From Anolis carolinensis (lineage: Eukaryota): a DNA stretch of 64,000 nucleotides. Location of the stretch: assembly GCF_035594765.1 (NCBI RefSeq), contig NC_085844.1:236918107-236982106 (forward strand). The letters are read 5' to 3'. Below the pieces are notes generated by a model that worked only from the letters and a program-made list of their open reading frames with translations, ran no database searches and had not been told where the DNA came from. Each line of letters begins with the position of its first letter. Position 1 is the first letter of the stretch. The position numbers were made by a program, and so were the translations under genes. Positions 1 to 64,000 of the stretch are shown here, piece by piece.

Positions 1-170
1 TTTTACCATCTTTGTGGGAGGCTTCTCTCATGTCCCCGCATGAAGCTGGAGCTGATAGAGGGAGCTCATCCACGCTCTCCCCGGGTGGGATTCGAACCTG
101 TCAGCCTTCAGGTCAGCAACCCAACCTTCAAGTCATGAGGCTTTTATCTCCTAGGCCATCGGAGGCTCCA
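1..170 (-). mobile_element. AnolisSINE2-type SINE (other copies at ~338-540 -, ~13445-13600 +, 26139-26385 -)
   Basis: tRNA-like head with GGTTCGAATCC B-box; body gagagaagcctcccacaa shared among copies. Confidence 0.75.
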
Positions 171-1666
171 CAAGGATGGTAAAAACATCAAAACAACCGG
201 GTGTCCCCTGGACAACGTCTGCAAGGAGAGACCCTAAGACAGAACCCTCAAGGGAATTTTGTGGCCAGATTTGTTCAGCAATGCAGTTGGCTTTGGGTGC
301 ATCTACACAGCAGAATTAATGCAGTTTTTTTGTGTTAGCGATTTGAGAAACTGCAAGTCACTTCTGGTGTGAGAAAATTGGCTGTCTGCAAGGATGTTGC
401 CCAAGGGATCGCCCAGATATTTGATGTTTTCCATCCTGTGGGAGGCTTCTCTCATGTCCCCGCATGAGGAGCTAGAGCTCACCCCACTCCCCGAATTCGA
501 ACCACCAATCTTTGGGTCAGCAGTCCAGCCAGCCACTGGGCTCAGTAATTAATGCAGTTTGACTCCACTTTATGTGTCATAGATCAATGCTATGGAATCA
601 TGGGAATCATGTTTTAAAAGGCCTTTCGTCTTCCCTGCCAAAGAGTGTTGGTGCCTCTCCAACTACAACTCCCAGCCTTGCATAGCATCCTGTGATAGGC
701 TTACTTTAAGAGTCGCCATAAGTTGAAAATGACTTGAAGGCACACATTAGCAATCTCCCTGTTTTCAGACCATTTAAAAGTGCTGACATAGTCCAAACAG
801 CTGCTTTTCTAGCAATTGTAGGATTTTCTGGGGCAGTTGTGCAAGAAGCCGGTCAAATTCCTCCTTTGGGGGAAATCACATGAGAATGATCACATGTTTG
901 CTGGGGGGGGGGGGGAGAGAGTTAAGTTTGCAAAAGCAGTCATGTGATTCCCAGGCAAGAAAGGTCAAACTATGCCAGATCTTGTTTCCGGGAAGCACCT
1001 ACAGTTTTTTACCATTAGTGATGGATGATATGGGCTCATGACTGATTTAGAGCGTTCAAGGGTCTCAACCATACGATTAGACTGCTTTCCCAGTCTGTTC
1101 CCCTCCATTGTTTATGGATATTCCACACTTTCCCCAAAAAATGAAACTCAATATCTTGACTTCCAAACATTTAAAAAGATACAGATAGAAACACAGTAAG
1201 TTATAATATTACCACATGATGAAACAGATTATCATCTTAAAACATAACCACACAAGGAACAATTTAAAACCACAAATATAGTTAAGATCTCCATCTTAAG
1301 GCAGCAGTAGTTTGCCAAAATCTGAAAAAGAAAGAAAGACAGGCAGGCAAGAAAGGTTTCCTGGTTAGTAGGTATATTTTTGTTGTTGCCATTTAAAATA
1401 TCCACATTGGAGGGATATCCATATAGGCAGTAGCCAATCATCTCTTTGACTCTGTGGGCTCTGGCAGACAAAGAGTCATAAAATCCAGGAAATAAAGTGT
1501 AAATCCCTTTAGCAACAGAAAAAGCGACTTCCTTTAAGATCCAGATTGTGTCTTTGCTTGGTGTGGCTTCCCGTTCCTTCCTTAGGCGGAGATCATTGAA
1601 TTGCTCAAGAAGCCTTTGTATGGTTGCATATGGAAAACTGTTTGGTGCTGTATAGGTAAATACAGT

Positions 1667-1801
1667 GCCCTTCCACACAGCCATATAACCCAAAACATCA
1701 AGGTTGATAATCCACAATATCTGCTTTGAACTTGATTATCTGACTCCACACTGTCATATAATCCAGTTCAATGTGGATTTTACATAGCTTTGTGGAAGGG
1801 C
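1667..1801. mobile_element. MITE (Harbinger-like termini)
   Basis: gcccttccaca...tgtggaagggc TIRs; related sequence at ~63120-63300. Confidence 0.55.
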
Positions 1802-2485
1802 ATAAACAATGGAGGGAAACAGACTGGGATACATAAATATAAATATCACAATAAAACAATTAAAAACTTATTATTGTTGGAGGTACAAACCTTAGAGCCC
1901 AGTTCTAGTTCCTTGACTCCCACTTCTTTTGGATTTTCCTGTTGCAGCTAAAATGTGGTATCCTCAAATCAAGAAAGCCTACCTGGATAGCTATATGAGT
2001 ATGGCATCTTGGTGTCCATTGGAAGAAGCTCCATGGGCTGGGAGCAGCCACTGAAAAGACCTTTTCATTGTATGTGCCACTTAAGAGTAGTGGAAAAGAA
2101 AGACAGGGTCTCCTAAATTCTGTGCAGACATGGTGCTGTAACACCCGCATCCCAGCCTTATATATTGGCCTATCCCTCCCCAAAGGCACCATCTTTGGGG
2201 AAGGATAAGTCAATATATAAGACTGGGGTGGGGGCAAGCAGAGAGATAATTCAGATTTTAATCCACTCATTATGTTCCCTGGGTGACCTTAGCTAATTCT
2301 TCTTTTTTACTGCAACCTGCTTTGCAGGTTGTGAGACTAAAATGGGAAGGAGAGAACCATACATATCGCCTTCTGCTCACAAGATTTCATGTAAATGAAA
2401 TAAACAATGAATAAGACCCTACTCGTTCCTCATCAAATGTGGAACCAAGATTTAATCTGTTCTCTCCTTTTCTTCCACCACACAG

Positions 2486-5400
2486 AACCTACCCTCGTCC
2501 CCATGAATATTTGGACATCTCTGAGCTGCCCAAGTCCTGGGACTGGAGGAATGTAGACGGGGTCAATTACGTGAGCACGACTCGGAACCAGCACATCCCT
2601 CAGTATTGTGGGTCCTGTTGGGCTCATGGCAGCACCAGCGCTTTGGCAGGTAAAGCAAGTGGGCTTGGACTGATTTTGGTCTTGTGCCAGGATTAGTAAA
2701 TGCCCACAACTTACTGGAATACATCCAGGGGAATGCCTGGGTTTTCTTTCCTTGATCCTTACTTGTGTGCCAATTCCCTTTTGATATTGCCTTTGTTCTT
2801 TTATTGTGGTTTGCCTTGTTGGACTGGAAAAGCATTTGCCAAGATCCTAGATCAGCTACTTTGTCATGGAACTAACTTGGTGTGTAGCTCTGGGCTCTAT
2901 CATATGACACTATTATTTAACTGTTATTCCACTTCACCTACAATTTGTAGGAAATGCTGAGATTTGCAGTTTAGGAAGGGATATTTAGAGTTTTCAGGCA
3001 GAAAACCCTTGGGCCCTGTTAAACTACAAATCCCAAAATTCCACAAAATGTTGTCATGGTAGTTAAAGTGAAGTAATAACACAATAATAGTATTGTGATA
3101 GAAATCTAAGCAGCATCTCTCAGCCCAGCCACCTTAAATACTTACAGGCAGAAGCTTCTGTGAGCAACAGCAGGATCTTTCCCCCCTGTGATCAAGGTAC
3201 AGTTAAGATCCCTGAGGGATCTCTTGACACAGCAGTCATAAAGAGGTTCCCGGTTAAAAATCCTCCTTGTTCCAGAGATCACTTTCTGGAGAGATGGTGG
3301 TGGAAATGCCAATCTGCTGCATCCAAGTTGATAGGAGAACAAAGCTCTGTTGTTTAGAGCAGCTGCTGCCTGGTAAACCAGGATTGGAAATTTTATGCTT
3401 TCCATATCTCTACACTACATGAATGTCAGGATTGTGAATATGAATCAGTCACAAAAGCAAAGCTCTAGGTTGTGCATTTATAACTGCAATCATAAATTCC
3501 AGACATGGATATTTGAAGAAGGAGCTGCTCAATTCCTCAACCTCCCTGAACGTGGTAGCCATAACTATTGGCTGTATAATCTCCAGTGAGTTTACATTGT
3601 TCGTATGAAGTTAGCCACTGGAAATGCTGATTTTATGGTCTGCAACTCAGTGGTCATGTGACCTGTTGGGACTCTGAAAACTAATCCCAAAGATTAAAGT
3701 TAAGGTTTAAAATTACAATTGAAAGTTCTGCCACTTTGAGAACAAAGTGACATAACCGTGGTAAATGAATGAATCCAAAGAGGACTTTAGTGAGAGAAGA
3801 GCTGCGATTTGTAAAAAGGGGAAGGAAGCGATGAAGTAAGTAAGATGCAAGCTCCTGCTCAATAACAGAAGTGGGAAGATGTTGTTTTTTTGTGGCATCT
3901 ACTTCTTTTTTCACTACATCTGTGGCTTACTAATCAGTATCAGGTGCAAAGTAATTGTGTGTGGGGTAGCAATATGTCAGCTTCCACCCCACAAGTCACC
4001 CATTTTAGCTGCAGTCCTTCATAAATATCAATATAGGAATATATGCCACACTAGCATTATGTAAACCTAGTACAGAATATCTGTATCTGTATCTTATCTG
4101 TATCTGTATTTGTATCTGGACCCCATTACGCAATGTGCAATTCATCATGATGAAGTATATGAAAGGGGTTGGTCGCACAAGATGTCAAATAATTCCTTTG
4201 CATGTACAGCACAATATATGTATGCTATATCACGAACAAGATACCAGCCTGTATAGCCAAATACAAGCTTATATTCAGGGATTAGAGAGATTACGTTTTG
4301 AACTACAAATCCCAGAATCTCACAACCAACATGGTGCATGTCCATGTTAACTTTGAGAGTTGCAATCCAAAAAAGCAAATTCTTTCATTTATGGGGGTGG
4401 GGTGGACATAGATCAGAAAATCACTGAGTTGGAAAAGACCTAAGGGTCATCCAGGCCAACCCCTGCCATGCAGAAACATCTAATCAAAGCACTCCTGACA
4501 GATGGCCACCCAGCCTCTGCTTAAGAACCTCCAGGGGTAGTGGAGATTCCACCGTACTTTGAGGCAGAATATTCCAATGTTGGACAGCTTTTACCAAAAG
4601 GAAGTTCTTCCTAATATTTTGGTGCAATGTATTTTCCAGAAAATCTTAAAATTCTGCAGTAATTCCCATTAGCAGTGTGCACTGTCCCTGGGAACCTTTG
4701 AAATATGTTCCTGCTTATGAACAAAGAAGTAAACTGCTTCAGGTCTTGTAGCTACAGCTCCACCATCTTCTTTCACCACTGAAGAAACTTGTCCTGAATC
4801 CCTATGGGCCAGATATATTTTGGCTTGTTCTGCCAGACTTGTCACATGGAGAGCTGGTTTCAGTTGCATATTTATTTCAGTTACATCCCTTGTTTTCTAA
4901 AGGTATCTCCAAAACAGGAACCATTGGCCAAAGTACACAACTTGCACAATACAGTAGCATGATGTTTATCTAAAAAAAAAATTGCTTCTTCAGTTGTCTC
5001 CTCTTGTTTTGACAGCTTAATTTGCTTCACATTATTTCCATTTGTGCCTCAGATCGCATCAATATCAAGAAGAAAGGGGCCTGGCCCTCCGCTTACCTCT
5101 CCGTTCAGCATGTCATTGACTGTGGCAATGCAGGATCCTGTGAAGGAGGAGATGACGGCGCTGTCTGGCAGTATGCGCATGAGCACGGCATCCCAGATGA
5201 GACCTGCAACAATTACCAAGCAAAAGACCAGCGTACGTGAGCTCAAAAGCAAGGGCTACCCTCTCCTACTTTTTCCTACCCAAAGCTGGTTGCACAGGCA
5301 GGAAAGAAATTCAAATGGCTTTGTTTGTTTGTTTGTAGTTTTTCTAAACAATTCCCACTGTCTGTGCTTACTGGTAGAGACTGCATGGTGGAATGGTTTG

Positions 5401-8400
5401 AGAACTGGACTATGACTCTGGAGATCTGAGTGGGGTTTGCCCTTGCCTTCCTCTGAGGCTGAGACAGTGTGACTTGCCCAAGATTACCCAGTGGATTTTC
5501 ATGGCTGAGTGGGTTCCAAACTCAGGTTTCCCAGAGTCTTAATCCAAGGGATCAGAGAACCTCCACTTTTGCTTCTGTGGTTGAATGACAGGGACTTACT
5601 GGTGGCGGCTCACAATATGGAAGTTTGTATTTAAGGAAGCCAAGCAGGGTCCATGTTTTCTCATTTTTGGATGAGAAACTTCCATGCTGGGAGGTGTTTT
5701 ATAATGAATTTTGTTCTGGTTTTTGTTTGTTTTCTTGGTTTGATAAAATGCAGCTGCACACTTTGAGTTTTTCTTCTCTCGAATGTACGATGATATGGAG
5801 TAGGAATAATACAAACCAACATGACATTAAAGCATCTTCTGTATCAGGCATGGGCCAGCTTGGGTTCTCCAGGTGTTTTGGACTTCAACTCCCACCATTC
5901 CTAACAGCCTCGGGCCCTTTCCTTTTCCCCCTCAGCCGCTTAAGCGGCTGAGGGGGGAAAGGAAGGGGCCTGAGGCTGTTAGGAATGGTGGGAGTTGAAA
6001 TCCAAAACACCTAGAGAGCCCAAGTTGGCCCATGCCTGCCCTATATATAACTTTTATTCCTGATTATTTCTCACAAGATGGACTGCATACTGTCTGATAC
6101 ACTTTCCTTGTTTATTTTGCAGCATGCCAGAAGTTCAATCAATGTGGAACATGCGTTACTTTTGGACAATGTCACATCGTGAAGAACTACACTCTCTGGA
6201 AAGTTGCAGATTATGGAACAGTCGCGGGACGAGAGAAAATGATGGCCGAAATCTATGAGAATGGTCCCATCAGGTAAAACCAAAGCCAAGTGCATAATAA
6301 GTGACTATGATCTGTTTCTGTTTGTTTTTCTTTAAGAAAATGTCCTAAAATAAACCCCTTTCCTGGCAATAAGCTGCACTGAATGTATGCATAGGGGATT
6401 GCACTGAAGACCCCATGGAAGCGCCATTTGGTTTCATTGAAATGCTAGTCACAGAATGTATTCATACTGTGCATGTTTTGTGCAAGATATGAGAACATGA
6501 GCACTTATTCTTTTGAGATGTTAAACTCTGAGCAGATCATTTAAACCTGTTGCTTGTGACTGATGGTGAAATTAATATATGATATCATTTAAAACAGTTG
6601 CGGGATTATGGCCACTCCAAAGCTGGACGACTACACTGGAGGACTTTATGCAGAATACCATCCCTCTCCCTTTATAAACCACATCGTCTCTGTTGCTGGC
6701 TGGGGAGTAGAAAATGAAACAGAATACTGGATTGTCCGCAACTCTTGGGGCGAGCCCTGGGTGAGCATGAGAAAAGAAACAGGAAGAAAAACCCTTCCCT
6801 TGACATCACTCTCTCTACTTCCCCCTAAAGATCTGTTATAGATGAGCAATGCATACATTGTAAAGTCTGGATGTTGGTCTTGAATCCATGAGACTTTTAT
6901 CTGGTGTCCTCTAAGTGAAATACACAGGCATAAGTGAATGTCTGTATTAGGTTGTTGTAAAGACTGGTATTCATCCCTCCCTCCACAATAACCAAAGCCC
7001 TTCCAAGTCTACTATAGTTCCCCAATGGCCATTTCATGGTTGATGGAGGGCATTGTGTATTGGAGGCACATCTGGTTATGTCCTTGTAGTCCAGTGGTTC
7101 TCAACCTGGGGTCCCCAGATATTTTTGGCGTACAACTCTCAGAAGTCCCAGCCAGTTTACCAGTTGTTAGGATTTCTGGGAGTTGAAGGCCAAAAACATC
7201 TGGGGACCCCACTGTTGTAGTCAAAGGCAAAAGGATTAACTCAGTGGTTCTCAACATGGGGTCCCCAGATGTTTTTGGCCTTCAACTCCCAGAAATCCTA
7301 ACAGCTGTTAAACTGGCTGGAATTTCTGAGAGTTGTATGCCAAAAACATCTGGGGACCCCAGGTTGAGAACCACTGGGTTAACTCATTTGCTAAGAGCTC
7401 CAGATGATATTGGTAGCCCTTAGTGAGTGATGTTATTGTTCTGTGTGCAACTATGAGGGTGAGACCAGATGCTTCTTTAATACCGTCCCAGCCATAGGAT
7501 TGCTACTCAAGGGTCTTGACCAGCTCAGCAATACATTTGGGGGCTATTGAATAGCTGACTGTAACAAGGGTGTGCATATATAGAACTAGAACGCTGTGCC
7601 ATTTAGGATTCTAGACTTCCTGATCCCCACCCACCCCTCTCTCCCTTTCTGTGTGAAAATGAGATGCAAGGCATAAATGCAAAGGGCCATAAGATATGGT
7701 GGAAGTGTTACTCAGTGAGTAGATAGAGAGTTCTGCAGTGAGTTCAGCTTGTGTCCTGAAAGCCTTCAATGATGATTATAGTAGGGTTTCCTGGTCTTGG
7801 TGTCCTGATACCAATTTGGTTCCAGAAGGAATGGTCTATAGATAGACTGTGAGGGCCCATAGATTCAAAAGGTCCTCCTTCTCCCAGAATGACCATAGGT
7901 TGCATTCAGGAACCGTACTTTCCTACCTTCCGAAATTTCTTGCAACACTTTCACAAGAATCTACTTCTAAATTACAGAGTAAATTTTATAGGAAATTTTT
8001 TACTTAATATGGAGCGAATCAGAGACCTGGTCCAAATACTCTAATGCCTAAATACTATTGTTTGTTCCCTAGCAGAGTAGATCCAGTGATTCAATGGGTA
8101 CTTGTTAAACTAACTAACTGTTGTCCAAGTTTCACTATGATTCTAGTACATAAGAAATAGTTTTCTGCAAAAGGCACTTCTAGGACTCAACCAAAAGGAA
8201 AAATAACCTGTGTTGGAAACATATCCATGTTAGTTTAGATCGATATGCAAAGAGATCTTGTAGCACAGGCATGGGCGGGTAGGCTGTTAGGAATTGTTGG
8301 AGTTGGAGTCCACCTGGCGGGCTCAAGTTTGTCCATGCCTGTTGTAGCACCTTTGTGACTGAGCCAAATAAGTTGGTAGCATAGGTTTTCATGTTTTAAT

Positions 8401-9014
8401 CTGTATCATCAGATGTCTTCACTCCATGCATCTGATGAAGTAAACTCAAGTCTGAAAGTTTATCTTACCAGCTTCTTTCTCTCTGAGTTTCAAAGGTGCC
8501 GAAATATCGCTTTGCATAATAACATAATACCTGCTCTTATTTGTGAGAAGTTGCCATACTGGGCCACTTGTTGTGTGCTTCTCATTCCACATTTTGTCTG
8601 TTAGTGACATTTTCTTTTCTTGGAGACACATTTTGCTGGACAAACTGTCCATGGAAATCTGTCACTGTTCCAGGCACCCATATGTGATGTTAGGGTGCAT
8701 TCCCCACTCACACAGTTTAGGCATGTTGTATAACTTTGTATTTTAAGAACAATGCTATATAGAAAGGAACTTGAAAGATTTTAGCCACAGGTATGTCAGT
8801 TAGGAGGTTTGTGGACTTGTAATGCAAATCTTGTCTGGATTTTAAATGACATTCAAAAGCTACTGTGTCTCTGTAACTAATGCAATTTAATATTTTGCAG
8901 GGAGAGAGAGGCTGGCTTAGGATTGTGACAAGTACATATAAAGGAGGGAAAGGAGAAAACTACAATCTTGCCATCGAAACACAGTGTTCTTATGGAGACC
9001 CTATTATTCCATGA
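2486..9014 (+). CDS. CTSZ: Cathepsin Z/X, canonical copy; coding exons 2-6 (2486-2649, 5053-5232, 6123-6273, 6598-6760, 8901-9014); exon 1 not found, presumably upstream of the window
   Basis: All introns are GT-AG and the frame is continuous. Exon sizes are 164/180/151/163/114. Translation: [10 protein letters not shown]...[30 protein letters not shown]...GSCEGG...[11 protein letters not shown]...[19 protein letters not shown]...YGDPIIP*. It has the cathepsin X-specific HIP mini-loop and the Cys/His/Asn triad. Confidence 0.96.
4408..4620 (-). mobile_element. CR1 LINE 3' fragment (related pieces at ~22684-22850, ~45030-45180, ~58730-58935)
   Basis: cagatggcca..cagcctctg and aggaagttcttcctaat CR1 3'-end motifs. 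Confidence 0.6.
5845..6038. mobile_element. Palindromic hAT-type MITE (relatives at 8266-8341 with TSD ttgtagca, and ~49220-49351)
   Basis: caggcatggg...cccatgcctg, near-perfect fold-back. Confidence 0.75.
7092..7376. mobile_element. Two adjacent hAT/Charlie-type MITEs
   Basis: TIR cagtggttctcaac...gttgagaaccactg. Confidence 0.7.
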
Positions 9015-9296
9015 GTCTGTCCTGCCTTCTGTTTGGGATCATGGTTTGGACTGCAAGAACTTCTCCAGCCAGTTGTTTCTTCTTTTCAAAGGGATGAGGT
9101 GATTTACTGCAATATCATTGAATGAAGGACTTATGGAATTTGGAATCTAATTTAGACTTTCTATCTTTTTGGTCATAATTGTTTTTTCATATGTGTGTTT
9201 GATTTTTTACAAATATTCAGGGCTATCTTTGAAACAACCAAATGAATGACTTGTACTGATTGCACGAAAGCACCTTTGTGAACCTCACTGAATTGT

Positions 9297-9302
9297 AATA
9301 AA
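9297..9302 (+). terminator. Probable polyadenylation signal of CTSZ
   Basis: AATAAA about 280 nt after the TGA at 9012-9014. Confidence 0.6.
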
Positions 9303-12300
9303 TGTCTTTGTAGCTAATTCTCAAACGCCAGGATTAAGGGGGTTTGAGGGAGAAGAGTTGTGCATATGGGAGGTCTATTATATTTATAATCCCTCGTGCT
9401 TTGGGTCTGAGCTGTGTTTCAGGCTGAGATCAACCTTAAGATGCCTACAACTCTTAAACTGGAGCCAGAGCCCCCTGCTTTTGTAATTCTTTCCTCCCTC
9501 CATACTAAGTTCAAGAGATTGGCCTGTTTTGAGCAGTGTCAATGTATCAGTGTTGTCTCCTTCACACTTTTCACTGAGATGCTGAGTCTTATGAAGGAGG
9601 AAGAGGAGAAGATGAAATGTGCGAGAATCTCTGGATTTTCTTTTGTCCGTAGAGGAAAACCAGCTCTCTTCCCTGTGCGGCTTGGGGTCAGAATGGATGT
9701 AACTTTCTATGTATCTTTCAATCCGTGCCTTGAGCTTCTCTTTCCATACTATTTTAAATGAAGGCAGCTTTACGCACACTTAGCTGCCCCCCTTGGATTT
9801 ATACTGTTTTCTCTGCTGAAAATGACTCCCAATGTTCTTTGTGGCAAATAAGAGCTTTGTAGGAGTTGACAGCTTACCTGTGGGGAGATAACAAGAACAG
9901 ACCTCCTGTCCCATAGTTTTAATTCTCACTTCCAGCCTGCAGATGTTTTGGGAATACATAAGATGACAACAACTTCATGAACAAGGGATGCAGTGATACT
10001 TCTGAACTGATGTTTTGTTTGGGTCCATCAGAAGCATGACAAGACATAAAACGGAGAAATTGTAATGTAGTGCAGACTAGTGGTGACACCCCATACTATT
10101 AAGAAAGATTTGCCATTGCCGTCACATGAGTTGTCTCTTCATTTCAACACCCAAATGCAGCTCTTAATTAAATCAGCTTGGCACAGGGCAACTCCAAGGT
10201 GCTTATCTGACTTCTGCAGCCTTCATTCCACCCTCCCAGTCTCCACATATATCTGAACCTATCTATATCCTGAGGCTGTAGCAGGCAGCCGAACCCCAAA
10301 CTGGCTTCTTGCAGCTTTTATTAAATGTACTAGAAAACCAGCATCCCTTTATGAGACAAAATCCAGTCATTGCTTCCATATAGTGATCCCTTTTCTGTTC
10401 CTCATTTGCAGAAAGCAAACTCTCAAGGTAAGGGTAAAGCTGCATCTACAATTCATCAATACACATAATTCCTAGGAAGCCTGTGCAACTTTGGCATGTT
10501 TGGGAAGTCTAACTATGCTCTCACCATAACTAAACAATTTCCCCTCGACAGAGACAAGGGTTGGCAAACAACTGGAAGAACAGAATTGATGGCTAGAGCA
10601 CACTTTTATTGTTGGTCCATGTGTTAGGCCATGAATTCTGCTTTAGTGGCAGATCTGGAGCTTTTCTGGATTATACTTTGGTATTCTGGTGCAGTAAAAA
10701 AAAAACCTGCTTCATTTCCCAAGCCTTTAAGATTGTGAGGCTGGAAGAGGATCTTTTTTGCTGCCAAAGATCTCACTATAAGACCAGCAGCTAAATTTTC
10801 ACATGGATATTGATATCCACGCATATTAGGTTTTAAGACATACAGCCTGTCGTAGTCTAATCTACTTAAACTTGCTTTTCTTCTGTATGTTGTCTAAAGA
10901 CAGTTTATACATGCAGCCTATGGCTATAGTATAACACCTTGTCCCTGCTCCTCACCAACCTTCCTTTTCCCAATCAAGTGCCTTTCATTATATTCTTCTG
11001 ACCATGCTGTCAAGGGCTGATGGGAGTTGTATTCCAAAATATCTTGGAGACCCAAAATTTACAGGTTGCTGGTCTAGACTGATGAAGACATTTTAAATTT
11101 TGCTTACAATCTTGTGCCTGATGGTTGTATTATGTAATAAACATAGTGCTTGACAGTGAATGCTGGCATTTTTAAGGGACTAACGTGAATGATTTTGTTT
11201 TCTGTATTACTTTGAAATGATACATTTGACTCTCCATAACCATGGATTCGATCATCCATAACTTGAATATATACTTTTTAATTTCCCCAAAGTAAACCTT
11301 GATTTGCCATTTTATATAAGGGATATCATTTTACTGCCATTCTATACTTGAGCATCCATTGATTTTGGCCTGCTGGAACCAAATTCCACTGTATTTCATC
11401 ATCTTTTTGATTAATCAATATCCCATCCTTCTTCCAATACTGAGCCTCAAGGCAGTTTACAAAAATTAAAGCCCTTCCTTCAACAAGCTCATGATAGCAC
11501 CAACCACTCCTTTCCATTTCCCAGTGGCCATGCTGGTCAAGGAATTCTGGAGCTACTTTCCAAAGAAGTAACATTTCCAAGTTCTGACAGGCAGAAGGCC
11601 ATCCTTCTTCTTGAACAGAATAGGACTTTTCTATTAAAGACATATCTTACGAAATACCCTGACTCTGCCATACAGATAGCACACAGAAGCAGGCAGGAGA
11701 AACACAGAGCTAAATTTGCATGGATTTTATATTTTTAAACCTGTCTTTGCAAAGATATAACATAACTTTGAAAAACCTTTGCATTCACATATATACTAGA
11801 CATAACAACCTGCTATCATGTCAAGGTTGGAAAAACGGTACATAGTCCTTCAAATATTGTTGGATGCCAAACCCTGTTAGTCCTGTCTCCATATCCAGTA
11901 GACAGAGATGGAAGGAATTGTAGTTCAACACTGAAATGGAACAGAATCCTTATTTCTGAATTACGTTAGGGAGAAAGAGACCTCATATACAAGAGAGAAT
12001 TTTGCTGGGAAAAAGAAAGACCCACCACTGTCCCAGACTTCCTGAAATTATGTTGGAGGTCAGGTTTGCACAACTTGGGGGTAAGATATAAGCCAAAATC
12101 TTTGCGCCTCAGATAGGTTTTTAGTGCCTCATTTTCCGAGTAAAGTATAATTACTAATTATATTATTTTGCCAATAAACCATATTATGAAAAGCGGAATG
12201 TTAGAACCAAACTACCAGCATCTCCACAGCAGTTGCTCACATACAAAGACATATTGAACTGAGTGTCTGACCTTGGAGAAAGCACCAGACACGCATGTAA

Positions 12301-13030
12301 CTTGTCAGACAGCCACGCAACAAACTGGAAAGGAGAACTTGTGTCATAGCTGCTCATCACATAGCAGGCATCAGCTGTATTGGCACATGGTTGCACTCAC
12401 TTTGTCCCTGCTCAGTGCCAATAATGACTGAAAACAGCAAAAAGATACAACTATGCTTACTCCTCTCAGACCAACTGTGGTTGGTTGCCGTGGTTCGTGT
12501 GACAAACAGAAGAGTGTGTGTAGTGGAAACCCACCTGCCAAGTTACATGATGTGCACAATAGTTACTAGGTGAAGGCACGAGGTAACATCAAGCACAAAT
12601 TGTGCATAGACAAAAAACTTCTTACATCTATATTTTCTTTTACATTTTCACAGGCCATCTGAAATCCTGCAAATGGCCCACTGATTGTATGTTGTGCAGT
12701 CCTGTTGGAGGCCAAGGAAAGGAATGTCTCTGTACATCTGCAAAATGGTAGCCAGAAGATTGTGGTGGCATCCAGTTGGAAGTTGTACATGGGTCTTTAT
12801 GCAAAGAAATGTTGGAGAGACTGTTCTGCAATTACTGGATACATAAATAAAGTTCACCCCAGTGTTACATTTCACTGTTACATTTCAGAAGAAGGAATTA
12901 CCGAAATCAGTTCCTGGGTATTCCTTGCCTAAAAAACCCCAATGAATTCTACAAAGTCACCATATATTATGACTTCAAGGCACATATATGTGTGTGTCAC
13001 CTAAAAAGCATTCTGGCCTACATATAGCTA

Positions 13031-13033
<3 letters not shown>

Positions 13034-13071
<38 letters not shown>

Positions 13072-13112
13072 ATATATGTATGTATGTGTGTGTGTGTATA
13101 TATATACACACA
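13034..13112. repeat. (TG)n/(TA)n microsatellite
   Basis: Directly visible. Confidence 0.95.
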
Positions 13113-13433
13113 CAGTAGAGTCTCACTTATCCAACACCCACTTATCCAACGTTCTGGATTATCCAACGCATTTTTGTAGTCTGTTTTCAATGCATCGTGA
13201 TATTTTGGTGCTAAATTCATAAATACAGTAATTACTACATAGCATTACTGCGTATTGAACTACTTTTTCTGTCAAATTTGTTGTATAAAATGATGTTTTG
13301 GTGCTTAATTTGTAAAATCATAACCTATTTTGATGTTTATTAGGCTTTTTCTTAATCTCTCCTTATTATCCAACATATTCGCTTATCCAACGTTCTGCCG
13401 GCCCGTTTATGTTGGATAAGTGAGACTCTACTG
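13113..13433. mobile_element. Tc1/mariner-type MITE
   Basis: TIR cagtagagtctcacttatccaac...gttggataagtgagactctactg. Confidence 0.8.
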
Positions 13434-14026
13434 CATATATATATGAGCTCCTGTCTGTCAGCCCTAGCTTCCCAGGTGGGGAGATGAGAGAAGCCTTCCA
13501 GCAGGATGGTAACACATCCAAGTGTTCCTTGGACAATGTTGATAGCCAATTCTCTTAGATCACAAGCATCTTGCAGTATGTTCTCAATTCAATTCTGACA
13601 CTATTAAAAAGCCCTCAAAGCACACCCAACAGATGGCCATCCTATCTCTATTTAAAATTCTCTAAGGAAGACGGTACCACCACAATCCCAGTTAGTGTAT
13701 TATACTATCAAACAGCTCATAGATTAGGATGATGCTGGTAGTTCTAAGCATATTCTTTCAGACTCTGTACCTTTCTATCTCTTTCCAACCAACAAAGAGA
13801 CAGAGACTCATGAAATGCAAAAGAGCTATATTTGGAAAGCATATAGAAAAAAGATTGGGGTGGAAATGAGCTTACACTGGACGTGTAAAAGGCAACTAAA
13901 CAATCATGTGTCTCTAAGCTATTATAGTATTGCTATTTGCACAGCTGAAAAGCTAATCTTACTTAAGGAAAGAAAAAGAACATTTCTTTCAGAAGACATG
14001 CATGCAAAGACAGCTCAACTGCAGGT

Positions 14027-16131
14027 TCAAGGTATGATGGGGTCTCCATAACTGCAGTCTTCTTCCACACCCAAGTTGAAGTTATTGCCTTTTCCATTTT
14101 TATATGCACTCGTCACAATTCTAAACCAGCCGCGTTCCCCCTGCAAGATATTAATTGGTAAAAGCATATTGGAAGGAGCTCAAGTAGAAGCAACTTGTTA
14201 TGACACTTCTTTAAAAATTCTTGTGTACGAAAAGGTAATTGAATTAAAAACATTTGTGCATCAAGAAGTAATTGTACTGTTCTGGGTTTTTCCTGAAGGA
14301 TGCAGGTGGTTAGGGTGTGATTTTTGGGTGTTTATGGGTAGACACAGAACTACATAGTACGACAGCTGATTAGTGAGAGGCATGAGGGCAGTGAACCAAT
14401 ATCCCATCATTCCCATGTATCTGGTGGAATATTCCACTGCTAGAACAGCAGCTCTCTGTTGGGCTATTTGTTTGGAGGCCAGACATGCTTCCTAAGAGAT
14501 TTAGACAAGGGGTAACCAATTTTCTGGTGGTGCTTCATGTCATGGCCAGCAGTTAGTCTGGCTTGATTTGGCTGCTGCTTGGTGCTTGGAAGGAGTTAAT
14601 CTGATTCAGCTTGTGGAAGGGGTCAAGATGACCTTTCCCTTTGAGGAATGCATCACAGGCCTCTGTGATGATCTGAACTGGCTTGAATAAATGAGTAGAA
14701 ATCTCTGGTTAAATAAAGGGTCTGTAAGAGACAGCTGTTTGGTAACAGATGGCATAGTACCTTCGTATCTTGGACCTTGGCTGTTACCCTGGTTTAGAAT
14801 GTCGGATCCTAACCTTGTTCCTGCAACTCCACTGCTCTTGTAAACTTGTCTTGGATCTTAACATTTGAATCTTGGTCAACCTTCTTGGATTTAACATATG
14901 GACTTGGACATTGCTTTGACCCTTAACCATCTGGCTCAACTTCAGAACTCTGAGTACGGTTTGCAATCTTGAATCTTGAACTTTTGGCATCTGACTTTTG
15001 GACTGCAAACTTGGCTAGTCTTGCTCCTGAACTGGCTTCGTAGTATTCTCAGCCTTAATTTGACTTTTGACTTTGATTTGTGCAACCCTAGCTGTGTGCT
15101 GTATTTCTGTTTTCACTAGCCAGACCGTTGAAAGACTTAAGACTTTTGTTCTCAATTTAAGTAAGTCTGGCTTTGGCTCATCCTGTGTTCGATAAAACTC
15201 TGCTAGGGTCATTGCCAACCTATGAAATGCCAATGTGAGTAGATCAATAGGTACCGGTCCGGCGGGAAGGTAACGGCGCTCCATGCAGTCATGCCAGCCA
15301 CATGACCTTGGAGGAGTCTACGGACAATGCCGGCTCTTAGTCTTAGAAATGGAGATGAGCACCAACCCCCGGAGTCAGACATGACTGGACTTAACGTCAG
15401 GGGAAACCTTTACCTTTACTTCCCTAGGGTCATTGGGTAAGAGCTACCTGGAACATGACAGTTTCCCTAGAAATATGGTGGTAAGCAGGGTATGTTTTGG
15501 TGTGTTTTAAGATGTGAGCCTCCCTTTATGACCAAGCTTTATACATCCATGAATAAACTACATATCAACAGTCTCCAAGGACCTTTTCCCAAAGAAACAA
15601 AACCCCAGGAAGCAGTTGCACCAGTGAAATTTGCATTGTTCAGAAATCTGGAATGCAAAAGTGCATAAAAACATGGACCACTTCTTGCAATGATAGGTAA
15701 GTTTCCATTGGTGTTTAGCAACTGGTCCTGGGATCCTTCACATTAGTGATCAACAAAGGTGTGTCGCATGTCCTTTCTCACAGGTTATAACCTAATCTCA
15801 TCCAGTGATGCACTGAGGACTTGTCAATGAATGTCCTTATTTTGATTTCAACCTCTTTACTGCTACTGTAACATGTGGGAGTGGAGTGGGGAATTGCATA
15901 TGGCTTCATGGCCTCAAATCATATCAAGCTAGTCCAGTCATCAAAGGCTTCACATTCTGCATACTAACATAATTTGTACAAATGCTTTCAGTCACTGGAA
16001 TGATTCTGCAAAGTGTGATATTTGATTTTTTGAATATTAAATATTGCTAAAAGGCTTCTTATGTTGATCAGGTCCCCATGTATCTGCACCGAGTTCCTTT
16101 GGGGAGATGCAGGCAGGATACAAAACTAAAG

Positions 16132-16202
<71 letters not shown>

Positions 16203-19200
16203 TCTGGGAAGAACAAATCATAATGAAGTAAACCCCCCATAGTTTATTTCTCTGAACCAGAAATGCACAATTTACAGTTTGGAGTCAGTATGACTCTCCT
16301 CATATTCTAGGGTTCTTTCACACTATCCTACAGTGTTATTTTCCACTTTAATAGCCCTGGCAATATCCTAAGTCTATATGTGTCCATACATTTACATGCA
16401 TGACAGATGTCATTTTGGACTCAGCCATCTCTATCCATGCTGCGCAAGACTGAAAAGGTTATGCCTCCCTCTTGCATCCCCTTTGATGGAATCGTGTTCA
16501 TCTTATTCACACCCATCATAGACTCCATTCAACCAACTAAATCCTTAAAGAGCCACACACTCATCTCATTTGTGTTTCCATTGCCTATCTTACCCAGGGC
16601 TCTCCCCAAGAGTTGCGGACAATCCAGTATTCGATTCCGTTTTCTACTCCCCAGCCAGAAACGCTGACAACGTGGTTTGCCATTGCTGTCTCATTGTATT
16701 CAGTAAAAATGCCTCCTGTGTATTCATCCAGCTTTGGAGTCTGCATAATTGAACAGCTGTTTAAAAACAACAAAATGCAATTTTAAAGATGCTGCTGAGA
16801 TTAAATGTATGCTCTAGTGCCGCCGAAATAAAGAATCATATCTTGATGATCTCATAACATTGAAATTCATGGTAAGAAATATAATCTTACAGGCTTGTAA
16901 CCACACTCCAAGGCCATGTAACAAAGCCCCCCATTAACCTGAAGATGGTGCCAGAAAGTGGCACTACCTTCAGGTTAAGGAGCCCCTGATGGCACAGCGG
17001 GTTAAACCGCTGAGCTGCTGAACTTGCTGACTGAAAGGTCGGTGGTTCAAATCCGGGGAGCAGGGTGAGCTCCCACTATTAGCCTCAGTTTCTGCCAACC
17101 TAGCAATTTGAAAACATGCAAATGTGAGTAGATCAATAGGTACTGCTTTGGTGGGAAGGTAACAGCGCTCCATGCAGTCATGCCAACCTTGAGGTGTCTG
17201 AGGACAATGCTGGCTCTTTGGCTTAGAAATGGAGATAAGCACCAACCCCCAGAGTTGGACACAACTAGACTTAATTTTGTGCCACAAAATAGCATGTATA
17301 CTACCATCACTGATTCCTCATCTTCATAAAAGAAAGCAATAATTTTGGTTCAGCCTGTTTTAATTTCTTTCTGTAGTGGGATTCACCACTCACTAGAAGA
17401 AATGAAATGGAAGAAATGAACTATTAGCCAATCTTCTTCTGCTCGAGACATGAAACAAATTCAGACTCATTCAATCAACAGAGTGAAGAGTCTGAAACAG
17501 TGGTGTCACCACAGCATGTAAACAATACAAACCCTCAGTGGAGGTTACACCAAAATGACTTGCCTATAGAAAAAACTGCTCTGCAGAAAGTTACTGTCAT
17601 TTTTTAAAAAAAATACCTCTGTAGTTAGATATAACTATAAAAATGTTTTCATAACCCAGCTTTATTACTCTATGCTAATTTCCTTTTTGATACCTTCTAA
17701 TAATTTGTAGGCACTCCATTCAGAATTGTCATTATTACCAATGACAATGATGGTGTGAGTCAAATAGTTTCATCTGTGCATGCTGGTTTTTCATAATTGT
17801 TGTTTTTGTCAATTTATGATACATTAGTTACAGTATTGTGGAGTAGTCTGGTCTGGTATGTTACTTGTACTGAAATTATAGTGCGTCTTACAATCAATTG
17901 TGTCTCAAAATTGAAGAAATATGGTATTATCTAGTCACAAGATCTGCATCCTGTCAGATCCCTAAAATCTGAAGGAAAGCAAGAGTCATAGCCATTTTGA
18001 AACGAGGCAGACCATAACAATCAATAAAACTATAGACCAATGTTCTTGTTGAGCCATCTTTTTAAAGCTCTGGAGAGACTTATCCTGCCCAGAATTGTGA
18101 AAAAAAATAGATCAATTTATGATCCCAGAGCAAGCTAGTCTGAGGAAAGGGAAAAGCTGCACATCACAAGTGCTGGACCTGACTCAGATGGTTTTGAAAG
18201 ACAGCAGATTACAGGAGCTGTCTTCATAGACCTGTCAGCAGCTTATGCTACTGTCAAAAAATGTATACAGTACTATCACAAAGGATTATCACCTCACCTG
18301 CTTCATAGGAAATCTGCTACAAAACAGAAGTTTTTTTGTTGAGTTCCAGGGCCAGAGAAGCAGATGGCAGAAATAGAAGAGTGTGCTTGCTCCATAAATG
18401 TTTAATATTTACAGAAATGACCAGCCACTGCCAGAAGGGACAGAGAGTTTCATCTATGTTGACGATTGTGCCATCACAACCCAAGCAGGGAGCTTTGAAA
18501 TGGTTAAACAGAAGCTCTCTGAAGCTTTAGGTGCTCTTACTAACTAATACAGGGAAAACCAGCTGATTCCTAATCTATCTAAAATGCAGACGTGGCTTTT
18601 CATCTTAAGAACAGACATGAATTTTGAGGATTACCTGGGAAGAAATCCCACTGGAGCATTGCAGCACACCAAAATACCTGGGAGTTATTCTGGACCATGC
18701 TATGACTTACAAGAAGCACTGCTTGAATATCAAGCAAAAAGTGAATGCTATAAATAATATCATATGAAAGCTGACTGGCACAACCTGCGGATCACAACCA
18801 GACACAGTGAAGACATTTGCCCTTGCGCTTTGCTACTCTGCTACTGAATATATATGCCCAGTGTGGAATACATCTCACCACATTAAAACAGTGGATGTGG
18901 CTCTTAATGAGATATGCCGCATTATCACAGGATGTTTACGCCCTACACCACTGAAGAATTAGCCAGTACTGCAACACCTGACATCCGTTGGGAAGTAGCA
19001 GCCTGTAATGAAAGGACCAAGGCATTGACATATCTGGCCGATTCTCTGTTCGGATTTCAGTCAGCAAGCAAATGTCTTAAATCAAGAAATAACTTCATAA
19101 GATTGTAGAGATACTCACAGGAACACCTCAGCAAGAGAGAGTCCAAAAGTGGCAGGTTAAAATCTGGAACTATAATCAGTGCCTGATTCCAGATGAGAAA

Positions 19201-22200
19201 CTCCCGCCTGGGCACACAGAATGCTGGGCAACATGCAAGGCGCTGAACAGACTGCGCTCTGGCACCACCAGATGCAGAGCTAACCTTAGGAAATGGGGCT
19301 ACAAAGTGGAGTCCACAACATGTGAGTGTGGAGAAGAGCAAACCACAGACCACTTACTACTCTGCAGTCTGAGCCCTGCCACATGCACAATGGACCTGCC
19401 ACATACACCTTCTAACAATGACACCAGAGGCACTCGAAGTGGCCGGCTTCTGGTCAAAGGAAATTTAGTACAATGCCAAGCTTTTAACTTTGTTTGTGTT
19501 TTTTGTACGCATTATAACTGTATTCTCAATTTGTTTCTGACACGATAAATAAATAAAACCTAGTCACTGTCTATAAAGGCTTCATTTCCTTACCTGATTG
19601 GTCCATTTGCATAGATTTCTCTCATCATATCTTCTCGCCCACTGATATATTCATAATCTCCCACTTTCCAACGGGTGTAGTTCTTTACCACATAACATTT
19701 GTTGAAGATAACACAGGTCCCACATTTAGTAAACTTCTTGCACTCTGCAAAAAGGTTGGTAAGAGAAAGCTTTGACTGACGTGAAAAGTTGCCTTTCATC
19801 TAGTAACAAAAAAGAGTGAAATAAAATTCTGCAATGCCTTCCTGTCATCTGGATTTAATCCTTTTTTATTTCTTTATTTATTCATAGAGATACCTAAGCA
19901 CCCTCCTATTCAATTCATACAGGAATCGGGCCACAGGTACTAGAGAGAAAAGGAAGAGGCAGAATCTTGCCCTTCCCTGTATTCTACCAGCAAACTACTT
20001 TTCCATTTTGAATTCAATTTGCAGCAAATGAAGTAAACCAAGAAGAAAGTGAAATGGCAGACAAAGGTTTGAGATAATGAGACAAAGAGAGTTCCGGTTG
20101 CTGTAGAAAAAGACGTTTATTCTCAGTGGCCAGAGAGAATAAGCAATAGGAAGGACCTTCTCCTGTAATCAGGAAAGCAAAGGTACAGAACAAAGAAACA
20201 CAGGTTCTTATATACCTTTTTTGCCTCCATCTACCTACGTCATATAGGCATTATCCATCACCAATTAGTGTCAAAAAAGTCTTATTTTGCACTTTACTAA
20301 AAGCTACTTTTGCATTTTCCTAAAATATAGACTACTTTCAAGACCTCTGACCCTCCATTAGGCCTTATCTAAGGAATTCCTATCTAAGCTTTCTGAGGTT
20401 CCCATTAATTGAAGAATTCCCCCTTATCCTAGCTTTTAGGGAGTCATTAGCACTCCTACATGGCGCCAGGTCTTATCTTGACATCCCAAAAGCCTTAATT
20501 TGTCTTTTGTCCATTATCTTATCTATTCTTGTTGACACTTGACATATGTCTCTGGCACTTAAGGTGAACTTTGGTCTCTGCTTATAGGGAGACGGTTATT
20601 TGCTAGGCAGCGTGTATTTTGGGGCTATATGCACACAATCTGCTTGTGATTACATATTTTCCTATTCCTATTTCTAATATGATTGCATTCAATATGTAGT
20701 TTCCAATGCAAGTATTATATTCTCCCAATACACCTTCATCAAAAGGAGGGAAATAAAAGGCGAAAAGGAAAAACTCAAAGATTTGAAAAGCATCTGAAAA
20801 AGCAGCCATAATCGGGGCTACAGAGTCAGACCCTTGACCTCTTCCAGGTGGAAATGCCAGGCACCTTTCCTGTGTTTGCCAGACACATAATGTTTGCAAA
20901 TTCCAACATGCATTCTCTGTATTATGCTGTACTTCTCTGTTTTAATTATTTGTGATTTAAACAATTCTGACTAGCAAACAGAATTTATAATAGAGTAGAA
21001 AAATAAAACAGAAATCCATGTCTTACTTTGATCCTTAGCTACATAATTGCTGCATGTCTCATCCGGGATGCCATGGCGATGGGCATATCTCCACACGAGC
21101 ATCTCGTTTCCACCCTTGCAAGACCCACCACGAGAACAATCCACAACATGCTGAACTGAGAGAAAAGCAGAAGGCCAGGCCCCTTTTCTCTTGATGTTGA
21201 TGCGGTCTGAGAAATGGAGGCAAACAACAGTTGATTAAAGGCATGAACAGAAATTTCCAATATTCTGCAGTTTGTGTAATATCTTACAGTTCTAATAGAA
21301 TGAGTGGAACATGCACCTCTTTCAAACCATACCCTTGCCTAGAACACTCTATTCTACACTATCCAATTTTCTCATTTTCAATGGTTTGAGGATATTATTT
21401 GTTTTCAACTGACAATTTGATAGCCCATCTATCCCCAGTTTTCCTCTAAGGTTTGTTTGTTTCCCTCTGAAACTTCTTCAAGCTTCCTTGTAGGGCACTG
21501 GAAGTCACATAAGGCTACACAGAGCTCTGCACTCAGATAATTGATTTCAATTACATAAGATGGAAATGTTGGGATTTGCCCTGTTTAAGGGACTCCCCCC
21601 GCCCCCCAGTGATGCAAGGTCTTTGCTAGGAGCAACATTCACTTTGCTAATTCCTCTAACAATCAGGAATACCATTCCCACAAATATCAGTGAATGAGGC
21701 AAAGTGTCGGCAGGATGAAAGTCTCACCTGGAACCACTCTGAGTGTGACCTCTGTGCACCTTTGTGTGTATGTCATCTCAGCAGTGAAAAGAAAAATACA
21801 TTTGCATCCCTGTCAAGTGGCTGTGGAACCACATGGAATGGTAAGGCTATGGTTTCAAGGTGGGGGGTAAATAGAAGGGAATTGTTGGAATGTGTCTCCG
21901 TCAACAACATAAAACTGAGGAATGAATCAAGCTGATGTCCAGAAGCAGATGAGCCCCCTTCCTCTTTTCCAACTACCACTGTCTTTGTCTTGGAGGGAGA
22001 GAAGAAGAGGCAGTATCTGCTGGACTTCATGCTGTCCCGCACAGCCGTCTGCTTTTTCTCTGTGTCATGTCTTAATTAGACTGTAAGGCTGAGGCGGGAT
22101 GCCCAGAGCAACATTTACTCCATAAATTTCCCCCTGCAGTATATTCCTGTTACAAAGATGCACACCTTTAGAGGGTTTGCAATTTATTTGTTCTAGACCT

Positions 22201-23487
22201 TCGTCTGTTCATTTTTCTTCAAACCTGCATCCTGATGCTCCTAAAATAGCTTTTTGAAATGGTTAATGGTTCTCTGGAGACATCTGGGACATCATTGTGG
22301 TTGGGAGAATGGGTCACATTAAGGAATACATGCGCCTTACAGATACACTTGGTCTACTGCTGCTCCATGGGAGCTGGGAACAAGGGAGCTGATAATCACA
22401 ATAGGAAAATGACAGGCACATACCGGCCAGGGCGCTGGTGGCAGCATGAGCCCAGCAAGACCCACAGAACTGTGGGACACCCTGGTTGCGAGTAGGACTT
22501 GCGTAATTGACGCCGTTCACATTTCGCCAGTCCCACTTCTTGGGGATTTCTGACATGTTCAGGTATTCATGTGGACGAGAGTAAGTTCTGTGATGCGAGA
22601 AACAGGATGGAGAACGTAAGACTTTTTCTATAGTCAGGCAAGGATCATAGCATTTCCTCCTCCATCTTAAGAAGTGGAATAAATTAGAATCATATTCAAA
22701 TTAGAATCATAGAGCGAGAAGTGATTCCAAGAGCCATCCAGCCCACCACTGTTCTGTTATGCAGGAATACACAACCAAGCCACGTCTGACAGATGGCCAT
22801 CCAGCCTCCGTTTAAAAGCTCCCAAATAAGGAAATTCGACTTCACTCTGAGTTAACTGTTATTGTCAACTTAACAGCAGGTAACAACAACTAAGCCACTG
22901 GTGGAGCCCTCAGTGGTGTAGTGGATTAAAGCCTTGTAACTTGAAGGTTGGGTTGCTGACCTGAAGCTGCCAGGTTCGAATCCCATCCGGGGAGAGCGCA
23001 GATGAGCTCCCTCTATAAGCTCCAGCTCCATGTGGGGACATGAGAGAAGCCTCCCACAAGGATGGTAAAAACATCAAAACATCCGGGCATCCCCTGGGCA
23101 ACGTCCTTGCAGACAGCCAGTTCTCTCATACCAGAAGCGACTGACACGAATAAAAAAGTCACTGGCTAGGCAAACTGTACCTAGCAAAATGCTCTCTTCT
23201 CCCCAAATATCAAAGATAAAAGAGGCTTTTCTTTCCTCATCAGTGCACTCTGTGTGGCAGAGCAGGTTGCCAGATGTAAGATCTAGGCTGGACTATAGGG
23301 ATAAGGAGGAGCAGGGTTACCTGGGATTGTCACCTTACCTGACTCCTTGAATCCTGTGTGGCATTGGTTTGTAGCAACTTTCCCCTTCCTTGAAATGGAC
23401 AGTAGCAGCTGATACAGGAGAATGGCAGACATAGGCACACAGCAGTAGCGCCAGGATAAAGAAGGGCAAGTGGGCATTTACGGGCAT
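14027..23487 (-). CDS. Cathepsin Z-like paralogue A (306 aa, intact); exons 23487-23339, 22587-22424, 21206-21027, 19744-19594, 16756-16594, 14140-14027
   Basis: GCCATG start; signal peptide [20 protein letters not shown]...; pro-peptide SCYKP; [14 protein letters not shown]; ANHVV; RNSWGEPW; ends YGDPIIP*. Exon sizes 149/164/180/151/163/114 total 921 nt. All introns GT-AG, no stops or frameshifts. Confidence 0.93.
14538..15460. mobile_element. Probable solo LTR (Gypsy-like) in intron 5 of A, with a nested Sauria SINE fragment (~15215-15423); homologue at ~39357-40536 in C
   Basis: TGTCATG...CATGACA inverted termini and ggact-rich body. The nested SINE has TSD ctagggtcattg. No clean TSD for the LTR itself. 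Confidence 0.5.
16131..16203. repeat. (GTT)n(ATT)n microsatellite
   Basis: Directly visible. Confidence 0.95.
16979..17275 (+). mobile_element. Sauria SINE
   Basis: ggagcccct..gttaaaccgctgagctgctgaacttg..catgcaaatgtgagtagatcaatagg consensus. Confidence 0.8.
17939..19559 (+). mobile_element. 5'-truncated Vingi/Ingi-type LINE in intron 4 of paralogue A
   Basis: Decayed RT-like coding sequence, C-terminal [11 protein letters not shown] motif, 3' end ctgacacgataaataaata, and 8-bp TSD ctagtcac (17931-17938, 19560-19567). Family name assigned from recall. Confidence 0.75.
20050..20741 (-). mobile_element. Solo LTR (692 bp) in intron 3 of paralogue A
   Basis: TG...CA termini and 4-bp TSD aaag. 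Minus-strand TATATAA (20214-20208) then AATAAA (20121-20116); CCAAT at 20261. Absent from the homologous site in C (about 43620-43635). Confidence 0.75.
22903..23155 (+). mobile_element. AnolisSINE2-type SINE in intron 1 of A (absent in B and C)
   Basis: A and B boxes, 3' ctgacacg end, and flanking cactgg duplication. Confidence 0.8.
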
Positions 23488-23879
23488 GGCTCCCACCTCT
23501 TGTGACAGTCCTAGCAAAAGTAGGATGCACACGGCTCCAACAGACCTACAGGAAAAAAGATATCTCCATAGATTGCAGCCTTAAAATATTACAATAAGAA
23601 ATTGTTGAGCCAGGAAATATGCTTCTACCTTCTGTTGTTGTTTTCTTTGCCCTGGCTACTATGAAATGCAGCTGGCCAGAGGGTTCCTTCCTTTATTATG
23701 TTGCCCAGCTTGTCAGAGAAGTCAAAGATGGAATTGAATTCTTGCATCATCTGAGCAGCCGTTTTATATGGTTTCCGTCCTCCCTATCTCAGCTTTAGTA
23801 TCTGAACTGATTGCCATCTGCACTGATATGTTCAACTGCTAAAATACTCTTGTAGTCTTTCAACAGTAAACTATGAACT

Positions 23880-24700
23880 GCCCACCTTACAGCTTAATGG
23901 GGTAATGGTAGAAAAAGTTGACCATTTTCACTACCTTGACAGCCACCTCTCCACAAAAGCTAATGTTGACACAGTAATACAACACTGCCTGAGTGCACGA
24001 TTTTTCTAAATGAAGCAGAGAGTGTTCGAGGATCGGGACATTCATAGGGACACCAAGTTACTTGTTTATAAAGCTTTTGGCCTCCTGTTATACGCCTGCG
24101 AAACGTGGACCATCTACAGACGTCACACTGAACTCCTGGAATGATTCCATCCGCGTTGCCTCTGAAAAATCCTGCAAATCTCTTGGGAAGACAGGTGGAT
24201 GAATGCCAGTGTGCTGGAAGAAGCAAAGACCACCAGCATTGAAGTGATGCTCCTACGCTATGAACTTTGCTGGACTGGCCACATTGTCTGAATGCTCAAT
24301 CACAGTCTCCCAAAACAGTTACTATACTCCCAACTCAAGAACGGAAAATTGAACGTTGGTGGACAGGAAGAGATTTAAAGGTGGGCTTAAAGCTCACCTT
24401 AAAAACTGTGGCATAGGCACCGAGAACTGGGAAGCCCTGGCCCTTGAGCTGGAGGTCGACTGTGACCAGTAATGCTGTGGAATTTGAAGAGACATGAATG
24501 GAGGGCAAAAGGGAGAAACATGCCAAGAGGAAGGTGCGTCAAGCCAACCCTGACCTGGACCGCATTACACCTGGAAACCAATGTCCTCACTGTGGAAGAA
24601 AATGTGGGTCAAGAATTACTACATATCCACCGAAAGGACACTGCACCTGGAAGACAATAATACCCGGACAATGAGGGATCACTTAAAAAGTAAAAATGGA
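23880..24700 (+). mobile_element. RTE-clade (BovB-like) LINE 3' fragment upstream of paralogue A
   Basis: Decayed RTE RT C-terminal coding sequence (FxYLxS, CETW, RWxGH-like motifs). Absent at the homologous site in B and C (aactgcccac|aagaatg). Confidence 0.7.
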
Positions 24701-27446
24701 CTGTTGACAAGAATGTTATTCTTACTAATTACTGTATTCCGGCATATGTTTAGATAGCCTTTTTCTTTTGGTTTTCTTGGATGGGGTGTGTGGCTTTCAT
24801 CCACGTCAACTGGCGTTCATGACTGCCATGATTTTCAATTTGTCTTCCAATTGCTGCCATTGTTTCCAGAGGGCAAATTCATAATCTACTTGCACACTAT
24901 TTTGCCCTTATACACATGGCCCATGGACTATTAGGATAGTACTTTCTAAAAATTGCAATGTGATTTTTGGTTGCATGTGACTTTTTATCTCATCATTAAC
25001 AACTGCACAGATTGCCATTGAACTGACAGCCACATTCTTTCCAACTGGCAAAATAAATGCTCTCTTTTTCTTATTTTCAGTAGCTACCGCTATTCTCCAT
25101 TTTGAACTACATTTATACATACAGCTAAAGGCAAATCTGTAGTTCATCTTACATAAGGGTAGCAATCAATTGAAAAATGAGACTTCAGTTAGCAATATTA
25201 TTTGAGTGGTGGCAGCTGCATTAAAAAGAGATACAAAAGTGGGTTTGGGGTGGAGGGCTGCCCATACATTCCTTATTATAAATCGCTTTTTAAATTAATA
25301 AATTTAATGCCCATATCGCAGTGCTATGAAATCCTGGGAGTTGCTTCTTTACTGGGAGTTGCTTAGGTAGCTTTTTCTGTCAAAGTGTGCTGGTGCCCCA
25401 CCATAGTTTCAGGGTATTTAGGTATTATTTAAATATCCATCCTATCAGTCCTTTTCCAGGAAATTATTCCACACTTACCAATTACAGCCTAGGATCCTAT
25501 TTTTCCGTCCCTTGGGAGAAGTCTCGATATGAAAACGTATTTGTTTTCTTCTTTCTAAGCTCATCTCTTCCTAATTGTAACTTGCATGGATCCTGTGGTC
25601 ACTCGCAATATGCATAACACATGAGTCTGGTGACCGGTGTATTACTTCTCATGTGCTTAAACCAACAGATTCTGCTTTCAAGGAACTGTGTGTCTTTCTG
25701 CCATTCATTGTATTTCCACAAAACACGGAAAATGTGTACAACTGCTGGGTGGAGGGGCAACATATTAATTAGTGAAAAAGCATCTAATTTTCAGAAGGTA
25801 TTGTAGCCGAACATTTATCAGTTGCCATCATCTAATAAATATTCCTTTCTCTGTATTCACATGCACGACACACAAATCACACCCACATATATCTTTATTT
25901 GCAACTCAGGACATGCCATCAAAGGCTTAATCCTTTTCACTTGCTGCTTCTTGTGAAACTCTTTTGAGATGGAGGACTTTCAACACGATGTAAAGGAGCA
26001 GGTGATAAAAAAAGCAACATTTTGTGTTTTCGTGAGACTTACCTTTCTCCCTTTTTCACTTCTGCTTCATGAAAGTGAAATGGATACATTTTTTTTTTCT
26101 AACGAACCTTAGGAATTATAACTCTGTTTTTCTTTTCATGTCAGGAGTGACTTGAGAAACTGCAAGTTGCTTCTGGTGTGAGATAATTGGCTATCTGCAA
26201 GGACGTTGACCAGAGGACACCTGGATGTTTGATGTTTTACCATCCTGTGTTAGGCTTCCCTCATGTCCCCACATGGGAAGCTAGACCTGATAGACGTGAG
26301 CTCACTCCGCTCCCCGGATTCGAACCGCCAACTTTTTGGTCAGCAGTTCAGCCAGCACAAAGGTTTAACCCATTGAGCCACTGGGAGTTCCTTGTAACTC
26401 TATTAAATTGTTGGAATACTTTTTCCACCTAGAGAATTCCAATTCCATATTATCCTGGATTGTAACTGGATATCTATTTGGTATACTTTGATTTTGCTTT
26501 TCCTGCATGGCATGGGGTTGGACTGGATGGCTCTCATGGCCTCTTCCAACCGGTGATTTGAAGCTTCCTACTGGCCATACTGGCTGGGATTGCCCCTCAC
26601 CACAGCCATCTTGCTTGAATTGCCCAATCAACTCTTGCAAGGTACCCAACACAAGACTACTGGTGTGAGATTTGCCTGGGCTGTGTGCTTTTGGCATGTT
26701 TGTATAAATATATGGGATTGCCAGATCTCAGGAATCCAATATCAGGGAATCAGAATTTTAGCCAATAACAAAGGGTTCCTTCCATGTCGCCTGTGACTGA
26801 ATATAACTTTAAAGGATCTATCCAAAGTGCTGAATCCATTTTCTATAAGAGGTTCAGCAATCTGGATCCACTGTTTCTCTGAAATGGAAGCTATCAGTTA
26901 CTGTTGTAAGGTTCATTTGGAAAGTCTTCTTTCACCATCAAATTACCTCCAACAGATGACCATCCTATCTCTATTTTAAATTCTCCAAGAAAGACAATAC
27001 CACCACAATCCCAGAAAGCATATTATACTATCAAACAGCTCATAGATTAGGATGATGCAGGTATTCTAAGCATATTCTTTCAGACTCTGTACCTTTCTAT
27101 CTCTTTCCAACCAACAGAAAGGCAGAAACTAATGAAATGCAAAAAAGCTATATTTGGAAAGCATATAGAAAAAAGATTGGAGCGGAAATGAGCTTACACT
27201 GGAGGTAATTTAGTAAATAATGATGTACTTCATCTCTCTTTCATTTTTAAATTATCAAACTCTGTCCAAAAATGAGATCTAGCCCAATATAAACAGAACA
27301 TAGCATGAGAAATAGCTAAGATTGTTTTTTTAAGGAAAGAAAAAACAACATTCTGTTGAATGTGTCGTCGAAGGCTTTCATGGCCGGGATCACAGGGTTG
27401 TTGTATGTCTTTCGGGCTGTGTGGCCATGTTCCAGAAGCATTCTCT

Positions 27447-27487
27447 CCTGACGTTTCGCCCACATCTATGGCAGGCATCCTCAGAGG
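27447..27487 (-). ncRNA. Minimal type I hammerhead ribozyme motif (Penelope-associated), same strand as paralogue B
   Basis: Reverse complement of 28442-28482. Confidence 0.75.
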
Positions 27488-28441
27488 TTGTGAGGTATGG
27501 ATAAACTAAGTCAGGAAAGGAAAGAATATATATCTGTGTAGAGTCCAAGGTGTGGCAAGAGTTCTTTGTCACTGGGAGCCAGCATTAATGTTTCAGTTAA
27601 TCACCCTAATTGGCACTGGAAATGTTTTGTCCCTTGCCTGGGGGCATCCTTTGTTCAGTCAAGTCCTCATTGTGTTGGTTCCCATCTACTGTTTTGATTT
27701 TGGAGTTTTGTAATACTGGTAGCCAGATTTTGTTCATTTTCATGGTTTCTTCCTTTCTGTTGAAGTTGTCCACATGCTTGTGGATTTCAATGGCTTCTCT
27801 GTGTAGTCTGACATGATAGTTGTTAGAATGGTCCAGCATTTTTGTGTTCTCAAATAGTATTCTGTGTCCAGGCTGGTTCATCAAATGCTCTGCTATGGCT
27901 GATTTCTCTGGTTGAATTAGTCTGCAGTGCCTTTCATGTTCTTTGACTCTGAGTCAAAGAACATGAAAGGCACTGCAGACTAATTCAACCAGAGAAATCA
28001 GCCATAGCAGAGCATTTGATGAACCAGCCTGGACACAGAATACTATTTGAGAACACAAAAATGCTGGACCATTCTAACAACTATCATGTCAGACTACACA
28101 GAGAAGCCATTGAAATCCACAAGCATGTGGACAACTTCAACAGAAAGGAAGAAACCATGAAAATGAACAAAATCTGGCTACCAGTATTACAAAACTCAAA
28201 AATCAGAACAGTAAATAAAAAGCAATACTCTGAAAACAGAGGGTTTCCAGACATGAATCAACCAAGGGCAGTTAACGACTCTAAACAAAGGATGCCCCAG
28301 AGGCAGGAAGAAGACAGCAGATAAGCTTTTCAATGCTAATTTAAGTGATTAACTACACTACATTCATACTGACCTCTCTCACCCTAGACTTTCCACAGAT
28401 ATATATTAACCTCTTTGCTTAGTTTTCTCCATACCTCACAA

Positions 28442-28482
28442 CCTCTGAGGATGCCTGCCATAGATGTGGGCGAAACGTCAGG
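28442..28482 (+). ncRNA. Minimal type I hammerhead ribozyme motif (Penelope-associated)
   Basis: cct-CTGAGGA-t-gcctgc-loop-gtgggc-GAAA-cg-TC-agg. Core boxes present, stem I cct/agg, stem II gcctgc/gtgggc, palindromic ACGT stem III. Confidence 0.75.
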
Positions 28483-28592
28483 AGAGAATGCTTCTGGAAC
28501 ATGGCCACACAGCCCGAAAGACATACAACAACCCAACATTCTGTTGGATTTCTTTCAGAAGACATGCATGCAAAGACAGCTCAAATGCAGGA

Positions 28593-31085
28593 TCAAGGTA
28601 TGATGGGGTCTCCATAACTGCAGTGTTCTTCCACACCCAAGTTGAAGTTATTGCCTTTTCCATTTTTATATGCACTCGTCACAATTCTAAACCAGCCGCG
28701 TTCCCCCTGCAAGATATTAATTGGTAAAGAAGTATTGGATGCAGCTCAAGTAGAAGCAATTTATTATTATACTTTTTAAAAATGCTTGTGTACCAAGAGG
28801 TAATGTTGTCCTGTCCTGGGTTATTCCTGAAGGATGCAGGTGGTCGGGGTCGGATAGTTGGGTGTTTGTGGGTAAACACAGAACAACATAATACGGTGGC
28901 TAATCAGTGAGAGCCACAAAGATAGTGAACCAGTATCCCAACATTCCCGGGTAGCTGGTAGAATATTTCACTGCTAGAATAGCAACTCACTTAATGCCTT
29001 CTGTTGGGCTATTTATTTTGAAGGCTCAACACAAATAGAAAATAGAAAATAAGTTCAGCGAATAATTTGAGTATAAAACTTATACTGTTCAAATTCACAG
29101 TAATCCCAAACAATATTGTGTGGATTTTGTACAATCACTATGAAGTAGTACCAACATCGTGTGATCTTATGCCAAGTTGAACATGAATCATCCATCCACG
29201 ACTGGTTTCGTTCTTTCTCCAGGCCTTCTTCTGGTGGTAAAGTTATAAACTTGACATTTGTTCTCCTTAGAGATACAGGTTTTTATACGTAGTGGGATGG
29301 GATACTCTGCTGTGTGTTTGATTGATGGGCGGCTGATTCATGTTCAACTCGGCATAAGAACACACAACGTTGATACTATTTCAGAGTGAATGTACAAAAT
29401 CCTAATGAAGTAAACTCCCCATAGTTTAGTTCTCTGCACCAAAAATGCACAATCTACAGTCTAAAGTCAGTATGACTCTCCTCATGTTCTAGGATCCTTT
29501 CTCACTATCCTACAGTGTTATGTTTCACTTTAATTGCCTTGGTGACATCCTAAATCTATAGGTGTCCATACATTTACATGCATGACAGATGTCATCCCCA
29601 GCCCACACTGCTCAAGACTGAAAAGGGTCTGCCTCCCTCTTGCATCCCCTTTGATGGAATAGTGTCCAACATCTTCACACCAACCGTGGACTCTACTAAA
29701 TCTGTGGACTCAACTAAATCCCTAGAGAGACATACACTCATCTCATTTGTGATTCTATTGCATATCTTACCCAGGGCTCGCCCCAAGAGTTGCGAACAAT
29801 CCAGTACTCGATTCCGTTTTCTACTCCCCAGCCAGAAACACTGACAAGGTGGTTTGCTATTGTTGTCTCATTGTATTCAGTAAAAATGCCTCCTGTGTAT
29901 TCATCCAGCTTTGGAGTCTGCATAATTGTACAGCTGTTTAAAAACAACAACAAAATATCATTTTAAAGATGCTTCTGAGATTAAATTTATTTATTTATTT
30001 ATTTATTTACAGTATTTATATTCCACCCTTCTCACCCCGAATGGGACTCAGGGCGGATCACATTATACACACATAGGGCAAACATTCAATGCCCATATAC
30101 ACATAGAACCGAGACAAAGACAGACGCAGAGGCAATTTAACCTTCTCCTCAGGGGATGTTCCATTCTGGCCACAGGGGGGAGCAGCTGCTTCCTCATCCA
30201 CTGTGACGGCACTTCCTCATTCCAACGTCGTAAATTAGTTAAATTTGCCTCCCCACTTTATAAGTGGTACCTTATTTCCTACTTGATAAATGCAAGTATC
30301 TTTCGGATTGCTAGGTCAGCAACGAGCAGGGGCTATTTTTTATTTTTAATTGACTGGTGCTCACCCCGCCACGGGCTGGCCTTGAACTCATGACCTCATG
30401 GTCAGAGTGATTTATTGCAGCAGGCTGCTCACCAGCCTGCACCACAGCCACAGCAGTGTCTAGAGTGTACAGATTAAATGTACACTCTAGACACTGCTGC
30501 CAAAATAAAGGATTATATACTGATGATCTCAGAACACTGAAACTTGCAATAAGAAAAATAATCTAGCAGGCTCATAACCACACTCCAAGGCCATGTAACA
30601 AAGCTCCTCCATTAACCTGAAGGTAGTGCCACAAAATAGCATGTCTACTACCACCACTGGTTTCTCACCCTCATAAAAGAAAGCAATGATGTAGGTTCAG
30701 CCTGTTTCAACTTCTTTCTGTAGTTGGATTCACCACTCCATAGAAGTAATGAAATGAAAGAAATAAACTGTTCTATTAGCCAATCTTCTTCTGCTCTTCT
30801 GCCTGAAACAAATTCAGACCCATTCAATCTACAGAGCAAAGAACCTGAAACAGTAGTGTCACTACAGCATGTAAACAATACAAACCCTCATTGGGGATTT
30901 CACCAAAATGACTTGCCTATAAAATATCTGTGCTAAAAAAAATTACTATTTTTTTAAAATATCCCTGTAGTTAAATATAACCATGAAAATATTTTTATAA
31001 CCCAGCTTACCTACTCTATGCTAATTTCCTTTTTGATATCTTCTAATAATTTGTAGGTATTTCATTCAGAACTTTCATTATTACC

Positions 31086-31136
<51 letters not shown>

Positions 31137-34100
31137 AATAATGGTGTGATTCAAATAGTTTCACTTGTACATGCTGATTTTTCATGATTGTTGATTTTGT
31201 CAAATTATGATATATTAGTTACAGTATTGTGGAGTAGTCTGGTCTGGTATGTTACTGGTGCTGAGTGCGTCTTACAATCAGTGATATCTCAGAATGGAAG
31301 AAATATGGTATTTTCTAGTCGCAAGATCTGCATCCTGTCAGATCCCTAAAATCTGAAGGAAAGCAGGAGTCATAACCATTTTGAAACCAGACAAAAACTG
31401 TAACAATCCACAAACCTATAGACCAATCTTGTTGTGCCATCTTTATAAATTTCTGAAGAGACTTATGCTGCACAGAATTATGGAAAAAAATAGGCCCATT
31501 TATTATCCCATAGCAAGCTAGATTGAGGAAAGGGAAAATCTGCACATAACAAATGCTGAAGCTGATTCAGCACATGGAAGATGGTTTCGAAAGGTCAGAG
31601 AAGCAGATGGCGAAAACAGAAGATCGGCCTATCTCAGGGAAGCGTGTTTGCTCCATCAATTTTTAACATTTACACAAGTGATCAGCCACTGCCAGAAGGG
31701 ACAGAGAGTTTCATCTATGCTGACAACCATGCCATCACCGCTCATCAATGGCTGATACCCGATGAGAAACTCACCCCTTGGCACACGCAATACTGGGCGA
31801 CGTAGAAAGCACTGCACAAACTGCTCTCTGGCACCACGAAGAAATGGGGCTACAAAGTGGAGTCCACAACATGTGAGTGTGGAGAAGAGCAAACCACAGA
31901 CCACCTATTACAATGCAGTCTGAGCCCTGCCACATGCACAATGGAGGATCTTCTAACAATGACACCAGAGGCACTCTGAGTGGCCAGCTTCTGGTCAAAG
32001 GAAATTTAGAACAATGCCAAGCTTTTAAGTTTGTGTTTTTTGTATGCATTATAACTTTATTCTCAATTCCTTTCTGACACAATAAATAAATAAAACCTAG
32101 TCACTGTCTATAAAGGCTTCATTTCCTTACCTGACTGGTCCATTTGCATAGATTTCTCTCATCATATCTTCTCGCCCGCTGATAAATCCAAAATCTCCCA
32201 CTTTCCAGAGGGTGTAGTTCTTTACCACATAACATTTGTCGAAAATAACACATGTCCCACACTTTGTAAACTTCTTGCACTCTGCAAAAGTGTTGGTAAG
32301 AGAAAGCTTTGACTGGCGTGGAAAGTTGCCTTTCATTCAATAACCAAAAAGAGTGAAATGAAATTCTGCAATGGTTTCCTTTCATCTGGATGACCCTTTT
32401 TACTTATTTATTTGGGGTTGTTGTATGTCTTTCGGGCTGTGTGGCCATGTTCCAGGAGTATTCTCTCCTGACGTTTCATCCACATCTATGGCAGGCATCC
32501 TCAGAGGTTGTGAGGATGCCTGCCATAGATGTGGGTGAAACGTCAGGAGAGAATACTTCTGGAACATGGCCACACAGCCCGAAAGACATACAACAAGCCT
32601 GTGATCCCGGCCATGAAAGCCTTCGACAACATACTTATTTATTTATTCATAGAGCTACCTAAGCAGCCTACTATTCAACTCATAGGAATCGGGCCATGAG
32701 CATTAGAGAGCAAAGGAAGAGGCAGAATCTTGCATTAGAAAAACCAGCCTTTCAAAGGGTTAATCGGGGCTACAGAGTCAGGCCCTGGACCTCTTCCAGG
32801 TGGAAATGCCAGGCACCTTTCCTGTGTTTGCCAGGCCCAGAATGTTTGCAAATTTCAACATGCATTCTCTGTATTATGCTGTACTGTTCTGTTTTAATTA
32901 TTTGTGATTTAAACAATTCTGTCAAGCAAACAGAATTTATGATAGAGTAGAAAAATAAAACAGAAATTCTGGTCTTACTTTGATCCTTAGCTACATAATT
33001 GCTGCATGTCTCATCCGGGATGCCATGGCGATAGGCATATAACCACAAAAATATATCATTTCCACCCTTGCAAGACCCAGCACCAGAACAATCCACAACA
33101 TGCTGAACTGAGAGAAAAGCAGAGGGCCAGGCCCCTTTTCTCTTGATGTTGATGCGGTCTGAGAAGTGGAGGCAAAGAACAGTTGGTTAAAGGCACAAAT
33201 AGAAACTTCCAGTATTCTGCAGTATATATAATATTTTACAGTTCTAATAGAATGAGTGGAATTTGCATCTCTATCAAGCCATGTCCTTGCCTTGAACACT
33301 CTATTCTACACACACTATCCAATTTTCTCATTTTCAATTGTTTGAGGATATTATTTGTTTTACATTGACAATCTGATAGCTTGCCTATCCCCAGTTTTCC
33401 TCTAAGGTTTGTTTGTCTCACTCTGAAACTTCTTCAAGCTTGCTGAGAAATGATTTCAGTGACATAAGATGGTAATGTTGGGATTTGCCCTGTTAAGGGA
33501 TGCTCCCCAGTCATGCAAATTTTTGCTAGGAGCAACATTCACTTTGCTAATTCCTCTAACAATCAGGAATACAATTCCCACAAATAACAGTGAATGAGGC
33601 AAAGTGTCGGCAGGATGAAAGTCTCACCTGGACCTCTCTGAGTGTGACCTCTGTGCGCCTTTGTGTGTATCTGATCTCAGCAGTGAGAAGAAAAATATGT
33701 TTGCACCCAAGTTTCAATTGATGCTAATATGTATTGCCCATCATATTCCCTTTCAAGTGGCTGGGGAACCACATGGAATGGTAAGGCTATGGTTTCAAGG
33801 TGGGCGTAAATAGAAGGGAATTGTTGGTTTGTGTCTCCATCAACAGCATAAAACCGAGGAATTAATCAAGCTGATGTCCAGAAGCAGATGAAGCCCCTTC
33901 CTTTATTCCAATATCCACTACATTTGTCTTGGAGGAACGAGGCAGTATCCACTGGACTTCATGCCATCCTACATAGCCGTCCAATTTTTCTCTGTGTCAT
34001 GTCTTAATTAGATTGTAAGGCTGAGGCGGGATGCCTAGAGCAACATTTACTCCATAAATTTCCCCCTGTAGTATATTCCTGTTACAGAGATGCACAACTT

Positions 34101-34984
34101 CAAAGTGTTTGGAAGTTATTTGTTCTAGACCCTCATCTGTTCATTTTTTTTTCAAACTTGCATCCTGATGCTCCTAAAATAGCCTTTTGAAATGGTTAAT
34201 GGTTCTCTGGAGACATCTAAGACATCATTGTGGTTGTTTTGATGAAGACATTTTGGTATGGGAGAATGGGTCACATTAAGGGATACATGCGTCTTTCAAA
34301 TGCACTTGATCGACTGCTGCTCCATTGGAACTGGGGATAAGGACAGGGTGATAAACACAAGACAAGAACAGCCACATACCGGCCAGGGCGCTGGTGGTGC
34401 CGTGAGCCCAGCAAGATCCACAGAACTGTGGGACGCCCTGGTTGCGAGTAGGACTTGCGTAATTGACACCGTTCACATTTCGCCAGTCCCACCTCTTGGG
34501 GATTTCTGACATCTTCAGGTATTCATGTGGACGAGGGTAAGTTCTTTGATGCAAGAAACAGGATGGAGACTGTTATAAAAGCTCCCAAATAAGGAGATTC
34601 AACTTCACTCCGAGTTAACTGTTACTGTCAACTTAACAGCAGCTAATGACAACAAAGCCACTGGTGGGCAAATTGTACCTAGGAAATGCTCTCTTCTACC
34701 CAAATATCAAAGAAAAAAAAGGCTTTTCTTTCCTCATGAGTGCACTCTGTGGGGCAGAGCAGGTTGCCAGATGTAAGATCTAGGCTGGGCTATAGGGACA
34801 TGGGGGAGTAGGGTTACCTGGGATTGTCACCTTACCTGACTCCTTGAATCCTGTGTGGCATTGGCTTGTAGCAACTTTCCCCTTCCTTGAAGTGGACAGT
34901 GGCAGCTGATGCAGGAGAATGGCAGACATAGGCACACAGCAGAAGTGCCAGGATGAAGAAAGGCAGGTGGGCATTTACGGACAT
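28593..34984 (-). CDS. Cathepsin Z-like paralogue B (306 aa, intact); exons 34984-34836, 34543-34380, 33158-32979, 32281-32131, 29933-29771, 28706-28593
   Basis: Same exon sizes and phases as [11 protein letters not shown]...SCYKP; [17 protein letters not shown]; [11 protein letters not shown]; ANHLV; RNSW; [12 protein letters not shown]. The exon 2 acceptor is AAG instead of CAG. Confidence 0.92.
29987..30450 (-). mobile_element. tRNA-headed, L2-tailed SINE in intron 4 of B (second copy ~48649-49092 -)
   Basis: Two near-identical dispersed copies; L2-type stem-loop tail with (taaa)n; TSD agattaaat. Confidence 0.7.
31087..31134. repeat. (ATT)n microsatellite
   Basis: Directly visible. Confidence 0.95.
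31323..32096 (+). mobile_element. Internally deleted copy of the same Vingi-type insertion in paralogue B
   Basis: Same ends and TSD (ctagtcgc/ctagtcac). The empty site is at 43142-43149 in copy C. Confidence 0.75.
32414..32632. mobile_element. Short palindromic Penelope-like remnant in intron 3 of paralogue B; minus-strand hammerhead motif at 32467-32507
   Basis: Two inverted copies of the same terminal sequence as in 27359-28533. Confidence 0.8.
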
Positions 34985-36969
34985 GGGTCCCAGGTCTTGT
35001 GACAGTCCCAGCAAAAGTAGGATGCACACAGCTCCAACAGACCTACAAGAAAAAAGATATCTCCATAGATTTCAGCTATAATAATATTACAATAAGAAAT
35101 TCTTAAAGCAGGAACTATGCTCCTACCTTTCGTTGTCGTTTCCCTTGCTCTGGCTACTATGAAATGCAGCTGGCCAGATAGTTCTTTCCTTTATTATATT
35201 GTCCAGCCTGCCAGTGAAGTCAAAGATGGAATTGCATTGTTGCAGTACCTCAGCAGCTGTTTTATAGGTTTCCATCCCTCCTATCTCAGCTTCAGTATCT
35301 GCACTGATTGACATTTGCACTGATATGTTCAACTGCCGAAATACTCCCATAGCCTTTCAACAGTAAACTATGAACTACACACAAGAATGTTCTTCTTATT
35401 TTTCACTGTGTTCCGGCATATGTTTAGCTAGCCTTTTTCTGTTGGTTTTCTCGGATGTGGTGTGTTGCCTTCATTCATGTTAACTGGCATTCATGACTGC
35501 CATGATTTCCAACTTGTCTTCCAGTTGCTGCCATTGTTTCCAGAGGGCAAATTCATAATCTATTTGCCCACTATTATGCCCTTATAAACATGGCCCATTG
35601 ACTATTAGAATAGTACTTTCTTAAAATCGTAATGTGATTTTAGTTGCACATGACTTTTTATCTCATCATTAACATCTGAAAAGATTGACATCTGAACTGA
35701 CAGCCACATGCTTTCCAACTGGCAAAATAAATGCTCTCTTTTTCTTATTTTCAATAGCTATCCCTAGAAGTGTTTTCCTAGTCTCCTTTTCTAACTACAT
35801 TTATATATATGCATAACCCATGAGTCTGGTAACCTGTTTATTCTAAAGTGCTTAAAGCAAGAGGTTCTGCTTTCAAGGAACTTTGTGTCTTTCTGCCTTT
35901 GATTGTATTTCCACAAAACACTGAAAATATTTAAAACTGCTGGGTGGAGGAGCACCCTATTAATTACTAAAAAAGCATCTGATTTTCAAAAGGTATTGCA
36001 GCCATCATCTTCACATCTCTGTCTAACCCAGAATTGGAAAACTACGGCCTTTCAAATGTACTCTTTTCTCTGTACTCATACACACACATGCATGTATATC
36101 TTTTTTGATAGACACACACGTACAGTATATCTTTTTTGTTTGCAGCTCATTATATGCCATCAAAGGCTTAATCCTTTTCACTTGCTGCTTCTTGTGAAAC
36201 TCTTTTGAGATGGACGACTTTCAACATGTCAAGGAGCAGGTGATGAAAAAGCAACATTTTGTGTTTTTGTGAAACTTAACCTTTCTCCCTTTTCACTTCT
36301 GCTTCATGAAAGTGAAATGGATACCATGGCTTTTTCTAATGAACCTTAGGAATTGGAACTCTGTTACACTGTTCGGATACTTTCTCCACCTTTAGAATTC
36401 CAATTCCATATTAAACTGGATTGTAACTGGATATCTATTTGGTATACTTTGATTTTGCTTTTCCTGCATGGCATGAGGTTAGACTGGATGGCTCTCATGG
36501 CCTCTTCCAACCAGTGATTTGAAGATTCCTATTGGCCATACTGGCTGGGATTGCCCCTCACCACAGCCATCTTGCTTGAATTGCCCAATCAACTCTTGCA
36601 AGGTACCCAACACAAGACTACTGATGTGAGATTTGCCTGGGATGCGGGTTTATGAAATTATTTTATAAATACAGTATATAGGATTGCCAGATCTCAATAA
36701 TCTAATTTCAGGGAATCAGAGTTTTTGCCAGTAACAATGGGTGCCTTCCATGTCTCCTGTGACTGAGTACAGCTTTAATAGAACGATCCAAAGTGCTTAT
36801 TCCAATTTCTAAAAGAGGTTCAGAAATCTGGATCCACTGCCTTTCTGATATGGAAGCTATCAGTTACTACTGTAAGGTATATTTGGAAAGTTTTACTTCA
36901 CCATCAAAGCACTCTCAACAGATGGCCATCCTATCTCTATTCAAAATTCTCCAAGAAAGATGATACTAT

Positions 36970-37860
36970 CAGTTTGGGGGTCCTTCTGGACTCAGCGCTG
37001 ACGCTTGAAGCTCAGGTGTCAGCAGTGGCCGGAAGGGCTTTTGCACAGTTAAAACTTGTGCACCAGCTGCGACTGTACCTCGAAAAGCATGACTTAGCCA
37101 CGGTGGTCCATGCCTTAGTTACATCTAAGATGGATTACTGCAATGCACTCTACCTGGGGCTGCCTTTGGAGACGGCTCGGAAACTGCAATTAGTGCAAAG
37201 GTCGGCAGGCAGATCGCTAACCAGGGCTGCTTATAGGGAGCATACTATGCCTCTATTGAAGCAGCTCCACTGGCTGCCGACAAGTTTCCGGGCCCAATTC
37301 AAAGTGCAGGTTATTATCTACAAAGCCCTATACGGTTCGAGTCCAATCTATCTTTGCGACCGTATCTCTTTTTACAAACCGTCGCAGACTCTGAGGTCCA
37401 CTGGGGAGGCCCTTCTCTCAGTCCCACTGCCTTTACAAGTACGTTTGGTGGGATCAAGGGAGAGGGCCTTCTTGGTGGTGGCCTGGCTCTGGAATGTCCT
37501 CCCAATGGAAATTACACTGACCCTCACCTTCCAATGTTTTTGGTCCAACCTAAAAACTTGGCTCTTTAACCAAGCTTTCAAATAGATATAGAGCCCCAAA
37601 GGTTAAAATTCTAGACCTATTGGTTTTCTCACTGAAAGCACTTTATATGACTGGTTGATTGTTATTCATTTTATGTCTATAATTACCATAACATTTTATT
37701 GATGTGTATTTTAGGGTTAATTGATTTTACTGTGGTTTTGTTAAGTATTGATGATGTGAATTATGTTTCCCTTTGATATTTATGTATCTGTATTTATTGC
37801 ACCGTATGTATTGTTACATTATGAGTGATTTGTAAGCCATCCTGAGTCCCTTTTGGGAGA
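36970..37860 (+). mobile_element. L2 LINE 3' fragment
   Basis: ORF LGVLLDSALT..VHALVTSKMDYCNAL..LHWLP..RAFLVVA.LWN.LP and L2 tail gccatcctgagtcccttttgggaga. Confidence 0.85.
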
Positions 37861-37990
37861 NNNNNNNNNNNNNNNNNNNNNNNNNNNNNNNNNNNNNNNN
37901 NNNNNNNNNNNNNNNNNNNNNNNNNNNNNNNNNNNNNNNNNNNNNNNNNNNNNNNNNNNNNNNNNNNNNNNNNNNNNNNNNNNNNNNNNN
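37861..37990. other. Assembly gap (130 N)
   Basis: Run of n. Confidence 1.
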
Positions 37991-37999
37991 TATGACACA

Positions 38000-38356
38000 G
38001 CAAACAAGATAGACATGCTGGATTTCATTACACAAAATCACAAGTCGAACACTTCCCAAGTGTCTAGGACTGTGTGATGTACTTTTGGATGATGTGTGCA
38101 AATCCCAGTAGGGTGGCCTTTTGCAGTTGACAAATTGTAATTTTGTCAATGTCTATTGTTTCCAAATGCCGGCTGAGATCTTTTGGCACGGCACCCAATG
38201 TGCCCATCACCACCGGAACCACCTGCACTGGTTTCTGCCAGAGTCTTTGAAGTTCAATCTTGAGGTCCTGATAGCGGCTGAGTTTTTCCTGTTGTTTTTT
38301 ATCAATTCGACTGTAACCTTGATGAAAAACAACAGGAAAAAACTCAGCCGCTAGCA
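38000..38356 (-). mobile_element. R4-clade (Dong/Rex6-like) LINE 3' fragment next to an (ATT)n(CAT)n microsatellite at 38360-38447
   Basis: EKLSRYQDLKIELQRLWQKPVQVVPVVMGTLGAVPK...LQKATLLG is a restriction-like endonuclease C-terminus. Confidence 0.8.
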
Positions 38357-38358
38357 GG

Positions 38359-38446
<88 letters not shown>

Positions 38447-38985
38447 CAATCTCAGGCAGTGTATTATATCATAAAACAGTTCATAGATTAGGATGAAGCA
38501 GGTAGTTCTAAGCATATTCTTTCAGACTCTGTACTTTCTATCTTTTTCCAACCAACAGAGAGGCAGAGACTCATGAAATGCAAAAGAGCTATATTTGGAA
38601 AGCATATAGGAAAAAGATTTGGGGTGGAGATAAGATTACACTGGAGGTAATTTAGTAAATACTGTTGTACTTCATCCCTCTTTCATTTTTAAGCTCTCAA
38701 ACTCTTCCCAAAAATGAGATATAACCCAATATAAACAGAACTTTGCATGAGATGCCACACAGGATACAGACTCCCTCCCTCTCTGCCCCTTCCCGCTCCT
38801 TTGAGTGAATGTTATGTGCAGGTTTGAATAGAAAAGATAAACAAACAAACATATGTCTCTAGACTATTATAGTATTGCTATTTTGCACAGCTGAAAAGCT
38901 AATCTTACTTTTTTAAGGAAAGAAAAAAACATTATATTGGATTTCTTTCAGAAGACATGCGTGCAAAAACAGCTCAAATGCAGGT

Positions 38986-41900
38986 TCAAGGTATGATGGG
39001 GTCTCCATAACTGCAGTCTTCTTCCACACCCAAGTTGAAGTTATTGCCTTTTCCATTTTTATATGCACTCGTCACAATTCTAAACCAGCCGCGTTCCCCC
39101 TGCAAGATATTAATTAGTAAAGAAGTATTGGAAGGAGCCCAAGCTGAAGCAATTTTTTATGATCCTACTTTACAAATGCTTGTGCACCAAGAGTTAATTG
39201 GGTTATTCCTCTGGTTGCGGTGGGATATTTAGGTGTTCATGGTTGGATACAGAACAACATAGTATGACAGTTGATCAGTGAGAGCCACAAGGGTAGGCTA
39301 AGCATCCTTCCTAAAAGATTTAGACTAGGGATAACCAGTTTTCTGGTGGTGATTTATGTCACGGCCAGAAGTTAGTCTGGCTTGGCTGCTGCTGGGTGCT
39401 TGGAAAGAGTTAATCTGATTCAGCTTCTTGGGTCAAGATTACTTTTCCTTTTAAGGAATGCATCAGAGGCTTCTGTGATGATCTGTACAGGCTTGAATAA
39501 ATGAATAGCAACAAGAATCTCAGGATAAATAATGGGTCTGGAAGAGACAGCTGTTTGGTAACAGGTGACATAGTACCTTCGTAATTGTATCATAGACTTT
39601 GGCTGTTGTAGGAGCTGTGGTGGCGCGATGGGCTAAACCTTTTTCTGCTGAACGGCTGACCTGAAGGGTGAACTCCGTTTGTCAGATACAGTCCCTGTCA
39701 ACCTAGCAGTTTGAAAACATGTAATGTGAGTAGATAAATAGGCACCACTTCAGTGGGAAAAGGGCAAGGAGATGTTCAAAGCAATATTTCCAGCAACACA
39801 ATCAGGAGATGACAACACAGGCTCCTCAGCTTGAAAAATGGAGGAGAGCACCTCTGCAGAACCAGAGATGACGCACTGCCTCCAGAAGCCGGAAATGAAA
39901 AGGAGAAGCCCCTGCCTTTGTTGTGTTTGTGTGTCTCATTTGTATATGATTGTAATGGCATTGGATGTATGTAAATGCTGTAATCCATTCTGAGTCCCCT
40001 AGGGGAGAAGGGCAGAATATAAATAAAGTATGTTGTTGTTGTTGTTACCCTGGTTTAGAATGTTGGATCCTAACCTTGTTCCTTCAACTCCCTTTTGGAC
40101 TCCACCGCTTTTAAAAACTTGTCTTGTTGTTCCCTGAACCCTGGCATCTTGGTTGACCTTCTTGGATTTGACATATGGACTTGGACTTTTCTTTTACCCT
40201 TGACTATTTGACTCAACTTTGGAACTCTGAGTACGGTTTGCATTCTTGAACTCTGGAACACTATCCGAAGTGAACTCTCGCAACCTGACTTTTGGACTGC
40301 AGACTTAGCTACTGTTTGTTCTTGCTCCTGAACCGCCTCTATAGTATTTTCAGCCTTTGATCATGATTTGTGTAACCCTGGCTGTGTGCTGTATTTCGGT
40401 TTTGTCTGGTCAGATCCTTGAAAGACTTAAGGCTTTTGTTCTCAGTTTAAAGAAGTCTGGCCTTGGATCATTCTGTGTGTGTGTGTTTCTTTAATATATA
40501 AAACTCTGCCAGGGTTAGAGCTGCCCAGAACATGAGTTTCCCTTGAAATCTGATGGTAAGCATGGTATGTTTTGGTAAGTCTCAATTTATGATCAAGCTG
40601 CTTACATCCATGAATATAGTACATATCAAAGGTCTCTAAGGATCTTATTCCAAAGAAACAAAACCCCAGGAAACACTTGCACTGATGAAGTTTGCATTCT
40701 TCAGAAATCTGGAATGCAAAAGTGCATAAAAACATGGGCCACTTCTTGAAATTATAGATAAGTTTCCATTGGTGTTTAGCTACCACAGAACTGGTCCTGA
40801 GATCCTTCACATGAAGTGATCAATGAAGGTGTGACCAATGTCCTTTCTCACAGGTTGTAGCCCACAAGTATCTAAGCAAAATCTCACCCAGTGATGCAGT
40901 GAGGACTTGCCAATGAATGTCCTTATTTTGATTTCAACCTCTTTATAGTTGCTGTGACATGTGGTAGTGGAAAGGGGAATCACATATGGCCTCGTGGCCT
41001 CAAATCATATCAAGCTAGACTTGTCAGCTAATACTTCACATTCTGCATACTAACATAAAGATTACCATTTGTACAAAATCTTTCAGACATTGGAATGATT
41101 CAGCACAGTGTGATATCTAATCTTATGAATATTAAATGTAGCTATATGGATTATCAGAAGCACAAATGATAATTAAGTAAACCCCCCATAGTTTATTTCT
41201 CTGCACCACAAATGCACAATCTACAGCCTGGGGTCAGTAACTCTCCTCATGTTCTATGGTCCTTTCACACTATCCTATAGTTTTATGTTCTATTTTAATA
41301 GCCCTGGTAACAACCTAAGTCTATATGTGTCCATACATTTACTTGACAGCTGTAATTTTGGACCCAGCCATCCCCAGCCTACACTGCTCAGGACTAAAAA
41401 GGGTCTACCTGCCTCTTGCATCCCCTTTGATAGTATAATGTTCATCATCTTCACACCCACCATGGACTTTATTCATCCAACTCAAGCCTTTAAAGAGCCA
41501 CACACTCATCTCAATTTTGCTTCCTCTGCCTGTCTTACCCAGGGCTCGCCCCAAGAGTTGCGGACAATCCAATATTCGATTCCGTTTTCTACTCCCCAGC
41601 CAGAAACACTGACAACGTGGTTTGCCATTGCTGTCTCATTGTATTCAGTAAAAATGCCTCCTGTGTATTCATCCAGCTTTGGAGTCTGCATAATTGTACA
41701 GCTGTTTAAAAACAACAACAAAACACCAGTTTAAAGATGCCACTGAGATTAAATGTATACTCTACACCAGTGGTTCCCAACCTTTTTTTTGACCAGGGAC
41801 CACTTTGACCAGGGACCACTCTCCAACATTAGTATCAAAAGGATTACAAATCAGTTTTTGGTCAACTTTAGATTCAGCTTGGTTATCTGGGATGCCGATT

Positions 41901-44900
41901 CAGAAAATTGCACTGAATAGACCACATCAACTCTAGTGTCTATCCAGTTGCTGCCATCTGCTCGCCCACTAAAAACCATATTTAATAATCTAGAGCTGAT
42001 GTGGTCAATTCAATGCAATTTCTGAATCAGCACCCAAAGAATCCCAGGAACAGGCCTAAAAATGAAGACACCAAGGTGTCTTTGCTTCCAGGTGCCTCAT
42101 GGAATGGCTCCACTCAGGGGGAGGGTGGAGGAGGAGAAGCAGCAGTCAGGAGGCTTATTGTCACACCTTTCGTGGGTTGTCTACCTCTCCCCTCCCGACA
42201 TCCTCCTCATGGCCTTGGCACTATAAGAGGGTGGTGCACGACCAGCTGCTCTCGTTGCAACGGTGTAGCAATGGTGAGGCCACGGAACATATTTTAGTTC
42301 TTGGAGACCTCTGGTGGTTCATGGACCACAGGTTGGAAACCACTGCTCTAGACACTGCTGTTGAAATAAAGGGTCATATCCTGATGATCTCAGAACACTG
42401 AAACCCATGATAAGAAAAAAAATCTAACAGGCTCACAACCACACTCCAAGGCCGTGTAACAAAGCTCTTCCATTAACCTGAAGGTAGTGCCACAAAATAT
42501 CATGTCAACTACCACCACTGATTCCTCATCCTCATAAAATAAATCAGTGAGGTAGTTCAGCTTGTTTTAACTCCTTTTGTAGTTGGATTCACCACTCACT
42601 AGAAGAAATGAAATGGAAGGAATGAACTGTTCTATTAGCCAATCAACTTCTGCTCAAAGTCTGAAAGAAATAACATGAGCAAATAACAGAGCAAATAACA
42701 TGAAACAGTGGTATCATCACAGCATGTGGACAATACAATCTCCTCAGTAGAGGTTACACCAAAATGACTTGCCTATAAATATCAGTGAAGCAGAAATTTA
42801 CTATCATTTTTTAAAATACCTCTGCATTTAGATATAACCATGAAAATATTTTCATAACCCATTTTACCCTTTCATAACCCATCATAACCCTATGCTAATT
42901 TCTTTTTTGATACCTTCTAATAATTTGTAGTCACTCCATTCAGAACTGTCATTATTACCTAATGACAATGGTGGTGCAAGACAAATAGTTTCATCTGTAC
43001 ATGCTGGTTTTTCATAATTGTTGATTTTGTCAAATTATGATATATTAGTTGCAATATTGTGGAGTGGTATGTCTCCGGTACTGAAATTAGAGGTTGTCTT
43101 ATAATCAATGGTGTTGCAGAATTGAAGAAATATGGTATTATCTAGTCACTGTCTATAAAGACTTCATTTCTTTACCTGATTGGTCCATTTGCATAGATTT
43201 CTCTCATCATATCTTCTCGCCCTCTGATAGATCCATAATCTCCCACTTTCCAGAGGGTATAGTTCTTTACTACATAACATTTGTCGAAAATAACACATGT
43301 CCCACACTGTGTAAACTCCTTGCACTCTGCAAAAATGTTAGTAAGAGAAAGCTTTGACTGACATGGACAGTTGCCTTTCATCCAGTAACAAAAAGAGTGC
43401 AATTAAATTCTCCAATGCCTTCCTGTCATCTGGATTTGATCATTTTTTACTTATATATTTATGTATAGAGCTACTTTAGCAGGCTCCTCTTCAACTCATA
43501 TAGCAAATGGGTCACAAGAATTAGAGAACAATGGAAGAGGCAGAATCCTGCCCTTCTCTGTTTTCTACCAGTAATTTTCTTTTCCATTTTGAACTCCATT
43601 CGCAGCAAATGAAGTTAACCAAGAATAAAGGAGGGAAATGAGAGATGGAAAGGAAAAACTAGAAGATTTCTAAAGTATCTGAAAAGGCAGCCAGTCAAAG
43701 GATAAATCGAGGCAACAGAGTCAGGCCCTGGACCTCTTCCAGAAGGAAATGCCAGTCACCTTTCCTGTGTTTGCCAGGCGCAGAATGTTTGCAAATTCCA
43801 ATGTGCATTCTCTGAATACTGTACTTTTCTGTTTTATTTGTGAGTTAAACAATTCTGACTAGCAAACAGAATTTACGATAGAGTAGAAAAATAAAAGAAA
43901 TCCAGGACTTACCTTGATCCTCAGCTACATAATTGCTGCATGTCTCATCCGGGATGCCATGGTTATGGGCATAAAACCACACGTAATAATCATATCCACC
44001 CTTGCAAGACCCAGCACCAGAACAATCCACAACATGCTGAACAGAGAGAAAAGCAGAGGGCCAGGCCCCTTTTCTCTTGATGTTGATGCGGTCTGAGAAG
44101 TGGAGGCAAACAACAGTTGGTTAAAGGCACAAATAGAAACTTCCAATATTCTGCAGATTGTATAATATCTTACAGTTCTAATACAACGAGTGGAATTTGC
44201 ATCTCTATCAAGCCATGCCCTTGCCTAGAACACACTATACAAAATTCTCATTTTGGTTTGAGAATATTATTTGTTTTCCACTGACAATGTGATAGCCTGC
44301 CTATCCCCAGTTTTCCTCTAAGGTTTGTTTGTCTTCCTCTGAAACTTCTTCAAGTTTGCTGATATCTCCTTGTAGGGTACTCGAAGTCATAGAAGGCTAC
44401 ACAGAGATCTGCACTCAGAGAAATTATTTCAGTGACACAAGATAGTAATGTTGGGATTTGCCCTGTTAAGGGATACCCTCAGTGATGCTAGGAGCAACAT
44501 TCACTTTGCTAATTCCGCTGACAATCAGGAATACCATTCCCACAAATATCAGCGAATGAGGCAAAGTGTTGGCATGATAAAAGTCTCACCTGGAACCAAT
44601 CTGAGTGTGACCTCTGGGCACCTTTGTGTGCATCTGATCTCGTCACCGAAAGCCAGGACACGAAACAGATCAAGGTTTGCCCTGAATGCACATGACTACT
44701 TTGAGTCTCCTTCAGGCTGAGAAAGGTGGGGTATAAATCAAGTAAATAAATAACAGGCACATACCGGCCAGGGCGCTGGTGGTGCCGTGAGCCCAGCAAG
44801 ATCCACAGAACTGTGGGACGCCCTGGTTGCGAGTAGGACTTGCGTAATTGACGCCATTCACGTTTCGCCAGTCCCACCTCTTGGGGATTTCTGACATCTT

Positions 44901-45544
44901 CAGGTATTCATGTGGACGAGGGTAAGTTCTGTGATGTAAGAAACAGGATGGAGACTGTTAGAAATTTTCTAAAGTCAGACAAGAGTCATAGCATTTCCTT
45001 CTCCATCTTAAGAAGTGGAAGCCAGAAATAAATTAGAATCATAGAGCTTGAAATGATCCCAAGAGCCATCCAGTCCAACACTGTTCTGCCATGCAGGAAT
45101 ACGCAACCAAGCCATGTCTGACAGATGGCCATCCAGCCTCTGCGTAAAAACTTCCAAGTAAGGAGATTCAACTTCACTCCGAGTTAACTGTTACTGTGAA
45201 CTTAACAGCAACAAAGCCACTGGTGGGCAAACTGTACCTAGCAAAATGCTCTCTTCTACCCAAATATCAAAGATAAAAGAGGCTTTTCCCCCCTCTTCCG
45301 TACACTCTGTGTGGCAGAGCAGGTTGCCAGATGTAAGATCTAGGCTGGACTATAGGGATAAGGAGGAGCAGGGTTACCTGGGATTGTCACCTTACCTGAC
45401 TCCTTGAATCCTGTGTGGCATTGGTTTGTAGCAACTTTCCCCTTCCTTGAAATGGACAGTAGCAGCTGATACAGGAGAATGGCAGACATAGGCACACAGC
45501 AGTAGCGCCAGGATAAAGAAGGGCAAGTGGGCATTTACGGGCAT
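38986..45544 (-). CDS. Cathepsin Z-like paralogue C (306 aa, intact; alternative in-frame ATG at 45553); exons 45544-45396, 44928-44765, 44092-43913, 43326-43176, 41701-41539, 39099-38986
   Basis: Same exon sizes and phases. [17 protein letters not shown]; [11 protein letters not shown]; ANHVV; RNSW; [12 protein letters not shown]. All introns GT-AG. Confidence 0.93.
41768..42345. mobile_element. Non-autonomous hAT element in intron 4 of C
   Basis: TIR cagtggtt(c/t)ccaacct and 8-bp TSD ctctacac/ctctagac. Confidence 0.8.
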
Positions 45545-47074
45545 GGCTCCCATCTCTTGTGACAGTCCCAGCAAAAGTAGGATGCACACGGCTCCAACAG
45601 ACCTACGGGAAAAAAGATATCTCCATAGATTGCAGCATTAAAAATATTACAATGAGACATTGTTAAAGCAGGAACTGTGCTTCTACCTTCTTTTGTCGTT
45701 TTCTTTGCCCTGGCTACTATGAAATGCAGCTGGTCAGAGGGTTCCTTCCTTTTCTGTATTGTCCAGCCTGTCAGAGAAGTCAAAGATGGAATTGAATTGT
45801 TGCATCATCTGAGCAGCCGTTTTATATAGTTTCCGTCATTCCTATCTCGACTTCAGTATCTGTACTGATTGCCATCTGCACTAATATGTTCAACTGCCAA
45901 AATACTCATGCAGTCTTTCAACAGTAAACTATGAACTGCCCACAAGAATGTTCTTATTTTTCACTGTATCCCAGCATATGTTTAGCTAGCCTTTTTCTGT
46001 TGGTTTTCTTGGAGGTGGTGTGTTGCCTTCATCCATGTCAACTGGCATTCATGATTGTCATGATTTCAACTTGTCTTTCAGTTGCTGCCATTGTTTCCAG
46101 AGGGCAATTTCATAATCTATTTGCACACTATTTTGCCCTTATACACATGACCCATGAACTATTAGGATAGCTCTTTCTAAAAATTGTAATGTGATTTTTG
46201 GTTGCACATGAATTTTTATCTTATCATTACCATCTGGACAGATTGCCATCTGAACTGACAGCCACATTCTTTCCAATTGGCAAAATATATACTCTCTTTT
46301 TCTTATTTTTAATCACTATCCCTAAAGGTGTTTTTCTATTCTCCATTTCTAACTACATTTATATGGTTCATCTTACATAAGGGCAGGAACCCATTTAAAA
46401 TTAAGACTTCAGTTAGCAATAATATTTGAGTGGTGGCAGCTGCATTAAAGACAGATCCAAAAGTGAGTTTAGGGTGAAGGGAAGCCCATACATTCCTTAT
46501 TATAAACTTGACAGTTTAAAAACCCTTTTGGAGCTGAGCTATTCTTACTGTTTCTCACCTTACTGTGGGAGCATCTATATGATAGAATTAACATAGTTTG
46601 ACACCATTTTAACTTTCATGGTGCAGTGCTATGGAATCCTGGGATTCTGCCTTTTGTGGAATTTCCACAAAACACTGAAAATATGTACAATTGCGGGGGG
46701 GGGGGGGGAGCCTATTAATTACTGAAAACTAGAGAGAGCTCTTGGCAGAAGAAGGGATTTTAGTAGGGTTTCTTGGATGAATGATGAGCAGTAACTGCTG
46801 AAATTTCCTCTTCTGCCAGCTGTTAAAGGTACAGGAGCCTTCCTAATTTTTTTTATCTGGCAATCCCAGACTTTGCAATTCAGGTACAGAGTGAGAATGA
46901 GACAGGCATATATAAAAAGCATACTGTAATGTCAATCCTTGTTTCATACAGGAAATTGGGGAATTATAACTTGGCCACCTGCTGAAATTCCCTCTTATTA
47001 GAGGAGCCTATTTTCTCCCTTTGATTAAAAACTTCACTTTGTTGTTGCTGGTTTCATTTTTGGGTGCTTTCAAG

Positions 47075-47367
47075 CAGGGCCGTAGCCAGAAAAAAATTTC
47101 GGGAGGGGTTTTGAAAATTTGGGGGGGGGGTTGTTGAACCCCGACCCACCAGCCCCCCCCCCCCCCCCCGGGTTCAGACCTGTCAATATCTGCTTGAGAT
47201 AGTGCCTGGAGGGACTCTTAATGTTTTACGTCTCATAGACTTAGCATGGGGATTTGGTTAACCAGTTAAAATTCATGAGTAAACCAGGTTGTTTTTGTTA
47301 ACCTGAAAAATTTCGGGGGGGTGGGGGTTGAACCCCTAACCCACCCACCCCCCTCGTTACAGGCCTG
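47075..47367. mobile_element. Non-autonomous hAT element
   Basis: cagggc...ggcctg termini and perfect 8-bp TSD ctttcaag. Confidence 0.75.
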
Positions 47368-49379
47368 CTTTCAAGTCATTTCCATCTTAGTGTAACCCAA
47401 AGGTGAAACCATCATGATGTTTTCTTGGCCATAATGATTCAGAGGGGTTTTTGCCTTTTCCTTCCTCTGAGTCTGAGAAAATGTGATTTGAGTAATGTCA
47501 CCTATTGGGTTTCCATGGCTGAGCACAGATTCAAAGTCAAGAGTTTGATGCTCAAACTACTGCGCTATACTGTCTCTCACAAAACCCACTTGCTGGTTCT
47601 TTTTAAATATGCAGTTGTATATATCTGACACATTGGTCTCCTTCCCCATGTTCCATCCACCTCTGCTACAAAGCACATGGATTTTGAAAGGCTTGTTCTT
47701 TTTGACATTTTGGAAAATGTTCAAGAAAGATGACATTAATACTGGTAAAAAATTGATAATGATTTCAGAGAAAAGGGTTAATTAACAAATGCTCTGAATA
47801 AAACAAGTGTCTGCAGACTTGTGACCAGCTGATAAGGGCTTCCACATTATTAACAGCTGTTGTCCATTTAAGGATATGGTTAAAGAAGTCGTTGTACTAT
47901 AATTATATTTCCTGTACAAGTAGATGTCATTTGGACAGGGTTGCCAGAGTGGCTCTGATCTCTTTCATGGTTGTGCTAAATAAGACTTTCATTAAGGGTT
48001 GCTTGTTACCAGCTTGCATGACAATCAATGACAGCTGAAATTCCCTCTTCTAAACAATCATTTAAAGATATAGGAATTATCTCCAATTTTCAAGATTGGC
48101 AACATTAATACACCAAACATATATCAGCTTGCCAGATAGCAATGGGAGACTCTACCAGGAAGACCTTGCAAATATGGAATAAATATTATCCACCAATATA
48201 CATTGGCCAATATGTTTCTGGATATGAGCTCAACAAGGCTAGCTCTTGAGCCAACTGGCTCAGGTGGCAGCTGCCATTAGTCCTTTTGAACTCTTCCTCC
48301 CTAGCACTAAAGTAGCCTAGCTGCCCATAGGTATGGTCAATGACGCTATCCTTTTCTGAATATTGGAGTAAAGTTCTGTACCCAGCAGTGAAAGAGGAGC
48401 GTCTTCTTATTTCATAATGGCGTATGAGAGTTTAATATCTCTAATATCTTTAGCAAAAAAAGGCAAGAAAGAAAAGCAGAGGTGTCCTTCACATCTTCTT
48501 CCTTGCTACACCTAGTGAAGTGAGCTGGAGTCTAGGAAACCTTCTGCTCAATAAAATGTGATTCTGCTTTAACCATTTTGACAGCATCCTATGGAAACCT
48601 ATGGAATCCAGGGATTTGTAATTTAGCATTCTCTGCCAGAGAGCGCCAATTTATTTATTTACAGTATTTATATTCCGCCCTTCTCACCCCGAAGGGGACT
48701 CAGGGCGGATGACATTATACACACATAGGGCAAACATTCAATGCCCATAAACTATCAAACAGAGACCGAGACAGACAGATGCAGAGGCAATTTAACCTTC
48801 TCCTGAGGGGATGTTTGATTCTGGCCACAGGGGGGAGCAGCTGCTTCATCATCCACTCTGACGGCACTTCCTCATTCCAGGTCATAAATTAGTTAAACTT
48901 GCCTCCCCACTTTTTTTATAAGTGGTTCCTTATTTCCTACTTGATAGATGCAACTATCTTTCGGGTTGCCAGGTTTATTTTTTATTTTTAATTGACGGGT
49001 GCTTACCCCGCCACGGGCTGGCCTCGAACTCATGACCTCATGGTCAGAGTGATTTATTGCAGCTGCTCAACAGCCTGCACCACAGCCCGGCCCAATGCCG
49101 TCTTAAACTTTCAGGATTCCCTAGGCACCAGCTCCAGCAGTTAAAGTGGAATATAGTATTTTAATTGTGAAATGTGAATGGGTCTTGCATGTGCCAAAAT
49201 AATTATGAAATTCCTAGAGCAAGCATGGGCAAACTTCAGCCCTCCAGGTTTTTTGGACTGCAACTCCCACCATTCCTAACAGCCTACCAGATGTTAGGAA
49301 TTGTGGGAGTTGAAGTCCAAAACACCTGGAAGGCCCAAGTTTGCCCATGGCTGTCCTAGAGTGAGAATTGGAGATGTAT

Positions 49380-49885
49380 CTCCCTCTATGAACCATCTCG
49401 GAGTCTAAGATCGTCCAGGGAGGCCCTGCTCTTGGTCTTGCCTTCATTGCAGGAGCGATTGACGGGAACAAGAGGCAGGGCCTTCTCGGTGGTGGCCCCT
49501 CGGCTGTGGAACTCCCTCCCCAGGGAGATTAGATCAGCCCCCTCCTTCCTGACCTTCTGTAAAAAAAGTGAAGACATAGCTTTTTGACCAAGCCTTTGGA
49601 GATCTGGTGCAATAATAGATACGAAAGACGTGCAACTGACTACTGGAACTGCCTGGAATATGCCTATGGATCACGTGAATTACTCTATTGCATTGGGTTA
49701 AATGCTTTTAATTGTTTTAATTGTATCTTATTATTTTATTTTATTTTGAATTGTCATTTTATTGTACACTGTTTTTAAAGGGATTGAATTGTTGCCTATG
49801 CTGTATAGCTGCCTTAGTCCCCTCTGGGGTTGAGAAAGGCAGGGTAAAAGTGCTGTAAATAAATAAATAAACAAATAAATAAATA
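49380..49885 (+). mobile_element. L2 LINE 3' end
   Basis: RAFSVVAPRLWNSLP coding remnant, stem-loop tail and (taaa)n. Confidence 0.8.
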
Positions 49886-50127
49886 TTGTATTACTAATCA
49901 TTGTATAGTAGAGGAAATTTCAACAGGTGCTTCTTCTAATCTGTAATACCTACTAAACATCTCCTTCTATGACTATTAAACTCACAGTTGCTCTCTCCAT
50001 TTTTCACTGCCAAACCTAAAAAACACTGAGGGCATTTTCACATTACATAAATATAATGCCACTTTAACTTTTGTGGTGTCATCCCACAGAAGGAAAAAAA
50101 ACTAAAGTGGGATTTGTAGTTTAAAAA

Positions 50128-50450
50128 GGTAAAGGTTTCCCCTGACGTTAAGTCCAGTCATGTCTGACTCTGGGGGTTGGTGCTCATCTCCATTTCTAAG
50201 CCAAAGAGCCGGCATTGTCCGTAGACACCTCCAAGGTCATGTGGCTGGCATGATTGCAGGGAGCGCCGTTACCTTCCCACTGGAGCAGTACCTATTGATC
50301 TACTCACATTGGCATGTTTTCGAACTGCTAGGTTGCCAGAAGCTAGAGCTTACAGTGGGCGCTCACTCTGCTCCCCGCATTTGAACCTGAGACCTTTTGG
50401 TCTGCAAGTTCAGCAGCTCAGCGCTTTAACACACGGAGCCACCGGAGGCT
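50128..50450 (-). mobile_element. Sauria SINE
   Basis: Full-length consensus with an acctttacct tail. Confidence 0.8.
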
Positions 50451-51749
50451 CAGTTTAGGGAGGGGTATTTAAAATTGTAATCAAATGTCACTCCATATCT
50501 CTGCCATTGCTCCAGCTGCTGTCCCTTTTCCTCCAATGCTATTTCCATCGGAATATATTTGTCCCCCATTCTGGCATCTGTATGTTTAAAGGGGGCTTAA
50601 TGCCTTCTTTCTCTTTCTTCATATAAGCAAACTGTCATGTGAGGAAACCTTGTATACAGAGCTTGCAAAATATAACTTTCTGGGCTGCAGATCTCACAAT
50701 CTTCCAGCCATTATGGACACTGGCATTGCTATGTGAGCGATTTGGGCAGTTGCAGTCATTATGCTTTAAACTAAACTTCTTATTTTTGCCAAACTTTGCC
50801 TGCATCACATATCACACTCCAATACGGCTGCTGTGCAGAAGCGACACAAATGCTGACAAAGAGTGTGCTGAGAGATAGCAAAACCTCTTCACTATCAGGA
50901 GGAGACATATGTGACTATGGCTTTTCCACGGGGGCTGGGACATCAGGGCCATGAAACCTTGTTTTCAGGGCTCTGTCAATGGTCAAAGAGTGCTGAGTAC
51001 TATTTAGATGGAGGAAGTAGCCAGTATGTGTATTTATGTGCAAATTGACCATCTCTTAATTGGAATTTCAAAATCTGAAATATTCCAAAATGCAAAATTG
51101 TCCACATAGGTATTTGAGATAGTGACACCTTTGGTTTCTGGTGGATTTTTTTTTCATGCACCGAATTATTAAAACTATTGTATAAAATTGCAATGTGTAT
51201 ATGAAACATAAATGAATGTTGTGTTTAGACTTAGATCCCATCTCATTATGAATATGCAAGTATTCCAAAATCAGGAAAAAATCGAAAACATTTCTGGTCC
51301 AATTTCTGGTTTTGGAAATTTGATTTTCATCTTGTAATTCAAGTAATTTTTAGTCTGCTCTTATCTCATCCCTTCAACTGTCAACTTTGATAGGGACAGT
51401 TCATATTTCCCCCCACTTTTTCAGCTGATTTTTAAATGTCCCAGCTTCTGTCTTCCTCTATCTCTTTCCCCATTTGCACTCAGTTTATTTCAATCGATGA
51501 AAACTGATCTCAAAGTGCCAAAATAGTTTTCACTTGGTAAACTCAGCATGGGTCTTGCAAGTGTTGTGAGTGCCATATCAGAGCTCTTGTTAGTCAGCAA
51601 AATGGGAGGTGTCGGACACTCCCTCTTCTTGATGCATTTTCCCTCATTCACTATACAAGACACATTTCGCAGGAGTGATTCTTTTCCCCCCAGAAAGGAC
51701 ATCTTAGGGGAGAAACGGAGTCAATTCACATTGCTGAATCCTTTACAAA

Positions 51750-54700
51750 ATGCGTGAAATTGTCCATGTCCAGATTGGTCAATGCGGGAATCAAATTGGA
51801 GCAAAGGTAGGAGGTTTGTTTTAGTCATGTTTTCTGAAAGATAAGGGGAAGCAGCTCTTAAACAACGGCATCCAGTGAGAATTTGGGGAGCATGGGATCC
51901 AGAAAATACTATTAACATTGTATGTACAAAACATGGGATTACAGTGAATGAATGAGAGTAAATGAGAAGAGACATGGTTGATTAGGTCAAGGGCCCATCC
52001 ATCCATTGAGAGGGAAATGTACATTTTCGGACCGCAATTGCCCATGCTGGCTGGGATAATTTTATGAGTTGTAGTCTAGAAGAGTAATATTTCCAAGGTC
52101 TGCCTCCATCTAATCCAGTATTACGTTTCCATAAGGTTTAACCAGATGCCAAACACAAGCAGAATTGTTACTTTCCAGTGATTAGTACTCAAAGGGACAT
52201 GATCCTAGAATTTTATGGTCTCATATAATCATCATGACAGGTTTTCAAATGAAACAGATACACACACACACACAAATTTCTTCTCTTAATTTGTTTGATC
52301 TCTTGGCTGTTAAAGTAACTGTATCATATGTATGCAGTAATTGTTATTTTTTCAGCCGATACATTCATTCATTGGTTCAAAAGGAATAGGGTTGTTGTTT
52401 GTTTTCCGGGTTGTATGGCCATGTTCCAGAAGTATTCTCTCCTGACGTTTCACCCACATCTATGCCAGGCATCCTCAGAGGTTTTCCAAAAGAAATAATT
52501 TGGTCTTTAGCCAAGCTTGCTGTACTATATTCATTGAGATTGACCAGTACAGCCATACCTGATAAAGACATTCTTTGCCCTTTAGTGCACCTCCAGCATT
52601 TTTATCTTGGGTTCTAGAATGCATTCAATAATTAGTTCAGTTTATTGATTAAAGAAATAAAATAGGAACTATTACATAATTCTGCACTTTTACTAAGATG
52701 TGTGGCCACATGAGAAAGAAGGCAGAACTCCTGTAACCTGAACAGTTGCATGGTTATCCACAATCAATTTTAGTGTTAAATATAAAACTATGTTGAGGTA
52801 GAATGAGTTAACAAGAGTCCAGGAGGAGAGGCGGAATTTGATATCGTATTTTAGGACATCATGAAGAGTTTTGTTTGAACTATGAGTGATTAAACTGTCA
52901 ATGTGTAAGATCTAAATCTTCTAAATGAGGATCAATCATTACAGGTAAGGTAAACTTCTACATCCAGAGGATATATACTTTTGAAAACAAATGCAGGGAT
53001 GGCCATCATGTTCACATTCAATTTCCAAAAACATTTGGCCAGCTGTTTTTAGTCTAGTCTATCAAGACCGTTTCTAATCATCTTCAGTTTAGAATTTCAG
53101 TCAGGGCATTAAAAAGGAGAAACATTTTTTGTGTGTGTGCATGGAATATGAAGTAAGCACAAGGGGCATTTGGAAGCGCTGATGTCCATAGGAGGAGGGT
53201 GTGTTTGCACTCACACTCCTGCCATCCCAGATAAGGGGACGGCAGGGCCGAGTGTCCGCGTGGGTTGGCTAGATAGGCAGGCACTCTCTATTTGGAAACC
53301 AGCTCTGCATGGTCCCTTCCAGTCTGTGTCACTCTAGGTTTGTAGAGAAAAGGCTCACTAGATGTTGCATACCCACCAGCTGCCTTAATTTGGCAGAGAT
53401 AACCAGAGTGGCGAAGTGTGTTAAAGCGCTGAGCTGCTGAACTTGCGGACCAAAACGTCCCAGGTTCGAATCCAGGGAGCGGAATGAGCGCCCGCTGTTA
53501 GCCCCAGCTCCTGCCAACCTAGCAGTTCGAAAACTTGCCAATGTGTGTAGATCAATAGGTACACAGCTCCTCACTAATCTGGATAGGTTGAGATGGCTTC
53601 TACCATTCAAGTATCTTTAAAGTCACTGTTTCATTCTGAATAACAAGAAAGCAAAGAGCTACTTTTAAATGGCAACTATAACACTAACTGTGAGGTCTAT
53701 AGTACTAATAATAATAATAAAATAATATTTTTTTTCAACACAGCTTCTAAATACTGGTTGTAATTGATGAGGGCTTCCTTTTGGCCAATGCTTTGCCTTT
53801 GCAGCTGTGCCTCACTTTCCCCCCTGCTGTTTTCCTCCTTAACAGCATTTTTAAGGGTTATTTCTCTGCTATCCCATGCTGAACCCCGGTGGTGAAGTGT
53901 GTTAAAGCACTGAGCTGCTGAACTTGCAGACCGAAAGGTCCCAGGTTCAAATCCCGGGAGCGGAGTGAGCGCCCGCTGTTAGCTCCAGCTTCTGCCAACC
54001 TAGCAGTTTGGAAACATGCAAATGTGAAATCAATAGGTACTGCTCCTGCGGGAAGGTAAAGGCGCTCCCATGCAGTCATGCCGGCCGCAGGACCTTGGAA
54101 GTGTCTATGGACAACGCCAGCTCTTCGGCTTAGAAATGGAGATGAGCACCACACCACGACTGGACTTAACGTCAGGGGAAACCTTTACCTTACCTTTATC
54201 TTATCCCATGCTGAATGGTTTAATATCGAGCTTTTAATTTCAGTTAATGTCACTTCCTAATTTTGATCTCTCACACCCTCTCTTTACATATTTATTTTAT
54301 GGCACTGACCTTTTTTGAGCAATTTCTTCCTGTTGTTGCATTATGATTTAAGATGTATGATTTAATCTGAATGATGCCCAGAACATGTTTTTGGTGAAAA
54401 AGCAAAGTATAAATCAGGATGAGCGATACACAGACTACATGAGGTATCGCAAGGGTGTCCTGAAAACTGTGCCAAATTATGCTTTGGCATTATTGGTGTT
54501 AACTGTGGGCTGAGAAGCAACCACATTTGGTATAATTAAATATGTTGTGGTTTGCTACTAAATTTTGGCAGTAATGGGAAATATTATTTATCCCATTTAA
54601 TGAGAAATATCCCATTCAAGGCAAGTAAATGCTGGCTTTCAAGGACTGCTGCCTTACTCACATATTTGTCTTCTGTACCTGCTGAAGTTGTTCATCTCTG

Positions 54701-57700
54701 CCATAAATATACTGAATGAATAAATAGGATGAAAACTCTTGTCTCCCTTAAAAAAAGAGTAGGATATATATAGTAATGTAGATGTGACTCTAATCATTCT
54801 TTCTGTTTTTAAAATGGGATCAGAAGTAACGTGTTTTCAAACTCTCTCCTCTGCTCATTTTTCAGTTCTGGGAAGTCATAAGTACTGAGCATGGAATCGA
54901 CATCACAGGGAACTACTGTGGTGATTCGCCGCTGCAGAAGGAAAGGCTTAATGTGTACTTCAATGAAGCCTATTGTAAGTATAGAGGGTTTGGACTAAAT
55001 TGCCTGCTGATGCAATTATAAAAGATAAAAATAGCAAAGGTTTTTATCTTTCATTGACCTGAATGAAGTTTGCATGTATGTATGTGTGCAAAAATGTTTA
55101 TGATAATAGATGTACAGATTGAAGTGTCAACCTCAGAGAGAGAAATTGTAGCACTATAGCATAGAGGCTGTGCAGTTGATTTCAATGGACCTTATTTTGA
55201 ATATGGGGCCCCTGGTGGCACAGTGTGTTAAAGCGCTGGGCTGCTGAACTTGCGGACCAAAAGGTGCCAGGTTCAAATCCCGGTAGCAGAATGAGCACCT
55301 GCTGTTAGCCCCAGCTCCTGCCAACCTAGTAGTTCGAAAACATGCAAATGTGAGTAGATCAATAAGTATCGCTCCAGCGGGAAGGTAACAGCGCTCCATG
55401 CAGTCATGCCAGCCAAATGACCTTGGAGGTGTCTATGGAGAATGCCGGCTCTTCGGCTTAGAAATGGAGATGAGCACCAACCCCCAGAGTCGGTCACGAC
55501 TGGACTTAATGTCAGGGGAAACCTTTACCTTACCTTTTTATTTTGAATATAGTCATCTTCCACTTAATTGATGGGCCATAGTGTTGTCAAAATGTGGAAA
55601 TGGTTGAAGTTTAGGACCAAGACTTTTTTTTAAAGCTTGCATAAATACATTGGCATTGAGGACATATACTTAAAACTGAAATTTAACTTTCAAGATCTTT
55701 GAACAGGGTGAAAAGTTATTCTAAGCACAAATACAGTGTAAGACAAAAGATATACCATGAACAAATTCTATACAGTACTGTACACGCACTTGGAAAAGAC
55801 CCTTCAGAACAAAGTACAGTAGAGTCTCACTTAGCCAACATAAACGGGATGGCAGAACGTTGGATAAGCGAGTATGTTGGATAATAAGGAGAGATTACGA
55901 AAAAGCCTATTAAACATCAAAATAGGTTATGATTTTACAAATTAAGCACCAAAACATCATGTTATACAACAAATTTGACAGAAAAAGTAGTTCATTACAC
56001 ATTAATGCTATGTAGTAATTACTGAATTTATAAATTTAGCACCAAAAATCACGATATATTGAAAATATTGACTACAAAAATGTGTTGGATAATCCAGAAT
56101 GTTGGATAAGTGAGACTCTACTGTACTGTGGTTTGAGCTGCAATGACTCCTTTTAGCAGCTGGTGAAGCTTCCCAGAGAACCTGCTGCTTTGGATCTCTT
56201 GGACTGAGTAAGCATTTCTCAGACTGAGAGCTCTAAATGGTTTCAGGTGGTCATGTCACATTTGGCTGTGTCTGGGTGGCTAGTGACATTGCTTGGCATA
56301 TCAAGGCTACTAGTGGGAATCCATAGATCTCAGAGAGCTATTTGCAGTTCTTTTTAATATGCCAAAGGACTTCTATGAGGTATAGCCATTAAAAATAATA
56401 ATCATAATTTGAAAATTTACATTTAAAAAGAATTTTAAATAGCATCCCCTGATACTTCTTGCACTAATTGTGACTCACCTGTTTCCCTGTTGCTGCAGCC
56501 AATAAGTATGTTCCCCGTGCCGTCCTAGTAGACCTGGAGCCTGGAACGATGGACAGTGTGCGGTCGAGCAAAATAGGTCCACTCTTTCGACCTGACAACT
56601 TCATTCATGGTAAGTGTAATGTGTTAATATTAATATGATGTAATACAATGGTTCCTTGGGATCCACTGGTTTGAGTTCCAGGACCCTGCAAAGATACCAA
56701 AACCCATGAATGCTCCCATTATATACAATTGTACAGTAATAATGTGCCCCTTGTATGAAATGGCAAACAACTCAAATGAATTCTGGAGCCCCTCCCACCT
56801 AAATATTTTTGAGATGTAGTTGGTTGCAGAATCTGTGGATATCGGGGGGGGGGGGGGAGAGAATTTTCAGAAGCAAGAGGGCTGGTTTGTACAACCATTG
56901 CTTAAGAGAACTCAATGCCAATCCCTCTTTATTCCCAAAAATACGGCAGTATTTCTAGCTTCCAAATATTCTGGGAAGGTTTTGCTAAAATGCTTGGTAA
57001 CAAGAGCTCTTTTAATAAAAACCAGTAGAAAAAATCTAGACAGTGCTTTCATGTTGCAGAATTGCAGCAATATAGCATTTTAGCTGTTATGGCTGCATAC
57101 ATGCCATTTTGCAATATATGGACACAAGTTATTTCCAAATCAGTTAAGAGCATCATAATATTGCCTGATGGAATTACGACAACAGCTGGTTTATTTTGGT
57201 CCTTTTTGCATTTGTATGTAGTCATTGACTAGTGTGGTAGCCTCCTCCTTATCACATTTAATTATCTTATAAAAATATATAACCAGGAATGTATTATTTT
57301 TTTTTTAGGAAATTCAGGTGCTGGTAACAACTGGGCAAAAGGCCATTACACCGAAGGAGCTGAGTTGATAGAAAGTGTCATGGATGTTGTGAGGAACGAG
57401 TGTGAGGGCTGTGACTGCCTCCAGGGTTTCCAGCTTGCCCACTCTCTTGGCGGTGGAACGGGATCTGGGATGGGCACTCTTCTGATCAACAAGATCAAGG
57501 AAGAATATCCAGATAGAATCATGAACACCTTCAGTGTGCTCCCATCACCCAAAGTTTCTGACACAGTCGTTGAGCCATACAATGCCATCTTATCTGTGCA
57601 CCAGTTGATTGAGAACACAGATGAGACCTTCTGCATCGATAATGAAGCTCTATATGACATCTGTTTTAGAACGCTGAAGCTCCGCTCTCCAAGCTATGGG

Positions 57701-58390
57701 GACCTAAACCATTTGGTGTCTCTCACCATGAGTGGCGTCACCACCTCACTCCGATTTCCTGGCCAGCTCAATGCCGACTTGAGAAAGTTGGCTGTTAACA
57801 TGGTGCCGTTTCCTCGACTCCACTTCTTCATGCCAGGCTTTGCTCCATTAACAGCTCGGGGAAGCCAGGAATACAGAGCTCTCTCTGTCCCAGAGCTCAC
57901 CCAACAGATGTTTGATGCAAGGAACATGATGACGGCCAGCGACCCACGTCATGGGAGGTATCTGACAGTGGCCTGCATCTTTCGAGGCCAGATGTCTACC
58001 AGGGAGGTGGATGAACAGCTGTTGGCTGTGCAGACCAAGAACAGCAGCCACTTTGTGGAATGGATCCCCAACAACGTCAAGGTGGCTGTATGCCACATTC
58101 CACCTCGTGGACTGAAGATGTCTTCTACTTTCATAGGGAACAACACGGCCATACAGGAGATCTTCAGCAGGATCTCTGCACAGTTCTCAGCAATGTTCAG
58201 GAGGAAAGCATTTCTCCATTGGTACACTGGCGAAGGAATGGATGAAATGGAGTTTTCAGAAGCAGAAGGCAACACTAATGACTTGGTGTCTGAGTACCAG
58301 CAGTATCAAGATGCCACAGCAGATGTAGTAGAGTATGAGGAAGTAGAAGAGGAGGAGGAAGTCAGTCAGGAAGAAAAGGAAGCTCCTTAA
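51750..58390 (+). CDS. TUBB1: Tubulin beta-1 chain (class VI, haematopoietic), 452 aa; exons 51750-51806, 54866-54974, 56499-56609, 57309-58390
   Basis: [19 protein letters not shown] / FWEVIS... / [25 protein letters not shown]... / [17 protein letters not shown]...GGGTGSG... with an acidic tail. Exon sizes 57/109/111 are typical of beta-tubulin. Class VI-like residues (QIGQ, RSSK, NVKVAVC) and position between CTSZ and ATP5F1E support TUBB1. Confidence 0.95.
52389..52483 (-). mobile_element. Penelope-like terminal fragment with hammerhead motif, antisense in TUBB1 intron 1
   Basis: cctgacgtttcacccacatctatgccaggcatcctcagagg matches the same family. Confidence 0.75.
53884..54200 (+). mobile_element. 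Sauria SINE in TUBB1 intron 1 (partial copy at ~53400-53562)
   Basis: Consensus body with TSD tatcccatgctgaa. Confidence 0.8.
55205..55537 (+). mobile_element. Sauria SINE in TUBB1 intron 2
   Basis: Consensus body with TSD ttattttgaatat. Confidence 0.8.
55817..56123. mobile_element. Tc1/mariner-type MITE (same family)
   Basis: Same TIRs with a TA target duplication. Confidence 0.8.
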
Positions 58391-58629
58391 GAGTAGTAAT
58401 TTACCCTGAAAAGCACCTTACTTCTCATAGGTTGGCTGGACTCACCTTTTCAGAAGGAACATAATCCATTTTTGTATATTAAACCAAAGAACATTGTTCA
58501 TTCAAAACACATACACACCCAAAGAAATCCCCCTACATATGTACATCTACATATTGTCTTCTTGGACTTTTTCATGATAAATTAATTTCAGCATACAACC
58601 AATCTTATGAGGAACAGCCATTTGTTTCA

Positions 58630-58635
58630 AATAAA
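58630..58635 (+). terminator. Candidate TUBB1 polyadenylation signal (another AATAAA at 60108-60113)
   Basis: AATAAA 240 nt after the stop codon. Confidence 0.45.
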
Positions 58636-61084
58636 AGGGGCAGCAATGTTTTTCACCAGCTGTTTATCTGCCCTGCACATCTATTTATCGGACAGGTTTT
58701 ACTGAGTCGGCATTCTAACCATGATGGTCATGGAGCAACAGATTCAAACTATAGGAAAAAAGATTATACCTAAACATTAGGAAAAAATTTCCCAACAGCA
58801 AGAGCTATTTGACAGTGGAATACTCTGGCTCTGGATGTCGGAGTCTCTTTCTTTGGAGTTTCTTAAACAGAGGCTGGATGGTCGTCTGCTGGGAGTGCTT
58901 TCTTTTTGTATTCCTGAATGAGATTGGACTGGATATTCTTGTTTATTCCAATTCATTGATTTTATAATTGTGCAAGAAAGTAAAAAATGCTCTTTGTGAA
59001 ATCAAATGCAATAGCAACGCAAAACTGTTCTCCATTTCTGGCATATTCTCAAAATTGCCATCAGAACAAGATATCAGCAGTCTTCCCACTGCCTCAAATC
59101 TTTTACTCGAATATATGTGGAGAGGGGTTCCTTTGAACCATGGCGACTATAGGCATTTGATAAACCTAGATCCCATTATTTGGTTATTTTTAAAGCCACC
59201 TAATCTGTGTGTGGCAAAGCCAATAGTTTAGATGGCTTTAAAAATAACCAAATAATGGGATCTAGCCTAGAGATGCCTGACTGCTAATCCTGTGAATTCT
59301 TATATAGTAATAGATCCTACTGAATTCCGGGCTTAACGTCCCAATAAACAAAGATCAGGTTAAGCTGTATAGTGGTATGTGTGTATGTTTGTGTATGTAT
59401 GAAAAGTTTCCAACTATGGGATTCAAAGGTCAAGAAATGAAAGGAGAAATTGATCACACTTTGCCCATGTTCCAATTTTAGTATATGCGCTGCCGAAGCA
59501 AGCACCACTTTGCCCATGTGGTACTTCCCAAAATGGTTGGAACAGAACTCCCACCAGCTTGCTATCCTAATCAATTGACAGTTCAATGGAAGTTTAATGT
59601 AAAATAATGGAAATAAATGTATATAAAGCAGTCAACACAAGGCATGCACAGATGTCAGAAATAATATGGGCAGAAAAATCCATTCTTACAGTAGAACAAA
59701 AGCTTAGCCCTAAAATAAATGTGATGTTGCTAAACTATTGCTCCCAGCATATTATACTCTTGGTGAGGAGCACTGGAAAAGCACAAGATGCCCATTCTGG
59801 CTTTAGAGAGAATGACATTTTACTGCAACCCACTATTTGTTCTTTCTTTTCCTCAGCTGACAATTAAAATGGTGCTTTTATTTCCAAGCCACTTTATGGA
59901 GTCAAGGTATAATTGATCTGAGTGCACTGCTTGAGCATTGTAGTGCAAACCTTTGAATGCTTATATTTATTACATTTCCTTTTTTTAACAAAACCAATTT
60001 TGCTAGGTGAAAAAGTGATAGATACTTGTGATGTCAACTTGTGTGAAGAGCTATTTCTTAGCTGCCATTTTTTCAGTATGCCTTTCGCTGCATGTACCAT
60101 AAAATGTAATAAAAAGTGTGATGAAACACTGTGAATATTTATTTGTTCCTCAATCTTTGCACTAATTAAGGATGAGAGGGAATACAAAACTTTATAGCTA
60201 AAAAAATAACCGATCTATCTCAGATTCATTGTGCAGTATTTAAACATGAGCCTAAACAATTCAAAAACAAGATAAGAGTATACAAATTGATTTTGCATTT
60301 TGTCTTAATAAAACTATGAGGAAGGATAGATGTGGCATGCTAGGTAGCTAATTTTATAATGAAAGTAAAAAAACGGCTGCCAAGGAACATTAAGAATATA
60401 TAGCATGAGAGAGAAAAACCTTGTAGATATAAGCTGGTTCAGCTTAAAAATAAAGAAAATGTGAGTACTTATTTCCTTGTTAGTAATATTACCAAATCAC
60501 TTTTGAATTCATAAGCCTCGCAGTTTCAAATGGAAAAGATTTTAGCACGTTCCATTCTCTTTTTGAAATTGATAGAACTTTAAAAGCGAATACTTTCAAA
60601 TTGAATTGGGCCTAGAATGTACATTGCGTTCGGTACATTCTAGTACATAGACAGCCACTACATGCCAAAGGACTTCCTAAAATAATGCTTTGTGTTCAAA
60701 GCATTAACAGGTGTTACCTGCCAAATTAAAATCATTTACAATTTAAGCTAGCTGTGAGAACAAAGCTGCAATATTGTACTAACTTACTTGGAAAAACACC
60801 CTAGTGAAACTTCTGAGTGAACATAGTATTGTTTAGTAAATGAACAACAATTTAATCTTCTTTTAATCTGGATGTTGCGTACTGAGATCTTTGGAGATGA
60901 CTTTAATTATATTTTAAAGCATACTACTACAATTGATTGAATGCTCTTATCCAAATAACTCTTATTATCCCCTTCTAAGAAACACATTAAAAAGTTGAAA
61001 AAATACAAACACTTGTATTGTTACACAATTCCACCAAAAACGTGCTGTATCATTTTACTGTGTAAGGGAATATACATTAGAAGC

Positions 61085-61212
61085 ATGTTCATAAAGTTCC
61101 ATTTATTAGCATGCTGATTTACACATTTACAGAGAAACGTCAGAAAGCATGAAGCAGTTGTGTCTAGGAGCATAATCACCAGCTGTCATTTTGCCTACTA
61201 GACGATCAGACC
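61085..61212 (-). other. ATP5F1E: Probable non-coding last exon (3' UTR) of ATP5F1E
   Basis: Minus-strand acceptor ttgtcttacAG at 61214-61213 and AATAAA at 61107-61102; pairs with the donor at 63820. Confidence 0.7.
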
Positions 61213-61719
61213 CTGTAAGACAATTAAAACTTGGAATAAATACATGTTACAATGCGCAATGTGGCTTAAAACTCCTAATACAATAATTAAGACATTATTC
61301 TCTATACATTTGAGGTTTACAAGTTCTAATAAGTTATTAAAGCGAGCTGCCTTGCAAAACAAATCAATATAACTCACAACAGTTTCTAACCATATTTTAG
61401 TTATTCTATGACTTTCTAGCAGTGTTACATGGACTAGATATGTATTTTTTCAGCAGCAGACTTACTGAATCAATGCAAATTTGGTAAGTCAATGCTTTTA
61501 GGTTCTATGATTCAATGTTTCTATCTAGCTGGGTATAATAAATGGAATTAAGATTCCTGTTGAATATGGCATTAAAAAGAAGTTTCCTGTTAAATAGCCA
61601 GTAAAGGCTAGCTTTAGAAACCCGTGTTTGACATACCTTTATCAGTTCTATTGCAACTGAAACAATAGAAACAATAGAACCTCTGTTCCCACATAGCTGT
61701 ATCCTCTTATTATATAATA

Positions 61720-63587
61720 CTAGCTGTGCCCGGCCACGCGTTGCTGTGGCGAAGTATGGTGGTATGGGAAATAAAGTATTGAGGAATTGGTGGTAGTTAA
61801 GGTCAAGGGTAAAGGTTTTCCCCAGACATTAAGTCCAGTCGTGTCTGACTCTGGAGGTTGGTGCTCATCTCCATTTCTAAGCCGAAGAGCCGGCGTTGTC
61901 CGTAGACTCCTCCAAGGTCATGTGGGATGACTACATGGAGCAGCGTTACCTTCCCGCCGGAGCAGTACCTATTGATGCACTCACATTTGCATGTTTTCGA
62001 ACTTCTGGGTTGGCAGAAGCTGGGGCTAACAGTGGGGGCTCTCTCCGCTCCCCCAATTCAAACCTGTGGCCTTTCGGTCCAGAAGTTCAGCAGCTCAGCG
62101 CTTTAACACGCTGCGCCATCAGGGGATATTATTTCCTAAAGGTTGTGAATATACAATATTTCTGATTGGTTTTTTTTGTTTGTTGGAGGCAAGTATGAAT
62201 GCTGCAATTAGGAAAAATGATTAGGATGTAATGGCCTTGCAGCTTTAAAGCCTGGCTGTTTCCTCCCTGAGTGAATTTTTTGTTGGGAGGTGTTAGCTGG
62301 CCCTGATTGTTTCCTGTCTGGAATTCCCTTGTTTTCAGAGTGGTGTTGTTTGCGATATTTTATGTGCTTCTACTGTCTGTGGCCCTGAGAAAACAGAGGA
62401 TTTTCCAGACTTTGATGATGGGAATACTTTGTTGGGAGGTGTTAGCTGGCCCTGATTGTTTCCTGTGTGGAATTCCCTTGTTTATTTACTGTCCTGGTTT
62501 TAGAGATTATATTGTTCTGCATTATTCTATCCCAGTAATTATTTCATATTAAAGAAGAATCTCACTTATCCAACATTCGCTTATACAATGTTCTGGATTA
62601 TCCAACGCAGTCTGCCTTTTCATAATCAATGTTTTTGTAGTCAGTGTTTTAAATTCATTGTGATATTTTAGTGGTAAATTTGTAAATACAGTACAGTAGA
62701 GTCTCACTTATCCAACATAAACGGGCCGGCAGAACGTTGGATAAGCGAATATGTTGGATAATGAGGAATTAAGGATAACCCTATTAAACATCAAATTAAG
62801 TTATGATTTTACAAATTAAGCACCAAAACATCATGTTAGACAACAAATTTGTCAGAAAAAGTAGTTCAGTACTCTACTGTAAATACTACATAGCATTACT
62901 GCGCATGGAACTACTTTTTCTGTCAAATTTGTTGTATAATATGATGTTTTGGTGCTTAATTTGTATAACGATTACCTAATTTGATGTTTAATTGGCTTTT
63001 CCTGAATCCCTTCTTATTATCCAACATATTCACTTATCCTGCTGGCCTGTTTACGTTGGATAAGTGAGACTCTACTGTATATTGATAATCTTAAATTATC
63101 TGCTTAGAACTGGATTATATGAGGCCCCTTCTTCACAGCTGTATAAAATGCACACTGAAGTGGATTATATGGCAGTGTGGAGTCAAGATAATCCAGTGCA
63201 AAGCAGATAATATAAGATTATAAATGGGTTATATAGCTGTGTTGAAGGGCCTTGAGTCTACACTGCCATATAATCCAGTGCAAATTAGATAATCTGTGGA
63301 AGAAGTGTAAGTGAGGCCTAAATCTGCCTGTCCCCTAACTGAAACCTGGCTGTCCCTTGGTTGCTAGGCAACCAAGTGGGCAGAGATTAGCCCTCTAAAC
63401 TGGCAGCAATTGGATAAAAAAAATTATTGCTCTCCCTCTAATTAGGACTTTATTTTTCTTTTCTTTTTGTTGTATCAACCTTGAGGCGTGGATGATGGGT
63501 TGTGTTGTCAAATTTTGAGGTTGGGGGGCCTGTACTTTTGTTGTTTTGTGAATTGCCGTGATGCCATCACTCTTTTATATATATAGA
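61720..63587 (-). mobile_element. Non-autonomous Helitron in ATP5F1E intron 2, with nested Sauria SINE (~61808-62125) and Tc1-type MITE pieces (~62553-63076)
   Basis: On - it starts A|TCTATATATATAAAAG and ends with a gccac..gtggc hairpin then CTAG|T; no TSD. Confidence 0.8.
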
Positions 63588-63827
63588 TCACGATACACCC
63601 AAATCTTACTTGAGTCTATAAATTCTCATTTGAACAGTTAAACAGGATAAACATCCAACTGTCAAAGAGGTTCACAAGGACATTAAATCCCTAGTGTCTC
63701 TTTATGAATGTTTGAACCATCTGTAGCATTTAACACAGAGGACAGTAGAAGATACTATTTGGTCCTCTAAAAATGTGTACCACTACACTGAAAAAAGATC
63801 CCACAAAATTCTTCACTTACTTTGATA

Positions 63828-63951
63828 TCATTCTTTTTTAGGTTTCACTATTTTTACATTGGCTCCTGCTGTTTTCTCTGCCTCTGCTTTAAATTGTGGT
63901 TTCAGTGCATCTCTTACTGCCTTGGCGCAAATTTGGGAATATCGGATGTAG
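63828..63951 (-). CDS. ATP5F1E: ATP synthase F1 subunit epsilon, coding exon 2 (exon 1 outside the window)
   Basis: tttttacAG acceptor, then (S)[47 protein letters not shown] donor follows 7 nt after the stop. Too short to appear in the ORF track. Confidence 0.95.
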
Positions 63952-64000
63952 CTGTAAAAAAAAGTATAAATCAATGGAATAACTGTTAAATCTCCTAATA

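What the first reader, a model, noticed from the sequence alone, without database searches (positions are those of the whole stretch)
14027..45544. Array of three intact cathepsin Z paralogues that have lost the carboxypeptidase mini-loop (HIPQY to GVPQF)
Seen: the canonical copy encodes [12 protein letters not shown] (2592-2606). A, B and C all encode [12 protein letters not shown] (22481-22467, 34437-34423, 44822-44808). All three keep the oxyanion Gln, catalytic Cys/His/Asn, the structural Cys residues, the pro-peptide Cys (SCYKP), a signal peptide and full reading frames. Established: CTSZ is single-copy in human, and the His23-Tyr27 mini-loop of cathepsin X binds the substrate C-terminal carboxylate, making it a carboxypeptidase. 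Inference: the paralogues are active papain-family proteases with changed specificity, possibly endopeptidases, forming a lineage-specific subfamily beside the conserved housekeeping copy. I do not know of a description of this but cannot search.
Basis: partly seen in the sequence, partly recalled or inferred. Interest (0 to 1): 0.9.

Follow-up and report, generated by a model that had tools for sequence, protein, structure and literature searches.

The report
Histidine-less cathepsin Z paralogues in lizards
The green anole has three intact extra copies of the protease cathepsin Z, part of an old lizard-only branch that lost the single histidine thought to confine this enzyme to trimming protein ends, so they probably cut different targets, though this has not been assayed.

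Summary
Observation largely confirmed; the title overstates it. The window is the Anolis carolinensis CTSZ-TUBB1 locus. A, B and C are intact six-exon genes (306 aa, GT-AG, full catalytic set), and B is spliced as modelled in one RNA-like contig. The gap is intergenic. The mini-loop is not lost: it keeps its length and aligns gaplessly to cathepsin X. What is lost is His23 (to Gly), described as binding the substrate carboxylate, plus the Tyr27 hydroxyl in anoles only. His23 occurs in 380 of 400 homologous motifs collected. The His-less genes form one clade (100/99) across anoles, Phrynosoma, Sceloporus, Varanus and Elgaria, under purifying selection (dN/dS mostly 0.15-0.34), so the change predates Anolis. 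Among A/B/C, 5 of 6 S2-pocket residues differ versus 10% elsewhere (p about 1e-4), pointing to specificity diversification. The 'single housekeeping copy' is wrong: this species has three His-keeping paralogues. Best reading: active cathepsin-X-fold proteases without strict carboxypeptidase anchoring, probably relaxed towards blocked-end or endopeptidase substrates; not assayed. No paper or earlier scan finding describes it.

The parts
2486..9014 (+). His23-keeping CTSZ paralogue ('Z', GGDD type); exons 2486-2649, 5053-5232, 6123-6273, 6598-6760, 8901-9014; first coding exon lies left of the window
   Evidence: identical to P0291 over 256/256
2592..2606 (+). canonical mini-loop His23-Tyr27 (HIPQY)
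14027..23487 (-). paralogue A; coding exons 23487-23339, 22587-22424, 21206-21027, 19744-19594, 16756-16594, 14140-14027
   Evidence: 306/306 to P0278/P0282
22467..22481 (-). A loop GVPQF (Gly at the His23 site); catalytic Cys codon 22457-22455; catalytic His 16674-16672; Asn 16614-16612
28593..34984 (-). paralogue B; coding exons 34984-34836, 34543-34380, 33158-32979, 32281-32131, 29933-29771, 28706-28593
   Evidence: 306/306 to P0277; spliced contig over exons 1-5
34423..34437 (-). B loop GVPQF; catalytic Cys codon 34413-34411; His 29851-29849; Asn 29791-29789
34985..35044 (-). 5' UTR part of B's first coding exon, with a pyrimidine-rich AG acceptor at 35044-35043 (same acceptor in A at 23547-23546 and C at 45604-45603); implies an unplaced upstream leader exon
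   Evidence: contig covers up to 35040 and has 95 further letters off the stretch
37861..37990 (.). assembly gap, intergenic between C and B, among repeat-like sequence; not filled
38986..45544 (-). paralogue C; coding exons 45544-45396, 44928-44765, 44092-43913, 43326-43176, 41701-41539, 39099-38986
   Evidence: 306/306 to P0279
44808..44822 (-). C loop GVPQF; catalytic Cys codon 44798-44796; His 41619-41617; Asn 41559-41557
51750..58390 (+). beta-tubulin gene (TUBB1-like), head to head with C; synteny marker of the vertebrate CTSZ locus
   Evidence: same arrangement in A. sagrei and Rhineura

Best explanation
A, B and C are functional members of an old lizard-specific cathepsin X subfamily. 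It arose once by tandem duplication in the already expanded squamate CTSZ cluster, no later than the iguanian-anguimorph ancestor, and lost His23. SHOWN: intact genes, spliced RNA for B, single origin, purifying selection, S2-pocket diversification among the anole copies. INFERRED: they are made as signal-peptide zymogens locked by the pro-peptide Cys-Cys31 disulfide, as in procathepsin X, and activated in endolysosomes or after secretion. INFERRED: with Gly at 23 the imidazole that fills S2' and holds the C-terminal carboxylate is gone, so S2' is permanently open and uncharged. Carboxy-monopeptidase efficiency should fall, and substrates with blocked or extended C-termini (weak to moderate endopeptidase or peptidyl-dipeptidase cuts) become acceptable. 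The three anole copies differ mainly in P2/P3 preference, and gene conversion homogenises the rest of the scaffold.
For: His23 occupies S2' and binds the substrate carboxylate (PMC9712828; PMC13637667). His is at this site in 380/400 motifs collected; all 14 Gly cases belong to this clade. Gly after the oxyanion Gln is also the residue in cathepsin B and, from own knowledge, papain and cathepsins L/K. One clade at 100/99 with loop columns removed. dN/dS 0.15-0.34 in all but one pair within the clade versus 0.06-0.12 for His-keeping pairs. 5/6 S2 sites vary in both the A. carolinensis and the A. sagrei trio (p 1e-4, 3.5e-4) but 0-2/6 in five orthologue control sets. Mature 66-87: pN 0.18-0.28 vs pS 0.08-0.12; rest of the mature enzyme pN about 0.02. 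Spliced 921-nt contig of B with 2 differing letters. Analogy: fluke cathepsin B paralogues lacking an occluding-loop His lose exopeptidase activity (PMC8698070, PMC7054455).
Against: No activity data. The Ile/Val24-Pro25-Gln26 wall, credited with steric restriction, is intact. No His23 mutant of cathepsin X was found in the searchable papers. The AlphaFold model has pLDDT below 50 at the loop. Only B, in 1 of 4 runs, is shown spliced, and the tissue is unknown. The S2 excess also holds for the His-keeping trio, so pocket diversification is a feature of the whole cluster. The pN>pS figures rest on few sites and are not a formal positive-selection test.
Confidence: 0.6

Rival explanations
1. Still strict carboxypeptidases: the retained loop wall alone blocks the primed side, so H23G only changes P1' preference, pH profile or rate.
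For: Loop length and Pro25/Gln26 are conserved. Reviews attribute the specificity to steric occlusion by the three-residue loop. Tyr27 is kept outside Anolis. In human cathepsin B, His111 is reported as not critical for exopeptidase activity.
Against: His23 is nearly invariant across eukaryotic cathepsin X, which implies its loss changes function. I found no obvious replacement basic residue among the clade's diagnostic changes. Sceloporus copies have drifted further in the loop (NNPWY, DTPLY).
Confidence: 0.2
2. Catalytically weak proteins kept for a binding role, for example as cystatin or inhibitor sinks, like inactive fluke cathepsin B paralogues.
For: His23 and Tyr27 are the side chains modelled to clash with stefin B, so their loss should ease cystatin binding; there is a fluke precedent.
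Against: Gln22, Cys31, His180 and Asn200 are invariant across the full-length clade members, and change concentrates in S2, as expected for an enzyme tuning substrates.
Confidence: 0.1
3. Redundant copies in a duplication-prone cluster that drift under relaxed selection; H23G is a tolerated hypomorph with no new role.
For: Higher dN/dS than His-keeping copies; gene-conversion mosaic; one Sceloporus copy has dN/dS 0.71 and Trp202Cys; not found in snakes, geckos, lacertids or agamids.
Against: Intact in six genomes of five genera separated by dS up to 0.8, with dN/dS 0.15-0.19 between deep members; three intact copies in both anoles; non-random placement of changes.
Confidence: 0.08
4. Assembly artefact: C (beyond the gap) is a haplotypic duplicate of A or B.
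For: A gap separates C from B; A and C are identical over exon 1 and exon 6.
Against: C differs from A and B at 7-9% of residues and about 15% of intron letters. All three proteins are recorded on one 257-Mb contig. A. sagrei also has three copies and carries sequence similar to both sides of the gap in the same order.
Confidence: 0.02

Closest known systems
Cathepsin X/Z (CTSZ; MEROPS C1A; PDB 1EF7, 1DEU)
   Same: Gapless alignment over the 242-residue mature enzyme, about 70% identity, TM-score 0.91-0.93 by target; short pro-peptide with Cys; 3-residue insertion before Cys31; TUBB1 synteny.
   Different: His23 to Gly (all), Tyr27 to Phe (anoles); S2 residues Gly154 to Ser/Thr and Ile178 to Ala; variable 75-78, 181, 234; Ala157 to Gln in anoles; multi-copy.
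Fluke cathepsin B paralogues lacking occluding-loop histidines (Fasciola FhCB1-3, Trichobilharzia TrCB1.6)
   Same: Duplicated papain-fold exopeptidases that keep the loop but lose a carboxylate-anchoring His and diversify S2; shown there to lose exopeptidase activity.
   Different: Different subfamily and loop; cathepsin B is already an endopeptidase, whereas cathepsin X is strict; vertebrate, not parasite.
Papain-like endopeptidases (cathepsins L, K, S, papain)
   Same: Gly directly after the oxyanion Gln (own knowledge; shown for cathepsin B).
   Different: They lack the 3-residue insertion that A/B/C keep, have long pro-peptides, and share only about 30% identity.

Membership tests
Papain family C1A, active | Peptidase_C1 domain with Gln/Cys/His/Asn catalytic set | tested here: met
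   PF00112 at 162-167 bits vs cut-off 20.7; Q22, C31, H180, N200 present
Cathepsin X subfamily (by descent) | 3-residue insertion between Gln22 and Cys31 | tested here: met
   gapless to 1EF7; 3-residue gap against cathepsins B and C
Cathepsin X subfamily (by descent) | short pro-peptide with Cys for the disulfide to the active-site Cys | tested here: met
   Cys38 aligned with the 1DEU pro-region; the disulfide itself was not observed
Cathepsin X subfamily (by descent) | nested among vertebrate CTSZ in a tree, at the CTSZ locus | tested here: met
   beta-tubulin neighbour
Cathepsin X carboxypeptidase (functional class) | His23 carboxylate anchor | tested here: not met
   Gly in A, B, C
Cathepsin X carboxypeptidase (functional class) | Tyr27 of the mini-loop | tested here: not met
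   Phe in anoles; Tyr kept in Varanus, Elgaria, Phrynosoma, Sceloporus
Cathepsin X carboxypeptidase (functional class) | carboxy-monopeptidase activity with negligible endopeptidase activity | not testable with these tools
   needs an enzyme assay
Papain-like endopeptidase (functional class) | open primed-side cleft | tested here: inconclusive
   His side chain gone but insertion kept; model pLDDT below 50 at residues 86-88
Toxicoferan venom or oral-gland protein | gland-specific expression or presence in secretion | not testable with these tools
   run tissue labels were not given; no paper links cathepsin Z to lizard venom

The most novel reading that the evidence does not exclude
This clade is a naturally evolved vertebrate endopeptidase built from the strict exopeptidase cathepsin X by a single side-chain loss. 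It has been kept since the iguanian-anguimorph split, was amplified in anoles into S2-specificity variants, and serves a specialised tissue (for example digestive, oral, skin-gland or immune), in effect a cathepsin type that mammals lack.
Probability: 0.25. Interest if true: 0.75.

Novelty: new variant of a known kind. Interest (0 to 1): 0.52.

Why it matters
Cathepsin X is treated as a single-copy strict carboxypeptidase whose His23 is nearly invariant across eukaryotes. A long-lived, selected, natural His23Gly clade gives a direct test of whether the histidine or the loop wall enforces exopeptidase behaviour, a question I found addressed only by structure and modelling in the searchable papers. 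It also shows that lizards have a diversified cathepsin X family (six genes in this anole) hidden under uniform 'cathepsin Z(-like)' labels.

Tried and rejected
Loop deletion: rejected (gapless alignment). Pseudogenes: rejected. False duplication across the gap: rejected; the gap was not filled or looked up. Convergent His loss in iguanians and anguimorphs: disfavoured, since they form one clade with the loop columns dropped, share the GGC codon, and most non-anole members share a one-residue insertion before Gly73-Gly74; no AU test of the two-origin tree was run. Anolis-only novelty: rejected. The structure model did not resolve the loop. Paper searches found no description of lizard CTSZ duplicates; two primary cathepsin X papers are not held. 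Rfam: nothing. Copy-to-copy orthology with A. sagrei from introns was mixed. The leader exon could not be placed. One contig look-up (Vipera P0040) returned nothing.
Full report
Source and gene models. The window is from Anolis carolinensis: a database protein identical to B exons 1-3 carries that name. Six-frame scans and BLAST of the + strand copy's exons gave three further genes on the - strand. Each has six coding exons of identical lengths, GT-AG throughout, 921 nt and 306 aa with no internal stop. RefSeq proteins match A, B and C at 306/306 and are recorded on one 257-Mb contig. A beta-tubulin gene lies head to head with C, as with human CTSZ and TUBB1 (own knowledge), A. sagrei and Rhineura.

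The gap. N at 37861-37990 is intergenic: about 1.0 kb past C's stop and 2.9 kb before B's ATG, so no coding frame depends on it. The join is supported indirectly: an A. sagrei locus has sequence similar to both flanks in the same order (these segments also recur in A's flanks, so this is consistent, not unique). C is too divergent to be a haplotype of A or B (91-93% aa, introns about 85%).

Method note. Searches used a single exon by reference or protein ids returned by the tools. Joined coding sequences were built only inside scripts, for alignment and dN/dS. Two human CTSZ database proteins appeared in hit lists (one was looked up before its identity was known); they were left out of all trees but were counted in the motif tallies.

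What changed in the loop. The loop is not lost. C aligns without a gap to all 242 residues of mature human cathepsin X (1EF7) and still shows the three-residue insertion against cathepsins C and B. The changes are H23G, I24V and Y27F. Per PMC9712828, Ile24-Pro25-Gln26 form the S2' wall and the His23 ring fills S2' and binds the C-terminal carboxylate; rotating His23 opens S2'. PMC13637667 names His23 and Tyr27 as restricting S2'. So the anchor is gone and the wall remains. Among 400 motifs collected, 380 have His at this site. Of the other 20, all 14 Gly cases and two Sceloporus variants belong to one lizard group, and four are scattered hits from other organisms. The AlphaFold model matches 1DEU/1EF7 best (TM by target 0.91-0.93) but has pLDDT below 50 at the loop, so it cannot show pocket geometry.

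Distribution and origin. His-less homologues occur in A. sagrei (three, GVPQF), Phrynosoma (GVPQY), Sceloporus (GVPQY, NNPWY, DTPLY), Varanus (GAPQY) and Elgaria (GVPQY). The eleven full-length ones form one branch at 100/99, also with the loop columns removed and with fish/frog outgroups. The His23 site is GGC in Varanus, Elgaria, Phrynosoma, one Sceloporus copy and A. sagrei. The change therefore dates at least to the iguanian-anguimorph ancestor, roughly 160 million years ago (own knowledge). Y27F is anole-specific. None was found in snakes, geckos, lacertids or agamids in three searches, but clusters hide members, so absence is not shown. His-keeping CTSZ is itself duplicated across squamates, lying in tandem next to NELFCD in a gecko, a viper and an agamid. 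A. carolinensis has three His-keeping genes, so six in all. In Varanus and Elgaria the His-less gene is co-oriented with a His-keeping one; in Anolis, Phrynosoma and Sceloporus the two are tail to tail, implying a local inversion (inference).

Selection. dN/dS is 0.16-0.17 between Z and the paralogues and 0.29-0.43 among A/B/C. Across species within the clade it is 0.15-0.34, against 0.06-0.12 for His-keeping pairs; one Sceloporus copy gives 0.71. Of the six S2 positions (76, 154, 178, 181, 234, plus 75, which I added as the papain Tyr67 equivalent from own knowledge in place of invariant Gly74), five vary among A/B/C against about 10% of other sites (p about 1e-4). The same holds in the A. 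sagrei trio (p 3.5e-4) and in the His-keeping trio (p 0.002), but not in five orthologue sets (0-2 of 6). In mature residues 66-87 pN exceeds pS (0.18-0.28 vs 0.08-0.12), whereas pN is about 0.02 elsewhere; few sites, no formal test. Exon patterns are a mosaic (A=C over 251 nt at exon 1; B nearly equals C at exon 2), which indicates gene conversion. At pocket sites A resembles A. sagrei copy 012 and B resembles 011 although the tree groups the A. sagrei copies together. This suggests, without proving, that the trio predates the species split.

Expression. In run X11 one 921-nt contig lies on B in five pieces that match exons 1-5 at the predicted junctions, with two differing letters. Its remaining 95 letters imply an upstream leader exon, and a conserved acceptor precedes the ATG exon in all three copies. 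The listed pieces of the other three runs showed no spliced contig. Tissues were not given. Expression of A and C was not shown here.

Mechanism. Shown: intact catalytic machinery, retained pro-peptide Cys, lost anchor, diversified S2. Inferred: zymogen handling like procathepsin X; an open, uncharged S2'; reduced carboxy-monopeptidase efficiency and acceptance of blocked or longer C-terminal extensions (0.6). The nearest precedent is fluke cathepsin B paralogues that keep the occluding loop, lack one of its histidines and lose exopeptidase activity (PMC8698070, PMC7054455). Rivals: still strict carboxypeptidases because the wall remains (0.2), a binding or decoy role (0.1), relaxed redundancy (0.08), artefact (0.02).

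Novelty. These are cathepsin X by descent but fail the His23 criterion of the carboxypeptidase class. Databases call them 'cathepsin Z(-like)'. No paper in the searchable library describes the expansion or the substitution (subscription journals are not covered), and the scan's earlier findings hold nothing on it. Verdict: new variant of a known kind, interest 0.52. It is real, old and testable, but rests on a point substitution whose functional effect is unmeasured.

Noticed in passing
window 27363-28534: A 1.2-kb element with long self-complementary arms begins about 60 nt after B's stop codon and interrupts the 3' region shared with A and C; B has no AATAAA within 1.5 kb of its stop. Rfam found nothing at gathering threshold. 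An earlier scan note describes a hairpin and hammerhead here.
   Followed up: partly
window 35044-35043, 23547-23546, 45604-45603 (-): Conserved splice acceptor about 57 nt upstream of the ATG in all three paralogues; RefSeq models of A and B instead extend the N-terminus (366 and 375 aa), which may be mis-starts.
   Followed up: partly
L009:10001-20480 (Sceloporus) and P0169: Further-drifted His-less copies (NNPWY with Trp202Cys, dN/dS 0.71; DTPLY, truncated model), possibly decaying; L004:29662-29750 holds a degenerate extra exon-5 copy.
   Followed up: partly
L006, L007, L008: Agamid, viper and gecko each carry at least two tandem CTSZ genes next to NELFCD (His-keeping where the loop was seen; GGDH and GGDD types at residues 73-76): a squamate-wide CTSZ duplication that I did not find described.
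   Followed up: partly
tree: Mammalian CTSZ (Asp76) falls weakly among the squamate GGDD-type copies, while bird, turtle and frog CTSZ have His76; an older amniote duplication cannot be excluded but support is low.
   Followed up: no
window exon 5 of A, B, C (mature Asn173): All three paralogues gain an N-glycosylation sequon at mature 173 that Z lacks; Z has one at 191 instead. A and B have a net basic mature domain, C and Z a net acidic one.
   Followed up: no
P0057, P0077, P0112, P0140: Four divergent cathepsin-X-like proteins outside the lizard clade have Asp, Glu, Lys or Met at the His23 site (two looked up: unnamed, short contigs).
   Followed up: no
window 51750-58390: Beta-tubulin gene (TUBB1-like), last exon ORF 57365-58390 intact.
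   Followed up: partly

What the first reader, a model, noticed from the sequence alone, without database searches (positions are those of the whole stretch)
21027..44092. Hypervariability concentrated at the substrate-binding S2/S3 positions of the paralogues
Seen: directly after CxGG in exon 3 the copies read [11 protein letters not shown] (A), [11 protein letters not shown] (B), [11 protein letters not shown] (C) and [11 protein letters not shown] (canonical). Between B and C I count 11 nucleotide differences in these 11 codons, all within codons that change amino acid, against about 3 in the rest of the exon. Other variable sites are GPIS-C-[G to S/T/T], the residues around the catalytic His (FINHI to MANHV/IANHL/MANHV) and the C-terminal E-x-[Q to D/H/D]-C. 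By motif alignment these match papain positions 67-68, 133, 157/160 and 205, which line S2/S3. Inference: diversifying selection on specificity, as seen in immune, digestive or glandular protease families.
Basis: partly seen in the sequence, partly recalled or inferred. Interest (0 to 1): 0.8.

Follow-up and report, generated by a model that had tools for sequence, protein, structure and literature searches.

The report
Fast-evolving substrate cleft, anole cathepsin-Z copies
Three intact tandem copies of a lizard-specific offshoot of the protease cathepsin Z in the green anole differ from one another mainly at residues lining the substrate-binding groove, and codon tests indicate that selection has repeatedly changed a handful of those residues.

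Summary
The window (Anolis carolinensis) holds canonical CTSZ on the + strand and three intact 306-aa paralogues, A, B and C, on the - strand. My models equal RefSeq proteins, and copy C is seen spliced in two independent studies. The N gap is intergenic.

The patch is mature cathepsin X residues 75-85. The scattered variable sites are the published S2 pocket residues 154, 181 and 234; 178 carries a fixed Ile-to-Ala change. S2 enrichment is P=0.002.

Patch omega is about 6 among A, B and C, while synonymous sites around it are unchanged. With coding sequences from five more lizards (10 sequences in all), M1a versus M2a gives P=4e-9. Selected sites are 77, 81, 85 (one helix face), 177 and 234.

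Diversifying selection is therefore supported, with caveats. Gene conversion and multi-nucleotide changes can inflate the test. These positions also vary among orthologues. No structure mapping was possible for 77/81/85, and specificity is untested.

The scan had already noted this array (s1-603478).

The parts
2486..9014 (+). Canonical cathepsin Z (Z), exons 2-6: 2486-2649, 5053-5232, 6123-6273, 6598-6760, 8901-9014 (stop included). Exon 1 was not found in the window. Mini-loop reads HIPQY, residue 72 is Glu, patch reads [11 protein letters not shown] at 5151-5183.
   Evidence: GT-AG at every intron. 94.5% identical to Anolis sagrei CTSZ P0237.
14027..23487 (-). Paralogue A, 306 aa. Exons 23339-23487, 22424-22587, 21027-21206, 19594-19744, 16594-16756, 14027-14140.
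   Evidence: Identical to RefSeq XP_003227369.1 (P0382).
28593..34984 (-). Paralogue B, 306 aa. Exons 34836-34984, 34380-34543, 32979-33158, 32131-32281, 29771-29933, 28593-28706.
   Evidence: Wholly contained in RefSeq XP_062835053.1 (P0377), which adds a predicted 69-aa N-terminal extension.
38986..45544 (-). Paralogue C, 306 aa. Exons 45396-45544, 44765-44928, 43913-44092, 43176-43326, 41539-41701, 38986-39099.
   Evidence: Contained in RefSeq XP_062835054.1 (P0379, 3 extra N-terminal residues). Spliced contigs with joints 44928>45396, 44092>44765, 43326>43913 and 41701>43176 and no mismatches in runs X7 and X14.
21076..21108 (-). Patch of copy A, mature residues 75-85, [11 protein letters not shown].
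33028..33060 (-). Patch of copy [12 protein letters not shown].
43962..43994 (-). Patch of copy [12 protein letters not shown]. Sites 77 (43986-43988), 81 (43974-43976) and 85 (43962-43964) fall in the omega>1 class.
41614..41628 (-). Copy C residues 177-181 (MANHV): selected site 177, S2 residues 178 and 181, catalytic His180. Equivalent codons are A 16669-16683 and B 29846-29860. S2 residue 154 is at C 41695-41697, B 29927-29929, A 16750-16752.
39016..39018 (-). Copy C residue 234 (Asp), the S2 floor and equivalent of human His234 (papain 205). B 28623-28625 is His, A 14057-14059 is Asp, Z 8982-8984 is Gln. Posterior for omega>1 is 0.999.
   Evidence: PMC9712828.
44808..44822 (-). Copy C mini-loop, residues 23-27, GVPQF (HIPQY in Z at 2592-2606). 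Loop length is kept; His23 and Tyr27 are replaced. Equivalent codons are A 22467-22481 and B 34423-34437. Glu72-to-Lys is at C 44001-44003, B 33067-33069, A 21115-21117.
37861..37990 (.). Assembly gap (N). Intergenic, between the stop of C and the ATG of B, inside a B-specific insertion of about 1.5 kb (36967-38441).

Best explanation
The green anole carries three intact tandem genes next to canonical CTSZ; at least copy C is transcribed. They descend from an old squamate duplicate of cathepsin X/Z. All keep the signal peptide, the pro-region Cys, the catalytic Cys31/His180/Asn200 and the three-residue mini-loop, so they are most likely active secreted or lysosomal cysteine peptidases. The whole clade (Anolis, Phrynosoma, Sceloporus, Varanus, Elgaria) has lost the His23 carboxylate anchor. 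Within the window, A, B and C also carry fixed Tyr27-to-Phe, Glu72-to-Lys (S1 charge reversal) and Ile178-to-Ala (S2) changes. On this background, the copies within a species and the orthologues between species differ mostly on the non-primed side of the cleft. The differing positions are the S2 pocket (76, 154, 181, 234, plus neighbour 177), the loop at 67-68, and one face of the helix that starts at the S2/S3 wall (75, 77, 78, 81, 84, 85). A few of these sites (77, 81, 85, 177, 234) have been replaced repeatedly under positive selection, while the rest of the gene is under purifying selection and is partly homogenised by gene conversion. The likely result is a small set of peptidases with different P2/P3 preferences. 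Shown: gene integrity, transcription of C, clustering of changes, mapping to the published S2 list, omega>1. Inferred: enzymatic activity, and that the selected property is substrate specificity.
For: Gene models and integrity. They equal RefSeq proteins. Spliced, mismatch-free contigs for C come from two studies. Family and numbering: ungapped alignments to 1EF7 and 1DEU; Pfam PF00112. S2, S1 and S2' residue lists: PMC9712828. Residue states. S2 enrichment among paralogue-variable sites: 4/6 against 29/243, P=0.002; outside the patch 3/5 against 21/232, P=0.006. Patch among A, B and C: dN 0.32-0.63 against dS 0.10-0.15 and intron divergence 0.09-0.18. Fixed-sites ML: omega 6.1 against 0.28; LRT against 1 gives P=5e-6, or 1.6e-3 after Bonferroni correction for 296 windows. 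Flanking synonymous sites are unchanged. Site models on 10 coding sequences: P=4e-9, with sites 77, 81, 85, 177 and 234. My M0 likelihood equals IQ-TREE's. Subsets. A-priori S2 partition: omega 1.75-2.4. Shift to bulky hydrophobic or aromatic residues at 75/77/78/81: 2, 3 and 4 in A, B and C, against 0-2 in 47 orthologue fragments. Patch and S2 also differ between orthologous copies of A. carolinensis and A. sagrei.
Against: The exon-3 sites that vary between paralogues are also the most variable among canonical orthologues (entropy 1.65 against 0.32, P=3e-5), so low constraint contributes. Over the full 10-sequence tree the patch as a whole has omega 1.37, not significantly above 1 (P=0.09), and the 13 published cleft residues together have omega 1.05. 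The anoles-only M2a test is borderline (P=0.05), as is one of the one-per-species subsets (P=0.075). Copies group by species, which means gene conversion, and that can inflate site-model tests. Many patch codons differ by 2-3 nucleotides, and single-step codon models then overestimate omega. I could not measure distances of 77, 81 and 85 from the cleft; the AlphaFold model was unusable (pLDDT 38). Expression of A and B, the tissue, the activity and the specificity are all untested.
Confidence: 0.6

Rival explanations
1. Relaxed constraint plus artefact. After duplication the copies are partly redundant. The patch and the rim of S2 are intrinsically tolerant surface positions that drift quickly. 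Gene conversion lowers the apparent dS elsewhere, and multi-nucleotide mutations make omega look greater than 1.
For: The same exon-3 positions vary most among canonical orthologues. Patch omega over the wide tree is 1.37, not significantly above 1. Copies show concerted evolution. Codons with 2-3 differences are concentrated in the patch. The anoles-only M2a test gives P=0.05.
Against: Neutral drift cannot exceed omega=1. Yet the patch among A, B and C has omega about 6 (P=5e-6), and five sites reach omega about 7.7, including in subsets without within-species paralogues. Synonymous sites inside and next to the patch are not elevated (1 of 55), and flanking introns show ordinary divergence. 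Replacements are directional, towards bulky hydrophobic residues outside the orthologue range. All three genes keep intact ORFs with background omega 0.2-0.3.
Confidence: 0.2
2. Positive selection is real, but the selected property is not substrate preference. It is instead binding of, or escape from, protein inhibitors such as cystatins (whose N-terminal trunk lies in S2-S3), or a protein-protein or dimer interface formed by the hydrophobic helix face.
For: Selected sites 77, 81 and 85 lie at i, i+4, i+8 on one helix face that becomes strongly hydrophobic or aromatic in B and C, as interfaces often are. In human cathepsin X, His23 and Tyr27 clash with the cystatin QVVAG loop (PMC9712828), and both are replaced here, so inhibitor relations must have changed. 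Cathepsin X is reported to act as a homodimer (PMC13257197).
Against: Sites 234, 154, 181 and 177/178 are pocket residues that define P2 preference in cathepsin X (PMC9712828), not a flat interface. No inhibitor or partner has been identified. The dimer interface was not mapped here.
Confidence: 0.15

Closest known systems
Human cathepsin X/Z (PDB 1EF7 mature, 1DEU proenzyme; MEROPS C01.013)
   Same: Exons 2, 3, 5 and 6 align without gaps. Same catalytic triad and same mini-loop length. The pro-region Cys is conserved. Same intron positions as the neighbouring canonical gene.
   Different: His23 to Gly, Ile24 to Val, Tyr27 to Phe, Glu72 to Lys, Ile178 to Ala. S2 residues 154, 181 and 234 and helix 75-85 are diversified. 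Strict carboxypeptidase action is therefore doubtful.
Canonical Anolis carolinensis CTSZ in the same window (2486-9014, + strand)
   Same: Same locus, same exon structure, 72-74% protein identity.
   Different: It keeps HIPQY, Glu72, Gly154 and Ile178 as in vertebrates from sharks to birds. dS to the paralogues is about 1.5, i.e. saturated.
RefSeq-predicted 'cathepsin Z' / 'cathepsin Z-like' proteins of the Gly23 type in A. sagrei (P0203, P0380, P0383), Phrynosoma (P0221), Sceloporus (P0384, P0313), Varanus (P0242) and Elgaria (P0385)
   Same: A monophyletic clade with the window copies (100% support). His23 is replaced in all. The patch and S2 vary in all.
   Different: Non-anole members carry an extra Ala after Cys71. 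Copy number is 1-2 rather than 3. Varanus and Elgaria keep Asn94, a polar residue 78 and Ile/Leu178.
Lineage-specific tandem protease expansions with positive selection at specificity sites, such as the rodent placenta-expressed cathepsin L-like genes (recalled from my own knowledge, not checked here)
   Same: Tandem duplicates of a lysosomal cysteine cathepsin, with fast amino-acid change concentrated at the cleft.
   Different: The parent here is the carboxypeptidase cathepsin X, not an endopeptidase. The tissue and role are unknown. The primed-side anchor has also changed.
Cathepsin B occluding loop (His110/His111)
   Same: An inserted element carrying His docks the substrate's C-terminal carboxylate. 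Mutating those His residues or deleting the loop changes the balance between exo- and endopeptidase activity (PMC9712828).
   Different: Here nature has replaced the single anchoring His but kept the loop. The consequence is untested.

Membership tests
Cathepsin X/Z (papain family C1A, MEROPS C01.013) | Peptidase_C1 fold with catalytic Cys31, His180 and Asn200 | tested here: met
   Pfam PF00112 on exons 2, 3 and 5. C, H and N are conserved in Z, A, B and C. Best PDB matches are 1EF7 and 1DEU.
Cathepsin X/Z (papain family C1A, MEROPS C01.013) | Three-residue mini-loop insertion (residues 24-26) ahead of the catalytic Cys | tested here: met
   Exon 2 aligns to 1DEU and 1EF7 without a gap; the loop reads V-P-Q instead of I-P-Q.
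Cathepsin X/Z (papain family C1A, MEROPS C01.013) | His23, which docks the substrate's C-terminal carboxylate (basis of carboxypeptidase action) | tested here: not met
   Gly in A, B, C and in all other clade members except Sceloporus 2, which has Asn. In the first profile search, 116 of the 120 listed family proteins have His.
Cathepsin X/Z (papain family C1A, MEROPS C01.013) | S1 formed by the Tyr27 ring and acidic Glu72 (Arg preferred at P1) | tested here: not met
   Phe27 and Lys72 in A, B and C. Residue 72 is itself variable among orthologues (E, H, G, Q).
Cathepsin X/Z (papain family C1A, MEROPS C01.013) | Short pro-region whose Cys is disulfide-linked to the catalytic Cys | tested here: inconclusive
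   The Cys in ...ESCYKP... (C41 of P0379) is at least 90% conserved across a 36-member family alignment. Exon 1 alone gives no significant match to 1DEU. The disulfide itself cannot be tested.
Cathepsin X/Z (papain family C1A, MEROPS C01.013) | CTSZ gene structure and locus | tested here: met
   Intron positions and phases are identical to canonical Z for introns 2-5. The array lies between canonical CTSZ and a tubulin gene. The same neighbourhood is seen in A. sagrei and Phrynosoma.
Cathepsin X/Z (papain family C1A, MEROPS C01.013) | Strict carboxy-monopeptidase activity | not testable with these tools
   Needs enzyme assays.
Tandem protease paralogues under diversifying selection at specificity sites | Sites with omega>1 in codon models | tested here: met
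   M1a versus M2a gives P=4e-9, omega2=7.7. Subsets. Likelihood code checked against IQ-TREE. Gene conversion and multi-nucleotide changes were not modelled.
Tandem protease paralogues under diversifying selection at specificity sites | Selected sites line the substrate-binding cleft | tested here: inconclusive
   Met for 234 (S2 floor) and 177 (next to S2 residue 178), using the published list. Residues 77, 81 and 85 lie on the helix after the S2/S3 wall, and no coordinates were available (model unusable).
Tandem protease paralogues under diversifying selection at specificity sites | Copies differ in substrate preference | not testable with these tools
   Needs recombinant enzymes and substrate libraries.

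The most novel reading that the evidence does not exclude
A clade of cathepsin X-derived peptidases, seen so far only in Iguania and Anguimorpha, has given up strict carboxypeptidase action: His23 to Gly leaves S2' open, and Glu72 to Lys (in the anole copies and some other members) reverses the S1 charge. In anoles it has become a three-gene set with distinct, positively selected P2/P3 pockets, engaged in an evolutionary conflict or a specialised secretion, whether reproductive, immune or digestive. This would be a second, independent example of the pattern seen in the rodent placental cathepsins, but starting from an exopeptidase.
Probability: 0.3. Interest if true: 0.7.

Novelty: new variant of a known kind. 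Interest (0 to 1): 0.55.

Why it matters
Cathepsin X is the one cysteine cathepsin regarded as a strict carboxypeptidase, and it is single-copy and conservative in most vertebrates. Here a natural clade keeps the mini-loop but drops the anchoring histidine, and then diversifies the S2 pocket under selection. That offers a ready-made series of variants for asking how the mini-loop, His23 and residues 154/178/181/234 set exopeptidase mode and P2 preference. It also points to an unrecognised fast-evolving protease system in iguanian and anguimorph lizards. In practice, RefSeq labels these genes simply 'cathepsin Z'. That can mislead expression studies that map reads to 'CTSZ' in squamates.

Tried and rejected
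1. Word search with exon 3 alone found only canonical-type fragments, because the tool's length limit hides full-length proteins.
2. The exhaustive representative search with exon 5 gave no representative closer than canonical CTSZ. Its only use was to supply a full-length reference (P0062).
3. The first profile alignment, A1, misplaced exon 1 and the start of exon 4. It was rebuilt as A2.
4. The idea that the patch is an older segment that escaped gene conversion is rejected: synonymous sites in and around it are unchanged (1 of 55).
5. The idea that the patch was copied from canonical Z is rejected: only 16-18 of 33 nucleotides match.
6. The AlphaFold2 model of copy C from a 36-sequence alignment had mean pLDDT 38. 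It was not used, and no fold search was run.
7. Exon 1 against the PDB gave no meaningful match.
8. The A. sagrei proteins P0380 and P0383 have no contig on record, so only one full and one partial A. sagrei coding sequence entered the codon tests.
9. The first anoles-only M2a run stopped at a local optimum (P=0.37). With several starting points it gave P=0.05.
10. P0103 and P0095 look human or primate-like and were not used after being displayed.
Exons were searched by reference. Joined coding sequences were built only inside scripts. Full-length work used database proteins identical to my models.
12. The tissue of expression could not be learned, because run labels are coded.


Full report
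WHAT IS THERE. The window holds four cathepsin Z/X genes. Canonical CTSZ (called Z here) is on the + strand at 2486-9014; its exon 1 was not found in the window. Three paralogues, A (14027-23487), B (28593-34984) and C (38986-45544), lie in tandem on the - strand. Introns 2-5 are at the same positions and phases in all four genes, and every intron is GT-AG. A, B and C each encode an uninterrupted 306-aa precursor with a signal peptide, a pro-region Cys and the catalytic Cys31/His180/Asn200. A beta-tubulin exon follows at 57365-58390, which is the usual CTSZ neighbourhood.

My models are confirmed independently. A is identical to RefSeq XP_003227369.1. B and C are wholly contained in XP_062835053.1 and XP_062835054.1 of Anolis carolinensis. 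The window is therefore green anole.

Contigs from two separate studies (runs X7 and X14) join exactly at my introns 1-4 of copy C with no mismatch, including across the patch. Copy C is thus transcribed and spliced as modelled. The run labels are coded, so the tissue is unknown, and expression of A and B was not examined.

THE GAP. The N run 37861-37990 lies about 1 kb beyond the stop of C and about 2.9 kb upstream of the ATG of B. It sits inside a stretch of about 1.5 kb (36967-38441) that B has and A lacks. It touches no exon or intron, so continuity or frame across it does not affect the finding. I did not fill it.

THE OBSERVATION. The B-C count is exact: 11 nucleotide differences in the 11 patch codons and 3 in the rest of exon 3.

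Among A, B and C, 33 of 306 positions vary. Under uniform placement P<5e-6. Under a deliberately generous null in which the whole gene is neutral, P=0.006.

Pairwise dN in the patch is 0.32-0.63. Gene-wide dS is 0.10-0.15 and omega outside the patch is 0.21-0.24. Introns differ by about 0.09-0.18. A fixed-sites codon likelihood gives omega 6.1 for the patch against 0.28 for the rest. The LRT against omega=1 gives P=5e-6, or 1.6e-3 after correcting for all 296 windows.

The patch is not an old segment that escaped homogenisation. In the patch plus 8 codons either side, only 1 of 55 synonymous comparisons differs, against 6.9% gene-wide.

WHERE THE SITES LIE. Exons 2, 3, 5 and 6 align without gaps to human cathepsin X (1EF7, 1DEU). 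This fixes the numbering: mature residue = precursor position minus 63. The patch is residues 75-85.

A review citing the crystal structure paper lists the following (PMC9712828). The S2 pocket is Gly74, Asp76, Gly154, Ile178, Val181 and His234, with His234 taking the place of papain Ser205. S1 is the Tyr27 ring plus Glu72. S1' is Trp202. S2' is walled by Ile24-Pro25-Gln26 and occupied by His23, which docks the substrate's C-terminal carboxylate.

Residue 154 is G in Z and S/T/T in A/B/C. Residue 181 is I in Z and V/L/V. Residue 234 is Q in Z and D/H/D. Residue 76 is D in Z and E/D/D. Residue 178 is fixed Ile-to-Ala in the paralogues. Four of six S2 residues vary among the paralogues, against 29 of 243 overall (P=0.002). 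Outside the patch the figures are 3 of 5 against 21 of 232 (P=0.006).

Residues 67-68 also vary. They lie in the loop that corresponds to the papain 59-61 S3 wall; that correspondence is my own alignment by motif. In other cathepsins the papain-70 position, which equals residue 78 here, is counted in S3 (CtsF Asn70, CtsV Arg72).

Only residues 75-76 of the patch equal papain 67-68. The remainder is the following helix. The variable positions there (77, 78, 81, 84, 85) fall on one face.

(a) These are not generic papain-like endopeptidases. They are cathepsin X derivatives whose other cleft walls have also changed, identically in A, B and C: His23 to Gly, Ile24 to Val, Tyr27 to Phe, Glu72 to Lys. 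The mini-loop is kept in length. This corrects the wording of the scan's sister note s1-603478, which says the loop was lost.
(b) Among 47 exon-3 fragments of canonical CTSZ from other vertebrates, the positions that vary most are the same ones: 67, 72, 75-78, 81, 84, 85. Val79, Tyr82 and Ala83 are fixed. Entropy at paralogue-variable sites is 1.65 against 0.32 elsewhere (P=3e-5). Part of the pattern is therefore low constraint. The paralogues do go outside the orthologue range, however. They have 2, 3 and 4 bulky hydrophobic or aromatic residues at 75/77/78/81, against 0-2 in orthologues. They also change Asn94 and Gln97, which are invariant in those fragments.

RELATIVES. The first profile search listed 120 family proteins. 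Only four of them lack His23, and all four are squamate: Anolis sagrei, Phrynosoma platyrhinos, Sceloporus undulatus and Varanus komodoensis. Cluster listings add A. carolinensis (three genes), A. sagrei ordinatus (three genes), a second Sceloporus gene and Elgaria.

The clade is monophyletic with 100% support, and its branching follows the species tree. The duplication therefore predates the split of Iguania and Anguimorpha. This fits the saturated dS of about 1.5 to canonical Z. No snake, gecko, lacertid or skink member appeared in the listed hits, but only the best 120 of each search are shown, so absence is not proven.

Both anoles have three copies in the same order next to the tubulin gene. 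Whole-gene trees group copies by species. Diagnostic residues nevertheless pair AcarA with the A. sagrei 306-aa copy and AcarB with the 309-aa copy. The triplication is thus older than the two species, with later gene conversion. Even between orthologous copies about 5 of 11 patch residues differ, against about 7% elsewhere.

I mapped six database proteins exactly onto their genomic loci. I then built a codon alignment of 10 Gly23-type genes. PAML and HyPhy are not installed, so I wrote M0, M1a and M2a myself. My M0 likelihood and tree length match IQ-TREE's GY+F3X4 to the third decimal.

M1a versus M2a gives 2dlnL=38.7, P=4e-9, with omega2=7.7 on 1.8% of sites. Posterior probabilities are 0.86 for site 77, 0.94 for 81, 1.00 for 85, 0.99 for 177 and 0.999 for 234.

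Subsets give the following P values:
- One sequence per species: 0.0075, 0.075 and 0.0014 with AcarA, AcarB or AcarC. Site 234 is always recovered.
- Iguania only: 8e-7.
- A, B and C only: 0.0015.
- Anoles only: 0.05.

With partitions fixed in advance on the full tree, the published S2 pocket has omega 1.75 (against background P=2e-10; against 1, P=0.03). Without the invariant Gly74 it is 2.4 (P=0.002). The patch as a whole is 1.37 (P=0.09), because four of its residues are conserved. All 13 published cleft residues together are 1.05.

READING. The best explanation is repeated adaptive replacement at a few positions of the non-primed cleft (the S2 floor and rim, and the helix face that continues from the S2/S3 wall), in an old, probably active cathepsin X offshoot that is triplicated in anoles. 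I put this at 0.6.

The main rival is relaxed constraint with omega inflated by gene conversion and multi-nucleotide changes (0.2). It is weakened by three things: the unchanged synonymous sites, the directional chemistry of the replacements, and the subsets without paralogues. It is not excluded.

A second rival accepts selection but places it on inhibitor or partner binding (0.15). Cystatins insert into S2-S3, His23 and Tyr27 normally hinder them, and the selected helix face is hydrophobic.

LIMITS. The AlphaFold model was too poor to use (pLDDT 38) and no coordinates were available, so the position of 77, 81 and 85 relative to bound substrate rests on homology with papain-family structures. 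I found no paper on these genes. The only squamate 'cathepsin Z' hit reports strong induction of 'CTSZ' in a pregnant skink uterus (PMC3318437). That is a lead only.

Two human or primate-like hits (P0103, P0095) were set aside.

VERDICT. The genes are already predicted in RefSeq under the name cathepsin Z. As a His23-less, S2-diversifying subfamily they appear undescribed, so I class this as a new variant of a known kind, of moderate interest.

Noticed in passing
window 57365-58390 (+): C-terminal exon of a beta-tubulin gene (Pfam Tubulin and Tubulin_C). The CTSZ paralogue array lies between canonical CTSZ and this gene, and the same neighbour is seen beside the A. sagrei copy (L001 1-5651).
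   Followed up: partly
window ~34985-35300 and ~23488-23800 (upstream of the B and A start codons); proteins P0377, P0378, P0203, P0381: RefSeq models of A and B, and of two A. sagrei copies, add a 60-70-aa N-terminal extension from a predicted upstream exon. It is conserved between the two anoles and contains a hydrophobic stretch ahead of the normal signal peptide. Whether it is translated is unknown.
   Followed up: no
L003 14968-15150, L002 13778-13960, L004 8769-8951, L005 11352-11534 (exon 3): Non-anole members of the Gly23 clade have a 183-nt exon 3 with an extra Ala directly after Cys71 (C-A-K/E/S-G-G), in the S1/S3 wall. Anolis and Sceloporus 2 have the 180-nt form, like canonical CTSZ.
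   Followed up: partly
window 41688-42263 (intron 4 of copy C): Summed contig depth runs from hundreds to tens of thousands across the four runs laid, with many rearranged joints. This looks like a high-copy, probably transcribed repeat inside the intron.
   Followed up: no
window 36967-38441: B-specific insertion that contains the N gap, a run of ATG/ATT-type simple repeat, and a 126-aa ORF with no Pfam match. Possibly a transposable-element remnant.
   Followed up: partly
mature residues 173-175 of A, B and C (e.g. C about 41632-41640): All three paralogues have an N-E-T glycosylation sequon just before S2-rim residues 176-178. Canonical Z lacks it there and has N-E-T at residue 191 instead. 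Copy A alone has an N-M-S sequon in the pro-region.
   Followed up: no
L002 (Sceloporus) 21372-32097; L004 (Varanus) 15190-18979: In Sceloporus the annotated 22-kb 'gene' spans a complete copy lacking its own exon 6, a stray canonical-like exon 4, and a second, more diverged copy without a recognisable mini-loop exon; this may be a decaying duplicate. In Varanus the canonical His23 gene follows the Gly23 gene on the same strand, whereas in Anolis and Phrynosoma the two are tail to tail, which implies an inversion.
   Followed up: no
protein P0228 (A. sagrei 'cathepsin Z-like'): Anoles have a further His23-type CTSZ-like gene (84% identical to Z) with an altered S2 (Ser154, Thr178, Lys234) and His72. 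Squamate His23-type entries in the searches fall into Glu72 and His72 forms.
   Followed up: no
window 27346-28593: Another note of the scan (s1-603511) reports a long hairpin and a hammerhead-like motif in the 3' UTR of paralogue B. I did not examine it.
   Followed up: no

What the first reader, a model, noticed from the sequence alone, without database searches (positions are those of the whole stretch)
27346..28593. Paralogue B 3' UTR contains a 247-bp perfect hairpin followed by a sense-strand hammerhead ribozyme
Seen: a Penelope-like insertion (13-bp TSD; empty site in C at ~38928-38940) begins about 60 nt after the stop codon of B. Arms 27703-27949 and 27951-28197 are perfect inverted repeats with a 1-nt spacer, and the outer termini are also inverted. 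A hammerhead core lies at 27487-27447 on the mRNA strand. I see no minus-strand AATAAA or ATTAAA between the stop and the ribozyme. Established: Penelope-like elements carry minimal hammerheads and often have inverted ends. Inference: B mRNA could form long dsRNA (ADAR/Dicer/PKR substrate) and be self-cleaved, silencing or tuning one family member. The DNA palindrome may also destabilise the array.
Basis: partly seen in the sequence, partly recalled or inferred. Interest (0 to 1): 0.7.

Follow-up and report, generated by a model that had tools for sequence, protein, structure and literature searches.

The report
Young Penelope foldback in cathepsin UTR
A very young copy of a common lizard jumping gene (Penelope-like) sits back-to-back just after the stop codon of one cathepsin Z gene copy; its mirror shape is routine for this element, other animals likely lack it, and its self-cutting RNA motif is predicted to be locked in a long duplex, so it is likely a passenger, odd only because its two arms come from different subfamilies.

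Summary
In detail: 247-bp perfect arms with a 1-nt spacer, a 13-bp TSD, a hammerhead core at 27484-27450 and no AATAAA/ATTAAA. It is a 1,175-bp head-to-head insertion of a young Poseidon-type Penelope-like element, 59 nt past the stop of cathepsin Z paralogue B.

The shape is routine: 97 of 140 sampled young copies have an inverted partner arm, and 3 have longer perfect palindromes (579-830 bp). The scan noted such foldbacks elsewhere in this genome.

Self-cleavage is not supported. A perfect antisense copy of the ribozyme is transcribed 1 kb earlier and pairs with it (predicted p 1.0); minimal hammerheads need a dimer, and the tested anole one needs the element's protein. B-type RNA contigs from other samples run past the site without the insert, so it is likely polymorphic, not a tuned switch. 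Long dsRNA in carriers is plausible but untested.

One real oddity: the arms come from two subfamilies, seen in only 1 of 75 other typed pairs, yet meet at a symmetric junction. This excludes an assembly fold-back and simple self-copying; it likely reflects gene conversion of one arm or a template switch.

The parts
27346..27358 (+). Left copy of the 13-bp target-site duplication
   Evidence: identical to 28534-28546
27359..27950 (-). Left arm: 5'-truncated Poseidon-type element (unit positions 2167 to end, then +1 to +120), tailed
   Evidence: 592 nt, identical to L-type copy L031 except 3 bases in the tail
27359..27394 (-). Tail (start of the next ORF, to +120), of R-subfamily type (+91, +93, +113)
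   Evidence: +1 to +120 is 120 of 120 identical to the ORF start of R-type copy L041
27447..27487 (-). Minimal type I hammerhead on the mRNA strand (C3 27484, element ATG 27478, C17 27450)
   Evidence: predicted fully paired with 28442-28482 in read-through RNA
27502..27702 (-). L-subfamily ORF end and 3' UTR; does not match the right arm well
27703..28197 (.). Perfect 247-bp palindrome, 1-nt centre; ORF 3' segment that is identical in both subfamilies
27951..28533 (+). Right arm: 5'-truncated R-subfamily copy (unit position 2168 to end, then +1 to +83), tailless
   Evidence: 583 nt, 1 difference from L041; 100% to many copies
28442..28482 (+). Second hammerhead (plus strand); its complement in the B transcript masks the sense ribozyme
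28534..28546 (+). Right copy of the TSD
28593..28706 (-). Coding part of the last exon of cathepsin Z-like paralogue B, stop at 28595-28593
   Evidence: spliced joint 28705-29770 in two RNA-like runs; Peptidase_C1 in other exons
38927..38939 (+). Matching site without insert in paralogue C

Best explanation
This is a very recent, likely polymorphic head-to-head insertion of a Poseidon-type Penelope-like retrotransposon 59 nt past the stop codon of cathepsin Z paralogue B, likely made when both cut target strands primed reverse transcription, and its hammerhead is predicted to be silent because a perfect antisense copy earlier in the same transcript would pair with it. Shown: the anatomy, the near-identity to young copies, and that inverted arms with one tail are the family's usual product. 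Inferred: one priming began at +120 (tailed arm) and one at +83 (tailless arm); in carriers a read-through mRNA would fold into a hairpin of about 580 pairs, an incidental burden rather than a regulatory device. The L-type segment in the left arm is most likely (about 50:40) a gene-conversion patch laid into an originally all-R symmetric palindrome during repair, rather than a template switch at insertion.
For: Intact 836-aa ORFs with RT domain elsewhere. Arms identical or 1-3 nt from single young copies; TSD intact. At least 738 tailed young copies by exact pattern (176 L, 562 R). Of 140 sampled: 97 have an inverted partner, 31 none, 12 run off the locus; partner tailless in 71 of 73 scored; perfect arms of 100 bp or more in 6 of 97, three longer than here. 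Inverted 5'-truncated copy plus one-sided tail is the described layout (PMC8557442); PAc cuts and extends both strands and starts at two internal sites (PMC11167929). Fold of stop-to-27200 RNA: positions 27492-27444 paired with 28437-28485 at p 1.0; duplex -109 against -14 kcal/mol for the local fold. Runs X18 and X20 (one study): B-type contigs (0 and 1 differences; C differs at 6 of 171) go on for 135 and 375 letters that do not fit the insert. For conversion: junctions symmetric to 1 nt are a real class (6 of 97 against 0.34 expected), the tail is R-type, and L-UTR plus this tail type occurs only 5 times, the other 4 being old copies.
Against: No reads from a carrier: read-through, editing and cleavage were not observed either way. 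The loose letters of the X18/X20 contigs were not printed, and the X20 contig did not lay on this assembly's B flank at 95%, so 'empty allele' is inferred; these may be another haplotype of the array. X19's hint has only 17 letters beyond the site, and its exon contig stops at 28534 for an unknown reason. Equilibrium folding ignores co-transcriptional kinetics. The mixed arms cannot be assigned between conversion, template switch and a chimeric donor; L114 is a second mixed pair with an asymmetric junction, which favours two templates at least sometimes. Sequence identity with Repbase Poseidon_Ac could not be checked (the .gbk supplement is unreadable).
Confidence: 0.85

Rival explanations
1. 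The insert is a regulatory device: B mRNA is self-cleaved by the hammerhead and tuned or silenced relative to A and C.
For: Intact core on the mRNA strand; no canonical poly(A) hexamer before it; the site lies in the transcribed 3' UTR.
Against: Core fully paired with its antisense copy; only one sense copy, no stem III loop; monomers inactive (PMC4209133); PAc ribozyme inactive without the element protein and no RNA-seq ends at the cut site (PMC11167929); insert brand-new and apparently absent from other samples.
Confidence: 0.04
2. The mixed arms were made at insertion: both primings used an R-type RNA, and the tailed cDNA switched to an L-type RNA inside the 113-nt shared hammerhead region (27389-27501), or the donor was a chimeric L-pLTR/R-ORF tandem.
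For: The L-to-R switch lies in a shared window that holds the ribozyme cut site; L114 is a second mixed pair, R-tailed with an L-like tailless arm and an asymmetric junction; PAc is predicted to be a dimer (PMC11167929).
Against: Independent templates should rarely stop within 1 nt of each other (0.4% of unrelated pairs); no chimeric donor found: the 4 other L-UTR/R-type-tail matches are old, 93-97% identical copies without a following ORF. A donor could sit on the unassembled haplotype or in another animal.
Confidence: 0.4
3. The palindrome or the mixed arms are an assembly artefact (fold-back or chimeric join).
For: No listed contig from the 7 runs laid shows an insertion junction (tables were cut).
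Against: A fold-back copies one arm, but these arms differ over about 200 nt and by the tail; intact TSD; same anatomy as 97 of 140 other copies.
Confidence: 0.03
4. Carrier transcripts never include the hairpin because B polyadenylates at the AAGAAA at 28554, helped by the GU-rich end of the insert.
For: AAGAAA lies 39-43 nt after the stop in all three paralogues; the X19 exon contig ends at 28534.
Against: Insert-free B contigs run 135 and 375 nt beyond the site; contigs cannot show RNA ends; AAGAAA is a weak variant (recalled).
Confidence: 0.2

Closest known systems
PAc / Poseidon_Ac of Anolis carolinensis (Frangieh et al. 2024, PMC11167929)
   Same: ORF starts at stem II of the hammerhead; cut site 26 nt after the start codon (+29 here); tail ends near +111-118 (+120 here); tandem pLTR-ORF-pLTR copies; AT-rich target.
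   Different: Here only two 5'-truncated ends, head to head; two young subfamilies with different 3' UTRs and a mixed-arm copy are not mentioned in the parts read. Base-level identity to the Repbase entry was not testable.
Canonical EN+ Penelope-like insertions with inverted pLTR and tail (PMC8557442; PMC3846280)
   Same: Adjacent inverted 5'-truncated copy, 30-40-bp tail at one end only, TSD, palindromic junction.
   Different: PMC3846280 explains junction palindromes by self-priming, which predicts identical arms; this copy has a symmetric junction but arms of two subfamilies.
Minimal type I hammerheads of metazoan PLEs (Cervera and de la Pena 2014, PMC4209133)
   Same: Core CUGAnGA / GAAA / GUC, extra unpaired U before stem II, no helix III loop, opposite-strand pairs 100-700 bp apart noted there.
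   Different: Helix I is only 3 bp here; opposite-strand cores are 960 nt apart and lie in a host 3' UTR.
Inverted-repeat 3' UTRs such as inverted Alu pairs (recalled, no call)
   Same: Oppositely oriented retroelement copies forming long dsRNA open to ADAR editing and nuclear retention.
   Different: One insertion event, near-perfect pairing, likely polymorphic; no expression or editing data for a carrier.

Membership tests
Penelope/Poseidon PLE (EN+) | Single ORF with RT in full-length relatives | tested here: met
   836-aa ORFs in L031, L032; RVT_1 E 1.7e-13
Penelope/Poseidon PLE (EN+) | C-terminal GIY-YIG endonuclease | tested here: inconclusive
   Pfam gave no GIY-YIG hit for the full ORF or the arm ORFs; the arms carry the ORF's C-terminal end
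Penelope/Poseidon PLE (EN+) | Tandem pLTR-ORF-pLTR organisation | tested here: met
   Units of 2638 (L) and 2667 (R) bp in L031, L032, L041
Penelope/Poseidon PLE (EN+) | Inverted 5'-truncated partner and one-sided 30-40-bp tail, TSD | tested here: met
Poseidon_Ac (PAc) itself | Sequence identity to the Repbase entry | not testable with these tools
   File S1 (.gbk) not readable; short motifs not found in text supplements; ATG, cut-site and tail geometry agree with the paper
Minimal type I hammerhead | Conserved core, extra U before stem II, stem II, short stem I, no helix III loop | tested here: met
   stem II 6 bp, stem I 3 bp; no Rfam match at gathering score
Minimal type I hammerhead | Able to adopt the active (dimeric) fold in its transcript | tested here: not met
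   Predicted only: core paired to antisense copy at p 1.0; alone it folds no better than shuffles and not in the active form (z -0.11)
Minimal type I hammerhead | Measured self-cleavage | not testable with these tools
   needs an in vitro assay
Functional 3' UTR regulatory element | Fixed or conserved, and present in expressed mRNA | tested here: inconclusive
   B-type contigs in X18, X20 lack it; X19 and X1 hint the same; no carrier RNA seen

The most novel reading that the evidence does not exclude
This insertion is a natural labelling experiment for the unsolved Penelope integration cycle: its two inverted arms were copied from two different RNA molecules (subfamilies L and R), with a template jump inside the hammerhead, showing that inverted pLTRs arise by double priming with a dimeric enzyme and not by self-priming fold-back; the young L/R subfamily pair in this genome lets the model be tested genome-wide.
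Probability: 0.3. Interest if true: 0.55.

Novelty: new member of a known kind. Interest (0 to 1): 0.24.

Why it matters
As a regulatory ribozyme it likely does not matter. Two modest uses remain. First, how Penelope elements form their tandem and inverted ends is described as undefined (PMC8557442). Two young subfamilies with a shared ORF and different UTRs mark the template of each arm, and the counts here (74 of 75 pairs concordant; 11 of 97 junctions symmetric against 1.5 expected; rare mixed pairs) constrain the models. Second, an active family that makes near-perfect 100-800-bp palindromes in about 6% of its inverted insertions gives natural alleles for testing long dsRNA in a host 3' UTR and palindrome stability in a reptile.

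Tried and rejected
Rfam scan: no match. Pfam on the two arm ORFs: none. Search for a chimeric L-pLTR/R-ORF donor: 5 pattern matches, ours plus 4 old truncated copies; none a donor. Truncation hot spot at the junction: one search was uninformative (642 matches, mostly point variants of older copies by their listed first base; loci not examined); one search gave 10 matches, 4 other copies truncated at the same base and 5 point variants, so no marked hot spot. Sequencing runs: no RNA holder listed on record; RNA status of X18 and X19 rests on a spliced GT-AG joint. X10 and X2 were uninformative at the junctions. X1 is flagged as a possible source and is left out of the study count; its contig stops fitting at 27358 with 31 letters unlike the insert. 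Literature searches that gave nothing relevant: Penelope + twin priming + inverted (2 papers, listing only), cathepsin Z + Anolis + duplication, Penelope + inverted + gene conversion + subfamilies + palindrome (1 plant review, listing only). Simple self-priming fold-back was rejected for this copy because the arms differ.
Full report
OBSERVATION. All coordinates hold. The arms 27703-27949 and 27951-28197 are a perfect 247-bp inverted repeat around one T; the outer ends are inverted over 111 nt at 99%; the 13-bp TSD is intact. The host gene is a papain-family protease, one of three minus-strand cathepsin Z-like paralogues (the name rests on recalled motifs and on PMC9712828 passages). Its stop is at 28595-28593, 59 nt from the insert, and there is no AATAAA or ATTAAA on the mRNA strand down to 26300. 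The hammerhead core runs from C3 27484 to C17 27450. A second, identical core lies on the plus strand at 28445-28479.

THE ELEMENT. Both arms match many places of the genome at 99-100%. Full-length relatives are tandem units with an 836-aa ORF and an RT domain (no GIY-YIG hit from Pfam). The ATG sits at stem II, the cut site at +29 and the tail ends at +120, as described for PAc of Anolis carolinensis (PMC11167929, parts 1-2 of 4 read), so the organism is likely the green anole; base-level identity could not be checked. Two young subfamilies exist, here called L and R: 16 differences over the first 2415 nt between one copy of each, none in 2168-2414, then different 3' UTRs. The palindrome is perfect simply because it lies in that invariant stretch. 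Exact patterns count 176 L-UTR/L-tail, 562 R-UTR/R-tail, 5 L-UTR/R-type-tail and 1 R-UTR/L-tail ends.

HOW USUAL IS THE SHAPE. I examined 140 of these 738 ends (70 L, 70 R), taken in listed order on contigs C1-C3. For the last 80 I skipped tandem neighbours, loci already held and two visibly diverged matches; four insertions in the first 60 are counted from two ends. Result: 97 have an inverted partner at the 5' junction, 31 none (one, L075, has a partner behind an internal deletion), 12 run off the locus. The partner is tailless in 71 of 73 scored. Perfect arms of 100 bp or more occur in 6 of 97, including 579 bp with a 1-nt centre (L080), 678 bp and 830 bp. Junctions symmetric within 10 nt occur in 11 of 97 against 1.5 expected by permutation, within 1 nt in 6 against 0.34. 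Inverted truncated partners with a one-sided tail are the described layout of these elements (PMC8557442 passages; PMC3846280 passages). Earlier notes of this scan report the same kind of foldback at other places in this genome (unchecked AI notes); none lies near this site.

THE RIBOZYME. In a transcript running from the stop through the insert, the complement of the plus-strand core is made about 1 kb before the sense core. The predicted fold pairs 27492-27444 with 28437-28485 at probability 1.0 within a hairpin (582 pairs in the fold); the duplex is worth -109 kcal/mol against -14 for the local fold. Alone, the motif does not fold into the active form and is no more stable than shuffles. 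Single minimal hammerheads showed no activity and multimers low activity (PMC4209133, part 1 of 4 and passages); the PAc ribozyme cut only with the element protein, and no RNA-seq reads ended at the site. Self-cleavage of B mRNA is therefore unlikely; this is prediction and analogy, not measurement.

IS IT SHARED AND TRANSCRIBED. No run was on record as RNA. Of 7 runs laid, X18 and X19 show the spliced joint 28705-29770, so B is likely transcribed. X18 and X20 (one study) have B-type contigs (0 and 1 differences over 28535-28705; C differs at 6) that go on for 135 and 375 letters not fitting the insert. X19 has a contig over 27287-27358 with 17 further letters that do not fit the tail, which would overlap its exon contig by 30 nt as an insert-free allele predicts; this is under the tool's 31-letter bar. 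X1, a possible source, also leaves the stretch at 27358. Against: the loose letters were not printed, the X20 contig did not lay on this assembly's B flank at 95%, X10 and X2 were uninformative, and the tables were cut. With the intact TSD and near-zero divergence, a polymorphic young insertion is the likely reading. These contigs also show that the site lies inside the 3' UTR, so carriers would likely make the hairpin unless they polyadenylate at AAGAAA 28554.

THE ODDITY. The left arm is identical to L copy L031 up to +90 and then carries the R-type tail, 120 of 120 identical to the ORF start of R copy L041; the right arm is R. In the sample, partners matched the tailed arm's subfamily in 36 of 36 (L) and 38 of 39 (R) typed pairs; 22 could not be typed; the exception is L114. 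Concordance does not prove one RNA, since one donor may be active per cell or period. The other four L-UTR/R-type-tail ends are old copies, and no chimeric donor was found. Mixed arms exclude an assembly fold-back and plain self-priming. Two origins remain. (a) An all-R symmetric palindrome of about 583 bp, like L080, broke and one arm was patched from an L copy; this explains the 1-nt symmetry and the R tail. (b) A template switch from R to L RNA within the shared 113 nt around the ribozyme, or a chimeric donor; this fits L114 but needs a 0.4% coincidence for the symmetry. I put these at about 50:40. Searches showed no paper on mixed-subfamily arms in their listings; subscription journals were not searched.

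VERDICT. A real but ordinary insertion of a known, tested element; the ribozyme is likely inert; dsRNA in carriers is plausible and untested; the mixed arms are a small, testable clue to the Penelope cycle. Interest 0.24.

Noticed in passing
window 2481-9014 (+) versus 14027-23574, 28593-35071, 38986-45631 (-): Four cathepsin Z-like genes: a divergent plus-strand copy reading [11 protein letters not shown], and three minus-strand paralogues reading [11 protein letters not shown]. The His of the mini-loop that docks the substrate's C-terminus in cathepsin X (His23, PMC9712828 passages) is Gly in all three while the catalytic motifs remain, so they may have lost carboxypeptidase specificity. One search found no paper on this duplication.
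   Followed up: partly
window 32415-32631: A second, older (96%) head-to-head stub of the same element in an intron of B, with two damaged hammerhead cores; it could pair with the UTR arms in pre-mRNA (I13 and I20).
   Followed up: partly
window 52388-52483: A third, single end of the element with one core change.
   Followed up: no
window 27310-27311 versus 38753-38893: B's 3' flank lacks a segment of about 140-200 bp present in C, and lacks the AATACA found 329 and 525 nt after the stops of A and C; B has no canonical poly(A) hexamer within 2.3 kb.
   Followed up: partly
L114 (G000:C1:58118473-58121607): Second mixed-arm insertion: R-type tailed arm with a short L-like tailless arm, asymmetric junction.
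   Followed up: partly
L080, L072, L194, L195: Perfect palindromes of 579 bp (1-nt centre), 678 bp (5 nt), 830 bp (11 nt) and 181 bp (0 nt) made by the same family.
   Followed up: no
L087, L150, L134; L083, L088, L136, L146: Repeated 5' truncation at unit positions 2341 and 1654 in L copies, two with 115-118-nt spacers, which may mark donors with a truncated upstream pLTR and carried-over flank.
   Followed up: no
window 27346-27358: The target site itself is a small imperfect palindrome (CAACA-TTC-TGTTG); the TSD of L005 is similar.
   Followed up: no
window 7091-7377 and 29122-29402: Other inverted repeats (121-nt arms at 95%; 72-nt arms at 87%), likely small DNA transposons.
   Followed up: no
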